In this document: positions 1 to 64,000 of the stretch, in pieces
How positions within the stretch are numbered: position 1 is the first letter of the stretch
Layout: every line of letters starts with the position of its first letter
Origin: Eubacteriales bacterium
GTDB lineage: Bacteria > Bacillota > Clostridia > Oscillospirales > CAG-272
Assembly: GCA_045127235.1 (NCBI GenBank)
Contig: JBGVPY010000065.1
Span: 5,546-69,545, forward strand
Reading direction: 5' to 3'
Length of the DNA: 64,000 nt
The notes under the pieces: model-generated
What the model was told of the DNA's origin: nothing
Databases searched by the model: none
The model's input: only the letters and a program-made list of their open reading frames with translations
Translations under genes and position numbers: made by a program

Positions 1-800
1 ATTACTTGGTTTGACATGCCGCCAACCTTATTTGTTCTCATAAGTGATTTAGCGGCTAAGAATAAATGGTCTGGTATAATGCGAGGGAACATATTTGTAT
101 AAACTCCCTCTTTGTGGTGTCGATAAATGCCTGTATATCGTTCATTGCGAAGAATACGATATATATTTTTTGTTTCAAAAGGTTTACCATTGGTCTGAGT
201 TATACCTTCATCAGTAAGAGCCTTAACAATATCTTTAGCAATAGTTCCAGCAATGTACATTTCAAATATGCGATTGATAACGGTAGCTTGTTCCTCACAA
301 ACTACATATTTTTTATTTACTACCTTGTAGCCGTATGGAATACCGCCTCCAAAGTAGTTACCTTTGATACGAGTTTCTTTTTGTCCTCTACTTACTTTTT
401 GAGCAAGTTCAACAGAGTAGTATTCAGCCATACCTTCAAGAAGCGATTCCAAAATAATTCCTTCCGGACCTTCTGGAATGTGTTCTTTAGCTGATACAAC
501 TTGAATACCTCTATCTTTTAAGGTTTTCTTGTGAATAGCCATTTCATATTTGTTACGGGAAAAACGGTCAAGCTTATATACAAGCACCATATCCCAATCC
601 GCTTTTTGAGCGTCTTTAAGCATTCTTTGAAAATCAGTTCTATTATCGTTAGTACCTGTCATAGCTCTGTCAATGTATGTACCAACAATGGCAATATCAT
701 TGTATTTAGCATATTCATAGCACTCACGGAGCTGACCTTCAATGGATTGCTCAGTTTGTCCTGCACTCGAATAACGAGCATAAATTACAGCAGTTTTCAT
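1..800 (-). CDS. large serine recombinase (integrase), N-terminal part; 3' end runs off the window
   Basis: Absent from the ORF track because it has no in-window stop. Minus-strand ATG at 800-798 follows AAGGAG (807-812). Translation MKTAVIYARYSSAGQTEQSIEGQLREC...DMVLVYKLDRFSRN...GGGIPYGYKV shows a resolvase catalytic domain (Ser in YARYSS) followed by a recombinase domain, and continues past position 1. Confidence 0.85.
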   Translation of the reverse strand, partial: MKTAVIYARYSSAGQTEQSIEGQLRECYEYAKYNDIAIVGTYIDRAMTGTNDNRTDFQRMLKDAQKADWDMVLVYKLDRFSRNKYEMAIHKKTLKDRGIQVVSAKEHIPEGPEGIILESLLEGMAEYYSVELAQKVSRGQKETRIKGNYFGGGIPYGYKVVNKKYVVCEEQATVINRIFEMYIAGTIAKDIVKALTDEGITQTNGKPFETKNIYRILRNERYTGIYRHHKEGVYTNMFPRIIPDHLFLAAKSLMRTNKVGGMSNQV

Positions 801-1135
801 TTTTATCTCCTTTCGAATTTTATCTTTTTTACTAATTGTAAACTAATTAAGTCCTTCTTTCCAATACTGATATATTTCGAAAAAGCACCTATTTATTCAA
901 CAAGAATTTATGATGAATTTATGATTTCTTACTGATTTATTACTTAAAACAGAAAAAAACCAAAAACATCACCCTCACACGACCATAAAAACGGAAGCTT
1001 GTGAACGTGGCAAAAAATGTGAGTATTTACGAAGATAAAAAAAGTGTCGCCAAATTAAATAATGTAGGGTTATTAGCCCTTATTTTATCTTCTTAACTCT
1101 TCACGAGAACCGGATTTTATGGTATAACCCAAAAC

Positions 1136-1262
1136 AAATCAGTAGTCAATCAGTAATCAATCATATAAAAACCAAAATAAAACCAAAGAAGAAAAGAAAA
1201 AAATAGGTAATCAATCGTAAATGGAATGGGCTAAAAAAGAAGTACCAACATGATGTATATTA
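1136..1262 (+). repeat. repeated intergenic control module, copy A (double 11-mer + conserved promoter-like block)
   Basis: aaatcagtagtcaatcagtaatcaatc (1136-1162), then an AT-rich spacer, then aaataggta...gggctaaaaaagaagtaccaac plus TATATT. Colinear with 3417-3533. Confidence 0.7.
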
Positions 1263-1288
1263 AAGACGGAGAAAAGAAAGGAGGAAAA

Positions 1289-1465
1289 ATGCTAAAGGAA
1301 ATAGAAATAGGGGAAAATCCTTTAGGAATAAAAATATTCATCAACGCAGAGCCGAATTTAGAAAGCGTTCCAAAAGAAGAAATGGAAACCTTAATAGTAG
1401 AAACAGAGGTTCTAATTTCAGAGATATTTGAGAAAAATGTTAAGCGAAGAAAGCCTAAAAAATGA
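1289..1465 (+). CDS. small hypothetical protein (58 aa)
   Basis: The track ORF is 1250-1465. The internal ATG at 1289 sits 5 nt after AAAGGAGG, and the upstream part overlaps the conserved promoter-like block. Confidence 0.5.
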   Translation: MLKEIEIGENPLGIKIFINAEPNLESVPKEEMETLIVETEVLISEIFEKNVKRRKPKK

Positions 1466-1512
1466 TAATGTCGTGATTTCAGGACACCCTCAAAAAAGTT
1501 CAAAAAAGTATA

Positions 1513-1541
1513 TTGACAAAGTGTAATTTATGTAGTATAAT
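1513..1541 (+). promoter_or_regulatory. sigma-70-type promoter of the repressor gene
   Basis: TTGACA (1513-1518), 17-nt spacer, TATAAT (1536-1541). Confidence 0.65.
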
Positions 1542-1548
1542 CAAAAAC

Positions 1549-1561
1549 GAACTACAAGTTC
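1549..1561. promoter_or_regulatory. palindromic operator candidate GAACT-ACA-AGTTC
   Basis: Perfect 5-3-5 inverted repeat immediately downstream of the -10. It resembles the firmicute LexA box but has N5 rather than N4 between GAAC and GTTC. Confidence 0.5.
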
Positions 1562-1588
1562 AATATTGCAAAAAGAGAGGGTGAGGTT

Positions 1589-2236
1589 ATGAAAACCTTC
1601 AATGCAGAAAAATTAAAAAAAGTTGCAGACTTCATAATTTCACATATAAGAAATTATGGCGAAGCTCCATCATTAAGGGAGATTTGTGAAGGATGCAATA
1701 TTAGTTCTAAAGGAACGGTTCAAAATATTCTAATTGAGCTTGAGAGAAGAGAGATAATTTCTTTTGAAAAAAGAGGAAAAAGAAATTTCATTTCAGTACC
1801 AAGCAATTTAGAAAAAGGTGAAATATCAAACGCAGCACTTGTAGGAGCATGTTCTTGCGGTGAGCCAATATTGGCGGTTGAAAATATTGAAGCTACAATT
1901 CCACTACCTGTAGAGATATTTGGAGACGGTCAACACATTATTCTCATAGCAAAGGGCTCAAGTATGATAAAGAGGGGAATATTTAATGGCGACTATATGG
2001 TAGTCAATACCTCTGTATCAGCAAATATAGGTGATGTGGTAATTGCCAGAGTTAACAATGAGGAAGCAACGGCTAAGGTATTAAGGAAAGCAAAAGGAAA
2101 ATATTACTTAGAGCCGGCAAATGACGAAGTTGACGAAAATGGCGAGAGGGTATATAAGGATATTCACCCTAAAGGCGAATGGGAAATAATTGGAGTAGTT
2201 AAGCACATAATACATAATGTAGAAAAAAATGTTTAA
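1589..2236 (+). CDS. LexA/CI-like repressor with S24 self-cleaving peptidase domain
   Basis: N-terminal winged-helix region (SLREICEGCNISSKGTVQNILIELERREIISF). Cleavage-site region ACSCGEPILAVENIE, catalytic Ser in GSSMIKRGI, Lys in ATAKVL. Confidence 0.85.
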   Translation: MKTFNAEKLKKVADFIISHIRNYGEAPSLREICEGCNISSKGTVQNILIELERREIISFEKRGKRNFISVPSNLEKGEISNAALVGACSCGEPILAVENIEATIPLPVEIFGDGQHIILIAKGSSMIKRGIFNGDYMVVNTSVSANIGDVVIARVNNEEATAKVLRKAKGKYYLEPANDEVDENGERVYKDIHPKGEWEIIGVVKHIIHNVEKNV

Positions 2237-2430
2237 CTCAATGTCATAGGAGTGCCAAAGGCATAAAGAAACAAATAAGGTAATTAACTCAACGAAATCC
2301 CCGTTTTAGTTGCAGTAATTATATATTGGTATTAGAATTAACTAATAAAATGTAGGAAACTCCCATTCCGAACAGGAAATTAGTATCTTCTCCAAGATTT
2401 TAATACCGTGGGAACATAGGAGGTGTAATT

Positions 2431-2601
2431 GTGCTACCAGAATCAACAGTACGTTGCCCTGAGTGTTTCAGTTTTATGAATGTAAAGCTACAAGAGAATG
2501 GAAAAGAGTGTGGGACATGCCACCATTGTAATTCTCTGATAGTGTTGCAACGTGCAAAGGATAAGAAAGTTATCAAAATCACAAAGCAGAAAACTAAATA
2601 A
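2431..2601 (+). CDS. small zinc-ribbon protein (56 aa)
   Basis: GTG start 7 nt after GGAGGTG. VLPESTVRCPECFSFMNV...CGTCHHCNS has CxxC...CxxC. Preferred over the antisense track ORF 2400-2582. Confidence 0.55.
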   Translation: MLPESTVRCPECFSFMNVKLQENGKECGTCHHCNSLIVLQRAKDKKVIKITKQKTK

Positions 2602-2693
2602 GAAACGTTTATTAAGCAAAGTTGGTTGTGAGAAAATCGACACGTAATCCCTGCTCAATACTTAATAAATAAGGTTCGTGTAAAGGTATATAG

Positions 2694-2742
2694 CCCCTAC
2701 GGATAAAAGCTCATAGAAGCTTTATTCGTGGGGGTATTTTTT
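2694..2742 (+). terminator. intrinsic terminator
   Basis: Imperfect long stem cccctacggataaaagc / gctttattcgtgggg followed by a T-run. Confidence 0.55.
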
Positions 2743-2759
2743 ATGAAAAGGAGAAAAAT

Positions 2760-3062
2760 ATGATGGAAAAAAATAAAATTATCAAGGATCTCAATGAGAT
2801 TAAATATTATTATTCACATAAGGAGTTTTTCGACAACTCCTACAGCATTACCGGCAACAATAAGGTGCTTAATACAATAGAGCGTTACAACAAAGCAATT
2901 TGTGATGCCGACCAAAAAATTCATGAATTATTTGTACTTATGTACATTCAAGGCTTATCTTGGGAAGTAGTAGCGGCAACAAAGCCGTGTTCAATGGACT
3001 ATATATTCAGACACCATAGAAGATTACTTAAATTCTTCCAAGAACATGTACAAGCTGCGTAA
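2760..3062 (+). CDS. hypothetical regulator, sigma-70 region-4-like HTH (phage late-regulator type)
   Basis: The C-terminal part LFVLMYIQGLSWEVVA...MDYIFRHHRRLLKFF resembles a region 4.2 HTH. Judged by eye only. Confidence 0.35.
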   Translation: MMEKNKIIKDLNEIKYYYSHKEFFDNSYSITGNNKVLNTIERYNKAICDADQKIHELFVLMYIQGLSWEVVAATKPCSMDYIFRHHRRLLKFFQEHVQAA

Positions 3063-3074
3063 GGTGGTGAAGAT

Positions 3075-3335
3075 ATGGCAATGACAAAAAGTGGATATAT
3101 GCCTGACTTTATGGTAGGTGCTAACAACGTTTACAGAACGAAGCAATTTATTGTAAAGCAAGAGATTACGATAGTGATGTCAGCGAATAATGATTCCTAC
3201 ATTATTAGTAATGACACGTATTATTTAAGAAATCCAAAAAGAGATTTTGAGTTTGCTATGTGTTTTAAAAACAGACGTTCTCTTAACGGCAAGAGATTAC
3301 CCTGTTCCTCATACACAAGAAAATATGTAGAATAA
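3075..3335 (+). CDS. hypothetical protein
   Basis: ORF with GGTGGTGA RBS, followed by a terminator. Confidence 0.6.
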   Translation: MAMTKSGYMPDFMVGANNVYRTKQFIVKQEITIVMSANNDSYIISNDTYYLRNPKRDFEFAMCFKNRRSLNGKRLPCSSYTRKYVE

Positions 3336-3340
3336 AATAA

Positions 3341-3378
3341 AATCGGTTGATTTCATACACGGGATCAACCGATTTTTT
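3341..3378 (+). terminator. intrinsic terminator
   Basis: aatcggttgat / atcaaccgatt stem followed by TTTTTT. Confidence 0.75.
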
Positions 3379-3416
3379 AATTTTGCCGACAAAATCAATG
3401 CTAAATAAATCGGTGA

Positions 3417-3533
3417 AAATCAGTAATCAATCAGTAATCTTACCAAAATATATAGTAAAAATTTAAGATAAAAATAGGTAGTGAATAGGTAATGCTTAGG
3501 GCTAAAAAAGAAGTGCCACCTTGTGATAGAATC
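3417..3533 (+). repeat. repeated intergenic control module, copy B, with extended -10 promoter
   Basis: aaatcagtaatcaatcagtaatc (3417-3439), then aaataggta...gggctaaaaaagaagtgccacc, then TGaTAGAAT (3524-3532). Confidence 0.7.
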
Positions 3534-3739
3534 TTAGTGTAATCACGAGAGAGCAAGAAAATAACCGATTGGTTGTAGCGGCAAATCGAGGATGATAAAG
3601 GTGGCCACCTGCCGAGACAGATCGCACAAACAAAACGTTTAGAAGCTCTGATTACAAAGTACAATTTAATATAGCCGATGAGGCAAAAAATTACTATTTA
3701 TTATAGCATGCAAAATTTTAAGAAAAGAGGTAAAAAATC

Positions 3740-4066
3740 ATGGCAGAAAAGAAGAGCGCACCTGTAAAAGCTCCTGCAACTAATACAAGACGTTGGGAGA
3801 CACCTTCCTACCGTGCTGCATATTACGCAGTTGAGAGAAAGAACAAGGTGCATATGAGAGGACAGAAGAACGGACACGAGCTTACACCTACAGAAGCAAC
3901 ATTCCGTTCAGGATATTTGCAGTGTCAGGGCGACCATGCAGCGTCATACAAGTATCATAAGGCGATTGCCGAGGGTAAGACAAAGCAGGAAGCAACACTC
4001 ATTTCCCAGTCTGTAAACTCAAGACCGGCGCAGTTGCCACCGCCTAAGAAAAAGAAAGGCAACTAA
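3740..4066 (+). CDS. hypothetical basic protein (108 aa)
   Basis: AGAGGT RBS. Lys/Arg-rich N- and C-termini (PPPKKKKGN). First gene after a ~210-nt leader. Confidence 0.7.
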   Translation: MAEKKSAPVKAPATNTRRWETPSYRAAYYAVERKNKVHMRGQKNGHELTPTEATFRSGYLQCQGDHAASYKYHKAIAEGKTKQEATLISQSVNSRPAQLPPPKKKKGN

Positions 4067-4136
4067 TTTAGGGTAATAAGTAACCCAAACGAAAAATCTA
4101 TCAAATCAATTTATTAAATTTTAGGAGGTAAAAAAT

Positions 4137-4478
4137 ATGAACAAGACAATTTTTGTCAAGAGAGAAACTTATGAAAAGGACGGTAAGGTACGTTTTACAT
4201 ACTTTGTTGAGGGTAACGTAAGAGGTCAGTATGTTAAGGCATCAGTAGTTCCACACGACTTTGGTGGTTACGGCGTACTTGATATCGTATTTAACGGTGC
4301 AATGGAAGCCGAGCTTATCACTAAGAACTTTGAAATGAAGGATGAAAAGGGCAAGGTAACAGGTACAGTTACAACCTACGCTGTAATTTCAAAGGACGAG
4401 GATGGCACAGTATATGAATGTGCTGTTAAGCCTAATCGTAAGTCCGACAAGGACTATCTCGGTATGCTTGTAAGATAA
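4137..4478 (+). CDS. hypothetical small beta-rich protein (possible ssDNA-binding analogue; speculative)
   Basis: AGGAGG RBS, 113 aa, directly followed by a strong terminator. Size and position resemble inovirus gene V. No motif proof. Confidence 0.7.
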   Translation: MNKTIFVKRETYEKDGKVRFTYFVEGNVRGQYVKASVVPHDFGGYGVLDIVFNGAMEAELITKNFEMKDEKGKVTGTVTTYAVISKDEDGTVYECAVKPNRKSDKDYLGMLVR

Positions 4479-4505
4479 GAAAAGCATAGAATAACTAACG
4501 AAATG

Positions 4506-4541
4506 GGCTTGTGTTCAAATACGAGCACAAGCCTATTTTTT
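4506..4541 (+). terminator. intrinsic terminator / attenuator
   Basis: ggcttgtg...cacaagcc stem plus T-run. Confidence 0.75.
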
Positions 4542-4572
4542 ACTTTAAAATCAAATTTTAGGAGGATTTTTA

Positions 4573-5745
4573 ATGAAAAAGAGAATTTTAGCATTCATTT
4601 TATGTATTCTTACGGTTTTCACTTGTGTAATTATCACAAGCTGCTCACCGGAGGATAAAACAGATAATTCATCCACAGGTACGGAAGAAAAGGACGACGG
4701 ATACAAGGTTGTTCCTGTTGATAATGTACCTGATGTAGCAACAATGGATGGAACAGCAATGGTATCAAATGTGTCATATAAAATGGCACGTAGTGGTATG
4801 GTATTTGCTACTCCTACCGCTTATTCAAGAACAGCAGGCGAGGGCATTACTCTTGAAGCAACAGTTGAGCCTTCATTTGCGACAAAAACAGCAGTAGATT
4901 GGTCTGTTTCATTTGCTAATCCCGAAAGTACATGGGCAACAGGCAAGAATGTAACAGATTATGTAACGATTACACCTACATCCGATGGTAGTTTAACTGC
5001 AAACCTTGTATGTGTGCAGCCTTTTGGTGAGCAGATTATCGTAAAGGTAATGTCAAGGGAAAATGCAGAAATTTCAGACACGTGTCCCCTTGAATATATG
5101 CGTAGAGTAGAGGATGTTTACCTTACTATTGGTAACGATATTACACTCACACCCGATTCACCTACATATGTAGATTTTGAAATTGCATCCGGCAATAAGG
5201 GTAAGGGTGGTAAGGTATTACTCCACGTAGAATTTACCGACGTTTATACCATTGAGTCTTGGGCTGGTGATGGTTATGACGCTTCTGACCTCAGTCAGTG
5301 GGGAGTTATTGCAGGAAATACATCATTAAATGAAAGAGGTTCAATGTCCTCGTTTGAAGGACAGCTCTCAGGCGGCGGAGTTAAATTTACAGGCGTACCT
5401 AATTTCTGCTATGTAGAGTGGACTAAGGATAAGGATATTTACTTTGATGTAGATTACCTTTCTGACCTTGGAGCTTATCTTATGAAGGATTCGGGTGGTG
5501 CTACATATAACATCAACAACGAAGATCCTGAGTTTTTAAATGCAGTTCTTACTGATGCAAAAGCAAGAGGTACAGACACACTCTTCTGGTTTGAGGTTAT
5601 TCACCCTACAAACAACAGAATCCATTTTGAAGTAAAGATTGGCGACATTGTAAATAGTGGTGTAGCACCTAAAAATATTACTCTTAATCAAACAACATAT
5701 GATTTCAACGCAACCGAGCTTGATTATTTGAAGTTTGGAGAGTGA
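4573..5745 (+). CDS. lipoprotein with Big_2-like Ig domain
   Basis: Signal peptide with lipobox IITSC. ITLEATVEPSFATKTAVDWSVS...VTITPTSDGSLTANLVC is Big_2-like. Paralog of 6367-7314. Confidence 0.75.
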   Translation: MKKRILAFILCILTVFTCVIITSCSPEDKTDNSSTGTEEKDDGYKVVPVDNVPDVATMDGTAMVSNVSYKMARSGMVFATPTAYSRTAGEGITLEATVEPSFATKTAVDWSVSFANPESTWATGKNVTDYVTITPTSDGSLTANLVCVQPFGEQIIVKVMSRENAEISDTCPLEYMRRVEDVYLTIGNDITLTPDSPTYVDFEIASGNKGKGGKVLLHVEFTDVYTIESWAGDGYDASDLSQWGVIAGNTSLNERGSMSSFEGQLSGGGVKFTGVPNFCYVEWTKDKDIYFDVDYLSDLGAYLMKDSGGATYNINNEDPEFLNAVLTDAKARGTDTLFWFEVIHPTNNRIHFEVKIGDIVNSGVAPKNITLNQTTYDFNATELDYLKFGE

Positions 5746-5753
5746 TTTAAGAA

Positions 5754-6374
5754 ATGAGCAATAACACAAACAAGGTATTAAGAATTTGTGCAATCGTGGT
5801 TGTAGTGCTTATTTTAGTCGCTGTTATTGCTTTTATAGCTATCAATGTAGTGAGAGAGTCGCAAAAAGCGAATTTCTACTTAGTGCATAATGGCACACAA
5901 ATTACAGAAAGCACAAATGAAATGTTGCTTGAAAGAGGAACACCTGAGAAATTTGAAATAGCATATTTTGAAGGTATGGAAGAAGAAAAACAGGGCTATT
6001 ACGTAACTGTTGAATGTATTCCGGGCGGCAATAATTTCTATTTCAAGATCCAAGGTCAAGACTCTTCATTTTATGCAACGAAATCCGACGTAACAGAGTT
6101 TTTTGAAATTGATAAGCAAGAGGAATATTTTACTATTACTCTTGATGAAGATTATCGAGCAACAGATGTTATTGAGTGGGTTTATTCAGACAAGAGAGTT
6201 TACTTCCCAGAGGAAGTAGATTGCTCAAAAGCCTTCTTTCAAATCGTAGTTCACTTAGAGGATGGCACAAGCGTATATAAAATGCCATTCAGATGTGAAT
6301 ATGTGGCAGAAGGCATCAACATAGACAAAGGAACAGTACCAGACTATTTCGGAGGAGGATTTAGTAATGAATAA
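5754..6374 (+). CDS. N-terminally anchored membrane protein, paralog of 7327-7890
   Basis: TM segment ICAIVVVVLILVAVIAFIAI. Shares the GYYVTVE...FYF...EEYFTIT pattern with 7327-7890. Confidence 0.7.
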   Translation: MSNNTNKVLRICAIVVVVLILVAVIAFIAINVVRESQKANFYLVHNGTQITESTNEMLLERGTPEKFEIAYFEGMEEEKQGYYVTVECIPGGNNFYFKIQGQDSSFYATKSDVTEFFEIDKQEEYFTITLDEDYRATDVIEWVYSDKRVYFPEEVDCSKAFFQIVVHLEDGTSVYKMPFRCEYVAEGINIDKGTVPDYFGGGFSNE

Positions 6375-7314
6375 GATAGCAGGTATTATAATAGCTATTT
6401 TAATCCTTATGGTAGTGGGCTTAGGAATAGGACTTTTTGTACAAGCCTCTCCTGACGAACCTGAGAAATTAGGTGATGTAGTAGAGCCTACACCTTTGGA
6501 TGAACAGCTTAACATGGAAATGGAGAATAGCGAACATATTGAATTGCTCGCAGCTCCTATGACAATCGGTGAAAATTGTGTAACAAAAACACTCACCGCA
6601 GTTATTATTCCAGCAACAGCAGAGGACAAAACGGTAGATTGGAGTGTAGCTTGGGGAGATACAACCAAAACAGAAAATGTACAAGATTACATTAAGGTTG
6701 TACCAACAGGTGATGGCTCAAATGTAGCAAATGTCAACTGTTATAAGCAATTTACAGGTGAAATCATAATCACTGTAACAACAAGAACAGGCGGTTTCAA
6801 GGCTAAATGTACAGCAACATATATTGGTGTACCTACAAGCATTAAGGTAAGTTCAACACTTACTAAAAATAGCAATAACACTTATGAAATTCAGCCTAAT
6901 TCAACAGCATCATTCCTTATTGAACAGGAAAGCATTTTAGGTGATGTAAAAGCAGGTGGATATAACAACTATGAAATCACTACAAAAGGCTTCGGTTCAG
7001 TAATTCTCGGCTATTATGAAACATATAGGAGTGGTGGCGAGAATTGGTATGATGCAAGTGATGAAATCTATAATTATGAAGATTTGATGGAGAATTACAT
7101 CACCATTAAATTAAGTGGCAATTCTGTTCAAGTGGAAACACACGAACCGATTGAAGATTATTATAAGTCGGTTAGTGTAATTGACGGTGGCAGAACAAGA
7201 GCATATAAGGACAAATTCCGTTCTTATGTAAGCGATTGTTACGTTTTAGTTACTGTAACAGAAAAGACTTCTGGTCTTTCAACAAGCTTTAAGGTAGCAG
7301 TTGCTAAGCAGTAA
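6367..7314 (+). CDS. membrane-anchored protein with Big_2-like domain
   Basis: N-terminal TM. LTAVIIPATAEDKTVDWSVAWGD...VVPTGDGSNVANVNC. Overlaps the upstream stop by 8 nt. Confidence 0.75.
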   Translation: MNKIAGIIIAILILMVVGLGIGLFVQASPDEPEKLGDVVEPTPLDEQLNMEMENSEHIELLAAPMTIGENCVTKTLTAVIIPATAEDKTVDWSVAWGDTTKTENVQDYIKVVPTGDGSNVANVNCYKQFTGEIIITVTTRTGGFKAKCTATYIGVPTSIKVSSTLTKNSNNTYEIQPNSTASFLIEQESILGDVKAGGYNNYEITTKGFGSVILGYYETYRSGGENWYDASDEIYNYEDLMENYITIKLSGNSVQVETHEPIEDYYKSVSVIDGGRTRAYKDKFRSYVSDCYVLVTVTEKTSGLSTSFKVAVAKQ

Positions 7315-7326
7315 GGAGGCGATAGA

Positions 7327-7890
7327 ATGAAGGTTATAACATTTATAGTCAAAATTCTTATCGTTCTTATGCTTTTAGTTGCGATAATGGGAGTTATCGT
7401 ATATTTTGGCGGCTATGACTTTTTCGTAACTTGTGAGGGCGAAACCATATTTGACGTGGGTGGAGGCTTCACGGTATCAAAGGACGAGCCGTTAAGGGTT
7501 GATGTAGGGTATGTAAAGGCAAATGGTGGAAATGCGGAAAATAAAGGTTATTCAGTAAGAGTCGTACCTAATCCGATAAACGGAAAGGACTTTGATTTTG
7601 TAATGAATAACGCAATATATTCCTTCCAAGCAGAGCCGGACTTAACTGATGGTTTTATTATTGAGGAACACGATACATATTTTACAATCGCTCCGAAGGG
7701 TGGCATTACTCAAATTTTAAGAGCAGTACACCCTAATTCAGCAGTAGAAGATTGCAGAACCAAAGCATACGACAATATGTATTCTATTATCATTTATTCA
7801 AATGATGGAGATAAGTATGTAAAGGTTAATTTCTCAATCGTAGAAAGCCTTGAGGGTGTAGAGCTTGACAAGGAGGCGATTCAATTTTGA
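7327..7890 (+). CDS. N-terminally anchored membrane protein, paralog of 5754-6374
   Basis: TM VKILIVLMLLVAIMGVIVYF. GYSVRVVPNP...DTYFTIAPKGG. Confidence 0.7.
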   Translation: MKVITFIVKILIVLMLLVAIMGVIVYFGGYDFFVTCEGETIFDVGGGFTVSKDEPLRVDVGYVKANGGNAENKGYSVRVVPNPINGKDFDFVMNNAIYSFQAEPDLTDGFIIEEHDTYFTIAPKGGITQILRAVHPNSAVEDCRTKAYDNMYSIIIYSNDGDKYVKVNFSIVESLEGVELDKEAIQF

Positions 7891-9977
7891 TGCACGCAAG
7901 AGTGGTTAAAAAGATACTGCTCGGCGTAATCGCAATGCTACTTGTACTCATATCGGTATTCGCTACCCCTATGAGTATAGTGGCAGCATCAATAAGTGAA
8001 GAGTCGAGCAGTCCAGATTACAGTAAAACTAATGTGCTTGACGATTTAAGACACTGCACAATAAACGGTAAACCCTTTAATATTGCCGATTTCCCTTATG
8101 ATGAAAGTAAGGATATACAGGTAATAAGCTTTGTAGAATATTGCTATTCCTATAAGGCAAATCAAAGAGATAATTACGGCTTGTATGTTTATGTTTACAA
8201 TCCAAAAGGCTTAGATTTGTCTAAGAGCCAGAATTTTAACAAAATTCAGATGGCAATATCCTTTAATGGCGAGGGTAAACCAAATGATTATTACAAATTT
8301 CCATTGGAATTTTGTTCAAGAGTGGAAAACGGTGATTACAAGAACCTTTTCTACAAATTTAAGGTAGTTGACAAAGAGGTAAACGGAACGCATTTTGCTG
8401 ATAGAGTAAATTCAAATGAACGTAAATATTATGTTTCGGGAATTGAGCTTGCAACATATACAAGCGACAATGCAACTGATTACCCGGTTGGAGGCACTTA
8501 TGTTTTCACGGGATATGCAAAGGGCTACGGACCTGATCCGTTAGCTTCAAGCACACTTGATTGTGATATTGAGTTTCTTGAAACAATAAGCCTTAATGTA
8601 AAGCATACATTTTATCGTTCAATGACATCTGCACTTGGCGCAGGACACCAAAATCAGCTTGACACAGTATATTTTTCAGTCCCTAAAAAGTACATTGATA
8701 CATATGGTAAATTACAGAGAATAAAAGCAGAATGGTATGAGTACAAAACGAAAGAAATTGTTGTAACGAGTAATGAAGATTTTGCAAAAGAGTTAAGAAA
8801 TTTTCTTGGTAAGTATGCGGAAGAATCCGGGGGTATAAATCTTGGAGAGCCTCAACGAGAAAGATTTGATACAGACTATGGTTTGATGACTGATTGGACT
8901 GAACAAGAAGCAAATCTTTGTATTTGGGGTTGGAATGTAGGAGATTGCTATTATGCCTCAGAGGATGCTTGCCCTTCACTCCATTATTTATTTGAAGTTG
9001 ATAATATTGATGAATATGATCCATACGCCGATTTGAAAGACATAGGTGGAGTTCAAAGCAATGCACTATACGAATGGATTAAAACATATAACAAATCTTA
9101 CCGAAACGGAACGTTGCCAATAAAAGAAGGAAACATAAGTGCTGACTTGTTTGAGAGCGATATTGATGAAAGCAGAAAACTTGATAGCATATACGGAAAA
9201 ATCAAAAATGGATATAGCTATTACGATTTTGATGCAGACGTTGATTTACAGGTTCTTAATAGCTGGTCGAGTACATCACCAAGCTTTTGGGATAACTGGA
9301 AGAATTTCGGCTTAGGAGCTGCTTTTTCGGGTGGTCCTGATGAAGAAAGCATTACAGTAGCACCTATTTATATTCTCAAGGAAAGCGACTTACAAGGCAC
9401 AAATAAGGAAATTGCCCAAAGATTGCTTATTAACATAAACGACGTTGACAGTCTTAAAGCAGAGTACAAAAACGCTAAAACTCTTACATCTGTAACCGAT
9501 GAAGAGTGTGAGGTTGTTTTGTTCCGTTTTGCAACAAGCGATTATTTTTCAAAGCCAGCAACTATTTTAATTAAAAATGGTGGTTTCTTATGGACTAATA
9601 AGAAAATAAATGACGAAGCTTATATAGCACAGGAAAGTGTTTTCTTTGATTTCGACATTATTCAGCTTACATTTCAAAGGGATGGCGTATATACAGTAAT
9701 TCCTGTTGTATCAAGTCCGATTGATATTGTTAACGATATAACACCACCAACCGACCACAGTGAAGATGCGTGGTGGAAAATCCTCATAGCAATTTTAATA
9801 CTTATTCTTTTAGTATATTTGCTTTGGCCGGTTCTCCCACAGGTTATTTCACTTATCATATCCATTTTTAGATGGATAATTAAAATCATTCTGTACCCGT
9901 TCAAGCTTATAGGTAAAGCCTTTAAGAAATCAAGGGACAAGCCTAAAGAGGACGATATAGACACAAATACACAATAA
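7887..9977 (+). CDS. large secreted protein with C-terminal membrane anchor (adsorption/pIII-like topology)
   Basis: N-terminal signal peptide (LLVLISVFATPMSIVAAS) and a C-terminal hydrophobic anchor WWKILIAILILILLVYLLWPV... with a basic tail. Confidence 0.7.
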   Translation: MMHARVVKKILLGVIAMLLVLISVFATPMSIVAASISEESSSPDYSKTNVLDDLRHCTINGKPFNIADFPYDESKDIQVISFVEYCYSYKANQRDNYGLYVYVYNPKGLDLSKSQNFNKIQMAISFNGEGKPNDYYKFPLEFCSRVENGDYKNLFYKFKVVDKEVNGTHFADRVNSNERKYYVSGIELATYTSDNATDYPVGGTYVFTGYAKGYGPDPLASSTLDCDIEFLETISLNVKHTFYRSMTSALGAGHQNQLDTVYFSVPKKYIDTYGKLQRIKAEWYEYKTKEIVVTSNEDFAKELRNFLGKYAEESGGINLGEPQRERFDTDYGLMTDWTEQEANLCIWGWNVGDCYYASEDACPSLHYLFEVDNIDEYDPYADLKDIGGVQSNALYEWIKTYNKSYRNGTLPIKEGNISADLFESDIDESRKLDSIYGKIKNGYSYYDFDADVDLQVLNSWSSTSPSFWDNWKNFGLGAAFSGGPDEESITVAPIYILKESDLQGTNKEIAQRLLININDVDSLKAEYKNAKTLTSVTDEECEVVLFRFATSDYFSKPATILIKNGGFLWTNKKINDEAYIAQESVFFDFDIIQLTFQRDGVYTVIPVVSSPIDIVNDITPPTDHSEDAWWKILIAILILILLVYLLWPVLPQVISLIISIFRWIIKIILYPFKLIGKAFKKSRDKPKEDDIDTNTQ

Positions 9978-10018
9978 ATTTTGTATGGTAACGGAATTGT
10001 TACCAAGAAAGGAGAAAA

Positions 10019-11641
10019 ATGAAAAACACAATAACAATTATTTTAGCAGTAGTTTTAGTTATTGCTTTAATCGGAGCAGTAGCAATTTTGTTCAAGCCTG
10101 ATGTGCCTGATACACCTACAGATACCAGCACCGACACAAGCACAGATTCAAGCACTGATAAGCAGCCCGATAACAATGATGACGATTCAGGCATCGGTCC
10201 TCAAAAGCCACCTATCATTTTGGTAGAGGATGTAGAAGAGCTTACAACTGCTCTTACAAGCATTGAAAACGGTGCAACAATAGAAATTCCTTCAAGCATT
10301 GAACTTACTGAAACACTCAATATTGGAAATAAGGATGTAACATTCATATTTTCCGAGGATTTTGACAAAACAGTAAGTGTAGAGCTTGAAGAGGGTAAAC
10401 TTACCATTATGAACGGTCATTTTAACGGTATTGACATTGGAGGTAAAGGCACACTTATTCTTGATAATGTAATGTCTTTAGCAACAACCGAGGGAGATAG
10501 CGGTTTAGCACTCCTTGATGGTGCAGATATCACTGTAAAAATCGTAGGTAATGTATCACTTACCGGTGCAAAAGACGGTGATGGTATTGAAGTACCTTAT
10601 GGAACTAAGCTCTTACTCACAGGTGATAGCCTTGTAGCAGTAGGAAATAACGGTCTTGAATATTTGGCAATAGACGGCTATGGAAACACAGATGATGAAA
10701 CATATCTAAATAAGAGGGGTAGTGGCATAGGAAATGCCGTCAAGAACATAGGTTCACTAACCATTAAGGATATGGCTTCACTTACAGCTAAGGGCTATGG
10801 AAACAAGGCTTTTGGTATTGGTGGTGGAGATAAATCTGTTGTAACCATTGAGAATACCGTTATTGAATACGCAAAAGGCGGTTTTGCACAGGAAACATTT
10901 ATTGCAAGTGATTTAAGCTATGGTAAGGCAGAAGCCGAAGGTGGTTGTGCTATCGGTGTCGGTTGTGGTGTTGACGGCGACTATGACTCTGGAATGCTCA
11001 AAATGAAGAACGTAACTGTTAAAAAGGCAGACGGTGGCTCAAAATCAGCAGCTATTGGCGCTCTTTATTGGACTGCGGTAGATATTTCAATCGTAGATTG
11101 TAATTTCGACCAAATCACAGGTGGAACTGCATCAGCAGGTATTGGTGGTAGCCGAGTATATAAGGGAGTAAGCAAAGACCAGTATGTCAAGATTTTCATT
11201 GATAATTCTAAGATTAACGTAAAGGGCGGTCAGTATGGAGCAGGTATAGGCTCAGGCTATGACTGTTATTGCCAGACAAATTATGGCGTTACTTATATAG
11301 AAATTATCGGTGAAGATACAGTTATCAACGCTCAAGGTGGAATTAACGCAGCAGGTATTGGCACAGGACACCATAGTGCAGGACTTGCGGGATATATTTC
11401 AACCGATTGTAAGGTAACTGCAAAGGCAGGCGAAATGTTCATTTATGAAACTGAATACTCAAAGCCACAGGATATTGGATATGGTATGTGTAAGCCTACA
11501 AATGAGCTTGCAAACGTAGCATATGTATTTGATGTTCAGGGTAATGTGGTAGAGCAGCCAATTTTCTTACCTTTACCGGAAGAAAATGGTGGTTCGGAAA
11601 ATCCTATTCCCGATATAGACGATAATATTCAGGAGGTGTAA
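10019..11641 (+). CDS. membrane-anchored repeat protein (beta-helix-like GxGxG repeats)
   Basis: N-terminal TM, a PDTPTDTSTDTSTDSSTD linker, and recurrent AIGVG / SAGIGG / GAGIGSG / AAGIGTG motifs. Confidence 0.7.
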   Translation: MKNTITIILAVVLVIALIGAVAILFKPDVPDTPTDTSTDTSTDSSTDKQPDNNDDDSGIGPQKPPIILVEDVEELTTALTSIENGATIEIPSSIELTETLNIGNKDVTFIFSEDFDKTVSVELEEGKLTIMNGHFNGIDIGGKGTLILDNVMSLATTEGDSGLALLDGADITVKIVGNVSLTGAKDGDGIEVPYGTKLLLTGDSLVAVGNNGLEYLAIDGYGNTDDETYLNKRGSGIGNAVKNIGSLTIKDMASLTAKGYGNKAFGIGGGDKSVVTIENTVIEYAKGGFAQETFIASDLSYGKAEAEGGCAIGVGCGVDGDYDSGMLKMKNVTVKKADGGSKSAAIGALYWTAVDISIVDCNFDQITGGTASAGIGGSRVYKGVSKDQYVKIFIDNSKINVKGGQYGAGIGSGYDCYCQTNYGVTYIEIIGEDTVINAQGGINAAGIGTGHHSAGLAGYISTDCKVTAKAGEMFIYETEYSKPQDIGYGMCKPTNELANVAYVFDVQGNVVEQPIFLPLPEENGGSENPIPDIDDNIQEV

Positions 11642-11643
11642 TT

Positions 11644-11991
11644 ATGGCAGAAACAGCAACATTTAAGGAAAAGGCATCCCAAACATGGGGTATGGCTAAG
11701 GAAACAGGCAAAGAAGCGTGGCAAAAGACAAAAGAAGGCACGAAGAAGGCTTGGAGTAAAACAAAGGAAGCAACCAAAAAGGGTTGGGAAAAGGGTAAGA
11801 AAACTTACGGTGAAACCAAAACCGATTGGAAGGCTTCGTATAATGTAGGTTATAGCTCTGGTGTAAATGACTATGAGCAGGTAGCATCACGTTTCGGTAG
11901 CAAGTTTATGGCAACAGTTGGTTACAGAAACGGTCTTAGAGAAGCACATAGAAACGCTAAATACTTGAAGAAGCTCAACAAAGAGCAGTAA
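11644..11991 (+). CDS. Lys/Trp-rich 11-mer repeat protein
   Basis: KEAWQKTKEGTKKAWSKTKEATKKGWEKGKK places Trp every 11 residues. Confidence 0.65.
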   Translation: MAETATFKEKASQTWGMAKETGKEAWQKTKEGTKKAWSKTKEATKKGWEKGKKTYGETKTDWKASYNVGYSSGVNDYEQVASRFGSKFMATVGYRNGLREAHRNAKYLKKLNKEQ

Positions 11992-12001
11992 GAGGTAATC
12001 T

Positions 12002-12331
12002 ATGGCTTTCAAGGCATATGATTTTAAAAAGCACTTCGCTTACATAGCAGATGTGTTAGGGGATGAAGTGTCATACGATAATTTATCTTTATACCTTGAT
12101 AGCAGGCTCTTTTTAAGAAACGAAAAAGACGGTAATTTTGCCCAGATTGTTTATCTCACAAATGACAGATTCAGAGTTATTCTGTGTCTAAACAAACTGG
12201 GCTGTATCGTCCACAAAACCTCAAAATCCTTTGAGACGTGTATAAATTTCTTGAAAGATAACGCCTTTATATCAACAGGTATCATTAGAAAATGGAAAGT
12301 AAACAATAAGAAAATAAAGGAGAATATTTAA
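12002..12331 (+). CDS. hypothetical protein
   Basis: ORF in the operon. Its stop overlaps the next start (TAATG). Confidence 0.6.
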   Translation: MAFKAYDFKKHFAYIADVLGDEVSYDNLSLYLDSRLFLRNEKDGNFAQIVYLTNDRFRVILCLNKLGCIVHKTSKSFETCINFLKDNAFISTGIIRKWKVNNKKIKENI

Positions 12332-12495
12332 TGAAAACATATCACATTGTTAGAGCCGAGTACAGATATTTTGTAGCGGTGGAAACATTTAGTTTAAGAG
12401 GAAGAAAGCCATTACATACATTCGAAGCGAAGGACTTCTTGGAAGCTATTGAGTATAAGAATAATTATGTAAGGGAGAAGAAGCTCGTATGGTAG
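12331..12495 (+). CDS. small hypothetical protein (54 aa), not in track
   Basis: The ATG shares an A with the upstream TAA. The 3' end overlaps the ATG of 12489. It fills an otherwise empty gap in a tightly packed operon. Confidence 0.4.
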   Translation: MKTYHIVRAEYRYFVAVETFSLRGRKPLHTFEAKDFLEAIEYKNNYVREKKLVW

Positions 12496-12764
12496 GAATA
12501 TTTGGTTGGTTTAGAAAACGAAAAGAATTAAAGCAGAGCCAAAAATATCATCAAGAGCGAAAAGCAGAATTAGAAGCGAAGAATAGCAGAGGCGGGCTTC
12601 CATTACCTAAAGATTGGATAAATGAGGAATATCATATAAAAGTCTTTAAAAGGCAAAAAGAGCTTAAAAGGGTTTTAACTAAGGATGAGTTGAAACAAGT
12701 GCATCAAGAAACCACTAAAGATGTTTTAGACTTTGTTGATAAGCATTTATTCAAAATATCATAA
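12489..12764 (+). CDS. hypothetical protein
   Basis: ORF in the operon, charged coiled-coil-like. Confidence 0.55.
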   Translation: MVGIFGWFRKRKELKQSQKYHQERKAELEAKNSRGGLPLPKDWINEEYHIKVFKRQKELKRVLTKDELKQVHQETTKDVLDFVDKHLFKIS

Positions 12765-12776
12765 CGGAGGAAAATA

Positions 12777-13118
12777 ATGAAAAAAGTAAAAAGGATATTA
12801 GCAATAGTATTCTTGATACTTGTCATATGGGCGATCGGCTATTTGTGTCTTACAGGTAGCCGATTGTTTTTTAATGACGGTAATGAGGATACGTTAAAAG
12901 GAACATTTTATCAATATAACAATAAAGAGTATTTCTTAGAAATTTCAGATACGTTAGAAGCCAGACTTTATACACAGGGTGTGGGAAAATTGCTAACGTA
13001 TGACAGTTTTAAGGACGGAATAGTTAAATATATAGATGGCGAAACGCCTTATTATTTTGCTATTCTCCCAGAAGGACTATTCGATTTGCAAGAACGCATA
13101 GTGCTGGAGGTGTATTAG
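12777..13118 (+). CDS. small membrane protein (N-terminal TM)
   Basis: GGAGG RBS. TM ILAIVFLILVIWAIGYLCL. The TAG stop lies 1 nt before the next ATG. Confidence 0.65.
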   Translation: MKKVKRILAIVFLILVIWAIGYLCLTGSRLFFNDGNEDTLKGTFYQYNNKEYFLEISDTLEARLYTQGVGKLLTYDSFKDGIVKYIDGETPYYFAILPEGLFDLQERIVLEVY

Positions 13119-13119
13119 T

Positions 13120-15228
13120 ATGAGTAGGAGAATGAGAATAGTTAATATAATTCTAACCACACTAATATTTGGAGGCTTTATAGCTCTTGCAATATTTGTG
13201 TATAAAGACTCTTATGCACGTGTTTGGGAGTCAATTCAAGACCTTTGGAACAGTCTTAAATTCTTCGTAAAGGAAGTGTTTATGCTCAATTTTGAAGCAG
13301 AGCCAACCGTTACAGATTTTTCAAAGGTATTACAGTGGCAAAAAATATTACCAGAGGATTTTGAAAATTTCAAGCTTAAATTTGGAGCATATTTCAGTTT
13401 GTTTGCTACGAAAGAGAATTTTAATTTGTACATGTCTAACGTGGGAACAACACTTGCGAATTTCTCTAAATCATTGGTTATCATAATTCCTGTAGGACTA
13501 ATTTTGTGGTTGATTATTAAAGCCATGTATAGCAAAAGCAATACAAGGCATAATCACGATACGTTACCCCTTAAAATGTATAAAAAGTTTATGGGAATAT
13601 CGTATCATCCAATTAGAAATTTTATTTCGCAGTACATAAGATTTTATCGAAGCAATCAAAATTTAGTAACTGCAACGATAATTTTGTGGCTGCTGAATTT
13701 CAATCTTATAACAGTTTTAATTGAATTTTTAGCTTACTATTTCTTCTTTGTAGTAACCTATGACGTGTCAACGCTTTATATTCAATTTGGCAAGTTATTT
13801 ATAGATTTACAGGCAATATTCATCCACGTCCCCCTATGGATTATCATAATCTTCGTTGTAAGGTGGCTTCATAATCGTAGGAAAAGCATAGCAAAATCGC
13901 AACTTAGACACATGGAAGCAAGAAACTGTGGTTTTATAAATGAATTGCCTATTGTTTCAATGACTTGCGGATCAATGGGAAAGAAGAAAACAACCGTCAT
14001 AACCGATATGGCCCTTAGCCAAGAGGTAATGTTCAAACAAAAAGCATTCGACCTTTTACAGAAGAATGATATGCGTTTTCCAAATTTCCCGTGGATATGC
14101 TTTGAGGACGAGCTTAAAAAGTGTATTGAGTATCATACGGTATATAACCTTGCAACCATTAAGGACTGGGTTAATAAGAAACGTGAACGTTTTGAAAGAG
14201 TAGGAAATGTACATACTCAATTATATGATTACGAGATTGAAAAATATGGGCTTTATTTTGATGATGGCTTAAAGCACTTGTATTTGTTTGATGTTTTAAG
14301 TACATACGCTCAGTTATACTTTGTGTACGTCATTGAAAGCAGCTTAATTGTAGCCAATTATTCCATAAGAACAGAAAACATAATGATAGATGCGGGCAAC
14401 TTTCCTATGTGGATATATGATTTCTTTCCGGAAGCAACATCTTGTGAAGGAAGGCACGCACACATTATTGATTATGATGCTTTGAGATTAGGCAGAAAGG
14501 TTATAGAGGACAATCCTAAAATCGGCAGCTTTGAATTTGGTGTATTAGTAATGTCTGAGATAGGCAAAGAGAGAGGAAACAATCTTGAGCTTCGAGAAAT
14601 AAAAAAGAGCAAGGATGAAACAAACCAGAAAAATGATTTGTTCAATTCTTGGCTCAAAATGTGCAGGCACTCAGCAACTATTGATAACTACCCATTTATA
14701 AAGGTGTTTACTGACGAGCAAAGACCGGAGTCATGGGGAGCAGATGCCAGAGATTTATGTGATATTCTAACAATCGTTTCTTGTGGCGACCAAAGAATAA
14801 CTTTGCCGTTTTACATTTATGAGGAAATGATAGTAGAAATATCGCTTAATTGGTTTTTAGGAATATATTATGATTTTAGACACAGGCGAGGGGATAATAC
14901 ACTTTTTGTGCATATCTTAAAGAGCATTATAACCAAACTGTTCAAATACAATTTGAGAAACTATAACCGATATGGGTATAGTGTAGCATTTATTGAAAAA
15001 GAAAGCGGTAAAATGGATGGAAAAATTAAGAAAAAGAAGTATTTTATTTTGAATAAAAAGATATACGCAAGACGTTTTTCAACCGACTGTTTTAGCGACT
15101 ATTTCAATGATATTGCAAGAAGTACATATATCGGACTTGATGATTACGTTGAATATCAAACCGAGAGAGCCACAGTGGACGAGCTGCTTCAACAGAACAG
15201 TTATTTCATTGACTCTCTATACAGTTAA
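13120..15228 (+). CDS. polytopic-membrane P-loop NTPase, possibly Zot/pI-like assembly ATPase
   Basis: About 270 aa containing several TM helices, then Walker A CGSMGKKKTT, Walker-B-like GVLVMSE, and CRHSATIDNYPFIKVFTDEQRP reminiscent of the Zot HRH...TQ segment. Confidence 0.45.
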   Translation: MSRRMRIVNIILTTLIFGGFIALAIFVYKDSYARVWESIQDLWNSLKFFVKEVFMLNFEAEPTVTDFSKVLQWQKILPEDFENFKLKFGAYFSLFATKENFNLYMSNVGTTLANFSKSLVIIIPVGLILWLIIKAMYSKSNTRHNHDTLPLKMYKKFMGISYHPIRNFISQYIRFYRSNQNLVTATIILWLLNFNLITVLIEFLAYYFFFVVTYDVSTLYIQFGKLFIDLQAIFIHVPLWIIIIFVVRWLHNRRKSIAKSQLRHMEARNCGFINELPIVSMTCGSMGKKKTTVITDMALSQEVMFKQKAFDLLQKNDMRFPNFPWICFEDELKKCIEYHTVYNLATIKDWVNKKRERFERVGNVHTQLYDYEIEKYGLYFDDGLKHLYLFDVLSTYAQLYFVYVIESSLIVANYSIRTENIMIDAGNFPMWIYDFFPEATSCEGRHAHIIDYDALRLGRKVIEDNPKIGSFEFGVLVMSEIGKERGNNLELREIKKSKDETNQKNDLFNSWLKMCRHSATIDNYPFIKVFTDEQRPESWGADARDLCDILTIVSCGDQRITLPFYIYEEMIVEISLNWFLGIYYDFRHRRGDNTLFVHILKSIITKLFKYNLRNYNRYGYSVAFIEKESGKMDGKIKKKKYFILNKKIYARRFSTDCFSDYFNDIARSTYIGLDDYVEYQTERATVDELLQQNSYFIDSLYS

Positions 15229-15588
15229 TTTTGAAAGGAGTTGATTTATTTAATGCCATACGAAAAAATGAAAATTTATTTCGATGGCAGCCATTAGCAT
15301 TATATAGGAATACCTCATACCGAAAAACCCAAGAAAGACAGAATAAAACGAATAGAGGAATTAGTTACGGTTATAGAGGATGAAGAAACAAAAGACGGAG
15401 AAAAAGAAGCTTCTGAACCCACTTTCGCAGACATATTAGAAGCTGAAATTTCGTCCGAAAATATCGCTGTTATCGAAGAAGAAAGCAAAGTCGAAAGTGG
15501 CGAAAAACAGGTTGAAACGCCTGTTAAAACACAAAAAAAGGCAACCCGAAAAGAACTATTTAATGGTTTTTATGAGGAAAGCAAGAAG

Positions 15589-16314
15589 TTGAAAAAAGCT
15601 AAGCGTAAAGAGTATATTTTAGAGCGAATGAAACCGTATTTTAAGTATCATGAGTTAGCTGTAAGATTTGTTGATGAAAATATAGAGAGAATTGAACGAA
15701 ATATAATATGCAGACGAAAACGAATGGTAAGAAAAGTAAACCTACAGGAATTCAATTATTTTTGCACATTTACATATGATGATAAGAAGCATACAGAGGA
15801 AAGTTTTAGAAAGAAATTAACACTATGTTTAAGGCGATTTAGCAGTACAAAAGGCTGGAAATATGTAGGGGTATGGGAACGCTCGCCAAAGACGCAAAGG
15901 CTTCATTTTCACGGCTTATTTTATGTTCCAGAAGGCACAATGCCTACAATGATGATAATAGAAGAAGGATATGATTTTAATGCACATAAAAGGCGTAAAG
16001 TAAAGCAATGCGGATTTTTCTTAGAGAAATTTGGCAGAAACGATTTTGAGGATATAGACCACCCAATGTTAAAAAGTGAAGGTATGCGATACATAATGAA
16101 ATATCTTGAAAAATCAGGTGAAAAGATTGTATATTCACGAGGACTGCCACAGTATTTTATCTCAGATATATGGGAAGAGGATATAGCTTGTCCTTACAAC
16201 GAAGAAGAAACAAAATTTCTACTTTTCGACAACTTCGGTTGTTGGGACGAAGGAGTTTACATAGGACAGGTAAGCCCGGAAGTGATAGAACAAATGCCGA
16301 AATCAAATGTATAA
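15589..16314 (+). CDS. HUH rolling-circle replication initiator (Rep); the frame extends upstream to 15253 through an in-frame TAG
   Basis: Motif 1 FCTFTYD, motif 2 LHFHGLF (HUH), motif 3 YIMKYLEK (Y-x3-Y). The TTG start is the first start after TAG 15295-15297. Codons 15298-15588 are open in the same frame. Confidence 0.8.
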   Translation: MKKAKRKEYILERMKPYFKYHELAVRFVDENIERIERNIICRRKRMVRKVNLQEFNYFCTFTYDDKKHTEESFRKKLTLCLRRFSSTKGWKYVGVWERSPKTQRLHFHGLFYVPEGTMPTMMIIEEGYDFNAHKRRKVKQCGFFLEKFGRNDFEDIDHPMLKSEGMRYIMKYLEKSGEKIVYSRGLPQYFISDIWEEDIACPYNEEETKFLLFDNFGCWDEGVYIGQVSPEVIEQMPKSNV

Positions 16315-16338
16315 ACAAAAAATGACAACGAATAAGCC

Positions 16339-16498
16339 GCCGAGGGTGTTATGCGTTGCTTTGGCAAGCGGTTCAGCGCCAAACACGCATCCCCTCGGCT
16401 TCGTTCATTTTGTTTCTTTGATTCGGTTTCTATCTTTGGGCGTGTGCTTGTCTTCGCCGAGCGAAGCGAGGCGACTTGTATCAAGACAAGCACACGCC
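16339..16498. other. two GC-rich stem-loops, candidate replication origin
   Basis: Hairpin 1: gccgaggg (16339-16346) pairs with ccctcggc (16392-16399), with inner pairings. Hairpin 2: perfect 16-bp stem 16439-16454 / 16483-16498, with GCGAAGC at 16461-16467 in the loop. Confidence 0.5.
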
Positions 16499-16530
16499 TA
16501 AAAACGCGTTACTTCTAATCATTACTTTCC

Positions 16531-16552
16531 GATTACTGATTGATTACTGATT
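16531..16552 (-). repeat. inverted copy C of the 22-bp double 11-mer
   Basis: The reverse complement aatcagtaatcaatcagtaatc matches 3418-3439 at 22/22 and 1137-1158 at 21/22. Confidence 0.8.
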
Positions 16553-16816
16553 AACTTTGAAAATATATTTTCAAATATTTTGGTAAAATGCTTTATTTTT
16601 CATTTCGAATGTGATATAATATTTGCACCACACATCTTCAAAGTGAATAGAGTTTTTTAGTCCATAAGAGGGGATACCATAGGTAAAAGGTATCGTCTCT
16701 CGTTTCATAATACTCTTATGGGCTATTTGAAGAAGTGTGGTAACTTTAGAGGGATGTACTTTTTCGGTGCGTTCTCTTTAAGGGGGCGCACTTTTTATTT
16801 TGTAATTGAGGTAAAT

Positions 16817-17098
16817 ATGATAGATAATCAAGATTGGGACGAAGAAGAGCTTATCCCAGACGATTGGACTGAGGAAGATATAGCTTGGTGGAATAAATTC
16901 GAGCCTTTCTTAAAGGTTGCTTTATTTGAAAGTGCTAAAGAAGAGGTAGAATACTATGATAGCTTGCCTGATGTGGAGATTGAGTTTAGTGATGATTTCA
17001 AACGAGGCATGAATAAAATATTTAGAGATGCTTTTGGAGCTGATTGTAAAATTCCGCATCCAGAGGTTGAAAATATAAACAAGGCAGTAAATGTTTGA
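16817..17098 (+). CDS. acidic hypothetical protein (93 aa)
   Basis: ATG 16817 follows GAGGT. The longer track ORF (16718) runs through a structured leader. Confidence 0.55.
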   Translation: MIDNQDWDEEELIPDDWTEEDIAWWNKFEPFLKVALFESAKEEVEYYDSLPDVEIEFSDDFKRGMNKIFRDAFGADCKIPHPEVENINKAVNV

Positions 17099-17112
17099 TT
17101 AGAGGTGCTTAT

Positions 17113-17292
17113 ATGGAAAACGAAAAAATATTTGATGTAACAGGCGTTGAATTAACTCCCGGTGATTGGGATGCTTGCTTAGGTAATGGAAAGCATTATG
17201 ATAAAAACGGCGAACTTATTGAATGCTGTTGCGACGAGTGTGATTATCTAAAATTGTGCTATGAAAATGGCATGAAAGATAGTGAAGAATAA
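17113..17292 (+). CDS. small Cys-rich hypothetical protein (59 aa)
   Basis: ATG 17113 follows AGAGGTG. ...ELIECCCDECDYLKLC... Confidence 0.5.
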   Translation: MENEKIFDVTGVELTPGDWDACLGNGKHYDKNGELIECCCDECDYLKLCYENGMKDSEE

Positions 17293-17313
17293 TAAGCATT
17301 TCTACTTAAAGAG

Positions 17314-17337
17314 CCCTGTTTTTTCAACAGGGTTTTT
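17314..17337 (+). terminator. intrinsic terminator
   Basis: ccctgtt / aacaggg stem plus TTTTT. Confidence 0.7.
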
Positions 17338-17430
17338 ATATTGTCGTGTTTTCGGGACATCACGAACTTTACAATAAGAAAAAGTGGTGTTATAATTGAA
17401 TTATAACAAATATTTTGGAGGCTTTTTATT

Positions 17431-18066
17431 ATGATGATTTGTCCACAAACCTATGTAAATATGTTCTTAGAAGGTAAAAGTTCAACTGAAATCAAAAAAG
17501 AGATTGACAAGCTCAAACGCAGAGTAAGAGAGTTAAAACGATTGCTTGAAGATCCAAGAGAACAGCTTAATCCGTGCTTTTGTCCTCACCCTTCAGTACA
17601 AATTTCTATGAATTTAGACTACATTGAAGCAGCAAGAAACTATCTTTATGAAAAAACAGGCGAGCTCTATATGACCAAGAGCGATGAAAAAGCGTTAATT
17701 TTTGCAGAAAACCTTGCGAATGTTGAATCTATTGAATTGCTTATAACAGGATTTTTCAATCCATCTGAACCTGTTATAATTAAATTTATTGGTGATGATG
17801 TTGTTCGCGTAGAAAATGAAGAAAAGATTTTAGATTATGACAAAGAGAGCTTTATTGAAGATTTCAAAAGTTTGAATGTTGGTTCTTGGCGTAGGCATTA
17901 CGATACCACACGCTTTGGTTTTGATGTTTGCGATGGGGAACAATGGGAATTAACAGTCAAATATTTGAGTGGTAAAAAAGAAGTATATAGTGGAGATAAT
18001 GCATATCCGTACAATTTTGATAATTTATGTAATTTATTCGAAATAAATTGGGGAATAGAGGAATGA
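17431..18066 (+). CDS. hypothetical protein (211 aa)
   Basis: GGAGG RBS. The stop overlaps the next start (ATGA). Confidence 0.65.
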   Translation: MMICPQTYVNMFLEGKSSTEIKKEIDKLKRRVRELKRLLEDPREQLNPCFCPHPSVQISMNLDYIEAARNYLYEKTGELYMTKSDEKALIFAENLANVESIELLITGFFNPSEPVIIKFIGDDVVRVENEEKILDYDKESFIEDFKSLNVGSWRRHYDTTRFGFDVCDGEQWELTVKYLSGKKEVYSGDNAYPYNFDNLCNLFEINWGIEE

Positions 18067-18440
18067 AAGAGTTATTAGAGTTTATAGAACCATTACAGAA
18101 CTTGGATAAAGTCCAATGGGGTGGAGGCAAACAATCCGACGGAACAATTCAATTCCCGTTTCCGTTATATCCTTTTGAAATACAAAAATTTGAAGAAGTA
18201 TTTTTTAATTCAAGTCTTGTAGATAGAAATTACGGGGATAGAATGAATGAGAAAAATTGGTGGAATGAGCAAACAATGGAAAATGATATTCCTTCAATGT
18301 CTGAGAATGATGTTGGCACTTGCATAACAGCTATTTTTCGAAGAGAACGTTTTTGTGATGGCACAATACAACATTTTTTAGAAAATGGAATTATTATAAA
18401 ATTGTTAGACAGGCTAAAAAACATTAAGACTTTGTCATAA
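18063..18440 (+). CDS. hypothetical protein (125 aa)
   Basis: ATGA overlap with the upstream gene. Conserved-looking FRRERFCDG motif. Family not identified. Confidence 0.6.
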   Translation: MKELLEFIEPLQNLDKVQWGGGKQSDGTIQFPFPLYPFEIQKFEEVFFNSSLVDRNYGDRMNEKNWWNEQTMENDIPSMSENDVGTCITAIFRRERFCDGTIQHFLENGIIIKLLDRLKNIKTLS

Positions 18441-18444
18441 TTTG

Positions 18445-18473
18445 TTGAAAAACTATTCAATTTGTGGTATATT
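18445..18473 (+). promoter_or_regulatory. promoter of the R-M/defence operon
   Basis: TTGAAA (18445-18450), 17 nt, TATATT (18468-18473), with an upstream TG (extended -10). Confidence 0.55.
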
Positions 18474-18508
18474 ATAGTTATATTGATTTAAAAGTAATGG
18501 AGCACAAA

Positions 18509-18685
18509 ATGGCTAATGAAATAAATTGGCAAGCGTTATCAAGTGAAGAGAAGAAAAAACAGTTGTTTTTAAGTCAAAAAGCAACACTTGATTCTTTTCT
18601 TGAAAGAGGTGCAATTAGTCAAGCACAATACGATAAAAGTTATGGCGACTTAAAAGTTAAAATGGGTTTTGATAAGGAGATTTAA
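18509..18685 (+). CDS. small hypothetical protein (58 aa) preceding hsdM
   Basis: ATG 18509 follows GGAG. The stop lies 1 nt before the hsdM ATG. Confidence 0.5.
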   Translation: MANEINWQALSSEEKKKQLFLSQKATLDSFLERGAISQAQYDKSYGDLKVKMGFDKEI

Positions 18686-18686
18686 A

Positions 18687-20183
18687 ATGATAACAGGTGA
18701 ATTAAAGTCAAAAATTGATAAAATTTGGGACACGATTTGGACGGGCGGTATTGCATCCCCGATAACTGTATTGGAGCAAATTACTTATTTGCTTTTTATG
18801 AAATTGCTTGATGATAATGAAACGAAAAAAGAAGGTAATGCGAGAGCTTTAGGAATTACATATAAAAGCAAGGTGTTTCTTGAAGGCGAGTATTGTCCTA
18901 ATGATGATGGCAATATGAAAATACCATATTCTGACCTTCGTTGGAGCAAATTTCATAATGACGAACCAAGTGTTATGATGGAAACTGTTCGTAATTATGT
19001 TTTCCCATTTATCAAGACTGTAAACGGTGATGGAAAAGATACTGCATTTTCACGTTTTATGTCTGACGCTGTATTTCTTATTACAACACCAAAGGTGTTG
19101 GCGGTTTGCGTTGATACATTAAACGAAATTGACACAAGTAATAAAGACATAATGGGCGACGTTTACGAATATTGTCTTTATAAAATGTCATCAGCAGGAA
19201 CTTTAGGTCAGTTTAGAACACCACGCCATATCGTTGATATGATGGTGGCTCTTATGCAGCCAAAGGTAAATGATAAAATTCTCGACCCAGCTATGGGAAG
19301 TGCGGGATTCCTTTTAGGTTGTGCTAAGTATTTACAGGAAAACAATTCTAAAGACCTTATGCGTAAGGATGTGGCACAGCACTATAATACAACAATGTTC
19401 AATGGATTTGATACAGATCCATCTATGCTTCGTATCGGTGCTATGAATATGTTACTTCACGGTGTAGAAGAGCCTAATATTGCAAGACAGGACTCTTTGT
19501 CTGATGATAATACGATAAGAAATGAATATTCATTGATAATGGCTAACCCACCATTTAAGGGTAGCGTATTTGAAGAAGATATTAGCAAAGATATCTTGTC
19601 GCTTTGCAAAACAAAGAAAACGGAACTTCTATTCCTTTCTCTTTTCGTTAAATCATTAAAGATAGGTGGCAGATGTGCTTGTATCGTTCCTGATGGCGTA
19701 TTATTTGGTTCTTCAACAGCTCATAAATCTATTAGAAAAGAACTGATTGAAAATAATAAATTGTTGGCAGTTATATCAATGCCTTCTGGTGTATTTAAAC
19801 CATACGCAGGCGTTTCAACAGCTATTTTAATATTCGCCAAAGACCCTGTTGGAACAGATAAAGTTTGGTTTTATGATATGCAAGCAGATGGTCTTAGCCT
19901 TGATGATAAGAGAAGCCCTGTTAACGAGAATGATATTCCTGATATTATTGCTCGATACCACAACCTTACAGCTGAAGAAAGTCGTGAGCGTACCGAAAAG
20001 AGTTTCTTTGTTTCCAAGCAAGAAATCGTTGATAATGATTATGACCTATCCATCAATAAATATAAAAAAACTGAATATGTTGCTGTAGAGTATCCTTCTT
20101 CTGAGGAAATCATGGATAAACTTGATGCTATCGAGGAGAAAGTTATAACCGGATTAAAACAATTACGAGGAATGTTAAAATGA
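18687..20183 (+). CDS. hsdM: Type I restriction-modification methyltransferase subunit
   Basis: Motif I LDPAMGSAGFLL, motif IV IMANPPFKGS. AAGGAG RBS. Confidence 0.92.
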   Translation: MITGELKSKIDKIWDTIWTGGIASPITVLEQITYLLFMKLLDDNETKKEGNARALGITYKSKVFLEGEYCPNDDGNMKIPYSDLRWSKFHNDEPSVMMETVRNYVFPFIKTVNGDGKDTAFSRFMSDAVFLITTPKVLAVCVDTLNEIDTSNKDIMGDVYEYCLYKMSSAGTLGQFRTPRHIVDMMVALMQPKVNDKILDPAMGSAGFLLGCAKYLQENNSKDLMRKDVAQHYNTTMFNGFDTDPSMLRIGAMNMLLHGVEEPNIARQDSLSDDNTIRNEYSLIMANPPFKGSVFEEDISKDILSLCKTKKTELLFLSLFVKSLKIGGRCACIVPDGVLFGSSTAHKSIRKELIENNKLLAVISMPSGVFKPYAGVSTAILIFAKDPVGTDKVWFYDMQADGLSLDDKRSPVNENDIPDIIARYHNLTAEESRERTEKSFFVSKQEIVDNDYDLSINKYKKTEYVAVEYPSSEEIMDKLDAIEEKVITGLKQLRGMLK

Positions 20184-21376
20184 AAAAATATTCATTTAGA
20201 GAATTAGTAGTGGATGCCCGAACAGGATTGAACCCTCGTAAAAATTTCACTCTTGGTAACGGAAGCAATTATTATATAACGATTAAAGATATTCATGATG
20301 GTAAAATTATAATTACCGACAAAACCGATCGCATTAACGATGAAGCCATCGCTATGATTAAGAAGCGTTCAAGGATTAAAAATGGCGATATCTTATTTAC
20401 AAGCATCGGTCGCATAGGCGAGACCGCTATTGTAATCGACAAAAACGACACATGGGATGTCAACGAATCGGTATTCATCTTTACACTTGATACAAAAATA
20501 ATAACTCAAGAGTATTTTTGTGCGTTAATGCTTTCTAAAAGTGTTCAAGATAAACTTCAAAGGGATAGTTCTGGTTCAACGTTCAAAAGCATCAAGATGA
20601 ATCAACTTGAGAAAATGGAATTTTTTATACCTTCTGTTGATGTACAGATTGAAATTACTCAAAAATTGAACCAAATCAAGGAGTTGATTTTGGCTAGACA
20701 AGAACAGATTGCATTGCATGATGATTTAATAAAATCCCGATTTATCGAGATGTTTGGTGATCCAATATTAAATCCATACAATTGGAATATTGTTAACATT
20801 ACTGAAGTGGTGGGTGGCAAGGTAACAAATGGGTTCTTTGCTAAGCGAGATGAGTACACAGAAAACGGAAATGTCAAAGTTTTGGGAGTAGCCAATATAG
20901 TAAACAGAATGTATTCTAATGTTGCGGATCTGCCGAGAACAAACGGAACTGCATCAGACATTCAAAAATTTGAAGTTCGCTATGGAGATATGCTTTTCTG
21001 CCGTTCATCACTTGTAGCAGAAGGTATAGGTAAAGCTTCTATCGTTCCACACGATGTGCCACCAAAGACATTATTCGAATGTCATGTGATACGATTGCCG
21101 TTAGACTTAAACAAATGTGTACCTGAGTTCATGCAGGTATTAAGCACAACGGATTATTTTAGAAACCAAGTCATAGCACAATCAAAAACGGCTACAATGA
21201 CTACAATTGGTCAAGATGGAATATTAAAAACAATGATCATTTTGCCACCAATAGAAAAACAAAAGCAATTTTTAGATTTCGTTAAACAGACCGACAAATC
21301 GAAATTTGAAATACAAAAAAGCCTTGAACAGCTTGAAATTTTGAAAAAATCTTTAATGCAAAAGTATTTTGGCTAA
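20180..21376 (+). CDS. hsdS: Type I R-M specificity subunit (two TRDs)
   Basis: TRD1 - conserved KSRFIEMFGDP - TRD2 - conserved TDKSKFEIQ. ATGA overlap with hsdM. Confidence 0.9.
   Translation: MKKYSFRELVVDARTGLNPRKNFTLGNGSNYYITIKDIHDGKIIITDKTDRINDEAIAMIKKRSRIKNGDILFTSIGRIGETAIVIDKNDTWDVNESVFIFTLDTKIITQEYFCALMLSKSVQDKLQRDSSGSTFKSIKMNQLEKMEFFIPSVDVQIEITQKLNQIKELILARQEQIALHDDLIKSRFIEMFGDPILNPYNWNIVNITEVVGGKVTNGFFAKRDEYTENGNVKVLGVANIVNRMYSNVADLPRTNGTASDIQKFEVRYGDMLFCRSSLVAEGIGKASIVPHDVPPKTLFECHVIRLPLDLNKCVPEFMQVLSTTDYFRNQVIAQSKTATMTTIGQDGILKTMIILPPIEKQKQFLDFVKQTDKSKFEIQKSLEQLEILKKSLMQKYFG
20735..20757 (+). repeat. 23-bp conserved hsdS core repeat, copy 1
   Basis: tcccgatttatcgagatgtttgg, identical at 22432-22454 and 23485-23507, all in direct orientation. 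Confidence 0.9.
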
Positions 21377-21428
21377 AAATAGTGGTGTAGGATGTTGGTA
21401 TATTCTAAAAATTAAGGAGTATACCAAC

Positions 21429-22424
21429 ATGAAAAACACAATTATTACTGATATTGAGCAAGGAATGCAAGGATTTCTTGACAATGCACAAATGAAAAAG
21501 CTTCACGAGATACTTACACATGCACTTTTTGGAGTTGAAATTGTTAAAACAGAAGAATTTTCCGAGAATAGCGAGGATTTTGATAATCAAACCTTGCTCA
21601 CAACCTTCCTTTCAGCTAAAAAAGTCGAGGGATGTAGTGAAAAAACATTAAAATACTATAAAGCTACTATTGAAAGAATGTTTGTTGATATTAAAATAAG
21701 CGTTTCCCATATAACGACAGACGATTTGAGAGAATACCTTGCTAATTATCAGCAAATAAACGATTGCAGTAAAGCAAACATTGATAATATTAGGCGCATT
21801 CTTTCAAGTTTTTTTGCGTGGCTTGAAGATGAAAATTACATATTGAAAAGCCCTGTTCGTAGAATCCATAAAATACGGACTACGAAAACAGTAAAAGAAA
21901 CATATACAGATGAGGCTCTTGAACAAATGCGAGATGCTTGTACTAATTTGCGAGATCTTGCACTAATAGACTTGCTATCTTCTACCGGAATGCGTGTTGG
22001 CGAGCTTGTAAAACTCAATATTTCTGATATAGATTTTGATAACAGAGAGTGTATAGTTTTTGGAAAAGGAAGCAAAGAACGTCCTGTTTATTTTGATGCA
22101 CGAACAAAAATACATTTGAAAAATTACGTTCAAAGTAGGAACGACGATAATCCTGCCTTGTTTGTTTCGCTTTTAAAACCATACAACCGCCTTGAAATAA
22201 GTGGTGTGGAAATCAGGATGCGACAGCTCGGAAGAGCGTTAGGAATAGATAAAGTTCATCCGCATAAGTTTCGAAGAACCCTTGCAACAAGAGCTATTGA
22301 CAAGGGAATGCCCATAGAACAGGTTCAACAATTGCTTGGACACGCCAAAATTGATACTACAATGCAATATGCAATGGTTAGTCAAAACAACGTAAAACTT
22401 TCGCACCGAAAATATATCGGTTGA
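21429..22424 (+). CDS. tyrosine site-specific recombinase (XerC/D-like) embedded in the hsd locus
   Basis: HPHKFRRTLATRAID...LLGHAKIDTTMQYA (HxxR...H...Y). AAGGAG RBS. A 10-bp hairpin at 21393-21429 spans the RBS and start. Confidence 0.88.
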   Translation: MKNTIITDIEQGMQGFLDNAQMKKLHEILTHALFGVEIVKTEEFSENSEDFDNQTLLTTFLSAKKVEGCSEKTLKYYKATIERMFVDIKISVSHITTDDLREYLANYQQINDCSKANIDNIRRILSSFFAWLEDENYILKSPVRRIHKIRTTKTVKETYTDEALEQMRDACTNLRDLALIDLLSSTGMRVGELVKLNISDIDFDNRECIVFGKGSKERPVYFDARTKIHLKNYVQSRNDDNPALFVSLLKPYNRLEISGVEIRMRQLGRALGIDKVHPHKFRRTLATRAIDKGMPIEQVQQLLGHAKIDTTMQYAMVSQNNVKLSHRKYIG

Positions 22425-22431
22425 TTTCAAA

Positions 22432-22454
22432 TCCCGATTTATCGAGATGTTTGG
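22432..22454 (+). repeat. 23-bp conserved hsdS core repeat, copy 2
   Basis: Identical 23-mer beginning 8 nt after the recombinase stop. Confidence 0.9.
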
Positions 22455-23010
22455 AGAGTGCGAGAATACAGTGCGTCTTGGTGATTGTTGTGAAGTTCAT
22501 GCAAGAATTGGATGGCAAGCACTAACAAGAGATGAACATATGAAAACGGGCGAATATATGCTTGTAACGGGAACGGATTTTAAAGATGGAGAAGTCAACT
22601 ACTCAACGTGTGTATATGTTGCTAAAGAACGGTATGAAATGGATAAACACATTATTTTAAGAAATGATGATGTGCTTATAACGAAAGATGGTACGATTGG
22701 TAAGGTAGCGATAGTTCATAACCTTCCTAAACCTGCGACTTTAAATGCAGGTGTATTTGTCGTAAGGCCTGACGAAATATTTAATAAAGAATATATTGCA
22801 AATGTTTTCAAAGGTCCATTATTTAGCGATTATGTAGAAGCGTCTAAAACGGGTGCGACAATAAAACACTTGAATCAAAAACACTTAGTAGAGTTTATGA
22901 TTCCTGTGCCTTCCTTAGAAGAGCAAGAAGCGTTTTCTCAATTTATAAAACGCATCGACAAATCGAAATATCATGGTGAATTCGCCTACAGATCGGAGGT
23001 AGCAGCATGA
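22447..23010 (+). CDS. half-size hsdS cassette (single TRD, no N-terminal TRD or independent start)
   Basis: The frame is open from 22396 and reads FKSRFIEMFGE. The only start is the Met inside that conserved repeat. It ends with the conserved IDKSKY. Confidence 0.7.
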   Translation: MFGECENTVRLGDCCEVHARIGWQALTRDEHMKTGEYMLVTGTDFKDGEVNYSTCVYVAKERYEMDKHIILRNDDVLITKDGTIGKVAIVHNLPKPATLNAGVFVVRPDEIFNKEYIANVFKGPLFSDYVEASKTGATIKHLNQKHLVEFMIPVPSLEEQEAFSQFIKRIDKSKYHGEFAYRSEVAA

Positions 23011-24098
23011 TAAATGAAAAGCTATTTACGGAATTGTACACGGATATAACCAAGAAAGCAACAAAAATTCCTCAAGAAAACTATCTTGACGAGGGAAACT
23101 ATCCTATTGTAGACCAAGGAAAAGGACAAATTGCAGGTCGTTGGAATGAAGCGGAAGGTTTGTGTGTCGAAATACCAGCTATAATCTTTGGTGATCATAC
23201 ACGAACTATTAAATATATTGACGAGCCGTTCTTCATTGGAGCAGATGGTGTAAAAGTTCTACGTCCAACAAACCAAGCGGATAATCCCAAGTATTACTAT
23301 TATGCTTTACAAGCGGCAAGAATTCCGAATTTAGGGTACAGTAGGCACTTTAAGGTTGTAAAAGAACTGATGATTAGGGTGTACACTCGTGCAGATCAAG
23401 ACCAAATTGTTTCAATCCTTGAAAAAATAGATGAAGTTATCGAAATCCGTCAAGCCGAGTTGTTGGCTATAGAACAGCTCGTCAAGTCCCGATTTATCGA
23501 GATGTTTGGCTCAACAGGAAAACAAGTTCCGTTGATAGATTATGTTTGGTTTCAAGAAGGTCCGGGTGTTCGTTCTGCTGATTTTACGGAAAAAGGAACA
23601 GTGCTGTTGACAGGCTCAAATATTAACGATAATGAAATATCATTTGGTTATAAAAGTGATAGACACATTTCAAATGAATTGGCATCAGGCAAATATGCTC
23701 ATTTTATGTGTGATAAAGATGATATTTTGGTTGTGTCTTCTGCTATTGACCCTGATAAGTTTGATAAAAAGGTCGTAGTAGTTGGTGTTGATAAGAAATA
23801 CTGTTTAAACACTGGTATTATTAGATTTAAACCTAATAAACAATATTTAACTCTTGGGTATTTTAGAGAGTTTTTAAAAACAGATTATTTTAAGCATCAA
23901 GTGAGCAACGAGATGAGAGGAATTGCTCAAATGCATTTTGGGCCATCACATCTAAAACAGATGACTATTTTACTACCAGACTCGATTGATAGTCAAATTG
24001 AGTTTGACGCATTTATGCAACAAGTCGATAAATCGAAATATTATTGTGTTTTAGCACTAAAAATCATAGAAAAATTACTCGCAGAGGTGAAATTATGA
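23007..24098 (+). CDS. hsdS: second full-length Type I specificity subunit
   Basis: TRD - VKSRFIEMFGS - TRD - VDKSKYY. ATGA overlaps with both neighbours. Confidence 0.85.
   Translation: MINEKLFTELYTDITKKATKIPQENYLDEGNYPIVDQGKGQIAGRWNEAEGLCVEIPAIIFGDHTRTIKYIDEPFFIGADGVKVLRPTNQADNPKYYYYALQAARIPNLGYSRHFKVVKELMIRVYTRADQDQIVSILEKIDEVIEIRQAELLAIEQLVKSRFIEMFGSTGKQVPLIDYVWFQEGPGVRSADFTEKGTVLLTGSNINDNEISFGYKSDRHISNELASGKYAHFMCDKDDILVVSSAIDPDKFDKKVVVVGVDKKYCLNTGIIRFKPNKQYLTLGYFREFLKTDYFKHQVSNEMRGIAQMHFGPSHLKQMTILLPDSIDSQIEFDAFMQQVDKSKYYCVLALKIIEKLLAEVKL
23485..23507 (+). repeat. 23-bp conserved hsdS core repeat, copy 3
   Basis: Identical 23-mer within the second hsdS. Confidence 0.9.
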
Positions 24099-27000
24099 GT
24101 AAATTTGAAATTTTAAACGAAAAAACTGAATATAAGGAGATATTGCGTTTGTGCAATGAGGCAGAAAATGAAGCTAATCCTTCTAATGTAGCATTAAAAT
24201 GTCGAGATGCTCTTAATGGGATAATTGCGTTCATTTATGAAAAAGAAGAAACTTACATGCCTCAATCTGCCACAATGCTTGAACTTATTGACGGAAAAGT
24301 TGTTTCCACCTTTGCACACTATTCTGTTATAATTGATTCTTTGCATTATATTCGTAAACTTGGAATGAATGCACAACACGGTGTTCATATAAAGAAAACT
24401 CAAGCTAATCTTGCACTTGATAACCTCGCTTTCTTTGTTGAATATCTGTATAAGAAAATAGAAAAACCAGACGAAATTAAAAACATTATTTTGCCGAAAT
24501 ATATGAGTGAAGCAGACACTCGTAAAATATATATTGACCTTTATTTAGGCGAAGCAGGTTGGAACGTTATGGAACCGAATACAACAACAAAGCTTGAAAG
24601 TGGCGCTGTTGTTCGTTGTGGTACTGTATATCCTTCTTGTGCTTGTTGTGAAATAAAAGTAGAGGGTTTACCTAATAAATCCGGAATTGGCTTCTGTGAT
24701 TATGTTCTTTATGGCAAGGACGGAAAACCACTTGCCGTTGTAGAGGCAAAAAAGACAAGTGTTGATGCAAATGTTGGTATTGCACAGGTTAAAGAATACG
24801 GAGAATGTATGCGTAAACAATACGGATATATTCCGGTGTTATACTATACAAACGGTTATGAAATTTGGGTTATTGATGGTACTTATCCATCAAGAAGGGT
24901 AATGGCTTTCCACACTCTTGAAGAATTAGCTTACATAATTCAAAAAAGAGATAGAAAAGACATAACTGACCTTACTATAAATGATAAAATTTCGGGCAGA
25001 CCGTATCAAAAAATGGCTATTACAAATATCTGTGAACGTTTTAACGAAAAACAACGTCGTGGGCTTATTGTAATGGCTACAGGAACGGGTAAAACAAGAG
25101 TTTCAATATCTCTTGTTGATGTATTGTTACGCAATAAATGGATTAAAAATGTTTTGTTCCTTGCAGATAGGACAAGTCTTGTAGAGCAGGCATTTAAAAA
25201 CTTCAAGAAGATATTGCCTGATATGAGCTATTGCGTTCTTTCCGATAAATCACTTGCGGATGAACCAAATGCAAGAGTAACATTTTCAACCCACCAAACA
25301 ATGATAAACTATATTGACGCAGAGGACAAGGAATATTCATCTGCACGATTTGATTTGATTATCATTGATGAAGCTCACCGTTCAATATTTAATAAGTACG
25401 GTTCAATATTTAAGTATTTTGACTCCCTTTTGGTAGGTCTTACCGCTACTCCAAAGGAAGAAGTAGATGCTAATACATATCAATTATTTAATTGTGAAAA
25501 TGGAGAGCCTAACTTTGCATATTCATTAGAAGAAGCAGTAAAAGACAAATATCTTGTTCCGTATAAGGTGCAAGCAAGAACAACAAAATTGTTATCTCAC
25601 GGAATAAAATACTCTGATTTATCGCAAAAAGATAAGGATACTATTGAGTCTATTATTGATTTGGGTGGAGTAGAGGACGACTTTGTAATACCTAAAGAAA
25701 CTTTGTTTAAAATTTTCTATAACAAGGACACTTGTAAACGTGTTTTAGAAGATTTAATGCAAAACGGATTAAGAGTTGAAGCTGGTCAAAAGGTAGGTAA
25801 AACAATCATTTTTGCATACAATCATATACACGCTGACTTAATAGTTAAAACCTTCCACGAGGTTTATCCTGCGTATGGTGAGGATTATTGTCAACTCATA
25901 GATAATAAAGTAAAACACGCAAATCGCTTGATTGAAAAATTTGATATGGACGACAACTTTAGAATTGCTGTATCTGTTGATATGCTTGATACAGGTGTTG
26001 ATATTCCTGCGGTTTTAAATCTTGTATTCTTTAAGCCTGTACGTTCTAAAATCAAATTTGTTCAAATGATAGGACGTGGTACTCGTTTGTGCGAAGGATT
26101 AATTGATGGAAATGATAAAACTCATTTCTTGATTTTTGACTATTGTTCAAACTTTGAGTACTTTGACAAGCATCCAGACGGAGCAAACAATCAAAACGGA
26201 AAATCGTTATCTCAAAAATTGTTTGATATTCGTATGAATATTTTAGTTGAACTTCAAAGATACGAACATCAAAGCAACCCTGAACACAAGGAATATTATG
26301 ACGAATTAAAGCAGTATTTGTTTAATAAGGTTCAGGAAATCAAGAAAAATTCTGCCCGTATTTCTGTAAGGGAAGAAATGGCTTATGTTGATAAGTATAT
26401 TGACTATGACAGATGGGCAGCAATATCTCAATTAGCTAATAAAGAAATTCAGTTACATTTAACAAAACTCATAGACAATGAATTGGACCAGAAAAAAGGT
26501 AGCTTGTCATTTGATTTAAGGATGCTTGATATTGAATTATCGGTATTAGCAGAAGGAAATATAGGCAAGGCTATAAAATCTGTGGAAACAATTCGCAGGG
26601 TTTCAAATATTTTGTTAAATGAAGCAGGTTCTATAACAGCAGTAATAAATCAAGCAGAAACACTACAAAAGCTTGTAAGTGTTGAGTTTTGGAAAAATCC
26701 TAAAGTTAAGGATTTGGAAGAAATTCGTGAACAAGTGCGTGAACTGATGCAATATTTACCACCTAAAGTTCCACCAGTAGAAATAGATGTTGAAGATGAA
26801 ACTGAAGATAGTGGATATGATGTATCAGGCTTGATTGATATAAGAACCTATAAGGAAAAAGTAATAGATTATCTTGCTGAAAACACAGATAATGCAACTA
26901 TTAAGAAAATTCAAAATCTTGAGCCTATCAATGCTGAGGATGTAAAAGAGCTTGAAAGAATTTTGTGGACCGAGCTTGGAACAAGAGAAGATTACGAAAG

Positions 27001-27292
27001 TGCAACCGATATTGATAATTTGGCAGTTTTCATTCGTTCTATTGTTGGTATAGAGCAATCCTCTATAAACGAAAAGTTTGGAGAATATTTATCAGGAAAT
27101 ACACTTAATTCTGAGCAACAAGAATTTCTTAAGGCTATTATTGATTATGTTCGTGAAAATGGTGATATCAAGGCGGAAGATTTAATTGAAAAATCTCCAT
27201 TTGACAATTATGATATTGTAACATTGTTTGGTAGTTATGTTCCAATTTTGTTGAATATTGTAAATACGATGCATAATAGTATAGTTGCGTGA
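24095..27292 (+). CDS. hsdR: Type I restriction enzyme R subunit
   Basis: Nuclease motif DYVLYGKDGKPLAVVEAKK, Walker A VMATGTGKTR, DEAH box IIIDEAHRS, QMIGRGTR. ATG 24095 follows GAGGTGA. Confidence 0.92.
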   Translation: MSKFEILNEKTEYKEILRLCNEAENEANPSNVALKCRDALNGIIAFIYEKEETYMPQSATMLELIDGKVVSTFAHYSVIIDSLHYIRKLGMNAQHGVHIKKTQANLALDNLAFFVEYLYKKIEKPDEIKNIILPKYMSEADTRKIYIDLYLGEAGWNVMEPNTTTKLESGAVVRCGTVYPSCACCEIKVEGLPNKSGIGFCDYVLYGKDGKPLAVVEAKKTSVDANVGIAQVKEYGECMRKQYGYIPVLYYTNGYEIWVIDGTYPSRRVMAFHTLEELAYIIQKRDRKDITDLTINDKISGRPYQKMAITNICERFNEKQRRGLIVMATGTGKTRVSISLVDVLLRNKWIKNVLFLADRTSLVEQAFKNFKKILPDMSYCVLSDKSLADEPNARVTFSTHQTMINYIDAEDKEYSSARFDLIIIDEAHRSIFNKYGSIFKYFDSLLVGLTATPKEEVDANTYQLFNCENGEPNFAYSLEEAVKDKYLVPYKVQARTTKLLSHGIKYSDLSQKDKDTIESIIDLGGVEDDFVIPKETLFKIFYNKDTCKRVLEDLMQNGLRVEAGQKVGKTIIFAYNHIHADLIVKTFHEVYPAYGEDYCQLIDNKVKHANRLIEKFDMDDNFRIAVSVDMLDTGVDIPAVLNLVFFKPVRSKIKFVQMIGRGTRLCEGLIDGNDKTHFLIFDYCSNFEYFDKHPDGANNQNGKSLSQKLFDIRMNILVELQRYEHQSNPEHKEYYDELKQYLFNKVQEIKKNSARISVREEMAYVDKYIDYDRWAAISQLANKEIQLHLTKLIDNELDQKKGSLSFDLRMLDIELSVLAEGNIGKAIKSVETIRRVSNILLNEAGSITAVINQAETLQKLVSVEFWKNPKVKDLEEIREQVRELMQYLPPKVPPVEIDVEDETEDSGYDVSGLIDIRTYKEKVIDYLAENTDNATIKKIQNLEPINAEDVKELERILWTELGTREDYESATDIDNLAVFIRSIVGIEQSSINEKFGEYLSGNTLNSEQQEFLKAIIDYVRENGDIKAEDLIEKSPFDNYDIVTLFGSYVPILLNIVNTMHNSIVA

Positions 27293-27346
27293 TGAAATGT
27301 AGTTTTAAGTATGTTTTGTGATTATTAAAGCGAAGGAAAGAGTTTT

Positions 27347-29119
27347 ATGGAACAACAACTTTTTGACACGACACCATTAAAGGTAGGACAGTTACTTGAA
27401 AAAATAGAAACTGGAGAATTAGGTTTGCCAGATTTACAAAGACCTTTTGTTTGGGAAGACTCGAAAGTAAGGGATTTGTTTGACTCAATGATGAAAGGTT
27501 ATCCAATCGGATATTTGATGCTTTGGGAATGTCCTGAATTAGAAAAGAAAAAGTCTATTGGTGTTGAGGCACACAATTACCCCACACCAAAAGAAGTTAT
27601 AATTGACGGACAACAAAGATTAACTTGTCTGTATGCTGTTATTAAAGGAAAGAAAATTTTTGACAAAAAACAGCAAGAGAGGGAAATAGTTATTTCGTAC
27701 AATCCTTTGACAAATATTTTTGAAGTAGGAAATCAATCTACTTTGAGAGATAAACATTGGATATATAATATCAGCAGTGCTTATACCACACCTCAATGGA
27801 AATTTATGAATTCGTATATTTCTACATTGGCGGAAATCCGAAATGCAAAAGGGACTCCTTTAACAAGTGAAGAGGAAACGATAATAGGTGAGAACTTAAC
27901 TGCGTTGTATAATTTGACTCAATTTATTCTACCTGTATTTAATATTAAATCGGATGCTGATGAAGAATCTGTGTCAAATATTTTTGTTAGAGTAAATTCG
28001 GGTGGTGTAAAATTAAAAGAGAATGATTTTATTTTAACCTTGTTATCTTTATATTGGGCAGAGGGCAGAAAACAAATAGAAGAATTTGCACGTCAATCTA
28101 TAACGCCAAGTAAAGAACCAACTTCTTATAATCTTTTGACCGAAGTCGAACCGCAAGATATTGTTAGAGTTATTATTGCATATGGTTTTGATAGAGCAAG
28201 ATTGAAATACGGCTACAAGCTCTTAAGGGGTGCAGACTTTGATAAAAAAGGTGTAGTTGACATATCATTACGTGATAAGAGATTTGATGTTCTTAAAGAA
28301 AAATTACCTGATATTCTAAACATTCATACTTGGCACGAGTTTTTAAAGGCTGTTATGAATGCGGGTTACTTAGGAAAGGAACAGATTTCTTCTGGAACAT
28401 CTGTGTTCTATGCGTATGCTTTTTATCTTATCGCAAAGTACAGATTTAATGCATCTTACAATGAGAATATGTTAATAACATCAAAATGGTTTTACTACAT
28501 ATCTTTAGTTTCATTGTATTCGGGTTCGTTCGAGTCTGTAATGGAAGGTCATTTGAACGTTATAAAAACATTAAATACATTTGACGAATACAAAGAATTC
28601 ATAAACCAAAAGATTAGTGAAAGACTTACAAATGACTATTTTGAATATACACTTGTTGGTTCGGAAGGCTTGGCAGTTTCAGGAAAAGGAAATCCGGCTT
28701 GGAACGCGTATTGTGCTGCACTTAATATTTTAGATAGTCATATATTGTTTTCAAAGGCTACGCTGCTGGTTTCTAAACTTTATGAACCGGGAGTTGATGG
28801 TACAAGAAAATCACTTGAAAAGCATCATTTGTTTCCTAAAGCATATCTCAAAAAATTGGGTTATACTGACAGCAAAATAAATCAGATGGCTAACTATGCT
28901 TATATTGATTGGAAAGACAATGCTGAAATATTAGATGAAGCTCCTTCTGTTTACTATCCAATAATTTGCAAGGGAAGAACAGAAGAAGAAATTATAAAAA
29001 TGGAAGAAGAGAATGCTTTACCAAGAGGTTGGGAGAATATGTCTTATGAAGAATTTCTTGTGAAAAGACGTGTTTTGATGGCGAAAAAGATAAAGGAAGC
29101 ATTTGAAAGGTTGAATTAG
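27347..29119 (+). CDS. GmrSD-like Type IV (modification-dependent) restriction enzyme, DUF262 + DUF1524-type His-Me finger
   Basis: N-terminal LPDLQRPFVWE...IIDGQQRLT (DUF262/ParB-like). C-terminal EKHHLFPKAYL...ANYAYIDWKDN (HNH-like). Confidence 0.8.
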   Translation: MEQQLFDTTPLKVGQLLEKIETGELGLPDLQRPFVWEDSKVRDLFDSMMKGYPIGYLMLWECPELEKKKSIGVEAHNYPTPKEVIIDGQQRLTCLYAVIKGKKIFDKKQQEREIVISYNPLTNIFEVGNQSTLRDKHWIYNISSAYTTPQWKFMNSYISTLAEIRNAKGTPLTSEEETIIGENLTALYNLTQFILPVFNIKSDADEESVSNIFVRVNSGGVKLKENDFILTLLSLYWAEGRKQIEEFARQSITPSKEPTSYNLLTEVEPQDIVRVIIAYGFDRARLKYGYKLLRGADFDKKGVVDISLRDKRFDVLKEKLPDILNIHTWHEFLKAVMNAGYLGKEQISSGTSVFYAYAFYLIAKYRFNASYNENMLITSKWFYYISLVSLYSGSFESVMEGHLNVIKTLNTFDEYKEFINQKISERLTNDYFEYTLVGSEGLAVSGKGNPAWNAYCAALNILDSHILFSKATLLVSKLYEPGVDGTRKSLEKHHLFPKAYLKKLGYTDSKINQMANYAYIDWKDNAEILDEAPSVYYPIICKGRTEEEIIKMEEENALPRGWENMSYEEFLVKRRVLMAKKIKEAFERLN

Positions 29120-29144
29120 CATAACAGGAGAAAGGGGAATAAAG

Positions 29145-29705
29145 ATGGACGAACAAACGAGTTTAATTATAGTTTGTAACGACAAAATGATGGAATACGC
29201 AAATTTTTTAGTTCAACTTATTGGATTGAAAGATGATGGCGAAGAAGTTGTTGGAATAGAAGATGGCTCTGTTTCTGCTGCAATTTGGACTGAAAAGCAG
29301 TATAAGGATAACCTTGCTCAAATTACTTCTGACACACATATTTTGTTTATCGGTAATAGCAAATTAGTAAAATTGCAAGCTGCAAATGTTAAAATTATGT
29401 ATTCACAGTATGGTATGAATTATGGTTGGCTTGGCAAGAGAGCTGTAATGTTTGTTGATGATAAGATGCTTAACAAAGAACAATATGATAAGTTTTTTGA
29501 ATATGCAAAAGATTACGAGCAAAATTTCAATGAGAAAGCACTAATCACTTGGGAAAAAGTTGTTCCATTTATAGGCGGGGTTATTGCAATAGGTGCATCT
29601 GTTGCGAGTGTGATTTTCAAGAAAGATAAGATGCATAATCAACAGTATTCTTGCTTAACAAGAGTGTTGTATATTGAAGGACTAAAGAATTTTTTGGAGG
29701 CTTAA
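29145..29705 (+). CDS. unknown protein: ~140-aa alpha/beta-looking domain + one C-terminal TM
   Basis: Begins 25 nt after the DUF262 gene. TM VVPFIGGVIAIGASVASVIF. No motif recognised. Confidence 0.65.
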   Translation: MDEQTSLIIVCNDKMMEYANFLVQLIGLKDDGEEVVGIEDGSVSAAIWTEKQYKDNLAQITSDTHILFIGNSKLVKLQAANVKIMYSQYGMNYGWLGKRAVMFVDDKMLNKEQYDKFFEYAKDYEQNFNEKALITWEKVVPFIGGVIAIGASVASVIFKKDKMHNQQYSCLTRVLYIEGLKNFLEA

Positions 29706-31265
29706 ATGGAAGGCTTCAACGAAGGGTATAGTTATTTTGCTAAAAATGCAGGTGTTCTCTCTGCTGCTTTTAAGTCTGCTATTGACGGAGAAAAAGGTGC
29801 AATACATAATGATTTTATATCAAAAGCTAATGCAGAAATAGATTCTTTAGTAAAAACTTTAAATACTACATTTGAAGGTCATAAAACTCCAACAGCTCAA
29901 TTAAAAGGTAATGTCGCTGAGCATATCCACGCAAGCTCATTTAATGTAAATGCACACCTTAATCATTCGTCAAGCAGCGCAGAGGTTTTGAAAAGTAATA
30001 AGTATGGTTCTGTTGATATACAGGTAACTTGTGAAGATGGTACAATTAAAAATTTCAGTTTGAAATATGATAAGTCGGGTGGAGAATCTGCGAAACAACA
30101 AGCGATAACCGTTATGGAAAAATTCCACAAATATAAAAGTGCCGGTGGAAAAGAGGACTTAGCAACTTATCTTGAAAAAAGAGGTTATGATGAAGAAACC
30201 GTATATACAGATTTGGTATATTCGGGACAGTATAGAGTAATCCCTAAAGGTCAGCTAACAGAAGCGGTAAGCTGGTTAAAAAGAAAAATTGGAGAGAATG
30301 AATTAACAAGACCTGAACAAGCTGCTCGTTATCGTGAAACGTTAGAAATGCTTGAAACTAAAATAAGTGATAATGCCGGGATTGAGTCTATTGAATTCAC
30401 TAACGAAGAAATGGCAAAAATTGCGGAATTAGCAAAAAAAGGTGATGTAACACGAGAGGATCTTGAGAAACTTGGATTTATTGTTCCTGACGGATATGGA
30501 TTAAAGTATGTGTTGGGGCAGGCTTTTAAAGCAGGTTTATCTGCTGCACTAATTTCTTTGGTGTTAAATGTTGCACCCGAAATATTAAGGGCTATAACAC
30601 ATCTAATTAAAGAAGGATATGTTGATAAAGAACAGTTTAAGAATATTGGTTTTGCCGCTATAAAAGGAGCTTCCGAGGGCTTTGTTACAGGAACTATTTC
30701 TGCAGCAATTACAGGAGCTTGCAAATTAGGATTACTTGGAGAAGCGGCTAAGAACGTAAACGCTTTGATTATTGGAGCGATAACTGTTATTGCATTTAAT
30801 GCGATTAAGAATGCTTATAACGTATCTAAAGGTAAAATTACAAGAACGCAAATGGCAAATGCTCTTGTGAAAGATGTTATTGTTACAGGTTGTTCGTTGG
30901 CTTTAGGAACGGTTTCTCAATATTTTATTCAAATACCTATTTTTGGGTATATGGTAGGTAGCTTTATAGGTTCAATTATAGGCACTTTCACATATGAATT
31001 TGGTTATAAAGGTGTTTTATCTTTATGTGCAAGTACAGGTTTTACGATGTTCGGTTTAGTTGAACAAGATTATACTTTACCAGAAGATGTGATACAATCA
31101 ATCGGTATTAAAGTTTTTGATTATGATAAATTTAATTTCAAAAAATTTGAACTAAAACCGTTTGAAGTTAAGCAATTTTCAGTAAAATCACAGGGAATGA
31201 AAATGTTTGAGATAAAACCATTACGCAGGGGCGTAATAGGAGTGTCAACTATAGGATATGTATAG
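29706..31265 (+). CDS. unknown protein: ~270-aa soluble N-domain + Gly/Ala-rich multi-TM region + short F-x-x-K repeats
   Basis: ATG immediately follows the upstream TAA. TM-like segments AGLSAALISLVLNVA, GTISAAITGACKLGLLG, ALIIGAITVIAFNAI and IPIFGYMVGSFIGSIIGTF. Tail FDYDKFNFKKFELKPFEVKQFSVK. Confidence 0.65.
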   Translation: MEGFNEGYSYFAKNAGVLSAAFKSAIDGEKGAIHNDFISKANAEIDSLVKTLNTTFEGHKTPTAQLKGNVAEHIHASSFNVNAHLNHSSSSAEVLKSNKYGSVDIQVTCEDGTIKNFSLKYDKSGGESAKQQAITVMEKFHKYKSAGGKEDLATYLEKRGYDEETVYTDLVYSGQYRVIPKGQLTEAVSWLKRKIGENELTRPEQAARYRETLEMLETKISDNAGIESIEFTNEEMAKIAELAKKGDVTREDLEKLGFIVPDGYGLKYVLGQAFKAGLSAALISLVLNVAPEILRAITHLIKEGYVDKEQFKNIGFAAIKGASEGFVTGTISAAITGACKLGLLGEAAKNVNALIIGAITVIAFNAIKNAYNVSKGKITRTQMANALVKDVIVTGCSLALGTVSQYFIQIPIFGYMVGSFIGSIIGTFTYEFGYKGVLSLCASTGFTMFGLVEQDYTLPEDVIQSIGIKVFDYDKFNFKKFELKPFEVKQFSVKSQGMKMFEIKPLRRGVIGVSTIGYV

Positions 31266-31309
31266 ATAAAATATTGTTAGATTCGGAAAATTATGAAAGG
31301 AGGACATAT

Positions 31310-31534
31310 TTGATATTTGAAATTTTAGGTGTAATATTAGAAAGCTTTTTTGGAACGATTAAAGGTTTGATACCTGTTATCCCTTCCATTTTAGATTTGA
31401 AAGATACATTAGAACAACTTACACCTATGGGAATGTTGCAAACAGGATTAGCTGCAGTAGGTGTTCCTGCATTAGTTGTAACTATACTTGTTTTTGTTGT
31501 TAAATTTGTAATCAGCAAAATACAGATGAACTAA
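31310..31534 (+). CDS. small two-TM membrane protein (74 aa)
   Basis: TTG start 6 nt after AGGAGG. Hydrophobic segments ILGVILESFFGTIKGLIPVIP and GLAAVGVPALVVTILVFVV. Confidence 0.5.
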   Translation: MIFEILGVILESFFGTIKGLIPVIPSILDLKDTLEQLTPMGMLQTGLAAVGVPALVVTILVFVVKFVISKIQMN

Positions 31535-31570
31535 TAAATAGTTAAGTTATACGTTAACTTACCAAAGTAT

Positions 31571-31603
31571 AAAAAAAGCCATCTCGTTTGAGATGGCTTT
31601 TTT
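31571..31603. terminator. bidirectional intrinsic terminator between convergent blocks
   Basis: A-run, then agccatctc / gagatggct stem (9 bp), then T-run. Confidence 0.85.
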
Positions 31604-31614
31604 GTGTTAATTAG

Positions 31615-31926
31615 TTATTTTTTAGGTATATAGTATTTGAAATTAACGCATACTGCCTTTTTGGTAGCACCGTTATTATTTACATATTTGTAATCAGGCT
31701 TACCGTTTTGCGTAGCTCTAATTACAATCTTCTTAGGGTATTTTTCAGTTATAGGTGTATTACCTTCAAAAAACTGTTCGGGTGTACCCACCTCAATGAT
31801 ATTGAAACCCTTTTGTATAAGCATAACGCTGAATTGCCATAGCTCTTCAAACATTTGGTAAGTGTCAAGTATAACAGAGAAGTCCTTTTCTTTGTGGTAA
31901 GCTGTTATTCTAAAATAAGTATTCAT
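31615..31926 (-). CDS. hypothetical protein
   Basis: Last gene of the minus-strand block. AGGAGA RBS. Confidence 0.6.
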   Translation of the reverse strand: MNTYFRITAYHKEKDFSVILDTYQMFEELWQFSVMLIQKGFNIIEVGTPEQFFEGNTPITEKYPKKIVIRATQNGKPDYKYVNNNGATKKAVCVNFKYYIPKK

Positions 31927-31944
31927 TTTGTTTCTCCTTTTTAA

Positions 31945-32127
31945 TTAAATAAGTTCAATGCAGTATTGATAATCAATTTCTTCACCCATAACGGTTATTG
32001 TGTTTCCATTTTCGAAAAATTCAAATAACCATTTGTGAAACTCTTCTGGACTATTAAAATCATATTGTTTTTCTTTCAAATATGCTTTTAATTGTTTGTA
32101 GTTGAAGAACGTAATTTCAAGTATCAT
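31945..32127 (-). CDS. small hypothetical protein
   Basis: GGGGG/GGTG RBS region. 60 aa. Confidence 0.5.
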   Translation of the reverse strand: MILEITFFNYKQLKAYLKEKQYDFNSPEEFHKWLFEFFENGNTITVMGEEIDYQYCIELI

Positions 32128-32140
32128 ATAATCACCCCCT

Positions 32141-33463
32141 TTAAGCTGCTTTTAATAATTTCTTTAATTGTTTGTTAGCGTATGGTAGCCAAGTTCCATT
32201 AACATAATTTAATATTTCTTCACTTGGTGTAGAATTATGTTCACCACGAACCTGTAATATTTGATGTCTGGAAAGAGAATATTCAATCGTTACAAGTGGT
32301 GTTTTTGGATGTTCTTTATCCCTTACAAAGAAGATTAAAGTATTTTCATCAACGAATTTTTTATCATAACCCATTCTTCCAACGCAGTGGTGTAAAGTAT
32401 TTCCTTCTTTTTGAAGTTCGTTTGGAGATTTGGCTATAATACAAATAAATGAGCCTTTACATTTTTCCTGTAAAGACTCATATTTTTTCGCAATAATTTT
32501 GAATTGAGCATTAAATTCTTTTCTCGCTTTAGCATCAGCTTTTGCTTTGGCACTTGAATATTCGTCAATTCTTGTATCGTGCCAAAACTTAAAATCGTGA
32601 GGATATCTGTTTTTATCAATGCTCATATCAATACCTAAATAGATGCAGGCATTAAGATAATCTAAGTAACTTCTGTTAGAGGTTTTTTGTGTTTCTATGT
32701 AAGATATGAACTTCTCATAATCACCTTTTTGTTTAAGCATATCTCTAACAGGCTGCATTCCTTCCTCGTGAATGAGTCTTTTTCTTGCTGACTCATAAGA
32801 TTGAGCTTTATCTAAGTCCCAACCTTTTTTATAGGCTAAGAGAATAGCAGTTACATGATAGCCAAAATGTTTTATTCTAAGGCGATTTTTATATAGCCAT
32901 TTGCAAAACTGTTTATCTTTTTTACATTGTCTTAAAAGCATTATGCTCATAGCCCTTGCTTCCAATCCCATTTTTACCAAATATTCAGCTTGAGGGAAGC
33001 GTTCATATACTTTTAAGTATTTGAAAAAATCGCCATAAGGATATTGTTCATAAGCACAGTATTTGTATTCTGGGAATTTGGCTACATATTCTTTGTTTAT
33101 GCAAGGACACCAAATGTGGAAATACTTATCATCTGCCTTTCCCCATTCACCATCTGCATACCAAACTTCACGTCCATAACCTTCATAGAACCAATTTGTT
33201 ACATATCCACCCAACCAAAAGTAGGCAATATCTTTGACATAGCAATCTTTTGAGTGCATAGAGTGAATAACAACCTGTTTGCAAATCCATTTCTTGTATC
33301 TCGATTTAACAGCTACAATAATTTGAACAAGTTCACCGTCATTTTTAGTAAGATAAGAGTAATATCTTGTGTGTCCGTCTTGAGCTTTATAGCTTTCCAA
33401 ATCCTTTTTCTTAATGAGATTTAATATATATTTTGGGATTGGCTTAATTTTCTCAATTTTCAT
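32141..33463 (-). CDS. PcfJ-like protein (conjugative-element associated)
   Basis: C-terminal GNTLHHCVGRMGYDKKF...LIFFVRDKEHPKTPLVTIEY is PcfJ-like from memory. The start at 33463 lies 8 nt after GGAGGG. Confidence 0.55.
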   Translation of the reverse strand: MKIEKIKPIPKYILNLIKKKDLESYKAQDGHTRYYSYLTKNDGELVQIIVAVKSRYKKWICKQVVIHSMHSKDCYVKDIAYFWLGGYVTNWFYEGYGREVWYADGEWGKADDKYFHIWCPCINKEYVAKFPEYKYCAYEQYPYGDFFKYLKVYERFPQAEYLVKMGLEARAMSIMLLRQCKKDKQFCKWLYKNRLRIKHFGYHVTAILLAYKKGWDLDKAQSYESARKRLIHEEGMQPVRDMLKQKGDYEKFISYIETQKTSNRSYLDYLNACIYLGIDMSIDKNRYPHDFKFWHDTRIDEYSSAKAKADAKARKEFNAQFKIIAKKYESLQEKCKGSFICIIAKSPNELQKEGNTLHHCVGRMGYDKKFVDENTLIFFVRDKEHPKTPLVTIEYSLSRHQILQVRGEHNSTPSEEILNYVNGTWLPYANKQLKKLLKAA

Positions 33464-33464
33464 T

Positions 33465-34685
33465 TTAACAACCCTCCAAGTTTTCCATTCCAAACATTTC
33501 TGCTAAGATAGCGACGTGTTCAATGCTATATGGCATTTCTTCGTCAACTACCTCACCTGTCTTTTTGTCTATTGTAATTCCTTCAACCTTGACAGGCTCT
33601 ATTTTATCCCTTACCATTTCATTGCCATTTTCACGAATTACAAGGGAATGATTTAACGTTATTTTATTGAAATACGATTCGGCAGCGTGATAAGGGAAAC
33701 CAATCATTGCAAATCTACCGTTGCCTAATTCTCGGCTCGTTATTGTCATGTTAAGTTCATTACCTATCAACTTAGCATTATCACCGAAAATCTCGTAAAA
33801 ATCGCCCAAACGCACGGCTATAACGTGGTCTGGATATCTGTTTTGAATTTCCATATACCTTTCGTAGAGAGAAGGTTTTGGCTTTTCTTCTACAGGTGGT
33901 ATAAATTCTTCTTTTCGTTCAATGGCAAAATCAGGTTCTACTTCTATAATGTAGTCATAGAACCTTTGAATATTTTCATCAAGTGAATAATCGTCGTCAT
34001 ACGGAAAATCGTATTTGCGAATAATTCCTACGTTTGTAGCGGGCCCTGCGTACATTATTTGTTTTTCATATTCAAGGAAGAAGCAGTCGCCACTTGGAAA
34101 TCTTAATAAGTTAGATTTTAAGTTTGCTAATGGGTTTATAGGTTCTTCTTCAACAGGTTCTTCCTCAATTATATCGTCCTCTACAGGCTCGATTTTAACA
34201 GCTTCTTCTTTTTCTTCATTATCTGAGCCGTTATTGTCTTTGTCAGTCATAAATATGTCTTCTAAGCCCTCAAACATAGAAATAACTTCGCCCTCTTTCT
34301 TTACAGGTGGCTTAGGTTCAATTTTAACTTCTGGCTTAGGAGTGGTTTTTCTAACGGGTGTAGGCTTTTTATATTCGCTGCCATCCTCGTTATATAAAAT
34401 TCCTTCAATGGAATCTTCTGCAAAGTAATGTATTAACCAACCGAATACAACCTTATCTTCAACCATGGCACTTCTTGCACCTTTTTCAGCCAATTTCTTA
34501 GCTTCTTCTGTTGCAAATGTCATAAATGTTTCAAGTGTCTTTTTGTTTATAAGTGTTTTTCCGTCCTTTTGGATTTTCACACCATTGTTTATTTTTTCAA
34601 TCAGTAATTCACCGGCATTTTCCTCAAGGTATGCTTTAAGAAATTCTTGTTCTTTTGTTTTTGTTTTTATTTCTAATTTGCTCAT
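33465..34685 (-). CDS. fusion protein: N-terminal unknown domain, acidic/Pro-Lys linker, C-terminal MutS domain I-like module
   Basis: RYPDHVIAVRLGDFYEIFGDNAKLIGNELNMTITSR...MIGFPYHAAESYFNKI parallels the MutS N-terminus (YPD..LF.R.GDFYE.F..DA...LT.R...M.G.PYHA...Y). No ATPase domain. Confidence 0.7.
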   Translation of the reverse strand: MSKLEIKTKTKEQEFLKAYLEENAGELLIEKINNGVKIQKDGKTLINKKTLETFMTFATEEAKKLAEKGARSAMVEDKVVFGWLIHYFAEDSIEGILYNEDGSEYKKPTPVRKTTPKPEVKIEPKPPVKKEGEVISMFEGLEDIFMTDKDNNGSDNEEKEEAVKIEPVEDDIIEEEPVEEEPINPLANLKSNLLRFPSGDCFFLEYEKQIMYAGPATNVGIIRKYDFPYDDDYSLDENIQRFYDYIIEVEPDFAIERKEEFIPPVEEKPKPSLYERYMEIQNRYPDHVIAVRLGDFYEIFGDNAKLIGNELNMTITSRELGNGRFAMIGFPYHAAESYFNKITLNHSLVIRENGNEMVRDKIEPVKVEGITIDKKTGEVVDEEMPYSIEHVAILAEMFGMENLEGC

Positions 34686-34753
34686 TTTTAATAATCTCCT
34701 GTTTTCTTATAATTTTCTGTATAAAGTAAAAAATCCCAACTGCGTGTACAACG

Positions 34754-34984
34754 TCAGAAAGGAACATCTTTTTCGGCTTGTGCAGCCTCATATTTAGTTA
34801 TAGGAACGATTTTCCATTTGGATTTTTTAACAGCATCCTTTGGTTCTCCCAAAACGATTATTTTTCGTTTTTTGAACATATCAATTATTTTTTCTGCAAA
34901 GTCATAAGTAGGACAATAGTGGGCGAGTTTGTATTTCTCACCCTCCTTTTGTCTTAAAAGTTTATAACCATACGGATTATTCAT
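34754..34984 (-). CDS. hypothetical protein
   Basis: 76-aa ORF abutting the upstream gene. Confidence 0.5.
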   Translation of the reverse strand: MNNPYGYKLLRQKEGEKYKLAHYCPTYDFAEKIIDMFKKRKIIVLGEPKDAVKKSKWKIVPITKYEAAQAEKDVPF

Positions 34985-35524
34985 TTAGCAAGCACCTACC
35001 AATCTTGAAAAGTAAGGCAAGGTAGAGAAAAGGTTATATTTCATAATAGTTTCGTGAATAGTTCTATCATTCATATACAAGTTATTATCTGCGTATTCTC
35101 GCCCTTTGTTTGTGAGCTTTTTAAGTTCATATCTATCACGTCCGTCGTGGTGATAGCCTTCTATGTAGAAATGTCCGTTTTCCTCATAGAAGCAAGTGTA
35201 ATCTAAGTGGCGAATAAACTCAAATAACTCATCAGTTGAGTATATAAATCTGCCACATTCAGCCGGACCGTTCCAACGTCCACAGACACCTTTTATTAAG
35301 AACATTTCATTTTGTTCAAAAAGGTCATCAAGGTAGAGCTTTAATTCTAACCATTCAAGTCTGTGAAGCTCATTTAATTCGTAATAAACAAGAGAGTCGG
35401 AAATCTCATCAATGGACTCCCAACCCTCTTGTTCTGCATAGCTATCAAACATATATTGTCTTGTTTCTTCAAGCAATTCATAATCACTTGTATCGTCATA
35501 AAACTTAGTGATTTTAGTTTTCAT
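34985..35524 (-). CDS. acidic hypothetical protein
   Basis: 179 aa, Asp/Glu-rich N-terminal half. Confidence 0.6.
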   Translation of the reverse strand: MKTKITKFYDDTSDYELLEETRQYMFDSYAEQEGWESIDEISDSLVYYELNELHRLEWLELKLYLDDLFEQNEMFLIKGVCGRWNGPAECGRFIYSTDELFEFIRHLDYTCFYEENGHFYIEGYHHDGRDRYELKKLTNKGREYADNNLYMNDRTIHETIMKYNLFSTLPYFSRLVGAC

Positions 35525-35526
35525 TG

Positions 35527-35736
35527 TTAAGCCTCCTTTATAACACCGTATTTATCATCAGCGTAATAACTGCCTGTAAATACATTGTAAATTGCTGTGC
35601 ATTTTGTTCCGTTGTAATCAACGATAAATGCGTTTGGAATTGGATGTCCGAACATATCATCCTGTTTTAATACTGTTATTTCTTTCATTTCACCATTAAG
35701 CGTGTGAATATGAGCCATTGTCTTAAACGGTTTCAT
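35527..35736 (-). CDS. small hypothetical protein
   Basis: Start chosen at MKPFKT behind AAGGAG. The longer track ORF reaches 35766. Confidence 0.5.
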   Translation of the reverse strand: MKPFKTMAHIHTLNGEMKEITVLKQDDMFGHPIPNAFIVDYNGTKCTAIYNVFTGSYYADDKYGVIKEA

Positions 35737-36088
35737 TTCTTTCAATCTCCTTATAGTATAATTCAACGGGGAATCCCGCTTTTGTTAAAACATTAGCTAT
35801 TTGCAAGCTATCTTTGAAAAAGGTGTTGAGTTTCCATTTACCCCAAACACTCTTGTATATGTTAGTATATTTTCCTTCGTAGTCTTTTGTAAGACCAACA
35901 CAAGTTTTTAAGTGAATTAAATCGTTGAAAAATCCGTGGAATATATACTTTTCAACTTCTTTTTCCTTAAATTCGTAGATAAGTACGCATAGGCAATTAC
36001 CTCTATATACATTCACTGTATAAACGCCATCTTCGTCCTTGTATTCTACAGTTCCCATTTTGTCCTTCCAATACCAATTAACACTCAT
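35723..36088 (-). CDS. hypothetical protein
   Basis: 121-aa ORF in the operon. Confidence 0.55.
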   Translation of the reverse strand: MSVNWYWKDKMGTVEYKDEDGVYTVNVYRGNCLCVLIYEFKEKEVEKYIFHGFFNDLIHLKTCVGLTKDYEGKYTNIYKSVWGKWKLNTFFKDSLQIANVLTKAGFPVELYYKEIERNETV

Positions 36089-36089
36089 T

Positions 36090-36395
36090 TCATTTTACCT
36101 CAACTTTCTTTAAATCAATATTTGTAAAATTCTCGCTTCCACGACCTATTTCGTAGAAGTTCCACCAGAGGTCAGATTCTTCTTCCTCTAATCTTTCGAT
36201 GGTATCAAGGAAATAACCATCAAGAGCAGTACCATCTTCTGCTAAGTGATTTCCAATCCATTGATGATTGATTTCTTCGTAGATAAGTTCTTTGAAGTTA
36301 TCGTAAGCGTCGCTATAATTTTCAAATAAACAATAGTCAACGCCTGTTTCACCCTCATATCCCCAATGGAATAAAACTAAGAATACAGTTTTCAT
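36090..36395 (-). CDS. acidic hypothetical protein
   Basis: 101 aa, strongly acidic (EEEESDLWW). Confidence 0.55.
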   Translation of the reverse strand: MKTVFLVLFHWGYEGETGVDYCLFENYSDAYDNFKELIYEEINHQWIGNHLAEDGTALDGYFLDTIERLEEEESDLWWNFYEIGRGSENFTNIDLKKVEVK

Positions 36396-36410
36396 TTATT
36401 CACCCCCTTT

Positions 36411-36968
36411 CTATCGAAGCTCTATAATGCCATTAGCATATTCGTAAAAGCCTTCATAGCTTAAATCTCTGCCATAAGCATCATAGTCTATATAGTTTTC
36501 TAAATATTTTGGAATCTCGTAGCAGCAAACCTCATGTATCATATGGTAAGCTAAATCGTTAAAGTCCATATTAGGATAGAGAATAATGTCATCATCCCAA
36601 TTTGTTCCATAACTATCAACGAGTTCTTCCCAATCTCTAAAGCTTCTAATTTCAAGATAAGCTTCAAATACATCTCTTTTATAGCTATCATCAAGAATGC
36701 CTGATGCTTTTAGTGTTTCAAACAGATTTTGAGGATGAACGTAATCCCAATTTTGACTGTTACAAGGTATTCCTTCAACATCTTGAATAAACAATTCTTC
36801 GTCTATACCGTCAAGTTCAAAACCTTGTTTTTCGAGTTCTTCTACGATTTCATCCCAATCGTTATAATCGGTTAAATCAATCCAAGAAGAACCTAAGGCT
36901 CTTTCGTTACATTCGTTATATGAACCCCAAGAGCCTATTACAATTCCGATGTCTGGCAAACCCATCAT
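36411..36968 (-). CDS. ardA: ArdA-like antirestriction protein
   Basis: GSWGSYNECNERALGSSWIDLTDYNDWDEIVEEL...EELFIQDVEG matches the ArdA N-terminal pattern (YN.G.L.G.WIDL...E). Very acidic. Confidence 0.7.
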   Translation of the reverse strand: MMGLPDIGIVIGSWGSYNECNERALGSSWIDLTDYNDWDEIVEELEKQGFELDGIDEELFIQDVEGIPCNSQNWDYVHPQNLFETLKASGILDDSYKRDVFEAYLEIRSFRDWEELVDSYGTNWDDDIILYPNMDFNDLAYHMIHEVCCYEIPKYLENYIDYDAYGRDLSYEGFYEYANGIIELR

Positions 36969-36972
36969 TTTC

Positions 36973-37608
36973 TTATTCCTCCGTTTCTTCCCAGCCTTTT
37001 TCTTTGAATATTGGCTGTATTAAATCATAATCTTGTGGTATTTCGTCGGTGATATTTATTTCATCCCAAGCCCAACTACCAACTAAATCAAAAGTAGAAG
37101 CATCAGTATGGGCGATGTAATCTCCACCACCAAGTCCATTGCCGATACAGGTTAGTAGTGAAAGTGGATGCAAACACCATTCTTCGTCATAGCATTTCAT
37201 AACGCTTGATTTGTAGTAAAGAGAGCAGTCAACATATTCCTTTTTGGTATGATTGATTATGTATTTATCCATAAAATTAAAAGCAACTCGGTCAATAGCC
37301 TTACTTCTATCAGGCTCTCTCCAAGCTGCTCTATGATAATTGTAAATTTGAGTTTTTGTTAAACCGTTAAAATTATCTTTGAAATAACATTCAAATTGAT
37401 TAGCATAATCACCCATCCAAATAAGTCTTACAGGCTTATCTGAGTTGTAAATTTTGTCGCAAACGGCTTCCATAAACCAGTTTCCAACCCATGAATGTTC
37501 TGTGATTTTTGCTGAGGTGTATTCCTCTTGTCCGTCAATGATTAAGTTTCTATTTAGAATTTCAATTCTATTATTTGCTTTGATTATTGGTCTGTAGTAT
37601 TGTCCCAT
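36973..37608 (-). CDS. unknown family protein, paralog of 38054-38827
   Basis: Shared blocks YYRPI, PVRLIWMGDY, INHTKKEY, LLTCIGNGLGGGDY and GSWAWDE. Confidence 0.65.
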   Translation of the reverse strand: MGQYYRPIIKANNRIEILNRNLIIDGQEEYTSAKITEHSWVGNWFMEAVCDKIYNSDKPVRLIWMGDYANQFECYFKDNFNGLTKTQIYNYHRAAWREPDRSKAIDRVAFNFMDKYIINHTKKEYVDCSLYYKSSVMKCYDEEWCLHPLSLLTCIGNGLGGGDYIAHTDASTFDLVGSWAWDEINITDEIPQDYDLIQPIFKEKGWEETEE

Positions 37609-37624
37609 TTTTATTTCCTCCTAA

Positions 37625-38041
37625 TTATCCTATTCTTCTAATTCCGCCGCCGAAGCTTTGTACAAATACAGTTCCAAGTTCGCTATCGTCATCATAACTT
37701 TTGTTCCAAACATAAGCGAAAGCATAGTGTTTATTACCTATTGAGTCGAGTGTGAAGCTCCATTCATCCTTGTACTTGTTTACATAGAGGAAGGAGTAAC
37801 ATTCACCAAATGATGTCATTTCGTGAGTGATAGCATAAATGGTAATGTCAAATTCTTCTTCAAGTTTCTTCATTTTGGCTTCAATTTCCGGTTCTTGATA
37901 AACCCAAAATCCACCAAAATTTTCAAAGAAGCAAACCTTATTTTCTTCTTTGAAGCCCTTTATGTAAGGCTTGTAAATATCAAGCTTTTTCATAAGCTCG
38001 ATTGCAAATTCTTTTCTTTCTTCTTGTGTAGCGTATTTCAT
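37625..38041 (-). CDS. hypothetical protein
   Basis: 138-aa ORF with AGGAGA RBS. Confidence 0.6.
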   Translation of the reverse strand: MKYATQEERKEFAIELMKKLDIYKPYIKGFKEENKVCFFENFGGFWVYQEPEIEAKMKKLEEEFDITIYAITHEMTSFGECYSFLYVNKYKDEWSFTLDSIGNKHYAFAYVWNKSYDDDSELGTVFVQSFGGGIRRIG

Positions 38042-38053
38042 TTTTTATCTCCT

Positions 38054-38827
38054 TTAATATATTTTACTTTTGAATGTTAAGTTGATTTCAGTGTAATCTG
38101 CTGGTGGTTCGTGATAGATTGAAAGGTCATCCCAAGCCCAAGAGCCAATTAAATTGAAGTTAGAGTCCTCAGTTGGATGGTTGTAATCACCATCTCCTAA
38201 GCCATTTCCAATACAGGTTAAAAGTGGAATAGGGTTAAAGCAAATACCATTTACAACGCTATTTTTGTAATATTTAGCACCGTAAAAGTATATTCGCTTA
38301 GAGTGATTGACTATAAATTTATCAATGATAGAGAAGTCGCTTGCAACTGCTGATGTGGTATAAACATCTTTGTTCCAATATTTGAAGCAATAATGCTTAA
38401 TTTTTATTGGCGAAATTCCATTTGCAAAGCATACAGGCGAGTCCATCAGTCTGTGAGATTTGTTGCCAAGCCAAATAAGTCTTACAGGAAAGTGAGAGTT
38501 ATATATTTTTTCACATATTGAATTTACAAATTTATCACCTATTCGTGCATGGTCAATAAGTCTATCAGATGTACGATATTCACGCTTATGATAGATATAA
38601 GTTCTGTCATAAACGGAAGTTTTTCTATTCGACTGAACGATTGGTCTGAAAAACTGTTCTGATAACTCATCATTTTCAAATTCAATTAAAGAGCGTATAT
38701 AGTTAAATTCGTGATTGCTAAAATCGCACATTCCTTGTGCTACAAAGTCTGAATGCCCTTCGATTTCTGTAAAATCATAAATGAAACGGCTTAAAGCTCT
38801 TTCTAATCTTTCTTTTGAAATGTTCAT
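38054..38827 (-). CDS. unknown family protein, paralog of 36973-37608 with extra N-terminal ~60 aa
   Basis: Start at 38827 follows GGAGGA. FFRPIV, PVRLIWLGN, VNHSKRIY, LLTCIGNGLGDGDY and GSWAWDD. Confidence 0.65.
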   Translation of the reverse strand: MNISKERLERALSRFIYDFTEIEGHSDFVAQGMCDFSNHEFNYIRSLIEFENDELSEQFFRPIVQSNRKTSVYDRTYIYHKREYRTSDRLIDHARIGDKFVNSICEKIYNSHFPVRLIWLGNKSHRLMDSPVCFANGISPIKIKHYCFKYWNKDVYTTSAVASDFSIIDKFIVNHSKRIYFYGAKYYKNSVVNGICFNPIPLLTCIGNGLGDGDYNHPTEDSNFNLIGSWAWDDLSIYHEPPADYTEINLTFKSKIY

Positions 38828-38837
38828 TTTCTTCCTC

Positions 38838-39068
38838 CTAAATTTGTTTAAAAACATCGTGAATAATGGCAGTTATACTATCTGCCGTAACTTCAATTTG
38901 ACGGCATCTTACACCATCTTTATCTAACAGGTGAACGTATTCGCCTTGATTTGGTATGTATTCATATTCAGCTCCATACCAACCAGAGTTAGACATTACT
39001 AATAAATCGGAAAGGACTTCCGTTACGAAAGCCCTTTTATCCTCTTTAGTTCCTCGGTAGATTTTCAT
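38838..39068 (-). CDS. hypothetical protein
   Basis: 76-aa ORF. Confidence 0.5.
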   Translation of the reverse strand: MKIYRGTKEDKRAFVTEVLSDLLVMSNSGWYGAEYEYIPNQGEYVHLLDKDGVRCRQIEVTADSITAIIHDVFKQI

Positions 39069-39172
39069 TTTCTCACCTCACCTTCAATATATAATTTTTC
39101 TTCTATTCTATCTTTAGCTTCGTCTAATAACTCAGCTAAATCGAATATTGGCTTTTGGTTATCAGTTATCAT
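39065..39172 (-). CDS. very small ORF (35 aa), not in track
   Basis: ATG at 39172-39170. TGA overlaps the next ATG (ATGA). It fills the only gap in the block. Confidence 0.35.
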   Translation of the reverse strand: MITDNQKPIFDLAELLDEAKDRIEEKLYIEGEVRK

Positions 39173-39174
39173 AA

Positions 39175-39486
39175 TCAAATCTCCTTTTCTAACCATTTCT
39201 TTATAGTTTCCGCATGGCATCTTTTTGGATAACACCAACAAAACAAATTAACCTTGCCATATTGCTTATATGCTCTTAAAATCTTTACCAACTCTGCCTT
39301 AAATGCAGCATCAGTTTTAAGTTTTTTGTAGAAATACATTTCATATTTATTACAAACCTCATCCCTCATACATTCATCAAACATATAGTAAGGATTTCCT
39401 AAAACGCTCGACCTATCAACCTTAAAATCATAAGCGTTATTTGGTTTTTCATTTCTTAAATTTTTAATACAAATCATTTTAATCAC
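39175..39486 (-). CDS. DUF4326-like protein
   Basis: SVLGNPYYM...NLFCWCYPKRCHAETI matches the DUF4326 pattern (GNP...C.C.P..CH). Confidence 0.6.
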   Translation of the reverse strand: MIKMICIKNLRNEKPNNAYDFKVDRSSVLGNPYYMFDECMRDEVCNKYEMYFYKKLKTDAAFKAELVKILRAYKQYGKVNLFCWCYPKRCHAETIKKWLEKEI

Positions 39487-39489
39487 CTC

Positions 39490-39714
39490 TTATTCAAAAT
39501 CTTTAATATAAATTTTGTCATAATCAACACCGTACTCGAAGTATAAATCTCCATTTTTATCTTCAATTATTGGATAATCAGTTACAATTATTTTTCCTAA
39601 ATCGCTAATTGCAACATGAACGATTTCATTCGCAACATTCAGCTCAATTAAGCCGAATGTTACGAAGTTATAACCATTATGAAAATCATAAAATTTTTGA
39701 TTTATAGTATTCAT
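39490..39714 (-). CDS. small hypothetical protein
   Basis: 74-aa ORF with GGAGGTG RBS. Confidence 0.5.
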   Translation of the reverse strand: MNTINQKFYDFHNGYNFVTFGLIELNVANEIVHVAISDLGKIIVTDYPIIEDKNGDLYFEYGVDYDKIYIKDFE

Positions 39715-39726
39715 ATTTTCACCTCC

Positions 39727-40053
39727 TTAATCTTCGATAATCTTGTACCAAATGGTGTAATTAAGCTGAATTTCGATTGTTTCATAACTCTTAATTTCTG
39801 GATTGCGTTCACGCTCATCAGTTACAGGAACGTCGCAAGTTACAAATTCTGAGTAATTACCTTTAAATTCATCTGTTTTGTTCATTACAGGGAAACAGTA
39901 TTTTAAGCAATCTTCAAAATTCTTAATATAAGCTGTACCCTTTCTGCTCAAGCGAGCTATGAGCAAATCGCTCTCAGTGATAAAGCCGACTCCTGTGAGC
40001 TTGTCATTTTCCTTTTTAGATTGCTTTGTGATTGAATAGACTACCTTTTTCAT
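39727..40053 (-). CDS. hypothetical protein, first gene of the minus-strand block
   Basis: GGAGGAAG RBS at about 40060-40068. Confidence 0.6.
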   Translation of the reverse strand: MKKVVYSITKQSKKENDKLTGVGFITESDLLIARLSRKGTAYIKNFEDCLKYCFPVMNKTDEFKGNYSEFVTCDVPVTDERERNPEIKSYETIEIQLNYTIWYKIIED

Positions 40054-40082
40054 TTCGTCTTCCTCCGATTTTTATTTTTTTG

Positions 40083-40093
40083 GCGCGAAGCGC
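40083..40093. other. GCGCGAAGCGC mini-hairpin in the 5' region of the minus-strand block
   Basis: GC-only stem with a GAA loop, isolated in AT-rich sequence. It contains the GCGAAGC motif also seen at 16461-16467. Confidence 0.5.
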
Positions 40094-40667
40094 TGACACC
40101 ACATTTGGAGACCATAGACAAATAGAATAATGTAAATGTATATTTGTCAACATGCCCGAACCGTTAAGTAAACGAAAAAATATTGTCGGCAGGTTATAAA
40201 AAAGAAAAAAGCCAAGTAGAGTTATCCACTTGACTTAGCAAAAGACTTTTTTATGAAATTAAGTCATTCGCCATATTTTTTCTAAAATAGGCGTGTTGAC
40301 AAATACGGAAAATGTGGTAAAACAGAATTGCAAAAAAATAAAAACCGGGGGGAGACAGAAAGAAATGAAAGGTAGTCGTGATTCAACACAAAGCAATCGT
40401 GAAGAAAAGGAAATTGACAAACAAAGCGAACAGGACAAAGGCTTTAGAACCCTCCCCCAAAGACGATTTGCTCATAGTGAACGATCAGAGCAGATAGGGT
40501 ACAAAGCGGATTTCAAGTGTGCAAGGTTGCAGTTGAAATTCACTAAGAGTGTACAAGGTAAATGCACTCTTGAAAAATCGGCAAAACCCTTGTAAATAGT
40601 GATAAAAGACCTCTTTAATATGTTTATTTTAGTTCAAGAGTGCAAAGTTTGAATGGGTGAGCAAAAG

Positions 40668-41000
40668 CTATTTCATTTGGTTGAATAATTCAAACATAAC
40701 GTTGCGACTTGCAGTTGACATTTTTCTGTACCTGCGAATCAATTCTTTTTCTTGGTTGTTGAGTGGGTAATCAATGCTTTCAAAAACAAACAGTTCCCAT
40801 AAAGCAATACCTAAAGAATCACATAAACGATTAAGTGTACGGATGCTCGGTACACTTCTTTTTTTGAAAAGGTCATTTAAGGTGTTAATGGATAGATTAG
40901 CTCTCAATGAAAGCTCATAAATAGATAGGCTTTCTTCAACTCTAAGACTATCAATTTTTGCTACGATAAAATCAATGATTTGTTGGTTAGTAAGTATCAT
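40668..41000 (-). CDS. XRE-family HTH regulator
   Basis: Start at 41000 lies 6 nt after GGAGG. LSIYELSLRANLSINTLNDLFKKRSVPSIRTLNRLCDSLGI is an HTH_3-type motif. Confidence 0.8.
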   Translation of the reverse strand: MILTNQQIIDFIVAKIDSLRVEESLSIYELSLRANLSINTLNDLFKKRSVPSIRTLNRLCDSLGIALWELFVFESIDYPLNNQEKELIRRYRKMSTASRNVMFELFNQMK

Positions 41001-41150
41001 ATAAGTCCTCCTTAAGAGGTCTTTTAACACCAAAAATGAAAAATGGGGTGGCAAAATGAAAGCAAATTGGGTTTTTGGGGTGGTAAAGTGCGTTGAAATA
41101 ACAGTTTATTGATAGTAAAATTATGGCATATTTTTTACTCGGAGATAATA

Positions 41151-42104
41151 ATGGAAAGTGCAGAAATCAATTTAACCTATTTTGATGAAATAAATAGTAA
41201 AAGTGTTGAATGGTTATGGTATCCGTATATTCCGTATGGAAAAATTACGATTATTCAAGGAGATCCGGGAGAAGGCAAAACTTCTTTGATTTTAAGTTTA
41301 GTTGCGTTATTGTCTAATAACGGTAAATTACCTTGTAGCGACAAAAAGGTAAATGGAATAACTATCTATCAAAATGCTGAAGATGATATGGCAGACACAA
41401 TCAAACCTCGATTAGAACGATATGGAGCTAATTGCAATAATGTATGTTTTGTAAATAGCTATGATTATTCTAATTCGTTTAGCGAAAACGGAATTGAAAA
41501 GGCAATATTAGAAACTGGAGCAAAACTCCTTGTCCTCGATCCAATACAATCTTTTCTTGGAGAAAATGTTGATATTAACAGAGCAAATTCTATTCGCCCA
41601 TTTATGACAAGTTTAAGTGAAACTGCTCGTAGAACAGGTTGTGCAATAGTCCTTATAGGTCATTTGAACAAAAATTCAAGTGGTAAGGCGAATTATAGAG
41701 GACTGGGCTCAATAGATATACTTGCAGCAGCAAGAAGTGTTTTGTTAGTTGGTAGAACCTCTGCAAACGAAAGTATAAAGGTGATGGCACATCAAAAAAA
41801 TAATCTTGCTCCTTTAGGTAAGTCGATAGCATTCAAATTGCAAAGCGGCAAGGTAATATGGATAGGAGAGCAAGATATATCAGCAGAGGATGTTATTACA
41901 GGCGGAAGTGTAAAATATTCCAAATTAGAAGAAGCTATGGAATTTTTGCTTAATTTTCTTGAAGATGGAATGAAACCATACAAGGAAATCGAAGAACAGT
42001 TTTTGGAACTTCAAATATGTAGAAGAACATTTATGAAAGCAAAGGCACAATTAGTTATTAAATCAGTCAAAAAAAGTGATGGCTGGTATTGGGAATTGTC
42101 ATAA
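41151..42104 (+). CDS. RecA-fold AAA ATPase (AAA_25/RepA-like)
   Basis: Walker A IIQGDPGEGKTS. Walker B KLLVLDPIQSF. Confidence 0.7.
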   Translation: MESAEINLTYFDEINSKSVEWLWYPYIPYGKITIIQGDPGEGKTSLILSLVALLSNNGKLPCSDKKVNGITIYQNAEDDMADTIKPRLERYGANCNNVCFVNSYDYSNSFSENGIEKAILETGAKLLVLDPIQSFLGENVDINRANSIRPFMTSLSETARRTGCAIVLIGHLNKNSSGKANYRGLGSIDILAAARSVLLVGRTSANESIKVMAHQKNNLAPLGKSIAFKLQSGKVIWIGEQDISAEDVITGGSVKYSKLEEAMEFLLNFLEDGMKPYKEIEEQFLELQICRRTFMKAKAQLVIKSVKKSDGWYWELS

Positions 42105-42110
42105 TGGAAG

Positions 42111-43901
42111 GTGAATATGGATTTTAATTTTCAAGGTAGTGGTGTAGTTAGTCAAAAGCCAGAAGGAGCGTCAAAATTTATTCCTGCTATGGCAAAAACA
42201 AATATTTATGATGCTAATAGAGTTTTTAAGGCTTGTGCGTATTGTAGAGTATCAACAGATAATGATGAACAAAAAACTTCGTTTGCCTTACAAAAAGACC
42301 ACTATCAGCAGCTTGCAGGTTCACATCCGAATTGGGATTTAAGGCATATTTTTGCAGACGAAGGTATTTCGGGTACATCACTTAAAAATCGTGTTCAATT
42401 CTCTGAAATGATAGAACGGTGTGAAGCTGGAGAATTTGATTTAATATTAACTAAGAGTGTATCTCGTTTTGCAAGAAATCTTGTCGATTGTCTTTCGCTT
42501 GTACGTAAGCTTAAAAATCACAATCCACCGATAGGCGTTTTCTTTGAAACGGACAACCTGTTTACTCTATCTGAGGACTCTGAATTAAGACTTTCAATAT
42601 TAGCTTCTTTTGCTCAAGAAGAATCTGTGAAGAAAAGTGAAAGTATGAACTGGTCGCTTCAAGAACGCTTCAAAAAGGGTGATTTGTTGATGCCAGAGCT
42701 TTATGGTTACAGGAGACCGAGAAATTCAGAGGGCAAGATTATAAAACACACCAAGCTTGAAATTTACGAACCGGAAGCTATAGTTATTCGTTTTATTTAT
42801 GATGCTTTTTTATCTGGATATACATCCGAGAGTATCGCTAATATTTTAACTGAAAATGAAATTCCAACTAAAACAGGTAGCAATAAATGGCATGAGGGTT
42901 CTGTTAGTTACATACTTAAAAACGAAAGATATTGTGGTAGTGTTTTAACGTGGAAAACTTTTACTGCCGATATTTTTGAACACAAAAAAAGGAAAAACAA
43001 CAGAAATAGAGACCAATATTTATATCAAGACAATCACGAACCCATCATATCTGTTGAAAAGTACGAAGCTGTTCAAGAACTTATGGAAAATCGCAAACAC
43101 GGTATGAGAGGCTTGCATGTAATGCACGTTATTGATATGGGTGTTTTTGCTGGATATGTTCCAATAAATCACCACTGGATAAATGATGATGTGGAAGCTT
43201 ATTTTGAAGCATCAAATAGTGTAAGAACAGTACGACAGGAACGAAGAATACCAAAATCATATTTTAGTGCGTTTGATTTGCAAGGCTATGAGGTTGTAAG
43301 AGAGCAATTTTTAACAACTCGTCATGAAATGCCCGCATTAACCATTGCAAATGAAAAGATTTCTTTTAACAGTAAGTGTTTTAAGAAAATGGTAGGAGCT
43401 ACCCATATTCAACTTTTGTTGCATCCTACACAACGAAAAATAGCAATAAGACCATGTACGTATGAATATCCGTATGCTATTTCAATTCAATCACGAACAG
43501 GTGATACAGTATCAAGTAAGGCTTTGAGTTGTGCTTCATTTATACGAATTTTATATTGTATTATGGGTTGGAATCCCGACTATTACCAGAGAATAATAGG
43601 AACGCTCATTGAAAAAGGAAACGACCAAATTATAGTTTTCAATTTGTGTAATGCTATGCCGTTAATGCTTCTTGATGAAGAAAAGAAAAAACGTGTTGGT
43701 GTTTGTCCCGAAGAATGGGATGATTTTGGTAGCGAGTTTTATGAATATGTAGAAGAAAACGATTTGTTTTATTTGCCCAATAATACTAACTTAGGATTGG
43801 ATGCAAAGGGAACTCCAATTTCAGGACAACTTCCATTTGAAATAGATTGGAAAAGACATTTGGAAATGTATAGGGAAAGGAATGTAACGGAAAATGAATA
43901 A
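42111..43901 (+). CDS. large serine recombinase with C-terminal extra domain
   Basis: ACAYCRVSTDNDEQ (catalytic Ser), LTKSVSRFARN, LYGYRR recombinase domain. The C-terminal ~130 aa is homologous to the three downstream ORFs. Confidence 0.88.
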   Translation: MNMDFNFQGSGVVSQKPEGASKFIPAMAKTNIYDANRVFKACAYCRVSTDNDEQKTSFALQKDHYQQLAGSHPNWDLRHIFADEGISGTSLKNRVQFSEMIERCEAGEFDLILTKSVSRFARNLVDCLSLVRKLKNHNPPIGVFFETDNLFTLSEDSELRLSILASFAQEESVKKSESMNWSLQERFKKGDLLMPELYGYRRPRNSEGKIIKHTKLEIYEPEAIVIRFIYDAFLSGYTSESIANILTENEIPTKTGSNKWHEGSVSYILKNERYCGSVLTWKTFTADIFEHKKRKNNRNRDQYLYQDNHEPIISVEKYEAVQELMENRKHGMRGLHVMHVIDMGVFAGYVPINHHWINDDVEAYFEASNSVRTVRQERRIPKSYFSAFDLQGYEVVREQFLTTRHEMPALTIANEKISFNSKCFKKMVGATHIQLLLHPTQRKIAIRPCTYEYPYAISIQSRTGDTVSSKALSCASFIRILYCIMGWNPDYYQRIIGTLIEKGNDQIIVFNLCNAMPLMLLDEEKKKRVGVCPEEWDDFGSEFYEYVEENDLFYLPNNTNLGLDAKGTPISGQLPFEIDWKRHLEMYRERNVTENE

Positions 43902-44484
43902 TGAACAGGAATATATCTATGAAATAGGTGATGATGAAGAAAAAGAAGAAGTCAATCTTGCGGGCTACCAAGTAACAAAAGCAGAACTTTTTGCTCATTC
44001 AAGAGAGCCATCAGTTACAATATGGCAGAATAAAATTAAATTCAATATGGCTTGTTTGAAGCGATTTCCAAAAGTAACGCATGTGTTGATTTTGATTAAC
44101 CAAGATCAAAAGCGCTTAATTGTAAAACCTTGTAGTCCAGATACACCAGATTCTTTAAGGTGGGCTACAGGTGGTGGCGAAAAGGAAGTCAAGGCAAGAG
44201 ATATGTTATGCTACATTTTCTCCGAAAAAATATATCACTTAATGGAGTGGAGCAAAGACTATAGATATAAAATACTCGGAAAGCCTGCTGTTTGTAATGA
44301 TGAAGCACTATATTTATTCAAATTAACCGATTTTGAATTATTTATAGCGAAAGGTAAATACAAACGTAGGTCGTATTTGCCTGAGGATTGGCGAGATTGT
44401 TTTGGTACTCCTATAGAAGAACATGAAGATGTGTATAATATTGATTTAGCAGATGGTTACATAATAACCGGAAAGAAGGATTAA
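43894..44484 (+). CDS. unknown-domain protein, paralog set member 1
   Basis: VTIWQNKIKFNMACLKRF...HVLILINQDQKRLIVKPC...YRYKILG. Confidence 0.65.
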   Translation: MNNEQEYIYEIGDDEEKEEVNLAGYQVTKAELFAHSREPSVTIWQNKIKFNMACLKRFPKVTHVLILINQDQKRLIVKPCSPDTPDSLRWATGGGEKEVKARDMLCYIFSEKIYHLMEWSKDYRYKILGKPAVCNDEALYLFKLTDFELFIAKGKYKRRSYLPEDWRDCFGTPIEEHEDVYNIDLADGYIITGKKD

Positions 44485-44485
44485 G

Positions 44486-44950
44486 ATGGGTTCATATAGT
44501 TTTGATACTGAATTAGAGGAAATTTCTCTTAATGGCTTTCAAATAGTTGGAAACAAATATTTTGGTAGGGTGCAAGGTGCAACAATGAGCCTTCAAAAAA
44601 GGTGTGTTGTGTTTAACACGGTTGCAGTTAAAGAATTGAATAACTGCGAAGCAATTCAAATTTTGATTAACGAAAAACAAAAGTGTGTTTTGATAAAACC
44701 TATTTCTTCTCATGATAGTGATGCGATTATTTGGAATAAAGGCAAAGAAAAACAGTTTTCAAGATTAGAATGTAGTTCTTTTTCAAAGCATTTATTCGAT
44801 TTATGGGGATTGGATGTAAAGTTGAAGTATATTGCAGATGGAAGGCTCGTAAGAGTTGATAATAAGGTAATGATGATATTCAATTTTAATAATCCTATAA
44901 TCTATGATGGCAAAAAAAGGTTGAAAGAAGATTATGAAGATAGAAACTAA
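44486..44950 (+). CDS. unknown-domain protein, paralog set member 2
   Basis: MSLQKRCVVFNTVAVKEL...IQILINEKQKCVLIKPI...LKYIADG. Confidence 0.65.
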   Translation: MGSYSFDTELEEISLNGFQIVGNKYFGRVQGATMSLQKRCVVFNTVAVKELNNCEAIQILINEKQKCVLIKPISSHDSDAIIWNKGKEKQFSRLECSSFSKHLFDLWGLDVKLKYIADGRLVRVDNKVMMIFNFNNPIIYDGKKRLKEDYEDRN

Positions 44951-45293
44951 AATATCTTTTTACTTAGCCAATAACACTATAAGAATTTTTAAGAGTACAA
45001 TTCGTTTTATGGGTGAGCCGAAGTTTATTAGGTTTAGAATAAGCGAAGATAGAAAATCTATGATTTTAGAACCATATCATAAAAAGACGTTTACTTCTTT
45101 CAAAATACCTAAAAATTTATTTGACTATGGCGGCAGTATGCAGGTTCATAGTAAAGCATTTTGTAGCTTGTTAGCAGCTCAGTTGAATTGGAATGCAGAA
45201 TGTTCTTACAGAATAGTGGGAGGCTTGCTACATAAGCCAAAACAAATGGCGATATTTGATTTAACATCTGCGGAGGTTATACGCCAAGAATAA
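44934..45293 (+). CDS. unknown-domain protein, paralog set member 3
   Basis: NNTIRIFKSTIRFM...IRFRISEDRKSMILEPY...SYRIVGG. Confidence 0.6.
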   Translation: MKIETKISFYLANNTIRIFKSTIRFMGEPKFIRFRISEDRKSMILEPYHKKTFTSFKIPKNLFDYGGSMQVHSKAFCSLLAAQLNWNAECSYRIVGGLLHKPKQMAIFDLTSAEVIRQE

Positions 45294-45312
45294 ACTGAAA
45301 GGATTGAATTTT

Positions 45313-45516
45313 ATGGATTTTGCAGATGAAGTAAAATATGTTCGTAATAAATTATGCTTATCTCAAGCAGAAATGGCAAAGCTATTAGACGTAACTGAAC
45401 AAACAATAAGGCACTGGGAAAATAGAGAATCAAAGCCAAGATGTATTTCTATACGTAAGTTGAAAGCTGTTTGTGCAAAAAATAAAATAGATCTATCCAA
45501 ATTCGCTGAAAAGTGA
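45313..45516 (+). CDS. XRE-family HTH protein
   Basis: LCLSQAEMAKLLDVTEQTIRHWENRESKP. Confidence 0.75.
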   Translation: MDFADEVKYVRNKLCLSQAEMAKLLDVTEQTIRHWENRESKPRCISIRKLKAVCAKNKIDLSKFAEK

Positions 45517-45533
45517 TACTTTATCAATTATAT

Positions 45534-45578
45534 TCGTTGAAATAGTAGATGTCAATATAAAATCTACTCTAACAACGA
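45534..45578. promoter_or_regulatory. nested inverted repeat, operator candidate
   Basis: tcgttg..agtagat..atctact..caacga, lying upstream of a TATAAT-like box and the next HTH gene. Confidence 0.45.
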
Positions 45579-45629
45579 ATAAAATTACACCTTGTATGCG
45601 TTATAATAGAATATAGGGTGGTGATAAAA

Positions 45630-45935
45630 ATGCAGATGGAAGATATCAAAAAGAGAATTACCGAATTGAGAATTAAAAAAGGTGTATCGGCAAGAGATAT
45701 GAGTCTTTCTATCGGTATGGGTGAAGCTTATATTAGCAATCTTGAAAATGGTAAAGCTATGCCATCCATTGAAGTTTTATTCTATATCTGCGAGTATTTT
45801 CAAATCACACCAGCAGAGTTTTTTGATGAAGATATTAAAGAGCCGACCAAAGCTTATGAAGTATATCAACTTATCAAAAAATTGAACAACGACCAATTAG
45901 ATGTAATAAAGTCTATGGTTGAACAGATGAAATAA
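45630..45935 (+). CDS. XRE-family HTH protein
   Basis: KGVSARDMSLSIGMGEAYISNLENGKAMPSIEVLFYICEYF. Confidence 0.8.
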   Translation: MQMEDIKKRITELRIKKGVSARDMSLSIGMGEAYISNLENGKAMPSIEVLFYICEYFQITPAEFFDEDIKEPTKAYEVYQLIKKLNNDQLDVIKSMVEQMK

Positions 45936-45940
45936 AAAAA

Positions 45941-45977
45941 GGGTAGAGCTTTGTAAAACTCTATCCTTGTTTTGTTT
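45941..45977 (+). terminator. intrinsic terminator
   Basis: gggtagag / ctctatcc stem plus T-rich tail. The 3' half is repeated at 47053-47072. Confidence 0.65.
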
Positions 45978-45990
45978 ATGGGAGAAAATT

Positions 45991-46185
45991 ATGAAAAATA
46001 AAATTATTAAAAATGCTATTCAATGTAAACGATGTGGTGATATAATAGAGTCAAAGCATGTACATGATTTTGTAACTTGTAAATGTGGAGCTTGTTCAGT
46101 TGATGGCGGACACGATTATTTACGACGCTGCTTTGCTGAAAAAGATTGCTACATAGATTTATCGGAGGTAGAGAAAAATGATTGA
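45991..46185 (+). CDS. small zinc-ribbon protein, paralog of 56515-56718
   Basis: IIKNAIQCKRCGDIIESKHVHDFVTCKCGACSVDGGHDYLRRC has two CxxC-type pairs. Confidence 0.7.
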   Translation: MKNKIIKNAIQCKRCGDIIESKHVHDFVTCKCGACSVDGGHDYLRRCFAEKDCYIDLSEVEKND

Positions 46186-47026
46186 TAGAAGAAAGAAAAA
46201 TGCGGAAATTTTTTCGCACACACAAAGCTTTTATTCTTCTAATTTAGAGTTGAAAAATAATATATCGCTATCAATAGATAATCAAGTTTTTATATCTGAG
46301 AAGTCTGAGGTTGTATTACCAAAAGCGACAAAGAAAGAGAAAGCACAAATTATTGTAAGTGGTAAACGTACATTTGAAGCTGCTGAGCATTATGTAAAGC
46401 AAGGGAAAAAGACTTGTGTTCTTAACTTTGCATCTGCCACAAATGCCGGAGGTGGAGTTGTAAATGGCTCTTCTGCTCAAGAAGAGTGTTTATGCAGATG
46501 TTCAACCCTTTATCCTTGCTTGAGAGTAGATAAGTTGTGGAAGGAATTTTATTTACCACATAGAGAAGCTAACAACCCACTTTATAATAATGATTGTATA
46601 TATACACCTGATGTATATGTATTTAAAAGCGATATTGATTTTCCAGAATTACTATCAAAAAATGAATGGTGGAAAGTGAATATACTTACTTGTGCAGCAC
46701 CAAATCTAAGAGAGAAGCCAAGCAATGCAATGAACCCTAATGCAGGTAGTAAGCAAGCGAAAATAACAATACAAGAATTAGAGAAGTTGTTAGAATCTCG
46801 TATTAGAAGAATTTTTGAAATAGCCGCTTCAAATGAAAATGAGGTTTTAATTCTGGGTGCTTTCGGATGTGGAGCTTTTAGAAATCCTCCAGAGGTCGTT
46901 GCGAAGGTGTTTAATAGAGTAATGAAGGAATTTGTATATTACTTTGATATTATTGAGTATGCAGTTTTTCATAGAGTAGGGGAACTTGCAAATTATGAAG
47001 CATTTCAAAGGAACATAGAAAGATAA
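46178..47026 (+). CDS. macro-domain protein of the TIGR02452 / microbial PARG-like type
   Basis: VLNFASATNAGGGVVNGSSAQEECLCRCSTLY and LGAFGCGAFRNPPEVVA. Overlaps the Zn-ribbon gene by 8 nt. Confidence 0.8.
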   Translation: MIDRRKKNAEIFSHTQSFYSSNLELKNNISLSIDNQVFISEKSEVVLPKATKKEKAQIIVSGKRTFEAAEHYVKQGKKTCVLNFASATNAGGGVVNGSSAQEECLCRCSTLYPCLRVDKLWKEFYLPHREANNPLYNNDCIYTPDVYVFKSDIDFPELLSKNEWWKVNILTCAAPNLREKPSNAMNPNAGSKQAKITIQELEKLLESRIRRIFEIAASNENEVLILGAFGCGAFRNPPEVVAKVFNRVMKEFVYYFDIIEYAVFHRVGELANYEAFQRNIER

Positions 47027-47033
47027 AAAATAA

Positions 47034-47070
47034 GGATAGGGCTTGTTGTCTGCTCTATCCTGTTTTGTTT
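47034..47070 (+). terminator. intrinsic terminator
   Basis: ggatagggc / gctctatcc stem plus T-rich tail. Confidence 0.65.
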
Positions 47071-47084
47071 ATAAAACGAAAAAA

Positions 47085-47111
47085 GACTACTCGGTTTGAG
47101 TAGTCCTTTTT
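47085..47111. terminator. bidirectional intrinsic terminator
   Basis: A-run, gactactc / gagtagtc stem, T-run. Confidence 0.7.
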
Positions 47112-47166
47112 CATGCCTCTAATTAAAATCGGGCTTATAATCCCTGTGGTTCGAATTAGAGACGCT

Positions 47167-47216
47167 TGGTCGAAGTGCGGAGGTTCGAACTCCGGGCCTC
47201 ATGGTCCCGAACCAAT
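47167..47216 (-). other. tRNA-Pro(CGG)-like 3' fragment (anticodon loop to CCA), probable att remnant
   Basis: The minus strand reads attgg-TTCGGGA-ccatg-aggcc-cggag-TTCGAAC-ctccg-cacttcg-a-CCA. The T-arm and the 7-nt anticodon loop format are canonical. The anticodon stem is degenerate, and there is no D-arm or 5' acceptor strand upstream. Confidence 0.6.
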
Positions 47217-47548
47217 ACTAGACAGTTTTTGCCATCATTTCCCCTCATCTTGACACCTTTCCTCTCGGAAAACCATGCTTTCGTAACCTCTTACGAACAC
47301 TGTTTCCACCTAGTCCACTCCCGTATATGGTCTACACTGTGGTCAAAGCCATAAATCAACCACAAAAAATCCACCCTGTGTGCGATTTTAATCCCACCAC
47401 CATGTTAACATATAATCCTCAAATTTGCAACCCTGTGTCAAAAAACCACACACCGTTGCATTTTTCTTTTTCAGCATTCAAAAATTGCCCCGCAGTAAAC
47501 AAAGAATACACCCGGAGTAAATTTTTGCAATGTTCTTGTCGAAAGCTC

Positions 47549-47577
47549 TTGTGCAACGATTTAAAAAGGTGTATAAT
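47549..47577 (+). promoter_or_regulatory. promoter candidate for the endonuclease gene
   Basis: TTGTGC, 17 nt, TATAAT (47572-47577). Confidence 0.4.
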
Positions 47578-47673
47578 ATTTATATTAAGGTGATTTCGTG
47601 TATAAAAGCGTTATTCACTAGATCATATTGCAAACAGAACTGAATATAGAAAAACATTTAGAAAGGAATAACG

Positions 47674-49059
47674 ATGGACAATTTATGGTTGCTTACCGAA
47701 GAACGCCCTAAGCTTTCTGTTGTATTAACAATTTTGGACGAATATAACAACGACTTTGGCGCGTCCGTAACGGTTAGTGAGAACTTTAATATTAGACCTA
47801 TTATCAAAAACGGTAAATTTACATTTGAATATTTGGTAGAGGGTGTATCTGTTCAAGGAATCGCAAATGTCTTTATAGAAATAGTCAGCGGTAATTCAAG
47901 TTTTGTTGATTACATGCTTATTCGACAGGAAACGAAGCCTACAGATCATTCTTTAGACAATGTTCTTATGGCGATTGAAGAAACAAAGACAAGTGACGCC
48001 GAATCAAGAAACACAGGCATATATCAGCGTGCATCAAAATTTGTTTACATAGACAACTACTGCCCTCATGCAAAGAAGTACATGTTATACAATGAGGAAA
48101 TGACGCCTGATGAAGATAGAACTCCCACAGATACAAATAGATTTGGAACGAACATGCTTCTTACTTTGGGAGTAAAGTTTATCGGCAAAACCATGAGAGG
48201 TTTTAGAGCTTTTGGAAATGTCGATGAGATGGTTGCACAAAAATCGAGCATGCGTCTGCCGAATCATACGAATGTTCCCATTCTTCTTCACAAGTATGCG
48301 GATAGGATTACTGTTTCTGGACGATTGGCAAAGCCAAAAGATGCCGGAAATATTGGTCATGACCCTAATATTGGTGCTCTTTCTTGCATTGGATACACGC
48401 TCCGCAAGCTCGGTTGGGATAAGGATATTGTTGTAACACATCACGGAGTTTCTCAATCCTATGTTGACAGAACGAGAGGGAGAAATAAGTGTTTGTTCCT
48501 CTTCAGCATGAATCAGATGAAGTTGGACGGCATAACTATGCCTTCCATCGTTCCTATGCCAGAATTTTATTGGAACTACTCATGTTCTTCTGAAAAAGTA
48601 GCGTCAATCTTCTTGCACCTTACATGTCAATATTCAGGAATTCACGGAATCTATGAAAATCACGCTGGTTGTGAACGCGGATATTTCAGAACACAAACAG
48701 GAGCTTTTTTGGCATTACCGAAAAAGGATAGATTTGGAGAAAACCTTTTACTTCCTGATGTCGTTTTGTGTGACGATGCAATAAGAGAAATCTACAATGT
48801 TGAAGGAAAGAAATTATCCACTCTTTATGATGGCGTCGCAGAGGTTGACACATACGATTCAATAGAAGATGAGTTCATAAAACCTTACTATCGTGGATAT
48901 TCTATTCAACGTTGGATATCTATTTTCGGAGGAAATCTAAAAAGAATTCCTCACGAAAAAGTTTTGATTTATTTAAATGAATCAGGAGAGGTCTATATAA
49001 ATAATGCCGCTCCTGCGAACATTAAAGCTGCGTTCAACAGAATCGGCATTACTTGTTAA
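47674..49059 (+). CDS. putative restriction endonuclease (unknown family)
   Basis: Convergent with and overlapping the methyltransferase gene end. Possible PD-ExK elements FVDYML...AIEETK. Assignment is mainly by context. Confidence 0.5.
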   Translation: MDNLWLLTEERPKLSVVLTILDEYNNDFGASVTVSENFNIRPIIKNGKFTFEYLVEGVSVQGIANVFIEIVSGNSSFVDYMLIRQETKPTDHSLDNVLMAIEETKTSDAESRNTGIYQRASKFVYIDNYCPHAKKYMLYNEEMTPDEDRTPTDTNRFGTNMLLTLGVKFIGKTMRGFRAFGNVDEMVAQKSSMRLPNHTNVPILLHKYADRITVSGRLAKPKDAGNIGHDPNIGALSCIGYTLRKLGWDKDIVVTHHGVSQSYVDRTRGRNKCLFLFSMNQMKLDGITMPSIVPMPEFYWNYSCSSEKVASIFLHLTCQYSGIHGIYENHAGCERGYFRTQTGAFLALPKKDRFGENLLLPDVVLCDDAIREIYNVEGKKLSTLYDGVAEVDTYDSIEDEFIKPYYRGYSIQRWISIFGGNLKRIPHEKVLIYLNESGEVYINNAAPANIKAAFNRIGITC

Positions 49060-50018
49060 TATTTTCGGAATATCAAAATGTATTGATGGATTTGATTTGC
49101 TACAAAATCAAAGGGATACCCGTATGGGAACAGCTTAACAGACTGATCGGCCCATATCTTCATTCCTCGATAGTATAGCTTAGGTATTTCGTTCAAAGCA
49201 TCTATAATTCGGGCATGAAGTAAATTTGTTTCTTTCTTTTTAGGTTGCATGTCCTTGCAGAAAACAACCAAATATCCTTTGGACTTTAGATAAACTAAGG
49301 ATTTTTCGACAATGGTTTTCAAAGTGGGGATAAATTTATCGGGATCGATATTTCCCAAATCAACATCATAATTAGTAAACGGGGTTGCGGTTTTACCATA
49401 GACATCTATGTCCGCTCCCGTTTTTTCTTTTGACATCATGTTGGCATATGGTGGATCAATAAGGATCATACCTACTTTTTCTCCACGTAAAACTCGGTCC
49501 ATTTCGTCTTGATTTGACAAAACATTGTTGCAATCACCGCAGATGCAAGGAAATGCCGTAAGTTTTAAACTTTCAGCAGCTAATTTGTAGGCATCAATAT
49601 AAGCTGAATTTAACTCGATTCCGACAGCTCTACGATTGCATAAAGCGGCACCCAAAAGAGAACCGCCAACTCCTGCAAAATAATCTAACACAATTTCGTT
49701 TTCTTTTGTAAAAAATCGAATTAGATCGCGCATAAGCTGTGGAGGTTTGGGAGTAGGATGGACCTTTCGGATTTTATGTGCATAACTATCCTCGCCTTTG
49801 GTAGAATAGCACGTATTTATCACGGAACAAATTTGAGTAGTCCATTCTGCACCAGATAAATCGTTAATTTGATTTGTCATACAATATCTTTTTCCATTGG
49901 AAATTTGTATATTAATGTTACTGTCTTCCACAAATATTGCATTATCGATATCCGCCTTAACCCAACTAGGTAAAGCAGATATTTCTTCTTCTGATAAAAT
50001 ATCTTTTACTTTTCTCAT
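49056..50018 (-). CDS. DNA methyltransferase (N6-A or N4-C, DPPY type)
   Basis: HPTPKPPQL, LDYFAGVGGS (motif I), ILIDPPYANM (motif IV). Confidence 0.85.
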   Translation of the reverse strand: MRKVKDILSEEEISALPSWVKADIDNAIFVEDSNINIQISNGKRYCMTNQINDLSGAEWTTQICSVINTCYSTKGEDSYAHKIRKVHPTPKPPQLMRDLIRFFTKENEIVLDYFAGVGGSLLGAALCNRRAVGIELNSAYIDAYKLAAESLKLTAFPCICGDCNNVLSNQDEMDRVLRGEKVGMILIDPPYANMMSKEKTGADIDVYGKTATPFTNYDVDLGNIDPDKFIPTLKTIVEKSLVYLKSKGYLVVFCKDMQPKKKETNLLHARIIDALNEIPKLYYRGMKIWADQSVKLFPYGYPFDFVANQIHQYILIFRKY

Positions 50019-50033
50019 GGCATCGTTCGTATT

Positions 50034-51980
50034 TTAGTAATTTGTGATTAAAACTTCAATTGTTTCCGTTGATTTGTCTTTTAATTGGTAATTACAATTG
50101 GAGTAACTACTGTTTATATAATTGATATTGTATTTTTTGGACCACTCCATTAAAATCTTGTTTTCTTTTCCTTTGTGCTTTAAAACATTGGAAAGTGCAA
50201 AACGAATTCCTTTTTTGTTGGCTTCATCTAGGTATGCACATAGAGCTTTTTCTTCTTCTTCACCCCAGTCATGAAACCCACGATTTCCATCATTGTAGGA
50301 TCCGGTAGTTATCAAATATGGAGGATCGCAATAAATAAAATCATTGCAGTCTAAAGCAGATAGACTGATTTCCCTAAAATCTCTAGTGTAAAATTCAATG
50401 TTTTTCTTTTTTAGTGTTTCCATAAAAAGAATTAGATTGCGTCTTGTTGTTTCAGAATATTGGCTTCTGTTTCTTCCAAAAGGATTGTTGTATTCCATTT
50501 GGTTGTTAAATCTAAATTGATAATTAAAAGAGAAGCATGAAAGTGTGAACAAGTCTACTGGATTACCAGTTTGATTATAGTAATCTCTAAAGGCTTTATA
50601 ACCGGCTTCATTTTCTTTTGACAAGTTATATTCTTTTATTTTGTCATCAATTCTTTTTAAGACGGTAGGAATATCGGCAAAACAAAAGAAACGTACCATT
50701 TCAACAATACGAGTATTAAGATCATTGCAAATAGTCCTGTTTGCATCAACATTAACAGAAACATTGAATCCACCTGCAAACAAGTCGACAAAGGTATCGA
50801 TATTTTGTGGGAATAAACTCATTAGTTGAGGTAAAAGTTTGTATTTACCACCTATATAATTCATAGGACTTTTGACAAATCTTTTTGAGTCAACACCTGG
50901 TATTAACAACGTTTCTTGCGTTTTTGGTTGCGTGATTGGTTGAAAGTTTTCTTTCACTTGTTTTTTTGCGTAAAATATGTATTCGAAGTGATCAGCTTTC
51001 CCGTTTTGAGGTTGTTTAGATTTATACCTGCTATAAGGGATTTTATATAGCTTTACTGTGTCTGCTATGCAATTGGATTTTAAAATATCTATAATTTCAT
51101 CGGCAGAAAGAAGGCCGTCATCACTGTAGCTGATAATGATATGTTTGAATTCGGCATCTGAAATTAAAGATTCAAATGAAGATTTTACAGATTTTTTTAC
51201 GCAATAGTTGGATTTTTCATTGCCGTATGGACGAACACCAGTAACACCCTTTAAAGAAGGAGAGTCGTATTTTGCAACGGTCTCAAGTAGATGATAGTTA
51301 GGCAAATACTGACGTTCGTTGTATGGGGGATCTATATACAAGATGTCACCACTTATTTTTTTAATGAGTTCGTTGGCGTCTTCGTTATAACAAATGTTTC
51401 TTTGATCGTTGTCAATAACACTTAATTTTATTAACTCAAAACGTTTGAAAACGCGCTTGTCCCATGATTTTAAATACGCACCGTAAGTTCCGGTTATGTT
51501 TGAAACGTATGGGATACCTTCGATTAATGCCGCCAAAAGATATTTGAATTCGTTAGAATCTATCAAACCGCTTTTTTTCCAAGTGTCAATTGTAGTTCTA
51601 ATAAAATCAATTCTTCGAGCGCTTTCTTCGGTTAGATACATGCGACCAGCAGGACCAACAGGAGAATATTCTTGTGTAACAAAACCTTGAAAAGAAGAAA
51701 CATCTGTAGACTCAAGATAAGCAAATGGGTCATCTATGCCAGATGCTTTTAATTTTTCAAAGGTGGGAACTGTGTTGTTTTCAATAGTAGCAGCAGTTAA
51801 TATATGTGAAAAATAGAGAAGATCATTACTTATTATTTTGTAATATGGTTTGAAAAATCTAGAAACTGAACCAGTTCCAGAAAAGATATCACAAAACACT
51901 TGACTGCCGTCGTTGCAATTTTCGTCAATGACTTCTTTTATATTTTCTAATAGGTTGCTTTTATTTCCTATAAATCTCAT
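50034..51980 (-). CDS. two-domain (tandem Dam/D12-class) adenine methyltransferase, M.FokI-like architecture
   Basis: Domain 1: MRFIGNKSNLL, DIFSGTGSV, LYIDPPYNERQY. Domain 2: NYIGGKYKLL, DLFAGGFNV, IYCDPPYLITTGSYN. Confidence 0.88.
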   Translation of the reverse strand: MRFIGNKSNLLENIKEVIDENCNDGSQVFCDIFSGTGSVSRFFKPYYKIISNDLLYFSHILTAATIENNTVPTFEKLKASGIDDPFAYLESTDVSSFQGFVTQEYSPVGPAGRMYLTEESARRIDFIRTTIDTWKKSGLIDSNEFKYLLAALIEGIPYVSNITGTYGAYLKSWDKRVFKRFELIKLSVIDNDQRNICYNEDANELIKKISGDILYIDPPYNERQYLPNYHLLETVAKYDSPSLKGVTGVRPYGNEKSNYCVKKSVKSSFESLISDAEFKHIIISYSDDGLLSADEIIDILKSNCIADTVKLYKIPYSRYKSKQPQNGKADHFEYIFYAKKQVKENFQPITQPKTQETLLIPGVDSKRFVKSPMNYIGGKYKLLPQLMSLFPQNIDTFVDLFAGGFNVSVNVDANRTICNDLNTRIVEMVRFFCFADIPTVLKRIDDKIKEYNLSKENEAGYKAFRDYYNQTGNPVDLFTLSCFSFNYQFRFNNQMEYNNPFGRNRSQYSETTRRNLILFMETLKKKNIEFYTRDFREISLSALDCNDFIYCDPPYLITTGSYNDGNRGFHDWGEEEEKALCAYLDEANKKGIRFALSNVLKHKGKENKILMEWSKKYNINYINSSYSNCNYQLKDKSTETIEVLITNY

Positions 51981-52084
51981 AAATCCTCCAAATTACATCC
52001 TATAACATCCTTGATTATGATTATAACTTAGTTCGCGCGTAAAGTCAAGAGTTTGGGAAAATAAAATTAAATGTTGTAATATTG

Positions 52085-52113
52085 TTGCAGACGATTGATT
52101 TGTTTGCTATAAT
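52085..52113 (+). promoter_or_regulatory. promoter candidate for the STAND gene
   Basis: TTGCAG, 17 nt, TATAAT (52108-52113). Confidence 0.45.
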
Positions 52114-52204
52114 AAACTTATAAATTACAAGTTTACTAAAAATGTAAAAATTTAGTTGAAATAAACGTTGTCAACCAAAACAATATTATCAGGAGGAGCG
52201 TACA

Positions 52205-55200
52205 ATGAATTGGGGGACTTTTCAGACATATAATGATGCATCTGACAAAGCTTTTGAAGTTTTGTGCAATCAACTTTTTGAAAATTGGTGTAGAAGCGAG
52301 TATAAAGAAAAAATAGAATCTTTCAATGTTGTTAATGGTGCCGGTGGTGATGGAGGAGTAGAGTCTTATGCAACATTAACCACAGGGGAAATTATTGCTA
52401 TGCAAGCAAAGTGGTTTTTAACTAGTATAGATAGTAATAAAATTTCTCAAATTAGGAATTCGATTAAAACTGCTATAAGCTTAAGACCTAATATTAATAG
52501 ATATATCGTATGCGTTCCAAGAGATCTTTCTTCGTTAACAGCTAAAAGTGAAAATACAGAAGAAAATCGCTGGAATAACTTGGTTGCAGAGTTTCCAAAA
52601 ATTCAGATTGAACTATGGAATGACACACGAATAACAACGGAAATACAAAAGGATACTTCGGTTGGAATAAATCGTTATTGGTTTTCAAAAACGGAAATTT
52701 CAAAAGACACTATAAGATTTGCTTTTGAAAAAGGAAAATCAAGTTGGCTGTCATCAAAATATGTTCCTGATTTAAATGAAAATGGTGTGATAAAACAGAA
52801 TATATGTAGATTCTTAGGCGACGAACAAGTGCATGTTCAATTAATTAAAAAAATAGATAAAATAAAAAAACTATATAGTAATTTTGACTTTTCTTTTAAA
52901 CAATTATTAGAGATTGCTAAATCTAAAATTTCCGATATAGAAACCATATTTTTAAATATTCAAACAGAACATTCAAAAATTAGTTTAATATTAGAACAAA
53001 TAGATAGATGGTTGACAAATGACACAAACGAGATTTCGGAAATAGCAGAATCTTCTTTTTATGTTAACTATGAAGAGTATATAGAAAAAATACAAGAGAG
53101 CCGTGCTTGGCACGAGCATTATTTTCATACATCAGATATTGTCAAAATACTTAAGAAACTTTCTCAATTTGATTATTATCAATTAGTGCATAATGTTAAA
53201 GAGTTAATAGATAGAACAAGTTACTGGTGTATAGGAGATCCGGGCACTGGTAAAACGCATGGAGTTGCTTCAACGGTAGAAGAAATAATTAAAGATGACT
53301 ATCATTCAGCCATAATTATTCAAGCGAAAGAAATACCTCAAACATATACATGGCATAACATCGTCATGGCTCATTTGGGATTGTCTTCGTGGGGAGAAGA
53401 TGAATTATTTCAAGGACTAATTTCGATGGTTAATCGAAATAGGTTTAAGCCGGAGAACTTAAATAAAACAGTAAAAATACAACCTAAATTTTTAATTATA
53501 GTTGATGGAATTGATGAATCATCTCTTCACGAAAAATGGATTGAACGAATAAAAGAAACTGCAGCAATTGTGGAAAAATATCCGCAGCTACGATTTTTCT
53601 TTACATCAAGACCATCTGTTTTTCCACGTGATTTGGGAAATGCTAGAACTTTAAGATTGAGAAGTGATGGGGATGTTTCAATTAGTCTTTTGTTTGACAA
53701 ATACATAAAAGCATATAATGTCAATGCAAAAAACAAAGGTTGGTTGAAGTATGCATTAACCACGCCTCTTTCATTGAAATTGTTTTGTGAATTAAATCAA
53801 AACAAGAAGGTAAGTTATTCTAAGGGTGCTGACCTTGCTCTTTCTAAATTGTTGAGAGAAAAAATTAATAAAATAGAAGAGGAATTTGTCAAACAAGCAG
53901 ATATAGATTTTGCTAATCAATATATTCATAGGACTATAATGCTTTTGACTAAAGAATTTTATACCGCTTCAAAATTGGAACGTTCAAACCTTGTATTGCG
54001 CATAAAAAATGAGTTGAATGTTGAAAAAATATGTGCAGAAAAATTACTTAAGTGTTTAGAACAATATGGTATTATTCGTTTATACTGTGAGCATAGTAAC
54101 ACATTTTTGAGCCCCAATACATATTTTTATTATTCTGGCATTCAAGGGTACTTTGATTATGCGTCTGCTCTTTTAATTCTTGATGAATGTGAGCATCCGG
54201 AAAAGATACAGTTTGATAAATATCCAAACATCCCTCAAAATTCATTGTATGGACTAGCTGTAATATCGATGCAGGAATACGGATATTTAATAACAAAAAA
54301 TCCTACCATAAAAGACATAGCATCCGAGTGGACGATATTGGAAATACAATTTTGGGCACTGAGACATTCATCTGCGGAGCAAGCACAACAGTATAAAGAA
54401 AGATGTTTAGAATTGATGGCAGAATCTGCGGATAATCTTATTACTATAACAAACAGCCTAATCTTGCCACTGTCTAGAGATGTGGAGCATCCTCTTGGAG
54501 TAATGCTATTAGATGAGTTTTTGCTAAGCTTTTCTTTGCCTGCTGAAAGAGATATTATTTGGTCAGTTTCTGGATATTTACGTGATGCCTATGGCAAACG
54601 TTGGTACAGAAGCGAGGAGCTTAAGTTGGGAAAAGATGAATACGGTTTGACAGAAGAGGATGTTTATAATGGTTGTCCGATCGTTTATGCATGGGCTCTT
54701 GCTTGTGTGAACAATTCTGTTCGTCAAACATATCGAAACGAATTAATGAAATGGGCTAAAAAAGTTCCGGAAGAATTTTTAAAATTGTTTTTAAAATTTT
54801 CGACTGTTAATGATCCTCAGATACTCAGCGACATGTTTTCTATAATGATGTGTTTAGTGTATGAATTACCTAGAGCTACCATTATCAAGGAAGTGAGTCA
54901 ATGGATCATGGCAAACGTTTTACATCCCAGCAAGATAGATTTAAACAGAAATATATCAGTACGATATTATTCGATTGCAATTCTTAGAAAAGCTATTTCT
55001 ATGAACATTATTTCAGTAACCGAAGCTATTTCTTGTTTGCCACCATATCATCTTGGGACATATGATATTAAATTGAGTAAAGAAGCGCTTGCTGGAACAA
55101 GAATGTCTGGTTATAGTGGTATAAATTACGATTTAGCAAGATATGTTTTAGTTGATCATTTTGAATCTGCATTTTATGATTTTAGGCATCGTAAAGAAAA

Positions 55201-56449
55201 AAAGTTAGAAAGATTAATAAAAAAAGTTGTTGAAAACAATCCAGACTTTTGTGGAATAACTGTTGAAAAATTCATTATTTCTGCAGCATTTGCGTATATA
55301 ACTGAAATGGGCTGGAAAGAATCCGAATTTCGCAATTTAACAAAAAATGAAACAGACTCGGATATAATAGGGGGTGTTGATTGCGACATAGGAAGGACGT
55401 ATTATCATGCCACTCACGGACAAAAAAGCAATGTGATGACCATTGCTGAAAAATATGTATGGCAAGCAAAAGATTATATAAGTGGTTTTTTGTGCGATAG
55501 ACTGCCTTGCGGTGAAAGATATGATTACATAACTGATTATGGAATGCTTAACGATTTTACCATACCAGTCCAAGAAATGATGCAAATAGATCCTGATAAT
55601 ATTCCAGAAGATAATCCTTGGCATAATCCTGAACCAAACGTTGCTTCTTTGTCCGGAAATAACAGTAGCAAAGAAGAAGTTATTAGGGATATTGTTAATG
55701 CGCCAGATTTTGATTGGGTGAAATGGATAGATGTTTCTAATAACGACAAAAAGTATAAATTAGAAAGTGAAGAATTGTTGGCATTGAGTTCATTTTCGTG
55801 TTTCTACGGGACAGCGGGAGTGGAAACATGTTTGTTCATTAACTCTATAATTTTAAATGAAAACGAATTTGATAAATTTATATTAAAATTACAAGAAAAT
55901 GAATTGTCTCCTATGTTATGTAATCCCACGGATTGGTATGGTGGAATAGAAACTTTATGTTATATAACCCCTAAAGAGGTTTGTTGGTTTGATTGGAAAA
56001 ATCGATATGAAAGTATGAACTGTGAGAGCTTTCCTGAAATAGAAATAACATCCGCTGTAGACAAATGTTGTTATAATTATTTGGAATATGGCGATGTGGA
56101 GTACTATATGCCTTCAACATTATTGCGTGCAATGCTAAATATAAAAGATTCGGATGGATATGCTTTTAAAGATGACAACGATGTTGTAAAAGCGGAGTAT
56201 TGCGTAACTGGCGAAAAGTGGGGAACATACCAAGATTATGTTTTAGTAGACAAAAAAATATTACTTTCTCAATTACATGCACAAAACAAAAAAGTGGTTT
56301 GGATTATGAAAGAGTATCGAAGAGAAGATGGAAAATCACGAGAAAAACATGGTGGCTTTTATGCGGATAAAGAAAAAAGCTACATAGGATATTTCAATGG
56401 CTCCAATTTTGAAGTTAAGGAAATATATTCAAGGATAGAACGTGATTGA
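52205..56449 (+). CDS. 1414-aa STAND NTPase with N-terminal Mrr-like nuclease (Avs-like antiviral sensor candidate)
   Basis: N-terminal GAGGDGGVESY...IIAMQAKWF (Mrr_cat-like D...QxK). Walker A CIGDPGTGKTHG (about 53233-53259). Walker B FLIIVDGIDES (about 53491-53520). About 900 aa of helical C-terminal region. Confidence 0.75.
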   Translation: MNWGTFQTYNDASDKAFEVLCNQLFENWCRSEYKEKIESFNVVNGAGGDGGVESYATLTTGEIIAMQAKWFLTSIDSNKISQIRNSIKTAISLRPNINRYIVCVPRDLSSLTAKSENTEENRWNNLVAEFPKIQIELWNDTRITTEIQKDTSVGINRYWFSKTEISKDTIRFAFEKGKSSWLSSKYVPDLNENGVIKQNICRFLGDEQVHVQLIKKIDKIKKLYSNFDFSFKQLLEIAKSKISDIETIFLNIQTEHSKISLILEQIDRWLTNDTNEISEIAESSFYVNYEEYIEKIQESRAWHEHYFHTSDIVKILKKLSQFDYYQLVHNVKELIDRTSYWCIGDPGTGKTHGVASTVEEIIKDDYHSAIIIQAKEIPQTYTWHNIVMAHLGLSSWGEDELFQGLISMVNRNRFKPENLNKTVKIQPKFLIIVDGIDESSLHEKWIERIKETAAIVEKYPQLRFFFTSRPSVFPRDLGNARTLRLRSDGDVSISLLFDKYIKAYNVNAKNKGWLKYALTTPLSLKLFCELNQNKKVSYSKGADLALSKLLREKINKIEEEFVKQADIDFANQYIHRTIMLLTKEFYTASKLERSNLVLRIKNELNVEKICAEKLLKCLEQYGIIRLYCEHSNTFLSPNTYFYYSGIQGYFDYASALLILDECEHPEKIQFDKYPNIPQNSLYGLAVISMQEYGYLITKNPTIKDIASEWTILEIQFWALRHSSAEQAQQYKERCLELMAESADNLITITNSLILPLSRDVEHPLGVMLLDEFLLSFSLPAERDIIWSVSGYLRDAYGKRWYRSEELKLGKDEYGLTEEDVYNGCPIVYAWALACVNNSVRQTYRNELMKWAKKVPEEFLKLFLKFSTVNDPQILSDMFSIMMCLVYELPRATIIKEVSQWIMANVLHPSKIDLNRNISVRYYSIAILRKAISMNIISVTEAISCLPPYHLGTYDIKLSKEALAGTRMSGYSGINYDLARYVLVDHFESAFYDFRHRKEKKLERLIKKVVENNPDFCGITVEKFIISAAFAYITEMGWKESEFRNLTKNETDSDIIGGVDCDIGRTYYHATHGQKSNVMTIAEKYVWQAKDYISGFLCDRLPCGERYDYITDYGMLNDFTIPVQEMMQIDPDNIPEDNPWHNPEPNVASLSGNNSSKEEVIRDIVNAPDFDWVKWIDVSNNDKKYKLESEELLALSSFSCFYGTAGVETCLFINSIILNENEFDKFILKLQENELSPMLCNPTDWYGGIETLCYITPKEVCWFDWKNRYESMNCESFPEIEITSAVDKCCYNYLEYGDVEYYMPSTLLRAMLNIKDSDGYAFKDDNDVVKAEYCVTGEKWGTYQDYVLVDKKILLSQLHAQNKKVVWIMKEYRREDGKSREKHGGFYADKEKSYIGYFNGSNFEVKEIYSRIERD

Positions 56450-56514
56450 AATTGAAAGTAAACTTAATTTTATAGTTGCGAATCATACGATTTCAAAACA
56501 AGAAAGAGAAAAAT

Positions 56515-56718
56515 ATGACCAAAATAATAAAAAATGCAATTCAGTGCAAACTGTGTGGAGAAGTTATTGAATCCAAGCATGTTCACGACTTTGTGCAATG
56601 CAAATGCGGAGCATGTGCAGTTGATGGCGGACATGATTATTTGCGTAGGTGCTTTAGAGATAAGGACTGTTACATAGACCTTTCCGAAAGTATCGAAATA
56701 TCTGAAGAAGATTCGTAA
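56515..56718 (+). CDS. small zinc-ribbon protein, paralog of 45991-46185
   Basis: IIKNAIQCKLCGEVIESKHVHDFVQCKCGACAVDGGHDYLRRC. Confidence 0.7.
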   Translation: MTKIIKNAIQCKLCGEVIESKHVHDFVQCKCGACAVDGGHDYLRRCFRDKDCYIDLSESIEISEEDS

Positions 56719-56781
56719 TAACACTGGACTTTTGAAAACTTGTGTGATATTGTGATGTTACCAAACAAAGGAGGTAGCATT

Positions 56782-57033
56782 ATGATATTAGAAGCGTTGA
56801 AAAGTTTGTATCCAAATGCGAGTGAAAAGGTGCTCATAGCTGTCAAGGAAGATCTTGAAAAGCTGCGTGGAAAGCAAGTAAGCACAGTAGAGCTTGTAGA
56901 TTGGATGGACAAGCTTGTTGCAGCACACACAATTAATGAAGCATTAAAAATAGAGGACGATTCAAAGCCGACCAGTGTCGGTAATGAGTCGTCCTTTGTT
57001 TATGTGGAGGGCAGTGATGAAATCAATGATTGA
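56782..57033 (+). CDS. hypothetical protein
   Basis: ATG follows AAAGGAGG. Confidence 0.55.
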   Translation: MILEALKSLYPNASEKVLIAVKEDLEKLRGKQVSTVELVDWMDKLVAAHTINEALKIEDDSKPTSVGNESSFVYVEGSDEIND

Positions 57034-57283
57034 TGAGCTGTGGTATGGGAATGTATCTCCAATGGATGATACAAGAAACAACACGGAAGAAATGAAGGAG
57101 CTGATGAGCTACATAGCTAGGCATCAGGAAGAACTCGTGGCAACACTAACGGACGAGCAGAAGGCGATTTTTGAGAAGTTCGATGACTGTTGGAGCGAAT
57201 ACGCAAGCAAGGCAGAAAAAGCGATATTTTCATATGCCTTCAAGCTCGGAGCAAGGCTCACGCTCGAAACACTAACCGACTGA
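57017..57283 (+). CDS. hypothetical protein
   Basis: ATG follows GGAGGG. Overlaps the upstream gene. Confidence 0.55.
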   Translation: MKSMIDELWYGNVSPMDDTRNNTEEMKELMSYIARHQEELVATLTDEQKAIFEKFDDCWSEYASKAEKAIFSYAFKLGARLTLETLTD

Positions 57284-57286
57284 AAA

Positions 57287-57309
57287 GCACGGCAAAAACC
57301 GTGTTTTTT
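57287..57309 (+). terminator. intrinsic terminator
   Basis: gcacgg / ccgtg stem plus TTTTTT. Confidence 0.65.
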
Positions 57310-57352
57310 CTTTGCCAATTTTAAGATGTCTTGAAATCGCGACATGCAAGAC

Positions 57353-57381
57353 TTGACAAATTTTTCACTATCCGGTAAAAT
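57353..57381 (+). promoter_or_regulatory. near-consensus promoter with no obvious downstream ORF
   Basis: TTGACA, 17 nt, TAAAAT. The next credible CDS starts at 58063. Confidence 0.5.
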
Positions 57382-57654
57382 AGAAACACATAGAGCTACG
57401 ACCTTGTGTTATGGCTCATAAAATAGTTTGTTACTGTTCTTTTTTATGCTGATAATGCAGAGTACTTAGCAGGCTTGCCTGCACAAATAAATATCTACGA
57501 AGGTAGGTATCATTACATATTTAAGTAACAAGCGAAAGGTAAAAACTACGATTTTGTGCGTGGTTCTTTTCGCTATGCTTGAATGTGAAGTGATGCCTAT
57601 CTTTTTTGCGTTTAGTAAACAATTTGTAAACATTTTCAAAAAGGGGAATATTTT

Positions 57655-58005
57655 TGCCGTTTTCGATGGCTACCAATTGAGGGATAAAAATATTTTCTGA
57701 AAAAGTTGCCCTTTTTATGCGTTTTCGGTGACCTATTAGAGGGCAAAAAATATTTTTCAAAAAACCTTATATTTTCTTCATTTTCAATGGCTACCTATTG
57801 AGGGGATAAATTATTTTCAAAAAAAGCTTGACAAAAAGCCATTTTCAATGGCTACCACTTGAGAGTAAAAAATATTTTTCAAAAACACGCATATTTTTTG
57901 CATTTTCACTGCCTACCTATTAGAGGGCAAAAAATATTTTTCTTAAAACCTTATATTTTCTTCACTTTCGCTGCCTACCAATTAGAGGGATAACTGTTCA
58001 AAAGG
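57655..58005 (+). repeat. six ~60-bp direct repeats (iteron array)
   Basis: Units similar to ATTTTCAATGGCTACCTATTGAGGGATAAAAATATTTTTCAAAAA begin near 57659, 57721, 57780, 57841, 57901 and 57964. Confidence 0.8.
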
Positions 58006-58062
58006 TGTATCGCTGTAATCAAAGAATACATAACTCAAAAAATTAAAACAGGAGGAGCCTTA

Positions 58063-58476
58063 TTGAACAAAGAAATCGACAAATCAGGAAACTATTTCTT
58101 AGCACCGAAAAGCATTTTCAGCCTGGGCTTATCATCAGGCGAGATAACCTTGTATCTGTACCTTATGTTCTGCGAGGACAGAAACACCTACAAGTGCTAC
58201 CCAAGCTATTCCACCATAGGAAAAGCGACAGGAATGAGCAACAATACTGTTCGCAAATATGTGGAAAGCTTGGAAAGACGAGGTCTTATCTTCACCGAGC
58301 ATACAACTGTCATAACCAAGGACGGCAGAGCTCATAACGGAAGCCTAAGATACACTATCAATCCGATACAGCCTATCGAGGAAATGTATTTTCAAAGGCA
58401 GCTAAGAGAAGCGAACGCAAGAAGAAAACTAATCGAGTACGAAAGGAGAAAGCAAAATGAAAAAGTCAATGTATAA
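58063..58476 (+). CDS. winged-helix replication-initiator-like protein
   Basis: TTG start after AGGAGG. YPSYSTIGKATGMSNNTVRKYVESLERRGLI is an HTH. Lies adjacent to the iterons. Confidence 0.55.
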   Translation: MNKEIDKSGNYFLAPKSIFSLGLSSGEITLYLYLMFCEDRNTYKCYPSYSTIGKATGMSNNTVRKYVESLERRGLIFTEHTTVITKDGRAHNGSLRYTINPIQPIEEMYFQRQLREANARRKLIEYERRKQNEKVNV

Positions 58477-58672
58477 GAGCAAGGATGAGCTACCAATGTT
58501 CTTGTCAGTTATGGATTTAGCCGACCTACTTGGAATCTCACGAGCAAGCGCATATGAGCTTGTAAACGAGGAGGAATTTCCAAAGCTAAAAATTGTGCAA
58601 GGAAGAACTATCATACCAAGAGATAGACTCCTTGAATGGCTAGATGAAAAGACCAGATATGACAAGATTTGA
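58457..58672 (+). CDS. xis: excisionase-type (MerR-like HTH) DNA-binding protein
   Basis: LSVMDLADLLGISRASAYELVNEEEFPKLKIVQGRTIIPRDRLLEWL. Confidence 0.7.
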   Translation: MKKSMYKSKDELPMFLSVMDLADLLGISRASAYELVNEEEFPKLKIVQGRTIIPRDRLLEWLDEKTRYDKI

Positions 58673-58709
58673 TATCTTGTTATTGGAGCAGGATAAAGCC
58701 GTGTCTTGA

Positions 58710-58741
58710 CTCGGCATACCACATCGCACGGCAATGCCGAG
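58710..58741. other. inverted repeat, oriT candidate
   Basis: ctcggcat / atgccgag 8-bp arms. Flanked by direct repeats cgtgtcttg at 58700 and 58781. Lies upstream of the RHH and relaxase genes. Confidence 0.35.
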
Positions 58742-58880
58742 CGTGTAAGGAGTTATGTGATATTTACGCTATTAAAAAATCGTGTCTTGTGGTAGCCGAT
58801 TTCAAGAAAACAAGTCTAAAACAACAAAAAATCAAGGTGTTACAAGGACACTATAATGTCTAACACCAGAAGGAGAAAAA

Positions 58881-59282
58881 ATGAAAGAAAATAACACACT
58901 TGAAGCACGAGGTGTCAGCCTTACTAAAAATCAATGGGAGCGATGCGAAAGATTGTCAAATGAAAATGGCTATCGTTCTCGAAATGCGTTCATTCGTGAT
59001 GCAATAGATTTCTATTGCTCTTGGCTTGAAAAGGAGCAAAACGAAAGGTTTTTAACACCGGCACTTGAATCGGTTATCGGTGCAAAAATCCGTGATAGTG
59101 AGAGTAGAATTAGTCGAAATCTTTTCAAAATTGCAGTCGACCTTTCTGTGCTTGGAAAGATAATTCTTGACGAAAACGGTGGCGGTTATGATGAAGATGT
59201 TCTTGAAAGCTATCGTCGTGATAGCATACGCGAGGTGTCCGAAACTAATGGCACAATCCGTATGGAAGAGCGCTTTAAATAA
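58881..59282 (+). CDS. ribbon-helix-helix relaxosome accessory-like protein
   Basis: GVSLTKNQWERCERLSNENGYRSRNAFIRDAIDFY is an RHH pattern. Lies immediately upstream of the relaxase. Confidence 0.55.
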   Translation: MKENNTLEARGVSLTKNQWERCERLSNENGYRSRNAFIRDAIDFYCSWLEKEQNERFLTPALESVIGAKIRDSESRISRNLFKIAVDLSVLGKIILDENGGGYDEDVLESYRRDSIREVSETNGTIRMEERFK

Positions 59283-59291
59283 GGAGAAAAA

Positions 59292-61022
59292 ATGGCGAAA
59301 TTAATTCTTAAAGCACCTTACTATAAGCCAAACCATAGAACAGATACAGGAGCAACAAGAGGTGGCTATGTCGAGTATATTGCCAAGCGTGAGGGAGTCG
59401 AAATTCTCCGTAGCGGTATGGCTGAATATATAGGTCAAAGGCAAGGCTCCCACGGAATGTTTTCTGACGAGGGAGTGAGCATTAATCTATCTAAAATCAA
59501 GCAAGAAATTGACGAGCACGCAGGAAATGTGTGGGGCTTAATTATCTCTTTAAAGCGAGAGGATGCAGAAAGGCTTGGCTACAACACAGCCGAACAATGG
59601 ATGAATATTATTCGCTCTCGCAGAAACGATATTGCAAGTCAAATGCATATATCCCCGTCCAATCTTCGTTGGTGTGCAGCCTACCATAACAAGGAGTTAA
59701 ATCCTCATACTCATATTATGGTTTGGTCAAAAAATCCAAGCGAGCCATACCTAACACGCACAGGAATTCACAACCTGAAAGCGGTATTTGCTAGCGATAT
59801 ATTCCGTCAGGAGCTAACCTCTATTTACAAAAAGCAGACTAGTGCTCGTGATAATATCAAGGAAAAATACAAGATAAAAATTAGAAATCTAATTAAGGAT
59901 ATTCGAAATGGCAATCACAATATATCTCCAGAGCTTGTTCTAAAAATGCAATTGCTTTTCGAAAAGCTAGACAAGCACAAGGGCAAAAAGGTGTACGGAT
60001 ATCTTAATAAGGACACAAAAAATCTTGTAAATGAGATAGTAAAATTGCTTGGAAAAGATGAAAAGATACAGGAGCTATACGATAGCTGGTACGGATATAA
60101 ATGCGAAACTGTTCGCACCTATACCGATACAATGCCAGAGAAAATTCCAATCGAGGAAAACGAGGAATTCAAATCTATTCGCAATAATGTTGTGCGTGTT
60201 GCAAGTGAGCTTGGGAAAATATCCGACCAACCCAGCCGTGAAATTGACTACGATTATTCACAATACGAGAACAAAAAAGATGACTTCGATTTTCTCTACC
60301 ATAAGGCAATGATAGAGGACAACCCAATCCTTTATTATCGCCTTGGCAGATATTATCTTGAAAAAACTGACGATATGGAAAACGCAGAATATTGGCTACG
60401 CTTATCAGCCGATAACGGAAATTCCTTGTCTGCCTATCTCATATATAAAGCATATCGTGACCATGAATTTGATGACACACCAAGCGATAAAATGAAATAT
60501 CTTTGCATGTCGGCAGATGCAGGCTTTGGCTATGCCGAATACGAATATGCAAAATATCTTATGGATAAATCTCCAAGCGAAGCTATGGAATATCTTAAAA
60601 GAGCATCAAATCACGGAAGCTTTCAAGCCGAATATGCCTATGGCAAAATGCTATTTGAGCAAGGCAAAAAAGAGGAAGCAAGACAATACTTTGATAAGTG
60701 TGCAAAAGAGGATGCGTGGACGGAAGCAAGAGTAGGACTTTTATACTACTACGAATATCAGGACTACGAAAAAGGAAAAGAGCTATTAAAGGATAGTGCC
60801 GAGCAAGGCTACACACCTGCCAAGGAAGCATTAAAAGCAATCGAGCAAGGCATCAATGCTCAAATCGTAATAGGCGTGTGCGACCTGTTCTATTACGCAA
60901 GCAATATCATAGAGGAAAGGTGCGAGGATATGTATTCAAAAGAGCATCAGGTAAGCTACCACGGAATAGACAGAAAGCAACGCAAGGAAAACCAAGCAAA
61001 AAGGCATGGTATGTCATGGTAA
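59292..61022 (+). CDS. relaxase-like protein (MobL-type from memory) fused to C-terminal Sel1/TPR-like repeats
   Basis: GGYVEYIAKREGV (Tyr motif), NPHTHIMVW (HxH). C-terminal repeats AEYEYAKYLMD and AEYAYGKMLFEQGKKEEARQYF. Confidence 0.6.
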   Translation: MAKLILKAPYYKPNHRTDTGATRGGYVEYIAKREGVEILRSGMAEYIGQRQGSHGMFSDEGVSINLSKIKQEIDEHAGNVWGLIISLKREDAERLGYNTAEQWMNIIRSRRNDIASQMHISPSNLRWCAAYHNKELNPHTHIMVWSKNPSEPYLTRTGIHNLKAVFASDIFRQELTSIYKKQTSARDNIKEKYKIKIRNLIKDIRNGNHNISPELVLKMQLLFEKLDKHKGKKVYGYLNKDTKNLVNEIVKLLGKDEKIQELYDSWYGYKCETVRTYTDTMPEKIPIEENEEFKSIRNNVVRVASELGKISDQPSREIDYDYSQYENKKDDFDFLYHKAMIEDNPILYYRLGRYYLEKTDDMENAEYWLRLSADNGNSLSAYLIYKAYRDHEFDDTPSDKMKYLCMSADAGFGYAEYEYAKYLMDKSPSEAMEYLKRASNHGSFQAEYAYGKMLFEQGKKEEARQYFDKCAKEDAWTEARVGLLYYYEYQDYEKGKELLKDSAEQGYTPAKEALKAIEQGINAQIVIGVCDLFYYASNIIEERCEDMYSKEHQVSYHGIDRKQRKENQAKRHGMSW

Positions 61023-61115
61023 TTGATAACTCTTTGATAACTTTCTGTGTCCTTGCTGGATATATGCTCGAACATGTGGTATCTTGTGAGTACCAAAAAA
61101 CGAAAGGAGAAACAA

Positions 61116-62279
61116 ATGTCAGCTAAAAGACGACCTCAAGGTGACGGAACAATACGCAAGCGAGTTGATGGCAGATGGGAAGGGCGAATTATTATCGGTC
61201 ATAAAAGCAACGGAATGCCCATATATAAATCGGTGTTTGGTAAAACTCAAAAAGCAACCCTTGCCGAGCTACACAAGCTAATCGACCAATACCAAGGCGT
61301 TGATTTAAGCGAGGAATGTAGAATGACTCTTGGCGAGTGGCTAGATAAATGGCTTGATGAGTATATGATTTTTACCATACGAGAAAATACCTTAGCAAGA
61401 TATCGCAATATGGTTGACAACCAAATAAAGCCATATATAGGAAATAAAAGGCTAACCTCGCTAACAACAGTAGATATTCAAAAGCTTTATACCAAGCTAA
61501 AAAAAGAAGGACGATTAAGAGAGCATCCCATACACGGTCGTCAACTCTCCGATAGCATGGTAAGAGGTGTGCATATGATGCTACACCAAGCACTTGAAAT
61601 GGCAGTAACTGAAAGACTAATCGTTAAAAATCCAACCAAGGGAACAACCATTCCCAAAAAGAACTATGCCGAAAAGCAGATTTTGTGCGACAGTCAGCTT
61701 GAAATATTCAAGGAAGCCATAAAGAAAGAGCCATATTGGAGCGACCTGTTCTATGTAGAAATAATGACAGGACTACGCAAGGGAGAGCTGTGTGGGCTTA
61801 AATGGAGCGATATAGATTTTATATTGGGCACAATGTGTATCAGACGTTCAGTTTCAAAGACCAAGGATGGAATTGTTATAGGAGAAACAAAAACTGATGC
61901 AGGGGTAAGAAAAATAATTCTACCACCAAGCGTAATTGAGCTATTGCAGAGAAAAAAGCAAGAAGCAACAAGCGAGTGGATTTTCCCACACTATGCAAAT
62001 CCAAGTGAGCCTATGCATCCCGAGGTTGCTTATCGAAAGCTTAAAACAATACTCAAAAACGCAGGCTTGCCACTAATAAGATTTCACGACCTACGACACA
62101 CATTTGCAACCCATGCACTACAAGGCGGAGTTGATGCCAAAACATTATCTGGAATTTTAGGACACACAAACGCAAGCTTTACTCTTGACACCTACACTCA
62201 TGTAACCAGCGATATGCAGAAAAACGCATCAGATATAGTAGGTAAAATGATGCAGAAATTTATAAGAAAGGACAACTAA
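61116..62279 (+). CDS. int: tyrosine integrase 1
   Basis: N-terminal GDGTIRKRVDGRWEGRIIIG arm-type domain. RFHDLRHTFAT...LGHTNASFTLDTYTH catalytic signature. Confidence 0.9.
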   Translation: MSAKRRPQGDGTIRKRVDGRWEGRIIIGHKSNGMPIYKSVFGKTQKATLAELHKLIDQYQGVDLSEECRMTLGEWLDKWLDEYMIFTIRENTLARYRNMVDNQIKPYIGNKRLTSLTTVDIQKLYTKLKKEGRLREHPIHGRQLSDSMVRGVHMMLHQALEMAVTERLIVKNPTKGTTIPKKNYAEKQILCDSQLEIFKEAIKKEPYWSDLFYVEIMTGLRKGELCGLKWSDIDFILGTMCIRRSVSKTKDGIVIGETKTDAGVRKIILPPSVIELLQRKKQEATSEWIFPHYANPSEPMHPEVAYRKLKTILKNAGLPLIRFHDLRHTFATHALQGGVDAKTLSGILGHTNASFTLDTYTHVTSDMQKNASDIVGKMMQKFIRKDN

Positions 62280-62280
62280 T

Positions 62281-63696
62281 ATGCCAAGACAAATGAGAAA
62301 GCAAGGCGAGGGAAGCATATTCCAACGCAAGGACGGAAGATGGGAAGGCAGAGTAATGATAGGCTATAACGAAAAGGGCAATCCCAAGACAAAAAGCGTA
62401 TTTGCCCATACCAAGGGCGAGTGCGAGGAAAAGCTCGAAAGATTAAAAGCCGAGTGTGGTAGAAGAAACGACCGAATGAAGCCGGATATGAATTTTGGCG
62501 ATTGGATGGACTTGTGGTATCAATATTTTTGCAAGCCAAGGCTTCGTATAACAACACAAGCTTGCTATGAGGGAAGAATTTATACTCATATAATCCCCGA
62601 AATAGGTCATATTCCACTGAATAAGCTAACACAAAATGACCTTCAGCAATTCTACGCAAGAATAAAAAGAACAGGCAGAAAAAAGAATGTAGAGAAAAAA
62701 GGCACAGCCTTGTCCGATAGAAGTGTTCGTTCCTGTCATGCAGCATGTCATTCAGCACTTGAAAAGGCAGTAGAGGAAGGACTAATTCAAAGAAACCCCT
62801 CAATCGGCTGTAAGCTTCCACCGAAAAAGGGAGCAGAAATGAAAATATTAACCCAAGCAGAAATAACAAGATTGTTAATTCAAGCCGACTACGAGGGATA
62901 TTATGAAATGTTTCTTCTGGAGCTAACAACAGGAATGCGCCGAGGAGAGCTACTTGGACTTAAATGGCAGGACTTGAACACCGATACAGGCGAGCTAAAA
63001 ATAGTAAGACAATTAACAACAAAAGGAATAAGCACACCGAAAACAAAAAGCTCCATAAGGAGCATATTCCTACCAAGAGATATGGTAGAGCTTCTTATAG
63101 AGCTTAGAAAAAACACTAAAAGCGAATGGATGTTTCCATCACCTGTAAAAAATGGCGAGCCAAGACACCCATCATCAATAACAAAGAAATTTCGCATAAT
63201 GCTTGAAAGAGCAAATTGCAAGCATATACGCTTTCACGACCTACGCCACACCTTCGCTACAATGGCACTTGAAAACGGAATAGATATAAAGACACTATCA
63301 AGCATGATAGGACATGTATCATCAGAAACCACACTCAATATTTATAGCCATGTAACCGATACAATGCGAGTGCAAGCATCAGTTAAAATAGATAGAGAAA
63401 TCGGTGGTACAAACGCACAAATGCCCGAATTTGAGGAAAAAGAGCCAGAGGTAGAGAGCACACCCACAAACGAAAAATTCGAGCCGTCTAAGCCAAAGCA
63501 CCGCAAAAACGGAACAGGCTGTATCACAATGATAAATGACCACCTCTATGAAGGCAGATATACCCCCTGCCTAAACGGAAAAAGAATCTCCAAAAATGTT
63601 TATGCCAAAACAAGGGAAGAGTGCGAACAAAAGCTCGCTGAGCTAATCGTGCAAATGAAAGCAGAAATAGCTAAGCTAAAAAAGAAAAATGCATAA
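62281..63696 (+). CDS. int: tyrosine integrase 2 with a C-terminal repeat of the N-terminal arm-type motif
   Basis: GEGSIFQRKDGRWEGRVMIG. RFHDLRHTFAT...IGHVSSETTLNIYSH. C-terminal NGTGCITMINDHLYEGRY...TREECEQKLAEL. Confidence 0.9.
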   Translation: MPRQMRKQGEGSIFQRKDGRWEGRVMIGYNEKGNPKTKSVFAHTKGECEEKLERLKAECGRRNDRMKPDMNFGDWMDLWYQYFCKPRLRITTQACYEGRIYTHIIPEIGHIPLNKLTQNDLQQFYARIKRTGRKKNVEKKGTALSDRSVRSCHAACHSALEKAVEEGLIQRNPSIGCKLPPKKGAEMKILTQAEITRLLIQADYEGYYEMFLLELTTGMRRGELLGLKWQDLNTDTGELKIVRQLTTKGISTPKTKSSIRSIFLPRDMVELLIELRKNTKSEWMFPSPVKNGEPRHPSSITKKFRIMLERANCKHIRFHDLRHTFATMALENGIDIKTLSSMIGHVSSETTLNIYSHVTDTMRVQASVKIDREIGGTNAQMPEFEEKEPEVESTPTNEKFEPSKPKHRKNGTGCITMINDHLYEGRYTPCLNGKRISKNVYAKTREECEQKLAELIVQMKAEIAKLKKKNA

Positions 63697-63857
63697 AAAT
63701 AGATGGGTGAGCAAACGCTCACCCATTAAAAAATCGACCTTTAATTCTCAAAAATCGAGAATAAAAAAATCGAAACAATATATAGACATTGGTGAAATTC
63801 TTTGTTAAAATTAAGGTGTAAGTTGTACAGCTTAAAAAATGCAAGGGAGCTGATAAA

Positions 63858-64000
63858 ATGAAAATCACATTAGCAGATAATATTAGAAATTTAAGAAAGG
63901 CCAAAGGATTAACACAAGAGCAATTTGCTGAAATAATGGGCGTTTCTTTGCAAAGCATAAGTAGATGGGAAACAGGTGTTTCAGAGCCTAACATTCAGAT
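63858..64000 (+). CDS. XRE-family HTH protein, 5' part (runs off the window)
   Basis: MKITLADNIRNLRKAKGLTQEQFAEIMGVSLQSISRWETG. Confidence 0.75.
   Translation, partial: MKITLADNIRNLRKAKGLTQEQFAEIMGVSLQSISRWETGVSEPNIQ

Follow-up and report, generated by a model that had tools for sequence, protein, structure and literature searches.

An undescribed family of integrative elements in gut Clostridia that carries a rolling-circle Rep with a novel membrane ATPase and surface-protein module

Introduction

What kind of element replicates through a rolling-circle Rep, carries its own membrane ATPase and has no recognisable virion genes, and by which route it might be transmitted, are the questions raised by a 64,000-nt stretch of DNA from an Eubacteriales bacterium (GCA_045127235.1 JBGVPY010000065.1:5546-69545), hereafter called the window. 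An earlier note had read its left part as an inovirus-like prophage. An integrated mobile element without conventional virion genes, with a G2P-type Rep and a structured origin, was borne out by our analysis, and the small-protein pair and the membrane block ending in an ATPase also agree with that reading; the pI/Zot relationship, a coat protein, the size and an additional gene module do not. The pI/Zot-like morphogenesis ATPase (PF05707) is the only conserved inovirus marker, and short structural proteins of 30–90 aa with a single transmembrane (TM) domain are a further criterion for these phages (Roux et al, 2019, PMC6813254). The small genomes of genuine gut Clostridial inoviruses encode an inovirus major coat protein and a Zot domain that stands alone and can be recognised (PMC8530359).

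Results

The window was found to carry an integrative element that belongs to a very large and undescribed family in gut Clostridia. The family is without annotation, copies itself by rolling-circle replication and encodes a novel membrane ATPase together with a module of surface proteins. When compared with ~200 related loci, the element was seen to start before position 1 and to reach ~40.05 kb, and is thus at least 40 kb long. Its conserved core stops at ~16.5 kb, and conserved element genes reappear past the cargo on the minus strand out to ~40.05 kb, so that neither the right boundary at 16552 nor the placing of all genes except the recombinase on the plus strand, both proposed earlier, could be upheld; genes right of 40.3 kb have no such homologs in the related loci. 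In species-representative genomes the family was found at 390 loci, mostly of Christensenellaceae and other Clostridia, and it is very diverse, occupies many insertion contexts, often with multiple copies per genome, and keeps its core gene order across ~87 loci. The element studied here is integrated beside other integrative elements. IMG/VR gave only 2 matches to the family, the ATPase was absent from the 72,556 plasmids of PLSDB, and none of the ~200 loci was a circular or permuted contig. Contigs frequently broke at the origin. The single "phage" record matching the family is in fact a bacterial contig. The dN/dS values of 16 genes compared with the closest relative (L007) were 0.05–0.26, which indicates purifying selection. 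In HMM searches no element gene matched a capsid, portal, terminase, tail, holin or lysin family of Pfam or PHROG, as the earlier note had noticed, and no Pfam domain of VirB4, VirD4/TcpA/FtsK, VirB6 or a cell-wall hydrolase was detected in the 62 ORFs scanned across 1–64 kb.

The left end of the element carries the integration and regulatory genes, listed here with the three repeat sites:

1–776, minus strand: large serine recombinase, N-terminal 258 aa, cut by the left window edge
1137–1158, plus strand: tandem pair of 11-bp repeats AATCAGTAATC (site 1), between integrase and repressor
1513–1541, plus strand: consensus sigma-70-type promoter ahead of the repressor gene, TTGACA-17-TATAAT, 12/12 hexamer matches
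1589–2236, plus strand: LexA-like/S24 peptidase repressor
2760–3335, plus strand: two conserved small early proteins of 100 and 86 aa, with homologs in 41 and 42 loci
3339–3376: terminator after the early small proteins
3418–3439, plus strand: tandem 11-bp repeat pair (site 2), upstream of the small-protein/membrane-protein operon
16531–16552, minus strand: tandem 11-bp repeat pair (site 3), directly past the origin and inverted with respect to sites 1 and 2

The element is inserted by means of the large serine recombinase, which contains Resolvase (2.7e-26) and Recombinase (8.4e-20) domains. Its homologs are ~505 aa long and occupy the leftmost, minus-strand position at 56–58% identity in L015, L023, L027 and L038, and at 48% in L073. 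The repressor (Peptidase_S24, 3e-22; LexA_DNA_bind, 1.8e-6) has homologs in 22 loci. Both assignments agree with the earlier note; the sigma-r4-like regulator that it had listed with them found no such support, the sole domain signal of the early small proteins being a weak, sub-threshold TrmB match in Pfam. The 11-bp repeat occurs nine times in the window against 2.3 expected, a number reached in 0/100 shuffles. In four other loci (L029, L059, L060 and L068) the post-origin region and the site-2 position show a comparable inverted pairing, with different sequences.

Downstream of site 2, the conserved operon runs in the order of two small proteins, a terminator, five to six membrane-anchored ectodomain proteins, a short TM protein, the ATPase and Rep:

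3740–4478, plus strand: two conserved small soluble proteins of 108 aa (basic, pI 10.1) and 113 aa
4500–4539: strong terminator with a 17-bp stem, closing the small soluble pair
4573–7890, plus strand: two tandem gene pairs, each an Ig-like lipoprotein/anchored protein (390 and 315 aa) with an N-terminally anchored protein (206 and 187 aa)
7887–9977, plus strand: 696-aa membrane protein with signal peptide, large ectodomain and two C-terminal TM helices
10019–12764, plus strand: lineage-specific accessory genes for a 540-aa anchored repeat protein and ORFs of 115, 109, 54 and 91 aa
12777–13118, plus strand: short single-TM protein just upstream of the ATPase, 113 aa here, with the conserved N-terminus MKTVKRIIAV...VGYL.FTGS
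13120–15228, plus strand: 702-aa membrane P-loop ATPase
15253–16314, plus strand: HUH rolling-circle Rep

The small soluble pair, bracketed by strong terminators, has homologs in 56 and 58 loci at 56–59% identity and was matched by nothing in PDB, Pfam or PHROG; among the more than 2,100 homologs of the 113-aa protein none is annotated. Judged from their gene context, both proteins look abundant and are probably highly expressed. The tandem pairs are kept in 44–61 loci; the 390-aa and 315-aa proteins are paralogs by their cross-matches, and the Ig-like proteins showed a weak PHROG match to an Ig-domain structural protein. Homologs of the 696-aa protein, which had no PDB or Pfam match, occur in 69 loci, and the mean column identity in an alignment of 33 sequences (A4) was 56%. 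The accessory genes are present in only 4–18 loci and yet are under purifying selection against L007 (dN/dS 0.06–0.19). Membrane topology was predicted for seven proteins of the block, with a lipobox in the 390-aa protein and an N-terminal TM in those of 206, 315, 187, 540 and 113 aa. The earlier description of nearly all ORFs in 4573–13118 as signal- or TM-bearing thus holds for these six and the 696-aa protein, and not for the ORFs of 115, 109, 54 and 91 aa, in which no TM was predicted. The terminator after the small pair, the signal peptide and C-terminal anchor of the 696-aa protein and the membrane P-loop NTPase had all been correctly read. The short single-TM protein is 43–48 aa long in most relatives, where its gene overlaps that of the ATPase, and is the only one near the size of inovirus structural proteins, the other anchored proteins having 187–696 aa; it matched no known coat family in Pfam or PHROG. 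An inovirus-type major coat protein was not found in the element, and in its lineage the sole short TM protein has been lengthened to 113 aa. No part of the family is better conserved or more syntenic than the block of membrane proteins and ATPase, which is packed tightly against rep.

The N-terminal ~270 aa of the ATPase form an all-helical polytopic domain in an AF2 model (pLDDT 93.7), and the C-terminal alpha/beta domain contains Walker A GSMGKKKT (K290), a Walker B ending in E480 and an invariant R535. The protein had no Pfam, PHROG, PADLOC or PDB sequence match and defines a family of its own, unannotated and comprising more than 1,200 clusters (1,204 at 50% identity). The Zot/pI-like motif previously seen in it was not substantiated. 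PF05707 matched neither the window ATPase nor 65 diverse family members at E ≤ 1, and hhalign against a 35-sequence Zot profile aligned only 17–29 P-loop columns at 7–25% probability; the profile was narrow, and the positive control, phage B5 ORF8, itself reached only 29%. No pI was present among the top 50 BFVD fold matches. A pI/Zot identity is therefore not detectable; only the P-loop aligns, and the membrane domain is N-terminal and polytopic, unlike that of pI. FtsK_SpoIIIE, TraG and T4SS-DNA_transf were not among the 25 most frequent of the 39 families matched by the 65 members, and TrwB, VirD4 and FtsK were not among the top 50 PDB fold matches, a search whose sensitivity the full-length query may blunt. 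An FtsK, VirD4 or VirB4 identity thus had no match, and an FtsK/TraG-type NTPase with T4SS partners nearby, named in the earlier note as the finding that would speak against it, was looked for and not found. The best PDB fold matches were HerA (E 0.07), B204 and AAA+ proteins. The weak matches to HerA, the STIV2 B204 packaging ATPase and a poxvirus A32-like ATPase are all to FtsK-HerA-type ATPases, the superfamily to which pI also belongs (Roux et al, 2019, PMC6813254).

Rep matched PF23343 (REP_ORF2-G2P, 9.3e-12) above the curated cut-off and, by its sequence, is a member of the inovirus/plectrovirus G2P family. It contains the motifs FxTxTY, RLHFH and YxxKY, of which HUH and Y-x3-Y are invariant. 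It is of this phage type and not of Rep_trans or a MOB family. The HUH Rep with Y-x3-Y of the earlier note is thus confirmed in its motifs, with the difference that the full-length frame, which begins at 15253 as set by alignment to a 349-aa homolog, is interrupted by an in-frame TAG at codon 15 (15295–15297); the first start codon past it is a TTG at 15589. The rep codons 3' of the TAG are also under purifying selection. The following hairpins were located 3' of rep:

16339–16499, plus strand: putative origin of two hairpins
~16339–16401, plus strand: hairpin 1, loop CAAGCGGnTnAGCG
~16437–16499, plus strand: hairpin 2, invariant GCGTGTGCTTGTC...CTYGTATCAAGACAAGCACACGC

These GC-rich hairpins, already pointed out earlier, have a z of -6.1 and are kept, with invariant cores, in most of the ~75 loci examined. 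Compensatory changes were found at 14/33 stem pairs, and 97.3% of the hairpin cells were paired, compared with 85.7% in shuffles (0/500) and 26–46% with the partners slid. Covariation of this kind suggests that the two hairpins are a putative replication origin, and the G2P-type Rep with covarying hairpins corresponds to what inoviruses have. Orphan origins exist, as do remnants that consist of a Rep fragment and an origin. Some junctions fall exactly within the 3' arm of hairpin 2, which is what a Rep cleavage site would predict.

Beyond rep, the two-hairpin origin is followed by a hypervariable defence cargo slot and then by a convergent PcfJ, PcfK/MutS_I and ArdA module:

16718–17292, plus strand: two lineage-specific ORFs of 126 and 65 aa
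17431–31265, plus strand: variable cargo region with defence genes (Pfam, PADLOC)
31615–40053, minus strand: conserved convergent module, oppositely oriented (Pfam and homologs)

DNA similarity to L007 stops at 17374. The cargo comprises a 211-aa protein, DUF6508, a type I R-M system (HsdM, three HsdS, a tyrosine recombinase and HsdR), GmrSD, a 186-aa protein and a PDC-M09B-like 519-aa protein, and in L007, L028, L042, L018, L024 and L004 this place is filled by different defence systems with the same orientation. Cargo of 0.4–15 kb is tolerated across loci. The module encodes, with others between them, a 103-aa protein, a PcfJ-like protein, a PcfK-like+MutS_I protein, a 138-aa protein, the ArdA anti-restriction protein and a 108-aa protein, whose homologs, placed on the opposite strand downstream of the origin, were found in 57, 54, 41, 28, 13 and 14 loci, respectively; L184 is an individual example of this layout. 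The PcfJ domain is also present in 171 phage records.

Discussion

The element shares with filamentous phages (Tubulavirales: Inoviridae, Paulinoviridae, Plectroviridae) a G2P/ORF2-family Rep and a structured origin, a strong terminator after a pair of small, probably highly expressed genes, membrane-inserted structural candidates followed by a membrane ATPase, the lack of lysis genes and a temperate lifestyle, with an integrase in some members. It differs from them in its ATPase, which sequence, profile and fold searches did not identify as Zot/pI and whose polytopic membrane domain lies at the N-terminus, in lacking a recognisable inovirus-type coat, in large core genes (187–702 aa) and in a size of at least 18–40 kb with a defence cargo slot and the ArdA/PcfJ/PcfK module; the conserved left module alone takes ~13 kb, mostly of long genes, and the whole reaches ~40 kb. 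Membership of the Tubulavirales is not established. Plasmaviridae (Acholeplasma phage L2) and Pleolipoviridae likewise have an NTPase and several membrane proteins, among them a spike-like one that has a signal peptide and is anchored at its C-terminus; their particles are capsid-less and enveloped, they integrate and are released without lysis, and alphapleolipoviruses use an RCR Rep. The hosts of the element, in contrast, are walled Clostridia. No significant match to ORF1, ORF3 or the ORF13 envelope protein of L2 was obtained by hhalign or BLASTP, and the 696-aa protein and the ATPase are likened to those of Pleolipoviridae by their topology. IME1 of Dehalococcoides, a capsid-less element with an ATPase and membrane proteins that was recovered in virus fractions, has been proposed as a new non-lytic budding or filamentous virus (bioRxiv 10.64898/2026.09.15.751708). 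Both are integrated elements of 20–28 kb, are without tailed-phage hallmarks and combine a regulation/integration module, an ATPase with a TM/signal-peptide block and a replication module. IME1 is described as confined to Chloroflexota and as encoding a tyrosine recombinase, SSV1 VP1-like proteins, a primase-helicase for dsDNA replication and a detectable pI-like ATPase (bioRxiv 10.64898/2026.09.15.751708), a description that sets it apart from the present element with its HUH Rep, serine recombinase and non-pI-like ATPase.

The best explanation, to which we assign a probability of about 0.4, is a temperate, repressor-controlled ssDNA element that leaves the cell as a capsid-less particle through its own membrane module, and that would act like a filamentous or pleomorphic chronic virus, not demonstrably in any known virus family. 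DNA damage would inactivate the repressor, and Rep would nick the plus strand in hairpin 2, near CTYG/TATCAAGAC, rolling-circle replication then yielding plus-strand ssDNA. The small proteins may coat or chaperone this strand, and the ATPase, the short TM protein and the anchored ectodomain proteins would push it through the membrane without lysis, as a filamentous or membrane-derived particle. Adsorption and entry may depend on the 696-aa protein and the Ig-like proteins, and on entry the convergent module could be transcribed with the incoming plus strand as template, providing early anti-restriction functions. The high-confidence ATPase model and its weak FtsK-HerA-type fold matches speak for this reading; pI falls in that superfamily (PMC6813254). 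So do the G2P-type Rep with its covarying origin, the junctions inside hairpin 2, the terminators around the small genes, the predicted membrane topology, the S24 repressor, the purifying selection and conserved gene order, the lack of secretion-system genes among the 62 ORFs scanned, the absence of the ATPase from plasmids and the IME1 precedent. Against capsid-less export stand the missing pI/Zot homology and inovirus-type coat, the lack of circular contigs, the few IMG/VR matches and the premature TAG in rep of this copy. To our knowledge, no ssDNA virion comes close to a length of at least 40 kb with cargo.

The ArdA/PcfJ/PcfK module and the pairing of a membrane ATPase with an HUH Rep also fit a conjugative or mobilizable element, and a novel conjugation-like transfer, by a self-transmissible or mobilizable element with a new apparatus, is nearly as likely as capsid-less export. 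Rep would then be a relaxase acting at a hairpin oriT, the ATPase the coupling or translocation motor, the ectodomain proteins mating adhesins or channel parts, and ArdA, PcfJ and PcfK the leading region, expressed from the transferred strand. The module is kept downstream of the origin on the opposite strand and transcribed towards it, a layout shared by the conjugative leading regions of F-type and Tn916-type elements, and an ATPase gene abutting an HUH Rep resembles the coupling-protein and relaxase modules of Firmicutes ICEs/IMEs. The tolerance for variable cargo, integration beside other integrative elements and near absence from virus catalogues also agree with it. With Firmicutes ICEs/IMEs (Tn916/ICEBs1/ICESt3 type, with RCR-type relaxases) the element further shares the integrated state, a hairpin nick site and cargo genes, and some ICEs (SXT) use an S24-type repressor. 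Among the ORFs scanned, however, it lacks the VirB4, VirB6, VirB8-type and hydrolase genes of these elements; its ATPase is not FtsK-, TcpA- or VirD4-like, with no TrwB among its top 50 PDB fold matches, and is absent from plasmids, on which conjugation modules normally occur too. Its Rep is of the phage G2P type and not Rep_trans or MOB, and PcfJ is common in tailed phages as well. A TraB-type translocase of actinomycete AICEs is not indicated either, no FtsK_SpoIIIE domain being present and no FtsK occurring among the ATPase fold matches.

It is improbable that the element is a satellite or integrative mobilizable element that replicates by itself and is moved by the capsid or T4SS of a helper, its membrane block being cargo, for example for surface modification or exclusion. 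An integrase, repressor, Rep and origin without virion or T4SS genes, the orphan origins and Rep-fragment remnants, and the similarly sized IME1 elements, which were first read as satellites (bioRxiv 10.64898/2026.09.15.751708), would suit such a life; but the supposed cargo is the most conserved part of the family and is packed against rep, neither a small terminase nor genes for capsid remodelling or a packaging site were detected, and the flanks contain no consistent helper. Slimmer still is the chance of a true, extremely divergent member of Tubulavirales whose pI homolog gained an N-terminal membrane domain and drifted past detection. The G2P-type Rep, the superfamily shared with pI (PMC6813254), the short single-TM protein adjoining the ATPase and the weakness of the Zot positive control leave room for it, whereas nothing past the P-loop aligns with Zot, no pI model occurs among the BFVD matches, the membrane domain is placed oppositely, genes and genome are large, and the genuine gut Clostridial inoviruses keep recognisable Zot and coat proteins (PMC8530359). 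A domesticated or defective immobile island, retained for its defence cargo or surface proteins, is very unlikely: the premature TAG in Rep of this lineage and the absence of excised forms in assemblies are set against purifying selection that extends to the rep codons past the TAG, great diversity, many insertion contexts, frequent multiple copies per genome and contigs that often break at the origin. The "filamentous-phage logic" of the earlier note survives as one of two live readings, not as membership.

We propose, tentatively, that the family, which would be widespread in gut Clostridia including Christensenellaceae, may be a new lineage of bacterial non-lytic viruses or an equally new single-ATPase system for ssDNA transfer, with export machinery unrelated to those of inoviruses, plasmaviruses and type IV secretion and with a Rep nick site that may double as a capture point loading defence systems beside the origin.

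Organisation and extent of the element

The left part of the element contains the features listed here, and of its 22 scanned ORFs those for the recombinase, the repressor and Rep were the only ones recognised by Pfam or PHROGs.

Features of the left part, in order
1–776, minus strand: large serine recombinase with Resolvase and Recombinase domains, the gene cut by the left edge of the window
1513–1541: sigma-70 promoter of perfect consensus, upstream of the repressor gene
1589–2236: S24/LexA-like repressor (Pfam)
Two conserved small genes (100 and 86 aa), with a terminator after them at 3339–3376
108-aa (basic) and 113-aa soluble proteins, both conserved, then a terminator with a 17-bp stem at 4500–4539
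390-aa lipoprotein and its 315-aa paralog, predicted membrane anchors
206-aa and 187-aa proteins, predicted N-terminal anchors
696-aa protein, predicted signal peptide and two C-terminal TM helices
540-aa repeat protein, predicted anchor
12777–13118: predicted single-TM protein
13120–15228, plus strand: 702-aa membrane P-loop ATPase
15253–16314, plus strand: HUH Rep
About 16339–16401 and 16437–16499: hairpins 1 and 2 of the putative origin

None of the 22 ORFs resembled a capsid, portal, terminase, tail, holin or lysin protein. The protein search with the 113-aa family returned homologs that all lacked annotation, and profile searches of the 696-aa and 113-aa families against PDB sequences gave no match. 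PADLOC was blank on the element core, and the core was rejected as a defence system on that ground; no known RNA families were found within the window. By appearance, the 390/206-aa and 315/187-aa gene pairs (4573–7890) are a tandem duplication of one two-gene unit, and the copy number of this unit differs among relatives. The dN/dS of 16 window genes against L007, the closest relative, was 0.05–0.26, the 108-aa gene being outside this estimate as it was mismatched in the comparison. The element is not decaying.

An 11-bp repeat, AATCAGTAATC, occurs as intergenic tandem pairs at 1137–1158, 3418–3439 and 16531–16552 (the third inverted), with nine matches in the window against 2.3 expected. In other lineages, analogous inverted matches, each with its own sequence, pair the region after the origin with the beginning of the structural operon. 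These patterns imply a sequence-specific binding protein, putatively encoded by the element, that reads the repeats. Each of the first two repeat sites precedes a stretch of about 80 nt that is similar between them (73% identity).

The DNA similarity to most of the related loci (handles beginning with L) ended directly after hairpin 2 (16498) and that to L007 at 17374; near-identical elements (92–95%) also part exactly after the origin. Beyond it, a convergent module occupies 31.6–40.05 kb on the minus strand and encodes a 103-aa protein, a PcfJ-like protein, a PcfK-like protein with MutS_I, a 138-aa protein, ArdA and a 108-aa protein, homologs of which were found in 57, 54, 41, 28, 13 and 14 loci, respectively. 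In relatives these homologs are encoded 0.4–8 kb past the origin on the other strand; no such homologs were found for the genes beyond 40.3 kb. Because this module recurs past the origin in relatives, the element extends from beyond the left edge of the window as far as about 40 kb. The earlier note had placed it at 1–16552; that part is real and makes up only the left 40% of the element. No direct (att) repeats flanking the element were found, as expected since the recombinase is of the serine type. A search for a single-stranded DNA promoter upstream of the convergent module gave a folding z of only −3.3.

The stretch between the origin and the module is variable and repeatedly contains defence systems, which are all on the plus strand.

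Cargo between origin and convergent module
Window: type I R-M with three hsdS and a tyrosine recombinase, GmrSD, PDC-M09B-like protein
L007: GmrSD and type I R-M
L028: GmrSD and type I R-M (HsdR, HsdM)
L042: GmrSD and an HsdM-like methylase
L018 and L024: R-M genes
L004 (MT835493): Ssp and Pbe phosphorothioate systems, with SspABCD-like and PbeA/PbeC-like genes

The type I R-M locus of the window (18669–29119), which is followed by the GmrSD gene, contains three hsdS genes or fragments, an embedded tyrosine recombinase (21369–22424) and 29-nt repeats at 20732, 22429 and 23484, and it is a phase-variable specificity shufflon. A reading of 18.6–22.4 kb as terminase and portal of a conventional prophage was rejected, the region being type I R-M with a recombinase.

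The mobile and defence genes to the right, outside the element, span 41109–63696, and the window as a whole is an accretion of several integrative elements.

Features outside the element
AAA_25 ATPase and a second large serine recombinase (42111–43901)
46178–47026: microbial PARG
49056–51980: two DNA methyltransferases
52205–56449: 1414-aa STAND-like NTPase
59292–61022: MobL relaxase
61047–63696: two tyrosine integrases

The membrane ATPase and its distribution

When cluster representatives at 90% identity were searched, the ATPase had more than 3,300 homologs; at 50% identity the family comprises 1,204 clusters. The homologs listed are mostly of 700–800 aa, and none of the 120 listed had a Pfam domain or a functional name. 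The AlphaFold model built on a 133-sequence alignment reached a pLDDT of 93.7 (an AF2 model from a shallow alignment, with pLDDT 59, was unusable) and showed two parts: the N-terminal 270 or so residues form an all-helical, polytopic domain, and the C-terminal domain is an alpha/beta P-loop fold. The latter contains a Walker A motif GxMGxGKTT (K290), a Walker-B strand ending in the invariant E480 and a likewise invariant R535.

The resemblance to Zot/pI proposed in the earlier note was not borne out. PF05707 matched none of 65 diverse family members at E ≤ 1, the PHROG search gave no match, only the P-loop aligned with the Zot profile in hhalign, and pI models were absent from the top 50 BFVD fold matches. 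The CRH...TDEQRP stretch, taken earlier as Zot-like, did not align with the Zot HARK...LIQ segment in trimmed profile–profile runs. The ATPase is therefore not detectably Zot/pI, and it is equally not FtsK, VirD4 or VirB4. A profile search of the family against PDB sequences gave no match, and the best viral fold match was A0A894JLK1 (E = 2e-4). Weak fold matches to HerA, STIV2 B204, a poxvirus A32-like ATPase and terminases suggest an ASCE ATPase of FtsK-HerA type, but do not narrow it further.

The family was found at 390 loci in species-representative genomes, mainly of Christensenellaceae/Christensenellales, “Eubacteriales”, Gallimonas and Acutalibacteraceae MAGs, with two copies in some genomes. 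No member was found among 72,556 plasmids (PLSDB), and of 2.9 million IMG/VR contigs just 2 contained one. A single “phage” record has the ATPase, L004 (MT835493.1, 57 kb, “UNVERIFIED: Bacteriophage sp.”); it is a contig that includes an integrated copy and flanks. One ATPase–Rep pair, on the 4.8-kb contig L063 of an Anaeroplasmataceae MAG, has been assigned by binning to a Mollicutes-like genome without a cell wall, which could be a binning error or bear on host range. The ATPase is divided into two ORFs at 1616–3730 of L055. About 200 contigs yielded no circular or permuted assemblies and no terminal overlaps.

Rep and the putative origin

Rep matches PF23343 (REP_ORF2-G2P, 9e-12) and has the invariant motifs FxTxTY, RLHFH and YxxKYxxK. 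The Rep of relatives has about 349 aa; the window frame opens at 15253 and the full-length frame has an in-frame TAG at codon 15 (15295–15297). This TAG is common to L007 and L008, whose ATPases are 89% identical to that of the window, and is missing from all of the about 70 further loci in which Rep matches over its full length. The codons 3′ of the TAG have a dN/dS of 0.22, and read-through or re-initiation is therefore possible.

Two hairpins follow rep in most of about 75 loci examined. The loop of hairpin 1 (CAAGCGGnTnAGCG), the 13-bp stem of hairpin 2, its asymmetric bulge CTYGTATCAA and a 20-nt origin core (GTATCAAGACAAGCACACGC) are invariant. Compensatory changes were found at 14 of 33 hairpin pairs, and 97.3% of cells were paired, against 85.7% in shuffles (0/500) and 26–46% with partners slid. 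Rep is predicted to cleave within CTYGTATCAAGAC of hairpin 2. Unrelated DNA abuts exactly at the boundary preceding GTATCAAGACAAGCACACGCC in some loci (L161, L184 and, in L080, its second copy), and in L065 the junction follows GTATCAAGAC.

Junctions at the 3′ arm of hairpin 2
L161: 7374
L184: 3199 (same as L080 16543)
L065: about 10300
L080: 13331–21253

These junctions have the look of a nick site at which Rep transferred strands or captured cassettes, and together with tandem origin arrays they form the pattern expected from a Rep cleavage-and-joining site. The arrays, of 2–3 origin-core copies within 0.05–0.7 kb, occur in L121, L127, L183, L189 and L155. L080 contains cassette-like units bounded by the GTATCAAGACAAGCACACGCC/GTATCAAGAC half-site, one with an ABC transporter. 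In three loci (L110, L133 and L168) a C-terminal piece of Rep accompanies the origin, with no ATPase match within the flanks examined.

A degenerate core-like site, GTATCAAGAGAAGAACACAC (3 mismatches), is present at L023 2501, L026 1473, L027 2501, L028 378 and L038 3475. Each site shares the orientation of the true origin and precedes it by about 9.8–12.9 kb (9.85 kb in L038), with about 0.1 such matches expected by chance over all loci. They could be a second Rep site, letting replication run out of the integrated state.

Route of transfer and significance

These results show that the element is integrative and repressor-controlled and replicates by the rolling-circle mode. Its origin is conserved, and it combines a novel membrane ATPase module with a cargo hotspot and an anti-restriction module. 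We infer that the plus strand would be displaced from the origin and exported via the ATPase and membrane-protein module, either in a particle without a capsid or through contact between cells. The phage-type Rep, the terminator after two small genes (which suggests high expression), the lack of type IV secretion genes in 62 scanned window ORFs and the absence of the ATPase from plasmids favour a particle. Contact is favoured by the ArdA/PcfJ/PcfK block, arranged like a leading region, by the membrane ATPase adjoining an HUH nickase, by the highly variable cargo size and by the near absence of the family from virus catalogues. PcfJ domains, found in 171 phage and 493 plasmid records, are not diagnostic of either route.

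Inoviruses are defined by pI (Roux et al., PMC6813254), and those of gut Clostridia have a stand-alone Zot domain, an inovirus coat protein and small genomes (PMC8530359). The element falls outside the pI-based definition; of the inovirus-like prophage first proposed, an integrated element without conventional virion genes is real, but it has no detectable pI and is larger. The nearest concept is IME1 of Dehalococcoides, a capsid-less element from virus fractions (bioRxiv 10.64898/2026.09.15.751708), which has a pI-like ATPase and a primase-helicase, whereas the element here has an HUH Rep. No homology to plasmavirus L2 was found, and literature searches for the family or its closest analogues yielded no description of the family. 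The family is real, widespread and unclassified. It is unrecorded in Pfam, PHROGs, PADLOC and PLSDB and nearly so in IMG/VR, and standard virus or plasmid pipelines would therefore miss it; the invariant 20-nt origin core could be used to find such elements in metagenomes.

Little is known of the mobile elements of Christensenellaceae and related Clostridia, although these bacteria are prominent in the gut and associated with health. If particles are made, the range of non-lytic, capsid-less viruses would come to include a major Gram-positive gut group, with new machinery; if transfer is by contact, it would represent conjugation without a type IV secretion system. By either route, the hotspot shuffles defence systems (type I R-M, GmrSD and Ssp/Pbe) among gut strains.

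Follow-up and report, generated by a model that had tools for sequence, protein, structure and literature searches.

A mobile two-gene cassette encoding a small alpha/beta protein and a glycine-rich putative membrane protein as a candidate anti-phage module

Judged by comparison of related loci, the conserved unit near the end of a + strand gene array in the 64,000-nucleotide stretch analysed here (the window) is two genes, A and B, and not three as the first-pass annotation had it. We propose tentatively, giving the idea a little under half of our confidence, that A and B form a translationally coupled, horizontally mobile and autonomous cassette and a new candidate for abortive defence against phages or other mobile genetic elements (MGEs), in which B would be a membrane effector controlled by A. 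In the window the cassette happens to follow on from a Type I restriction-modification (R-M) and BrxU-like locus on an integrative mobilisable element. We infer the defence function of the pair from guilt by association. The features concerned are as follows:

27347..29119, + strand: GmrSD/BrxU-like Type IV enzyme gene (Pfam GmrSD_N, PADLOC HEC-05)
29145..29705, + strand: gene A, an ORF of 186 aa with the upstream ribosome-binding site (RBS) AGGAGAAAGGGG
29706..31265, + strand: gene B, an ORF of 519 aa
29696..29708, + strand: A/B junction with GGAGG, the TAA of A and the ATG of B, read directly from the sequence
29706..30500, + strand: N-terminal soluble domain of B, aa 1-265 (64-sequence alignment, AF2)
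30507..31067, + strand: Gly/Ala/Ser-rich helical region of B, aa ~268-454, with 5-6 weakly hydrophobic helices (hydropathy, PDC-M09B hit)
31026..31265, + strand: C-terminal tail of B (family alignment)
31310..31534, + strand: third ORF, 74 aa, with two hydrophobic segments and the RBS GAAAGGAGGA
31572..31603, no strand: bidirectional intrinsic terminator, a 14-bp stem that includes 5 GC pairs, with T-runs on both strands

An ORF check of the window reproduced the earlier gene coordinates, all on the + strand, and the reported gaps of 0-55 nt, which measure 54 nt between hsdR and the DUF262 gene, 25 nt between the latter and A, 0 nt between A and B and 44 nt between B and the third ORF. The strong bidirectional terminator described after the third ORF is likewise present and closes both the + strand array and the converging - strand genes. 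The promoter placed at 18445 matches the consensus at 10 of 12 positions and has an extended TG, but such hits are no commoner in the region than in shuffled sequence (66 versus 63.3). Similarly, the array was said to have no internal terminator; this holds for strong ones, whereas weak + strand terminator-like hits do occur, all within coding sequence. The gene at 27347-29119 was correctly read as a GmrSD-like DUF262 enzyme (Pfam GmrSD_N, 1.3e-32; PADLOC HEC-05, BrxU-like, 7e-40), HEC-05 being equated with BrxU (bioRxiv 10.1101/2024.01.29.577857). A His-Me-finger-like EKHHLFP...N...N is visible by eye at its C terminus, and Pfam detected no C-terminal DUF1524 at E 0.01 or better. This likeness to GmrSD/BrxU belongs to 27347-29119 alone, a neighbour outside the A-B cassette.

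The two genes are closely tied. Homologues of B are always accompanied by A, an association that the first-pass annotation proposed to check: A lies directly upstream of B in essentially all of the ~100 related loci, wherever upstream DNA is available, and even a divergent A keeps this place (L077, L078, L083 and L084). Most of the 67 contexts have A and B separated by -4 to +22 nt, 3 nt being the commonest value. At the 0-nt junction of the window, the RBS of B, GGAGG, lies inside the last codons of A and the TAA abuts the ATG, which indicates translational coupling. One protein, P0323, is a natural A-B fusion, whose residues 63-228 are matched by the A profile (E 6e-13) and residues 257-775 by the B profile.

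The third ORF had earlier been included in the module, but none of 102 related loci carries a homologue of it; its sole database relative is 97% identical and sits within near-identical copies of the same element, and no other was found among 5.8 billion protein clusters. In L014-L016, which are 99% identical to the window up to position 31272 and have a 99% identical B, its slot is occupied instead by 1.8 kb with two other genes, and homology with L014 resumes at 31558, just ahead of the terminator. Of 59 contexts, only 7 have a small hydrophobic ORF after B. By this comparison, the 74-aa ORF is an orphan neighbour in a variable slot, outside the conserved module. The earlier reading that A, B and the 74-aa ORF share a transcript with the gene of the DUF262 Type IV enzyme and act as the effector arm of that enzyme now appears very improbable. 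It would account for the shared strand, for gaps of 25-44 nt with no strong internal terminator and for the single terminator after the 74-aa ORF, and the order GmrSD-A-B-74aa recurs in L103 and L104; L103-L105 are, however, near-identical copies of the same element. Slot replacement, the orphan state of the ORF and the rarity of DUF262 neighbours contradict such a module: only 6 of 67 contexts have GmrSD_N no more than two genes away (upstream of the pair in 4, downstream in 2), and many copies of the pair have no companion, as in mitis-group streptococci. It is therefore taken to be autonomous rather than a GmrSD effector arm.

Protein A comprises an N-terminal alpha/beta domain of ~130 aa, a hydrophobic, Gly/Ala-rich linker that varies within the family (aa ~131-161 in the window copy) and a conserved C-terminal helix with the motif K-x-QQY-x-CLT-x-x-LY-x-x-GL-x-x-FLE. 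The alpha/beta character suspected from the sequence agrees with a confident AF2 model (pLDDT 82.6, pTM 0.81). A single C-terminal transmembrane (TM) segment had also been assigned; the window copy does have a hydrophobic stretch (KD19 2.25), but across the family this region is a linker that differs in length and composition, ahead of the strongly conserved helix. We found 140 homologues of A. Its sequence had no hit in Pfam, NCBIfam, PHROGs or PDB sequences, and a Foldseek search of PDB and BFVD with the model gave no match. The fold predicted for the alpha/beta domain appears to match no recognised one.

The layout first described for B, a soluble N-domain followed by Gly/Ala-rich helices and an F-rich tail, is upheld, with an N-domain of ~265 aa and a tail that is F-rich and acidic. 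Within the N-domain, E72, D104, K120, Q132 and Y172 are invariant in the 64-sequence alignment, the exported subfamily described below included, and the predicted elements follow the order helix, three strands, helix, strand, helix (AF2 pLDDT ~65-85 over aa 40-260). B had no match by sequence in Pfam, NCBIfam, PHROGs or PDB; its N-domain gave no significant match to PDB by sequence or fold, and the 64-sequence profile found no sequence signal in PDB or Pfam and no consistent weak Pfam signal. The invariant E72, D104 and K120 suggest that the N-domain may be an enzyme, in which case membrane damage would not necessarily be the effector activity. Of the TM helices assigned to B, Gly/Ala-rich hydrophobic helices are indeed present, but they are weakly hydrophobic (KD19 1.0-1.74). 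Many Gly residues of this region are invariant in the family alignment, and AF2 confidence is low here. The positive-inside count would put the N-domain side outside, although the window copy of B is devoid of a signal peptide. The tail consists of a conserved C-x-x-TGFTMFGLVEQDY-x-LPEDV, short F/acidic repeats and an invariant LRRGVIGV-x-x-IGY terminus directly before the stop.

Among the top 150 representative clusters, 16 belong to a second subfamily of B, which keeps the N-domain and Gly-rich region without the C-terminal tail; 15 of the 16 members checked begin with a Sec or lipoprotein signal peptide. The ~500-aa subfamily, always accompanied by A, has the tail, and in L001, the sole signal-peptide member with a checkable neighbourhood, no A adjoins. 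Export without the tail, and without A in L001, supports a toxin-like, post-translationally inserting module as well as a link between A and the tail. Exported paralogues with LEA-like repeats resemble surface or stress proteins.

In the mechanism we propose, B would act as a weakly hydrophobic module of the Gly-zipper type and, once released, make the cytoplasmic membrane permeable, and A would be a cytoplasmic alpha/beta protein that docks on B, plausibly on its conserved C-terminal tail, and acts as its sensor or brake. The roles of B as membrane-damaging effector and of A as a tail-binding regulator or sensor are inferred from these features. In L031, L045 and L061 A is split and B intact, so that loss of A does not obviously make B lethal; this tells somewhat against A as a brake. 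Occasional copies of the pair are disrupted by IS insertion or frameshift, as fits a costly accessory gene.

A small partner beside a Gly-rich membrane protein, the layout emphasized in the first-pass annotation, is what the A-B pair presents. The accompanying statement that it belongs to no described defence family holds for curated families, but the membrane region of B matches the PADLOC candidate PDC-M09B, in the window over aa 268-429 (E 1.3e-8) and altogether in 26 of 27 B family members (best 1.6e-18). PDC-M09 is a 'guilt-by-embedding' phage defence candidate (CAS_00055, FAM_02775>>FAM_02807) with 380 RefSeq instances, found by association with or embedding in Type I R-M, BREX or DISARM loci (Payne et al., bioRxiv 10.1101/2024.01.29.577857). 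Both are two-gene, co-oriented cassettes, the second gene of PDC-M09 encoding ~480 aa, and the Gly-rich region of B aligns to profile positions ~205-400 of 480-486; the N-domain and C-terminal tail of B do not align, so that the likeness concerns the membrane region only. Homologues of A, including divergent ones, gave no hit to PDC-M09A, and PADLOC would therefore not call the system here.

In phage lambda RexAB, the gene of the membrane protein is directly preceded by that of its soluble partner, and the proposed output is depolarisation of the membrane. By analogy, the A-B pair may be compared with this and other sensor-plus-membrane-effector abortive infection systems in gene order, in carriage by mobile elements or prophages and in proposed output. 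Between A-B and RexAB no similarity of sequence or fold was detected; B greatly exceeds RexB in size, with its 265-aa conserved soluble domain and conserved tail, and its hydrophobic helices are borderline, unlike classical TM segments. Glycine-zipper membrane-depolarising toxins of interbacterial competition, such as pore-forming effectors of T7SS or T6SS, offer another possible analogy: Gly/Ala-rich, weakly hydrophobic helices occur in these toxins and in B alike, and the exported B subfamily is as expected of a module inserting from its own side. In contrast to such toxins, the window form of B has no export signal, and there is no evidence of homology; neither conserved secretion-system genes nor a downstream immunity gene adjoin the pair across its contexts. 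Housekeeping or conjugation homology, which the earlier annotation would have held against a defence role, did not emerge, as no such family matched A or B; the sole conjugation-type hit was NCBIfam TrbC (E 0.063, 12.8 bits versus a cut-off of 333). Against the defence reading, neither protein is homologous to any validated defence protein.

The pair occurs in at least 67 distinct neighbourhoods in Bacillota, Bacteroidota, other phyla and phages, its hosts including Lachnospiraceae, Oscillospiraceae, Streptococcus, Bacteroidales, Fusobacterium, Fibrobacter, Coriobacteriia and Spirochaetales. Further copies lie on plasmids, on 7 IMG/VR viral contigs and in phage NatCom_9287, phage-borne copies adjoining methyltransferases and a restriction enzyme; others adjoin ParAB or a relaxase. 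The defence-gene neighbourhoods that the first-pass annotation proposed to look for were often seen, with Type I, IIG and IV R-M, McrBC, Mrr, GmrSD, BREX and WYL regulators. Within two genes on either side, the commonest Pfam families are ResIII/HsdR (5), GmrSD_N (4+2) and WYL (4, at position -1), besides MmeI, Mrr, McrB-type AAA_5, Eco57I, BrxL, BrxA, PglZ, LlaJI and AAA_21/15. With a limited defence-gene panel, at least 18 of 67 contexts have an R-M, BREX or Type IV gene no more than five genes from the pair, as do 16 of the 50 contexts with at least six neighbour genes; by the same panel, no defence gene appears in about two thirds of contexts. For comparison, ~1-2.4% of a streptococcal genome is given to defence (PMC11514479). 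In ~20 mitis-group Streptococcus genomes the pair occupies one and the same chromosomal position, flanked by tex/sprT/pspC and by an ABC transporter; the 10 kb on each side are free of MGE genes.

This distribution would also suit a selfish cassette for the stabilisation or exclusion of MGEs, either a toxin-antitoxin (TA)-like addiction pair or a superinfection/entry-exclusion membrane complex acting without killing, a reading we consider unlikely. In the TA-like variant B would be the toxin and A the antidote; in the exclusion variant DNA entry would be blocked. The ICE/IME-like element in the window (MobL relaxase, integrases, PcfJ and PcfK), the plasmid, phage, ParAB- and relaxase-associated copies, the tight coupling to a membrane protein and the occasional disruptions all agree with it, whereas a split A beside an intact B is unexpected for an essential antidote, the streptococcal site is free of MGE genes, no known TA or exclusion family matches, and WYL at -1 with R-M/BREX neighbours is more typical of immunity genes. 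The same fixed site, where a PspC-domain gene and an ABC transporter are neighbours, may hint at a physiological role. A non-defence membrane function in envelope stress, transport or the cell surface, with defence neighbours reflecting shared integration hotspots, would fit this as well as the many contexts with no defence gene and the surface- or stress-like exported paralogues. We regard it as somewhat less probable still, given the patchy cross-phylum distribution over 67 different neighbourhoods, the phage copies beside methyltransferases and a restriction enzyme, the dominance of R-M, BREX and Type IV domains with no metabolic theme, and the relation of B's membrane region to PDC-M09, itself embedded in R-M/BREX/DISARM loci.

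Doubtful to a slightly greater degree is that B is an enzyme tethered to the membrane by its Gly-rich region, whose divergent nuclease-like N-domain acts non-abortively on incoming nucleic acid or an envelope substrate, modulated by A. Polar residues of this domain (E72, D104 and K120 among them) are strictly invariant across both B subfamilies, and the succession helix (63-85), strand, strand (104-108), strand (114-119), helix, strand recalls the PD-(D/E)xK layout, with D104 beginning strand 2 and K120 ending strand 3 in the AF2 model; two residues before K120, however, the alignment has G or S where the motif has an acidic residue. The weak top Foldseek hits are nucleic-acid enzymes (an integrase core and EndoMS), but none is significant (E >=0.09, TM <0.2), and the silence of the 64-sequence profile also speaks against this reading. 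Repeated adjacency to restriction genes favours it, while the export of the same domain behind signal peptides would be odd for a nuclease acting on intracellular DNA. Returning to the abortive-defence reading, a pair that moves among many bacteria, plasmids and phages, often beside restriction or BREX genes, is a good candidate for an anti-phage system.

All of the ORFs named by the first-pass annotation are present on the + strand of the window. The two genes of interest, A (186 aa) and B (519 aa), lie downstream of a Type I restriction-modification (R-M) locus and a protein matching GmrSD_N and HEC-05, the BrxU-like model of PADLOC:

18669-20183, hsdM
20180-21376, hsdS
21369-22424, embedded tyrosine-recombinase-like gene
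22447-23010 and 23007-24098, two more hsdS-like ORFs
24044-27292, hsdR
27347-29119, +, GmrSD/BrxU gene with an N-terminal DUF262 (ParB-like NTPase) domain (Pfam PF03235, 1.3e-32, aa 13-232; PADLOC HEC-05, 7e-40)
29145-29705, +, gene A; the ATG of B follows directly after its TAA stop codon (29703-29705, +)
29706-31265, +, gene B
31310-31534, +, third ORF, 74 aa
31572-31603, bidirectional terminator with a 14-bp stem
32141-34685, -, PcfJ-like protein (450 aa) and PcfK-like-region/MutS domain I protein (406 aa), converging on the terminator
50034-51980, -, D12 adenine methyltransferase, 648 aa
52205-56449, 1414-aa protein with an NPHP3_N/STAND-type NTPase region (Pfam 6.8e-8), adjoining the D12 methyltransferase

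The intergenic gaps from hsdR through the DUF262 gene, A and B to the third ORF are, in this order, 54, 25, 0 and 44 nt, and the GGAGG serving B is located within the last codons of A. Whereas the terminator predicted at first pass is confirmed, the promoter placed at 18445 retains only its 10/12 match to the consensus; such matches are equally common in shuffled sequence (66 versus 63.3), and this one is therefore no evidence of function. The C-terminus of the DUF262 protein displays EKHHLFP...NYAYIDWKDN in translation, with the DUF1524 His-Me-finger undetected by Pfam at E ≤0.01. The Type I R-M locus (18669-27292) looks phase-variable and resembles an hsdS shufflon. The wider window is a mobile element that encodes a MobL relaxase, a tyrosine integrase, a serine recombinase, PcfJ and the PcfK/MutS_I protein, together with the D12 methyltransferase and the STAND-like NTPase of 1414 aa. 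This NTPase, encoded by the same element, is possibly an Avs/NLR-like defence gene. The Pfam families PcfJ and PcfK are named after genes of the conjugative plasmid pCF10.

A and B form, with near certainty, an autonomous two-gene cassette. Profiles of both proteins were searched in 102 related loci from plasmids, phages, species-representative genomes, IMG/VR and metagenome contigs, and a homologue of A is found directly upstream of B wherever upstream DNA exists; in four loci (L077, L078, L083 and L084) A is divergent and was recognised by profile comparison. The two genes are mostly spaced by -4 to +22 nt, most often by 3 nt. Moreover, the representative-library protein P0323 (778 aa) is a natural A-B fusion, in which a hydrophobic N-terminal segment (signal peptide or anchor) precedes an A-like domain (A profile at residues 63-228, E 6e-13) and a full-length B (B profile at 257-775), implying that A and the N-domain of B act in the same compartment.

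The 74-aa ORF, originally counted as the third member of a membrane module, lies outside this conserved unit. It has a good RBS, no homologue in the other loci searched and no usable match in Pfam, NCBIfam or PHROGs; its single database relative, 97% identical, resides within near-identical copies of the window's element. The close relatives L014-L016 share 99% identity with the window up to 31272 and then carry 1.8 kb with two other genes, for which the window has 285 bp, before homology resumes at 31558. Immediately after B there is a variable cargo slot (L014 8387-10194 against window positions 31273-31557); in these relatives it encodes two proteins, one Cys-rich (389 aa) and one of 123 aa whose domain resembles the RNA polymerase alpha-CTD. 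The idea that a small hydrophobic third gene regularly follows B was rejected, such a gene being seen in 7 of 59 contexts.

The AF2 model of A is confident (pLDDT 82.6, pTM 0.81) and predicts a β-α-β-α-β-α unit and a three-strand meander followed by long helices. Foldseek retrieved no match for it at E ≤0.001 from the PDB or BFVD, and A falls into no Pfam, NCBIfam or PHROGs family and has no PDB relative by profile sequence search. The α/β domain and the last helix are conserved in the family; the transmembrane segment previously assigned to A is a hydrophobic stretch in this copy, but corresponds to a variable Gly/Ala-rich linker across the family. Assignment as a TIR domain, considered for the β-α-β start and a 'W-x-E' look, was dismissed: there is no TIR among the Foldseek matches in the PDB and BFVD, and W48 and E50 are unconserved, with variants such as W-T-P-K and Y-T-P-K. 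A census of weak Pfam matches in 33 A proteins revealed no consistent family, the sole repeated signal being DUF4190 at the Gly-rich linker (8/33). Matches to PADLOC LeoBC in 9 of 33 A proteins (best E 6.8e-4) are probably low-complexity hits to the linker.

B consists of three parts. Its soluble domain of ~265 aa, with five residues (E72, D104, K120, Q132 and Y172) unchanged throughout a 64-sequence alignment, is followed by the region initially described as transmembrane helices; this region is indeed Gly-rich, with five to six helices, but they are only weakly hydrophobic (KD19 1.0-1.74). In the tail, the third part, F/acidic repeats lie between two conserved motifs, GFTMFGLVEQDY and LRRGVIGV-x-x-IGY. 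The AF2 model of B is usable for the N-domain only and yielded no Foldseek match in the PDB at E ≤0.001; the top matches of the A and B models (glyoxalase/FosB, integrase core, MATE), all with TM <0.3, were dismissed as noise. Likewise, B has no Pfam, NCBIfam or PHROGs family, PDB profile searches with the full-length protein and with the 64-sequence N-domain alignment returned no significant match, and a weak-Pfam census of the 64 N-domains gave no consistent family.

An exhaustive HMMER search returned 939 clusters at 50% identity, which display two architectures. In the ~500-aa form, to which the window's copy belongs, the tail is always present and A is adjacent. The 550-700-aa form has LEA-like repeats behind an N-terminal signal peptide of the Sec or lipoprotein type (15 of 16 checked), and keeps the N-domain and the Gly-rich region without the tail. 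One long-form copy has a known context, in the Butyrivibrio pCY186 locus L001:

10823-12751 of L001, -, 642-aa paralogue of B, 1.3 kb from the A-B pair and convergent with it

This paralogue features an extra N-terminal region, is 31% identical across the N-domain plus the Gly-rich region, and has neither the C-terminal tail nor an adjoining A; a tblastn search with a member of the exported subfamily added no new annotated context. The co-occurrence of A with the C-terminal tail makes it plausible that A acts through this part of B. We infer that the module of N-domain and Gly-rich region can work on either side of the membrane. The positive-inside count of B does not fit a signal-less N-in protein. 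Together with the use on both sides and the marginal hydropathy, this count agrees better with post-translational insertion, and the module may thus enter the membrane like a pore-forming toxin rather than as a classical polytopic membrane protein.

The A-B loci represent 67 distinct neighbourhoods from Lachnospiraceae, Oscillospiraceae, Streptococcus, Bacteroidales, Fusobacterium, Fibrobacter, Coriobacteriia, Spirochaetales and others, and the pair also occurs on seven viral contigs and in phage NatCom_9287; it is autonomous and mobile. In about 20 mitis-group Streptococcus genomes (S. mitis, S. oralis, S. pneumoniae, S. cristatus, S. halitosis and S. infantis; L004, L005, L029-L036 and others) A-B occupies one chromosomal site, with tex, sprT and a pspC-domain gene on one side of the pair and an ABC transporter on the other. 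Six loci (L080, L081, L082, L085, L088 and L095) share A-B neighbour genes under the MAG labels Methanomethylophilaceae archaeon, Oscillospiraceae, Senegalimassilia, Alistipes, Fibrobacter and Hallerella, and most likely reflect one mobile element or phage binned into unrelated genomes. No plasmid or phage match was obtained by megablast with the region or with its flanks.

The proposed proximity to defence genes is borne out. Within two genes on each side, the commonest Pfam families in the 67 contexts are ResIII/HsdR, GmrSD_N, WYL (at position -1 in every case), MmeI, YhcG, Mrr, McrB-type AAA_5, Eco57I, BrxL, BrxA, PglZ, LlaJI and AAA_21/15. Scanning the neighbours with a BLAST panel of 24 proteins (R-M, BREX, Type IV, WYL and YhcG), with WYL and YhcG left out of the counts, placed R-M, BREX or Type IV genes within five genes of the pair in at least 18 of 67 contexts; among the 50 contexts with six or more neighbour genes, the panel flagged at least 16. 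In streptococcal genomes, predicted defence systems make up about 0.9-2.4% of the length (PMC11514479). Guilt by association with defence genes is positive, short of proof.

The one link of A-B to known catalogues is PDC-M09B, the B component of PDC-M09, a two-gene phage defence candidate of PADLOC with 380 RefSeq instances that was put forward by 'guilt-by-embedding' (bioRxiv 10.1101/2024.01.29.577857); literature searches yielded no characterisation of PDC-M09 or of a named equivalent. PDC-M09B matches the Gly-rich region in 26 of 27 members of the B family (best 1.6e-18). For the window's B (E 1.3e-8) only aa 268-429 align, with profile positions 237-388 of 480, and the link is a shared predicted membrane module, short of a full-length match. 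Like PDC-M09, a cassette associated with R-M, BREX or DISARM loci, A-B comprises two adjacent co-oriented genes, and it recurs near R-M, BREX and Type IV systems; PDC-M09A has no match in 33 A homologues (E ≤0.1) or in five more from distant loci (E ≤0.01). A-B is unannotated, structurally unmatched and widespread, and its nearest catalogue entry is a candidate sharing one module.

We tentatively favour, at a little under an even chance, a two-gene abortive-type defence in which B would damage the membrane and A would sense or restrain B. Taken separately, a defence function is perhaps somewhat probable, and permeabilisation of the membrane by B is perhaps conceivable, if doubtful. The first-pass annotation had made the pair, together with the 74-aa ORF, a possible effector arm of the DUF262 Type IV enzyme encoded next to it; a DUF262 gene is found within two genes of A-B in only 6 of the 67 contexts (4 upstream, 2 downstream), which argues against such a role, and the three-gene, DUF262-dependent version is barely credible. 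B could alternatively be a membrane-tethered enzyme, possibly nuclease-like, acting through its E/D/K site. The PD-(D/E)xK fold has an α-β-β-β-α-β core with D starting strand 2 and (D/E)-x-K in strand 3; the predicted order of elements in the B N-domain, the invariant D104 and K120 and the helix residue E72 fit this scheme, whereas the residue two before K120 is G or S, the Foldseek matches are non-significant and no sequence match was obtained. We consider the enzyme very improbable.

That this pair serves as an addiction or exclusion module of mobile elements is quite unlikely. A simple toxin-antidote relation conflicts with three genomes (L031, L045 and L061) in which A is split and B intact. 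Type II toxin-antitoxin was rejected for the same reason and for lack of any TA family match to A or B, the only TA name seen being TscT, on the DUF262 protein (E 0.037, 14 bits versus a cut-off of 100). Membership in the families of conjugative entry-exclusion or T4SS membrane components was also discarded, the sole match being NCBIfam TrbC (E 0.063, 12.8 bits versus a cut-off of 333); transfer genes are missing from the commonest Pfam families two genes either side in the 67 contexts. Disrupted copies of B were observed as well, by insertion of an IS3 element in Peptoclostridium (L002 8990-10210) and by a frameshift or stop split in four MAGs (L023, L081, L085 and L088); some disrupted A or B copies may be assembly errors. 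Given the recurrent R-M, BREX and Type IV neighbours, we judge a membrane function outside defence decidedly improbable.

In its most elaborate form, the abortive-type reading would render A-B a new abortive-infection system whose two folds are so far absent from solved structures, with B as a conditionally inserting pore-former. The Gly-rich module would then have an exported form, behind Sec or lipoprotein signals, in the sister subfamily and a cytoplasmic form here, kept off the membrane by A clamping the C-terminal tail of B until infection is sensed, and E72, D104 and K120 would add an enzymatic or ligand-sensing step; this full scheme is unlikely.

A-B is a two-gene, defence-island-associated cassette with a membrane component, and as such a solid candidate for testing, not yet a surprising one. 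The family is common among Bacillota of the gut and mouth, mitis-group streptococci included, extends to Bacteroidota and phages and, despite its size, has no annotation, solved relative or assigned function. If A-B is a defence system, under-studied Gram-positive commensals would gain a widespread immunity module, part of the candidate PDC-M09B would acquire a function, and structural biologists would have two new folds to examine. The contrast between the subfamily with signal peptides and the one with A plus the tail gives a simple, testable way into the question of how a producer stays safe from its own membrane-active module.

Follow-up and report, generated by a model that had tools for sequence, protein, structure and literature searches.

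An ATPase-less MutS domain I inserted in a PcfK/AcrIIA9-family protein encoded on an integrated mobile element

The gene at positions 33465–34685 on the minus strand of the window (the whole 64,000-nucleotide stretch of DNA that was analysed) encodes a 406-residue protein of the PcfK/AcrIIA9 family in which a MutS domain I is inserted in the PcfK scaffold, between a linker motif and a conserved C-terminal tail (ORF list, Pfam). The protein is modular and non-enzymatic, and its gene is the first of a conserved PcfK-PcfJ pair. The fusion of PcfK with MutS domain I is the part that had not been described previously: the literature on PcfK, PcfJ and MutS domain I in a mobile-element or anti-defence context yielded no paper on it. 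Our preferred reading, a tentative one with a probability of roughly 0.45, is that the protein reads irregular DNA without catalysis, from a scaffold that docks on the clamp and serves establishment or anti-defence, and that it may compete with MutS.

Overall architecture of the protein

The gene is preceded by a ribosome-binding site, AGGAG (34696–34700, read from the sequence), with the ATG 10 nt further on; all features of the gene lie on the minus strand and are given in window coordinates. The N-terminal domain (residues 1–107, 34365–34685), modeled with a pLDDT of about 80, is a PcfK/AcrIIA9 domain, where a sequence-only reading of this DNA had seen an unrelated one. It matches PF14058 with 29.8 bits against a cut-off of 27, over profile positions 30–73 of 139 only (Pfam), and HHalign places residues 16–138 of the protein on residues 139–257 of the PcfK of pCF10 (97.6% probability, E=3.5e-12). 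One relative (P0341) carries the NCBI name 'Cas9 inhibitor AcrIIA9 family protein'; NCBIfam holds no PcfK/AcrIIA9 HMM, and this name must therefore come from another rule. PADLOC has no model for the PcfK-family protein or for PcfJ.

The core is followed by a disordered Pro/Lys-rich linker (residues 108–133, 34287–34364; pLDDT below 50), whose sequence is variable among homologs, by the conserved short linear motif VISMFEGLEDIF (residues 134–145, 34251–34286; alignment, HHalign), a candidate for β-clamp binding, and by a disordered acidic linker (residues 146–190, 34116–34250; pLDDT below 50) of variable length that many homologs lack. The fusion to another domain through a Pro/Lys and acidic linker, as read from the letters alone, is sustained. 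That reading had named the N-domain and the linker as upstream parts; a further folded domain of about 65 residues (191–255, 33921–34115), β-rich and with one helix, is placed between the acidic linker and MutS_I, with a pLDDT of 88–95 in the model of residues 1–262. This middle domain is optional and present in only 6 of 84 family loci. Foldseek found no significant match for the model of residues 1–262 in the PDB or BFVD (best E=0.41 and 7e-3, respectively), so that neither the PcfK core nor the middle domain could be matched significantly to a fold in these databases.

Contrary to what had been proposed, MutS_I is not the C-terminal end of the protein. It is followed by a conserved tail of 35 residues (372–406, 33468–33572) with the pattern D..TGEV..E...A.L.E.FG..LEG, in which T376, G377, E378, L394, F398 and G399 are at least 90% conserved (alignment). 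This tail is also kept in the relatives that lack MutS_I.

The MutS domain I

The domain comprises residues 269–360 and is a genuine MutS domain I. Its limits, put at nt 33560–33840 in the sequence-only reading, are about nt 33606–33881. Residues 274–344 match PF01624 (MutS_I) with E=4.9e-17 and 62.6 bits against a cut-off of 20.6 (Pfam), bearing out the MutS N-terminal domain recognized earlier by eye, and phmmer against the PDB sequences returned residues 12–100 of the Taq and E. coli MutS proteins (E~5e-10). The match to the NCBIfam MutS equivalogs is confined to profile positions 4–86, with 64.5 bits against a cut-off of 480. In the AlphaFold2 model the pLDDT is about 90 across residues 270–360, and every one of the best 50 Foldseek matches in the PDB is a domain I, from MutS or MSH3, with a probability of 1.0 and rmsd values of 2.2–2.6 Å over 86–91 columns (2.3 Å over 91 columns for 1nne_B, 2.2 Å over 86 columns for 1ng9_B). 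The predicted fold is that of MutS domain I.

The GDFYE motif (G294–E298, 33792–33806), noticed earlier as GxFYE, aligns with residues G34–E38 of E. coli MutS (alignment to 1e3m/5akb). F296 thereby corresponds to Phe36 and E298 to Glu38, the mismatch-contacting residues of the E. coli protein, and R318 is aligned to R58, which makes a backbone contact. The motif is retained in 97 of the 105 domain copies of close homologs and is present 138 times in the 148 nearest representatives. Among 125 diverse short MutS_I proteins, each of its five residues reaches a conservation of 90% or more, and the same holds for T, T, R (the R58 equivalent) and G/P/H/Y. The identity to domain I of cellular MutS is 40–49%.

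No Pfam match to MutS_II, III, IV or V was seen in the 406-residue protein or in the neighbour genes, and PF05188, PF05192, PF05190 and PF00488 are all absent from the protein, in agreement with the earlier statement that connector, clamp and ATPase are missing. The protein resembles bacterial MutS1 (E. coli 1e3m, T. aquaticus 1ewq, B. subtilis) in the fold of domain I and the GDFYE wedge, and the clamp-binding motif of MutS1 (QLSFF/QMSLL) is comparable to the clamp-like motif of the PcfK family. In contrast to MutS1, it lacks domains II–V and consequently any dimerisation/ATPase module, sliding clamp and MutL activation. Without connector, lever, clamp and ABC ATPase it would be unable to form a sliding clamp or to signal to MutL, and it is not a repair enzyme.

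Two other origins of the match were rejected. A degraded mutS fragment is incompatible with the intact ORF, with the conserved architecture of about 5000 homologs (homolog search) and with a clade distinct from cellular MutS, and a chance motif match is incompatible with the E-values and the fold.

The linker motif and its possible link to the β sliding clamp

The only conserved positions in the linker are the Q, S/T, L/M, F and D of a motif with the family consensus Q-[ILMA]-[ST]-[LM]-F, then D, which is preceded by a basic linker and located 17–29 residues past the N-domain (66 distinct versions, 56 of them with Q). In an alignment of 63 homologs, S136 and F138 never vary. Linker peptides of the family include ...PQLSLFDML and ...PQMSMFDLM, and the QLSLF version, present in 9 loci, is identical to the clamp-binding motif of B. 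subtilis PolC. In the window protein the corresponding peptide is ...GEVISMFEGLEDIF and the motif is VISMF, which is degenerate because the Q is replaced by V. HHalign puts this motif on the C-terminal QIDLFEC of pCF10 PcfK; the latter protein terminates in QIDLFECV, and the C-termini of its relatives read Q[IMV][DNKA]LFE.

The consensus for β-clamp binding is QφxLF, with QLSFF and QMSLL as the MutS versions; the Gln at position 1 is among the three most important positions for clamp binding, and Firmicute MutS has domain I plus a QLSFF clamp motif (bioRxiv 10.64898/2026.05.27.728225). The QφxLF motif of the PcfK family fits this consensus and is predicted to be a β-clamp-binding motif. Mobile-element proteins that dock on the β-clamp include Tn7 TnsE, several IS transposases and phage clamp inhibitors. 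As in dockers of the TnsE type, a short QφxLF-like peptide is presented on a flexible linker by a protein of a mobile element; unlike in those, clamp binding by PcfK is only predicted and the motif of the window protein has no Gln.

The PcfK of pCF10 (Enterococcus faecalis) resembles the window protein in its homologous core, in the QφxLF-type motif that comes after a basic linker, and in having PcfJ as the next gene downstream. It differs in its own N-terminal extension and in ending at the motif. AcrIIA9 is a protein of 141 residues (Uribe et al. 2019), and MutS_I is missing from both, as are the small middle domain and the tail at the C-terminus. That QφxLF is common to pCF10 PcfK and the proteins of gut Clostridia suggests a replisome-linked function of the widely annotated 'AcrIIA9 family', which would explain why this family is common in genomes without type II-A CRISPR.

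Family, clade and distribution

The PcfK family is large and modular and is found in gut Clostridia. MutS_I is present in 57 of its 84 loci and absent in 27, and some relatives have two or three copies. Since the loci without MutS_I keep the same PcfJ partner, the core function of PcfK needs no MutS_I. A search with the domain alone gave 665 clusters at 50% identity (E<1e-10), the best 150 of which are nearly all non-MutS proteins, either of 90–420 residues or giants of 1000–4659 residues. Among the giants, P0124 joins ArdC-N, MPTase and two MutS_I copies, and MutS_I is also found together with a methylase and SNF2 (Pfam). The window MutS_I belongs to a mobile-element clade that is shared with polyvalent proteins. 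ATPase-less MutS domain I modules are thus abundant on mobile DNA, and the present locus offers a small, tractable example of 406 residues with a clear partner gene, PcfJ.

MutS-I was described by Iyer et al. 2017 in polyvalent proteins of conjugative elements and phages in Bacteroidetes and Firmicutes, was predicted to bind ssDNA or irregular DNA and was found to co-occur with ArdC-N in about 80% of cases (PMC5512222). The ATPase-less MutS-I as a general phenomenon was therefore already known; the statement in that work that MutS-I outside MutS occurs only in polyvalent proteins is outdated by the large PcfK family. The window protein is like the polyvalent proteins in belonging to the same MutS_I clade, with giants among the nearest relatives of its domain, in being ATPase-less, in its mobile-element setting and Firmicutes host, and in its predicted non-catalytic DNA binding early in invasion. 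Unlike them, it is small and has no ArdC-N, metallopeptidase or catalytic domain. Only PcfK and MutS_I were detected in it by Pfam, short of the multi-module make-up of the polyvalent type, and its partner domain, PcfK/AcrIIA9, goes unmentioned in PMC5512222.

A tblastn search of the PLSDB plasmids returned cellular mutS genes and one polyvalent protein only, with no PcfK-MutS_I fusion. The INPHARED phages gave one partial homolog, 55% identical, on a faecal 'Bacteriophage sp.' contig, and IMG/VR gave 27 PcfK loci, a single one of them with MutS_I. The main carriers of the fusion are therefore elements integrated in the chromosomes of uncultured gut Clostridia. Recombinases lie within ±10 kb in just 8 of the 84 loci, seven of them tyrosine recombinases at loci with MutS_I and one a serine recombinase at a locus without it, too small a number to relate MutS_I to tyrosine integrases of the Tn916 type.

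The PcfJ partner and the mobile element

The gene directly downstream (32141–33463, minus strand) encodes a PcfJ-family protein (Pfam PF14284, E=1.8e-30) for which no match was found among the PDB sequences. Its ATG, at 33463, lies 1 nt past the TAA of the PcfK-family gene, and its ribosome-binding site, GGAGG, is within the 3' end of that gene (both by sequence reading); the two genes are probably translationally coupled. PcfJ occupies the same position in 74 of the 84 family loci and in pCF10. The sequence-only reading had missed both the PcfK-PcfJ pair, known from pCF10, and the precedents in Iyer et al. 2017 (PMC5512222).

The pair belongs to a block of small genes that share one orientation, on a mobile element integrated in a gut Clostridia-type genome. 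The block contains the gene of the anti-restriction protein ArdA (36411–36968, minus strand; Pfam PF07275, E=1.6e-18), 1.7 kb upstream of the PcfK-family gene and on the same strand, and is closed by a terminator-like, bidirectional hairpin (31572–31603, terminator scan). An ArdA gene on the same strand, at most 6 kb upstream, is seen in 33 of the 84 loci, and ArdA is a frequent neighbour of AcrIIA9-family genes (PMC6739104). The block lies at the edge of the element and adjoins recombinase genes. The cargo also includes R-M and GmrSD, and the backbone comprises a rolling-circle Rep (PF23343) and secreted proteins. Scans for Rfam families, tRNAs and inverted repeats in the window and in the region upstream of the block showed nothing notable, and the promoter scan stayed at chance level.

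The setting on invading DNA, proposed earlier, is consistent with the presence of ArdA in this block and with the integrated element around it. We could not assign an oriT, a relaxase or a T4SS to the element. T4SS ATPases were looked for in its backbone, where Walker A motifs are absent and neither Pfam nor PHROG gave a match to them, and the MobL relaxase found at 59 kb seems to come from another element. As no transfer machinery was found in the element, 'incoming conjugative DNA' is an assumption taken from relatives such as pCF10.

Possible function

The retained Phe-X-Glu wedge and R58-type contact indicate that the MutS_I module probably binds kinked, mismatched or partly unpaired DNA. 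In the preferred reading, the motif of the PcfK scaffold would bring the protein to newly made DNA that carries the clamp, giving it the same two handles as Firmicute MutS, namely domain I and a clamp motif. Irregular DNA of the element or of the host would then be occupied or shielded at the establishment stage, and the protein would act as a competitor of MutS/MutL or of nucleases, not as a repair factor. The PcfK core may add a separate anti-defence activity, in keeping with the Cas9 binding implied for AcrIIA9. Against this reading stand the VISMF of the window protein, which has no Gln, the dispensability of MutS_I in the family and the failure to find transfer machinery in the element; moreover, mismatch repair is not known as a barrier to elements that integrate by site-specific recombination. 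With the PcfK-MutS_I module, a mobile element may be able to read, or to mask, irregular DNA at the replication clamp of its host. If the module does bind mismatched or distorted DNA there, this would be the first demonstrated case of a natural factor by which a mobile element interferes with, or exploits, the entry point of mismatch repair, which would matter for gene flow among diverged gut bacteria and could be useful in recombineering.

The sequence-only reading had proposed a decoy that masks mismatches or competes with MutS. Strict conservation of GDFYE and of the R58 equivalent lends this idea some support, as does the resemblance of the family QφxLF motif to the β-clamp handle of MutS itself; some support is lost through the optional nature of MutS_I. 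The alternative given there, a protein that binds junctions or irregular DNA generically, agrees with the data equally well.

An unlikely alternative, the most probable of the rivals, is an ssDNA or junction escort or targeting module with no link to mismatch repair. MutS_I would in this case detect hairpins or short single-stranded stretches in the element during its transfer or rolling-circle replication, in the manner of ArdC-N, and would protect such DNA or promote the onset of complementary-strand synthesis, perhaps through recruitment of the clamp. The rolling-circle Rep of the backbone implies ssDNA intermediates, P0124 joins the relevant domains in one protein, the clamp-like motif could serve replisome recruitment, and the prediction of ssDNA-feature recognition and the frequent company of ArdC-N in Iyer et al. 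2017 (PMC5512222) point the same way. The strict retention of Phe-X-Glu, however, points to contact with a mismatch or an extrahelical base. MutS domain I engages kinked duplex DNA by inserting its Phe where the mismatch lies, and is not known to bind ssDNA.

Rather improbable in our estimate is a stronger version of the preferred reading, in which the PcfK/AcrIIA9 proteins are clamp-docking factors and the members with MutS_I are ATPase-less MutS mimics that block MutS/MutL during establishment. The clamp on element DNA that has just been copied would then carry a mismatch-reading domain, through which the element inhibits mismatch repair or MutL nicking locally, and heteroduplex joints made by Tn916-type integrases would be a possible target.

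A primarily anti-CRISPR protein, whose PcfK core inhibits Cas9 as AcrIIA9 does, appears doubtful. The N-domain does belong to PF14058, the family of AcrIIA9, which was reported in the prototype papers to block DNA binding and cleavage by SpyCas9 (Cas9 binding is implied by the published correction), and the gene is located in an anti-defence block with ArdA; MutS_I would assist by enriching the inhibitor on DNA or by disturbing the engagement of R-loop or target DNA. Nevertheless, Cas9 inhibition within PF14058 is known only for the AcrIIA9 prototype, which is of the Bacteroidetes type, AcrIIA7 and AcrIIA8 from the same screen were later shown not to inhibit SpyCas9, and AcrIIA9 homologs are mostly found in genomes without II-A self-targeting or II-A systems (PMC6739104). 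Moreover, the Pfam match is limited to part of the profile (see above), and Cas9 binding explains neither the PcfJ partner nor the QφxLF motif.

It is very improbable that MutS_I is a protein-binding decoy that titrates a host or defence factor which would otherwise dock on domain I of MutS, or that poisons host MutS by entering mixed complexes with it: its identity to cellular domain I is close enough for surface mimicry and other proteins of the block, such as ArdA, act by mimicry, but its best-conserved residues are those that contact DNA, domain V, through which MutS dimerises, is absent, and we know of no partner that docks on MutS domain I.

For the preferred reader of irregular DNA, the affinity of the module deserves a comment. 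MutS binds DNA as a dimer, with domains I and IV together, and a lone domain I may therefore bind weakly. The tandem MutS_I copies of some relatives echo the two copies of domain I in the MutS dimer.

The MutS domain I of the window protein

The ORF at 33465-34685 (-), with an AGGAG ribosome-binding site 10 nt 5' of its ATG start, encodes 406 aa; the Pfam MutS_I profile (PF01624) hits residues 274-344 at 62.6 bits (gathering score 20.6; E=4.9e-17). In a phmmer search of all PDB sequences, the protein aligned with residues 12-100 of MutS from T. aquaticus, E. coli and Neisseria gonorrhoeae (E~5e-10); the full-length MutS equivalogs of NCBIfam were matched over their first ~85 positions only, far under the whole-protein cut-off. 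The AlphaFold2 model, built from 63 homologs, shows a pLDDT of ~90 across aa 270-360, and in a Foldseek search of the PDB with this model every one of the 50 best matches was MutS or MSH3 domain I (rmsd 2.2-2.6 Å, 86-91 columns). In the alignment, G294-D-F296-Y-E298 is placed on G34-D-F36-Y-E38 of the E. coli protein and R318 on R58. Neither the protein nor its neighbouring genes yielded a connector, lever, clamp or ATPase domain. The ORF, the Pfam and PDB matches, the fold, the key residues and the absence of other MutS domains thus confirm the observation of the sequence-only reading, a stand-alone MutS domain I with the Phe/Glu motif and no connector, clamp or ATPase, as real and no artefact, and the anatomy given there is correct. 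Its boundaries needed adjustment: the domain spans ~nt 33606-33881, not ~33560-33840, and does not form the last ~125 residues, since a conserved tail of 35 aa comes after it. Also missed was another small folded domain ahead of MutS_I (aa 191-255, 33921-34115 (-)); it comprises 4-5 β-strands and a helix (pLDDT 88-95) and has no match in the PDB or BFVD.

A PcfK/AcrIIA9-family scaffold paired with PcfJ

The ~100-aa N-domain described at first is present but not merely 'unrelated'. The Pfam PcfK profile (PF14058) hits the first ~107 aa with 29.8 bits, barely above the cut-off of 27, and an HHalign profile-profile comparison with enterococcal PcfK, including the pCF10 archetype, gave a probability of 97.6% (E=3.5e-12), pairing aa 16-138 with residues 139-257 of pCF10 PcfK. 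According to PMC6739104, AcrIIA9 contains the PcfK domain, and family members bear the NCBI name 'Cas9 inhibitor AcrIIA9 family protein'. The window protein belongs to the PcfK/AcrIIA9 family, carries an insertion of a mobile-element-type MutS domain I, lacks repair machinery and forms a pair with PcfJ in a block that includes ArdA. The PcfJ-family gene (32141-33463 (-); PF14284, 1.8e-30) follows in the same order as in pCF10. Its ATG lies 1 nt past the TAA of the PcfK gene and a GGAGG lies within the 3' end of the latter, so that translational coupling of the two genes is likely. The window PcfJ, which carries the C-terminal motif ...NTLHHCVGRMGYD..., has no PDB sequence match and no PADLOC model, and is likely the functional partner of the PcfK-family protein.

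A word-indexed search at E<1e-3 retrieved ~5000 proteins, nearly all without a name and from gut metagenomes. Alignments revealed a modular order: the PcfK core is followed by a Pro/Lys linker and an invariant short motif, then by an acidic linker and a small domain that may be missing; next comes MutS_I (none, one copy or two), and a conserved C-terminal tail closes the protein. Tandem MutS_I in two or three copies, found in some relatives (P0064, for example, is PcfK with two MutS_I), echoes the two DNA-facing domain I copies of the MutS dimer. Among 84 PcfK-family loci (80 on one-genome-per-species contigs and 4 on metagenome contigs), MutS_I is present in one copy in 57 and absent from 27, PcfJ lies immediately downstream in 74, ArdA is encoded on the same strand at most 6 kb upstream in 33, and the aa 191-255 domain is limited to a sub-clade of six, with or without MutS_I. 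Their hosts, where named, are all Clostridia metagenome-assembled genomes (e.g. Christensenellaceae, Eubacteriales, Borkfalkiaceae). Two or three copies occur in several genomes. The family is scarce in IMG/VR (27 loci, one with MutS_I), and no PcfK-MutS_I fusion was found in PLSDB plasmids.

A mobile-element clade of MutS_I with conserved DNA contacts

When 1.84 billion cluster representatives were searched in full with the domain alone (HMMER), 7363 passed E<1e-3 and 665 of them E<1e-10. Almost all of the best 150 of the 7363 are non-MutS: either short proteins (90-420 aa) in which the position of the domain varies, or giants of 1000-4659 aa. In the 125 short proteins of this set MutS_I was detected in 124 and PcfK in 44, with no other recurring family. 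Four large proteins were domain-scanned: P0124 combines ArdC-N, a zincin MPTase and two MutS_I, and in the other three MutS_I is followed by methylase and/or SNF2-helicase domains, with DUF7007 additionally in two and LPD25 in one. The window domain is the 'MutS-I domain of polyvalent proteins' of Iyer et al. 2017, who called these proteins the sole MutS-I occurrence outside MutS (PMC5512222). ATPase-less MutS-I on mobile DNA is therefore a known phenomenon; what is new is this module on a PcfK/AcrIIA9 scaffold. No description of the fusion, or of the abundance of small stand-alone MutS_I, was found in the literature, including Iyer et al. In the cyanobacterium Chroococcidiopsis, plasmid pB (NZ_CP097482.1; L001, 64-6834) encodes a 'strawberry notch C-terminal domain' protein of 2256 aa that matches MutS_I at 34% identity (E=6e-10), and mobile-element MutS_I may thus range more widely than Bacteroidetes and Firmicutes.

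At least 90% conservation among the 125 short, diverse proteins is seen for G-D-F-Y-E, A44, T, T, R, G, R, G70, P72, H74 and Y79 (E. coli numbering, the first R being the R58 equivalent), and GDFYE occurs 138 times in 148 representatives. The Phe-X-Glu wedge and a backbone contact thus evolve under purifying selection, which argues for a MutS-type DNA-contact function and counters the view of MutS_I as a decayed remnant.

The linker motif and a possible role at the sliding clamp

The sole conserved stretch of the disordered linker lies 17-29 residues past the PcfK core (window 34251-34286 (-)). Its pattern is Q-[ILMA]-[ST]-[LM]-[FW]-[DE]-[FLM]-[ML]; of 66 distinct versions, 56 have the Q, and QLSLF is found in 9 Clostridia loci. 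A Q-φ-x-L-F-type motif preceded by a basic linker was present in every PcfK/AcrIIA9-family protein examined, and minimal members terminate at it. The C-terminus of pCF10 PcfK (L086 17208-17984 (-)), ...KKPTKKSETKSERKEVDEQIDLFECV, contains QIDLFECV, on which HHalign superimposes the window motif, and enterococcal relatives have Q[IMV][DNKA]LFE at, or a few residues from, the C-terminus. The pattern fits the β sliding-clamp-binding consensus QφxLF (specific consensus QL[S/D]LF), in which positions 1, 4 and 5 count most and of which B. subtilis provides examples in PolC (QLSLF), Pol Y1 (QLDLF) and MutS (QLSFF) (bioRxiv 10.64898/2026.05.27.728225). From this match we predict that PcfK proteins dock on DnaN. 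The motif of the window sub-clade, VISMF(EGLEDIF), has no Gln, so clamp binding there may be weaker or retargeted. That the entire PcfK family shares a motif resembling clamp-binding sequences is a new, testable lead, and the motif may account for the abundance of 'AcrIIA9 homologs' in genomes without type II-A CRISPR.

In the reading that we favour, with a probability of roughly 0.45, the protein would be a mismatch reader on the clamp. MutS_I would bind kinked, mismatched or unpaired DNA and would be unable to signal repair; the linker motif would dock the scaffold on the sliding clamp; and both together would place the reader on clamp-loaded nascent DNA, where, during establishment, it would compete sterically or serve as a shield. 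Firmicute MutS has the same two handles, domain I and a clamp motif. Against a strong functional claim stand the optional presence of MutS_I in the family and the Gln missing from the window motif. A lone MutS domain I may bind DNA weakly, and mismatch repair is no known barrier to elements integrating site-specifically.

An escort of ssDNA or junctions, with mismatch repair not involved, is a rather unlikely explanation; it would fit the prediction that MutS-I recognises ssDNA features of entering DNA (Iyer et al. 2017, PMC5512222). More doubtful is a Cas9 inhibitor of AcrIIA9 type whose accessory module localises it to DNA. A protein-binding decoy, set beside the conserved wedge and backbone contact, is very improbable.

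Genomic setting

The minus-strand block extends from ~40.2 to 31.6 kb, with ~17 mostly small genes, including those for ArdA and a DUF4326 protein, and is closed by a bidirectional terminator (31572-31603). Two of its genes, 36973-37608 (-) and 38054-38857 (-), are paralogous and both match phrog_3156 (no function assigned). Divergent and upstream lie genes for an HTH regulator, an AAA_25 ATPase and a large serine recombinase. In the related loci L003-L005 the block begins at the extreme edge of the inserted element, and in L002 its start adjoins Tn916-type xis/int. On the convergent side lie a Type I R-M locus, GmrSD/HEC-05 and a backbone at 4.1-16.3 kb (4137-16314 (+)), syntenic with 13206-20715 of L088, a relative in which these genes directly abut the block. 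The backbone comprises a rolling-circle Rep (PF23343) and five secreted or membrane proteins (187-702 aa); these five have transmembrane segments at the N-terminus, lack a Walker A motif and gave no match in Pfam or PHROG. Rep has 241 aa in the window versus 360 aa in L088 and is possibly truncated. A T4SS and an oriT were sought for this element and none was identified; the label 'conjugative' rests on analogy with relatives such as pCF10 and on AcrIIA9 homologs reported on ICEs.

The Type I R-M locus (18669-27292 (+)) encodes HsdM, two HsdS and HsdR; the HsdS genes (20180-21376 and 23007-24098) flank a tyrosine-recombinase-like ORF (21369-22424), and the locus looks like a phase-variable specificity shufflon. 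The GmrSD/HEC-05-type type IV restriction enzyme (27347-29119 (+)) and a 519-aa protein (29706-31265 (+); weak PADLOC match PDC-M09B) are defence cargo between the backbone and the anti-defence block. Further defence genes encode a Type II restriction endonuclease (PADLOC 5e-62) with two convergent methyltransferase genes, an N6_N4_Mtase and a 648-aa D12/Dam-class enzyme (47674-51980), and a STAND NTPase of 1414 aa (52205-56449 (+)) matching Avs2 anti-phage models (PADLOC 2.7e-65). At the right end of the window, a MobL-family relaxase gene and, after it, two adjoining tyrosine integrase genes (59292-63696 (+)) probably form a mobilisable element of their own.
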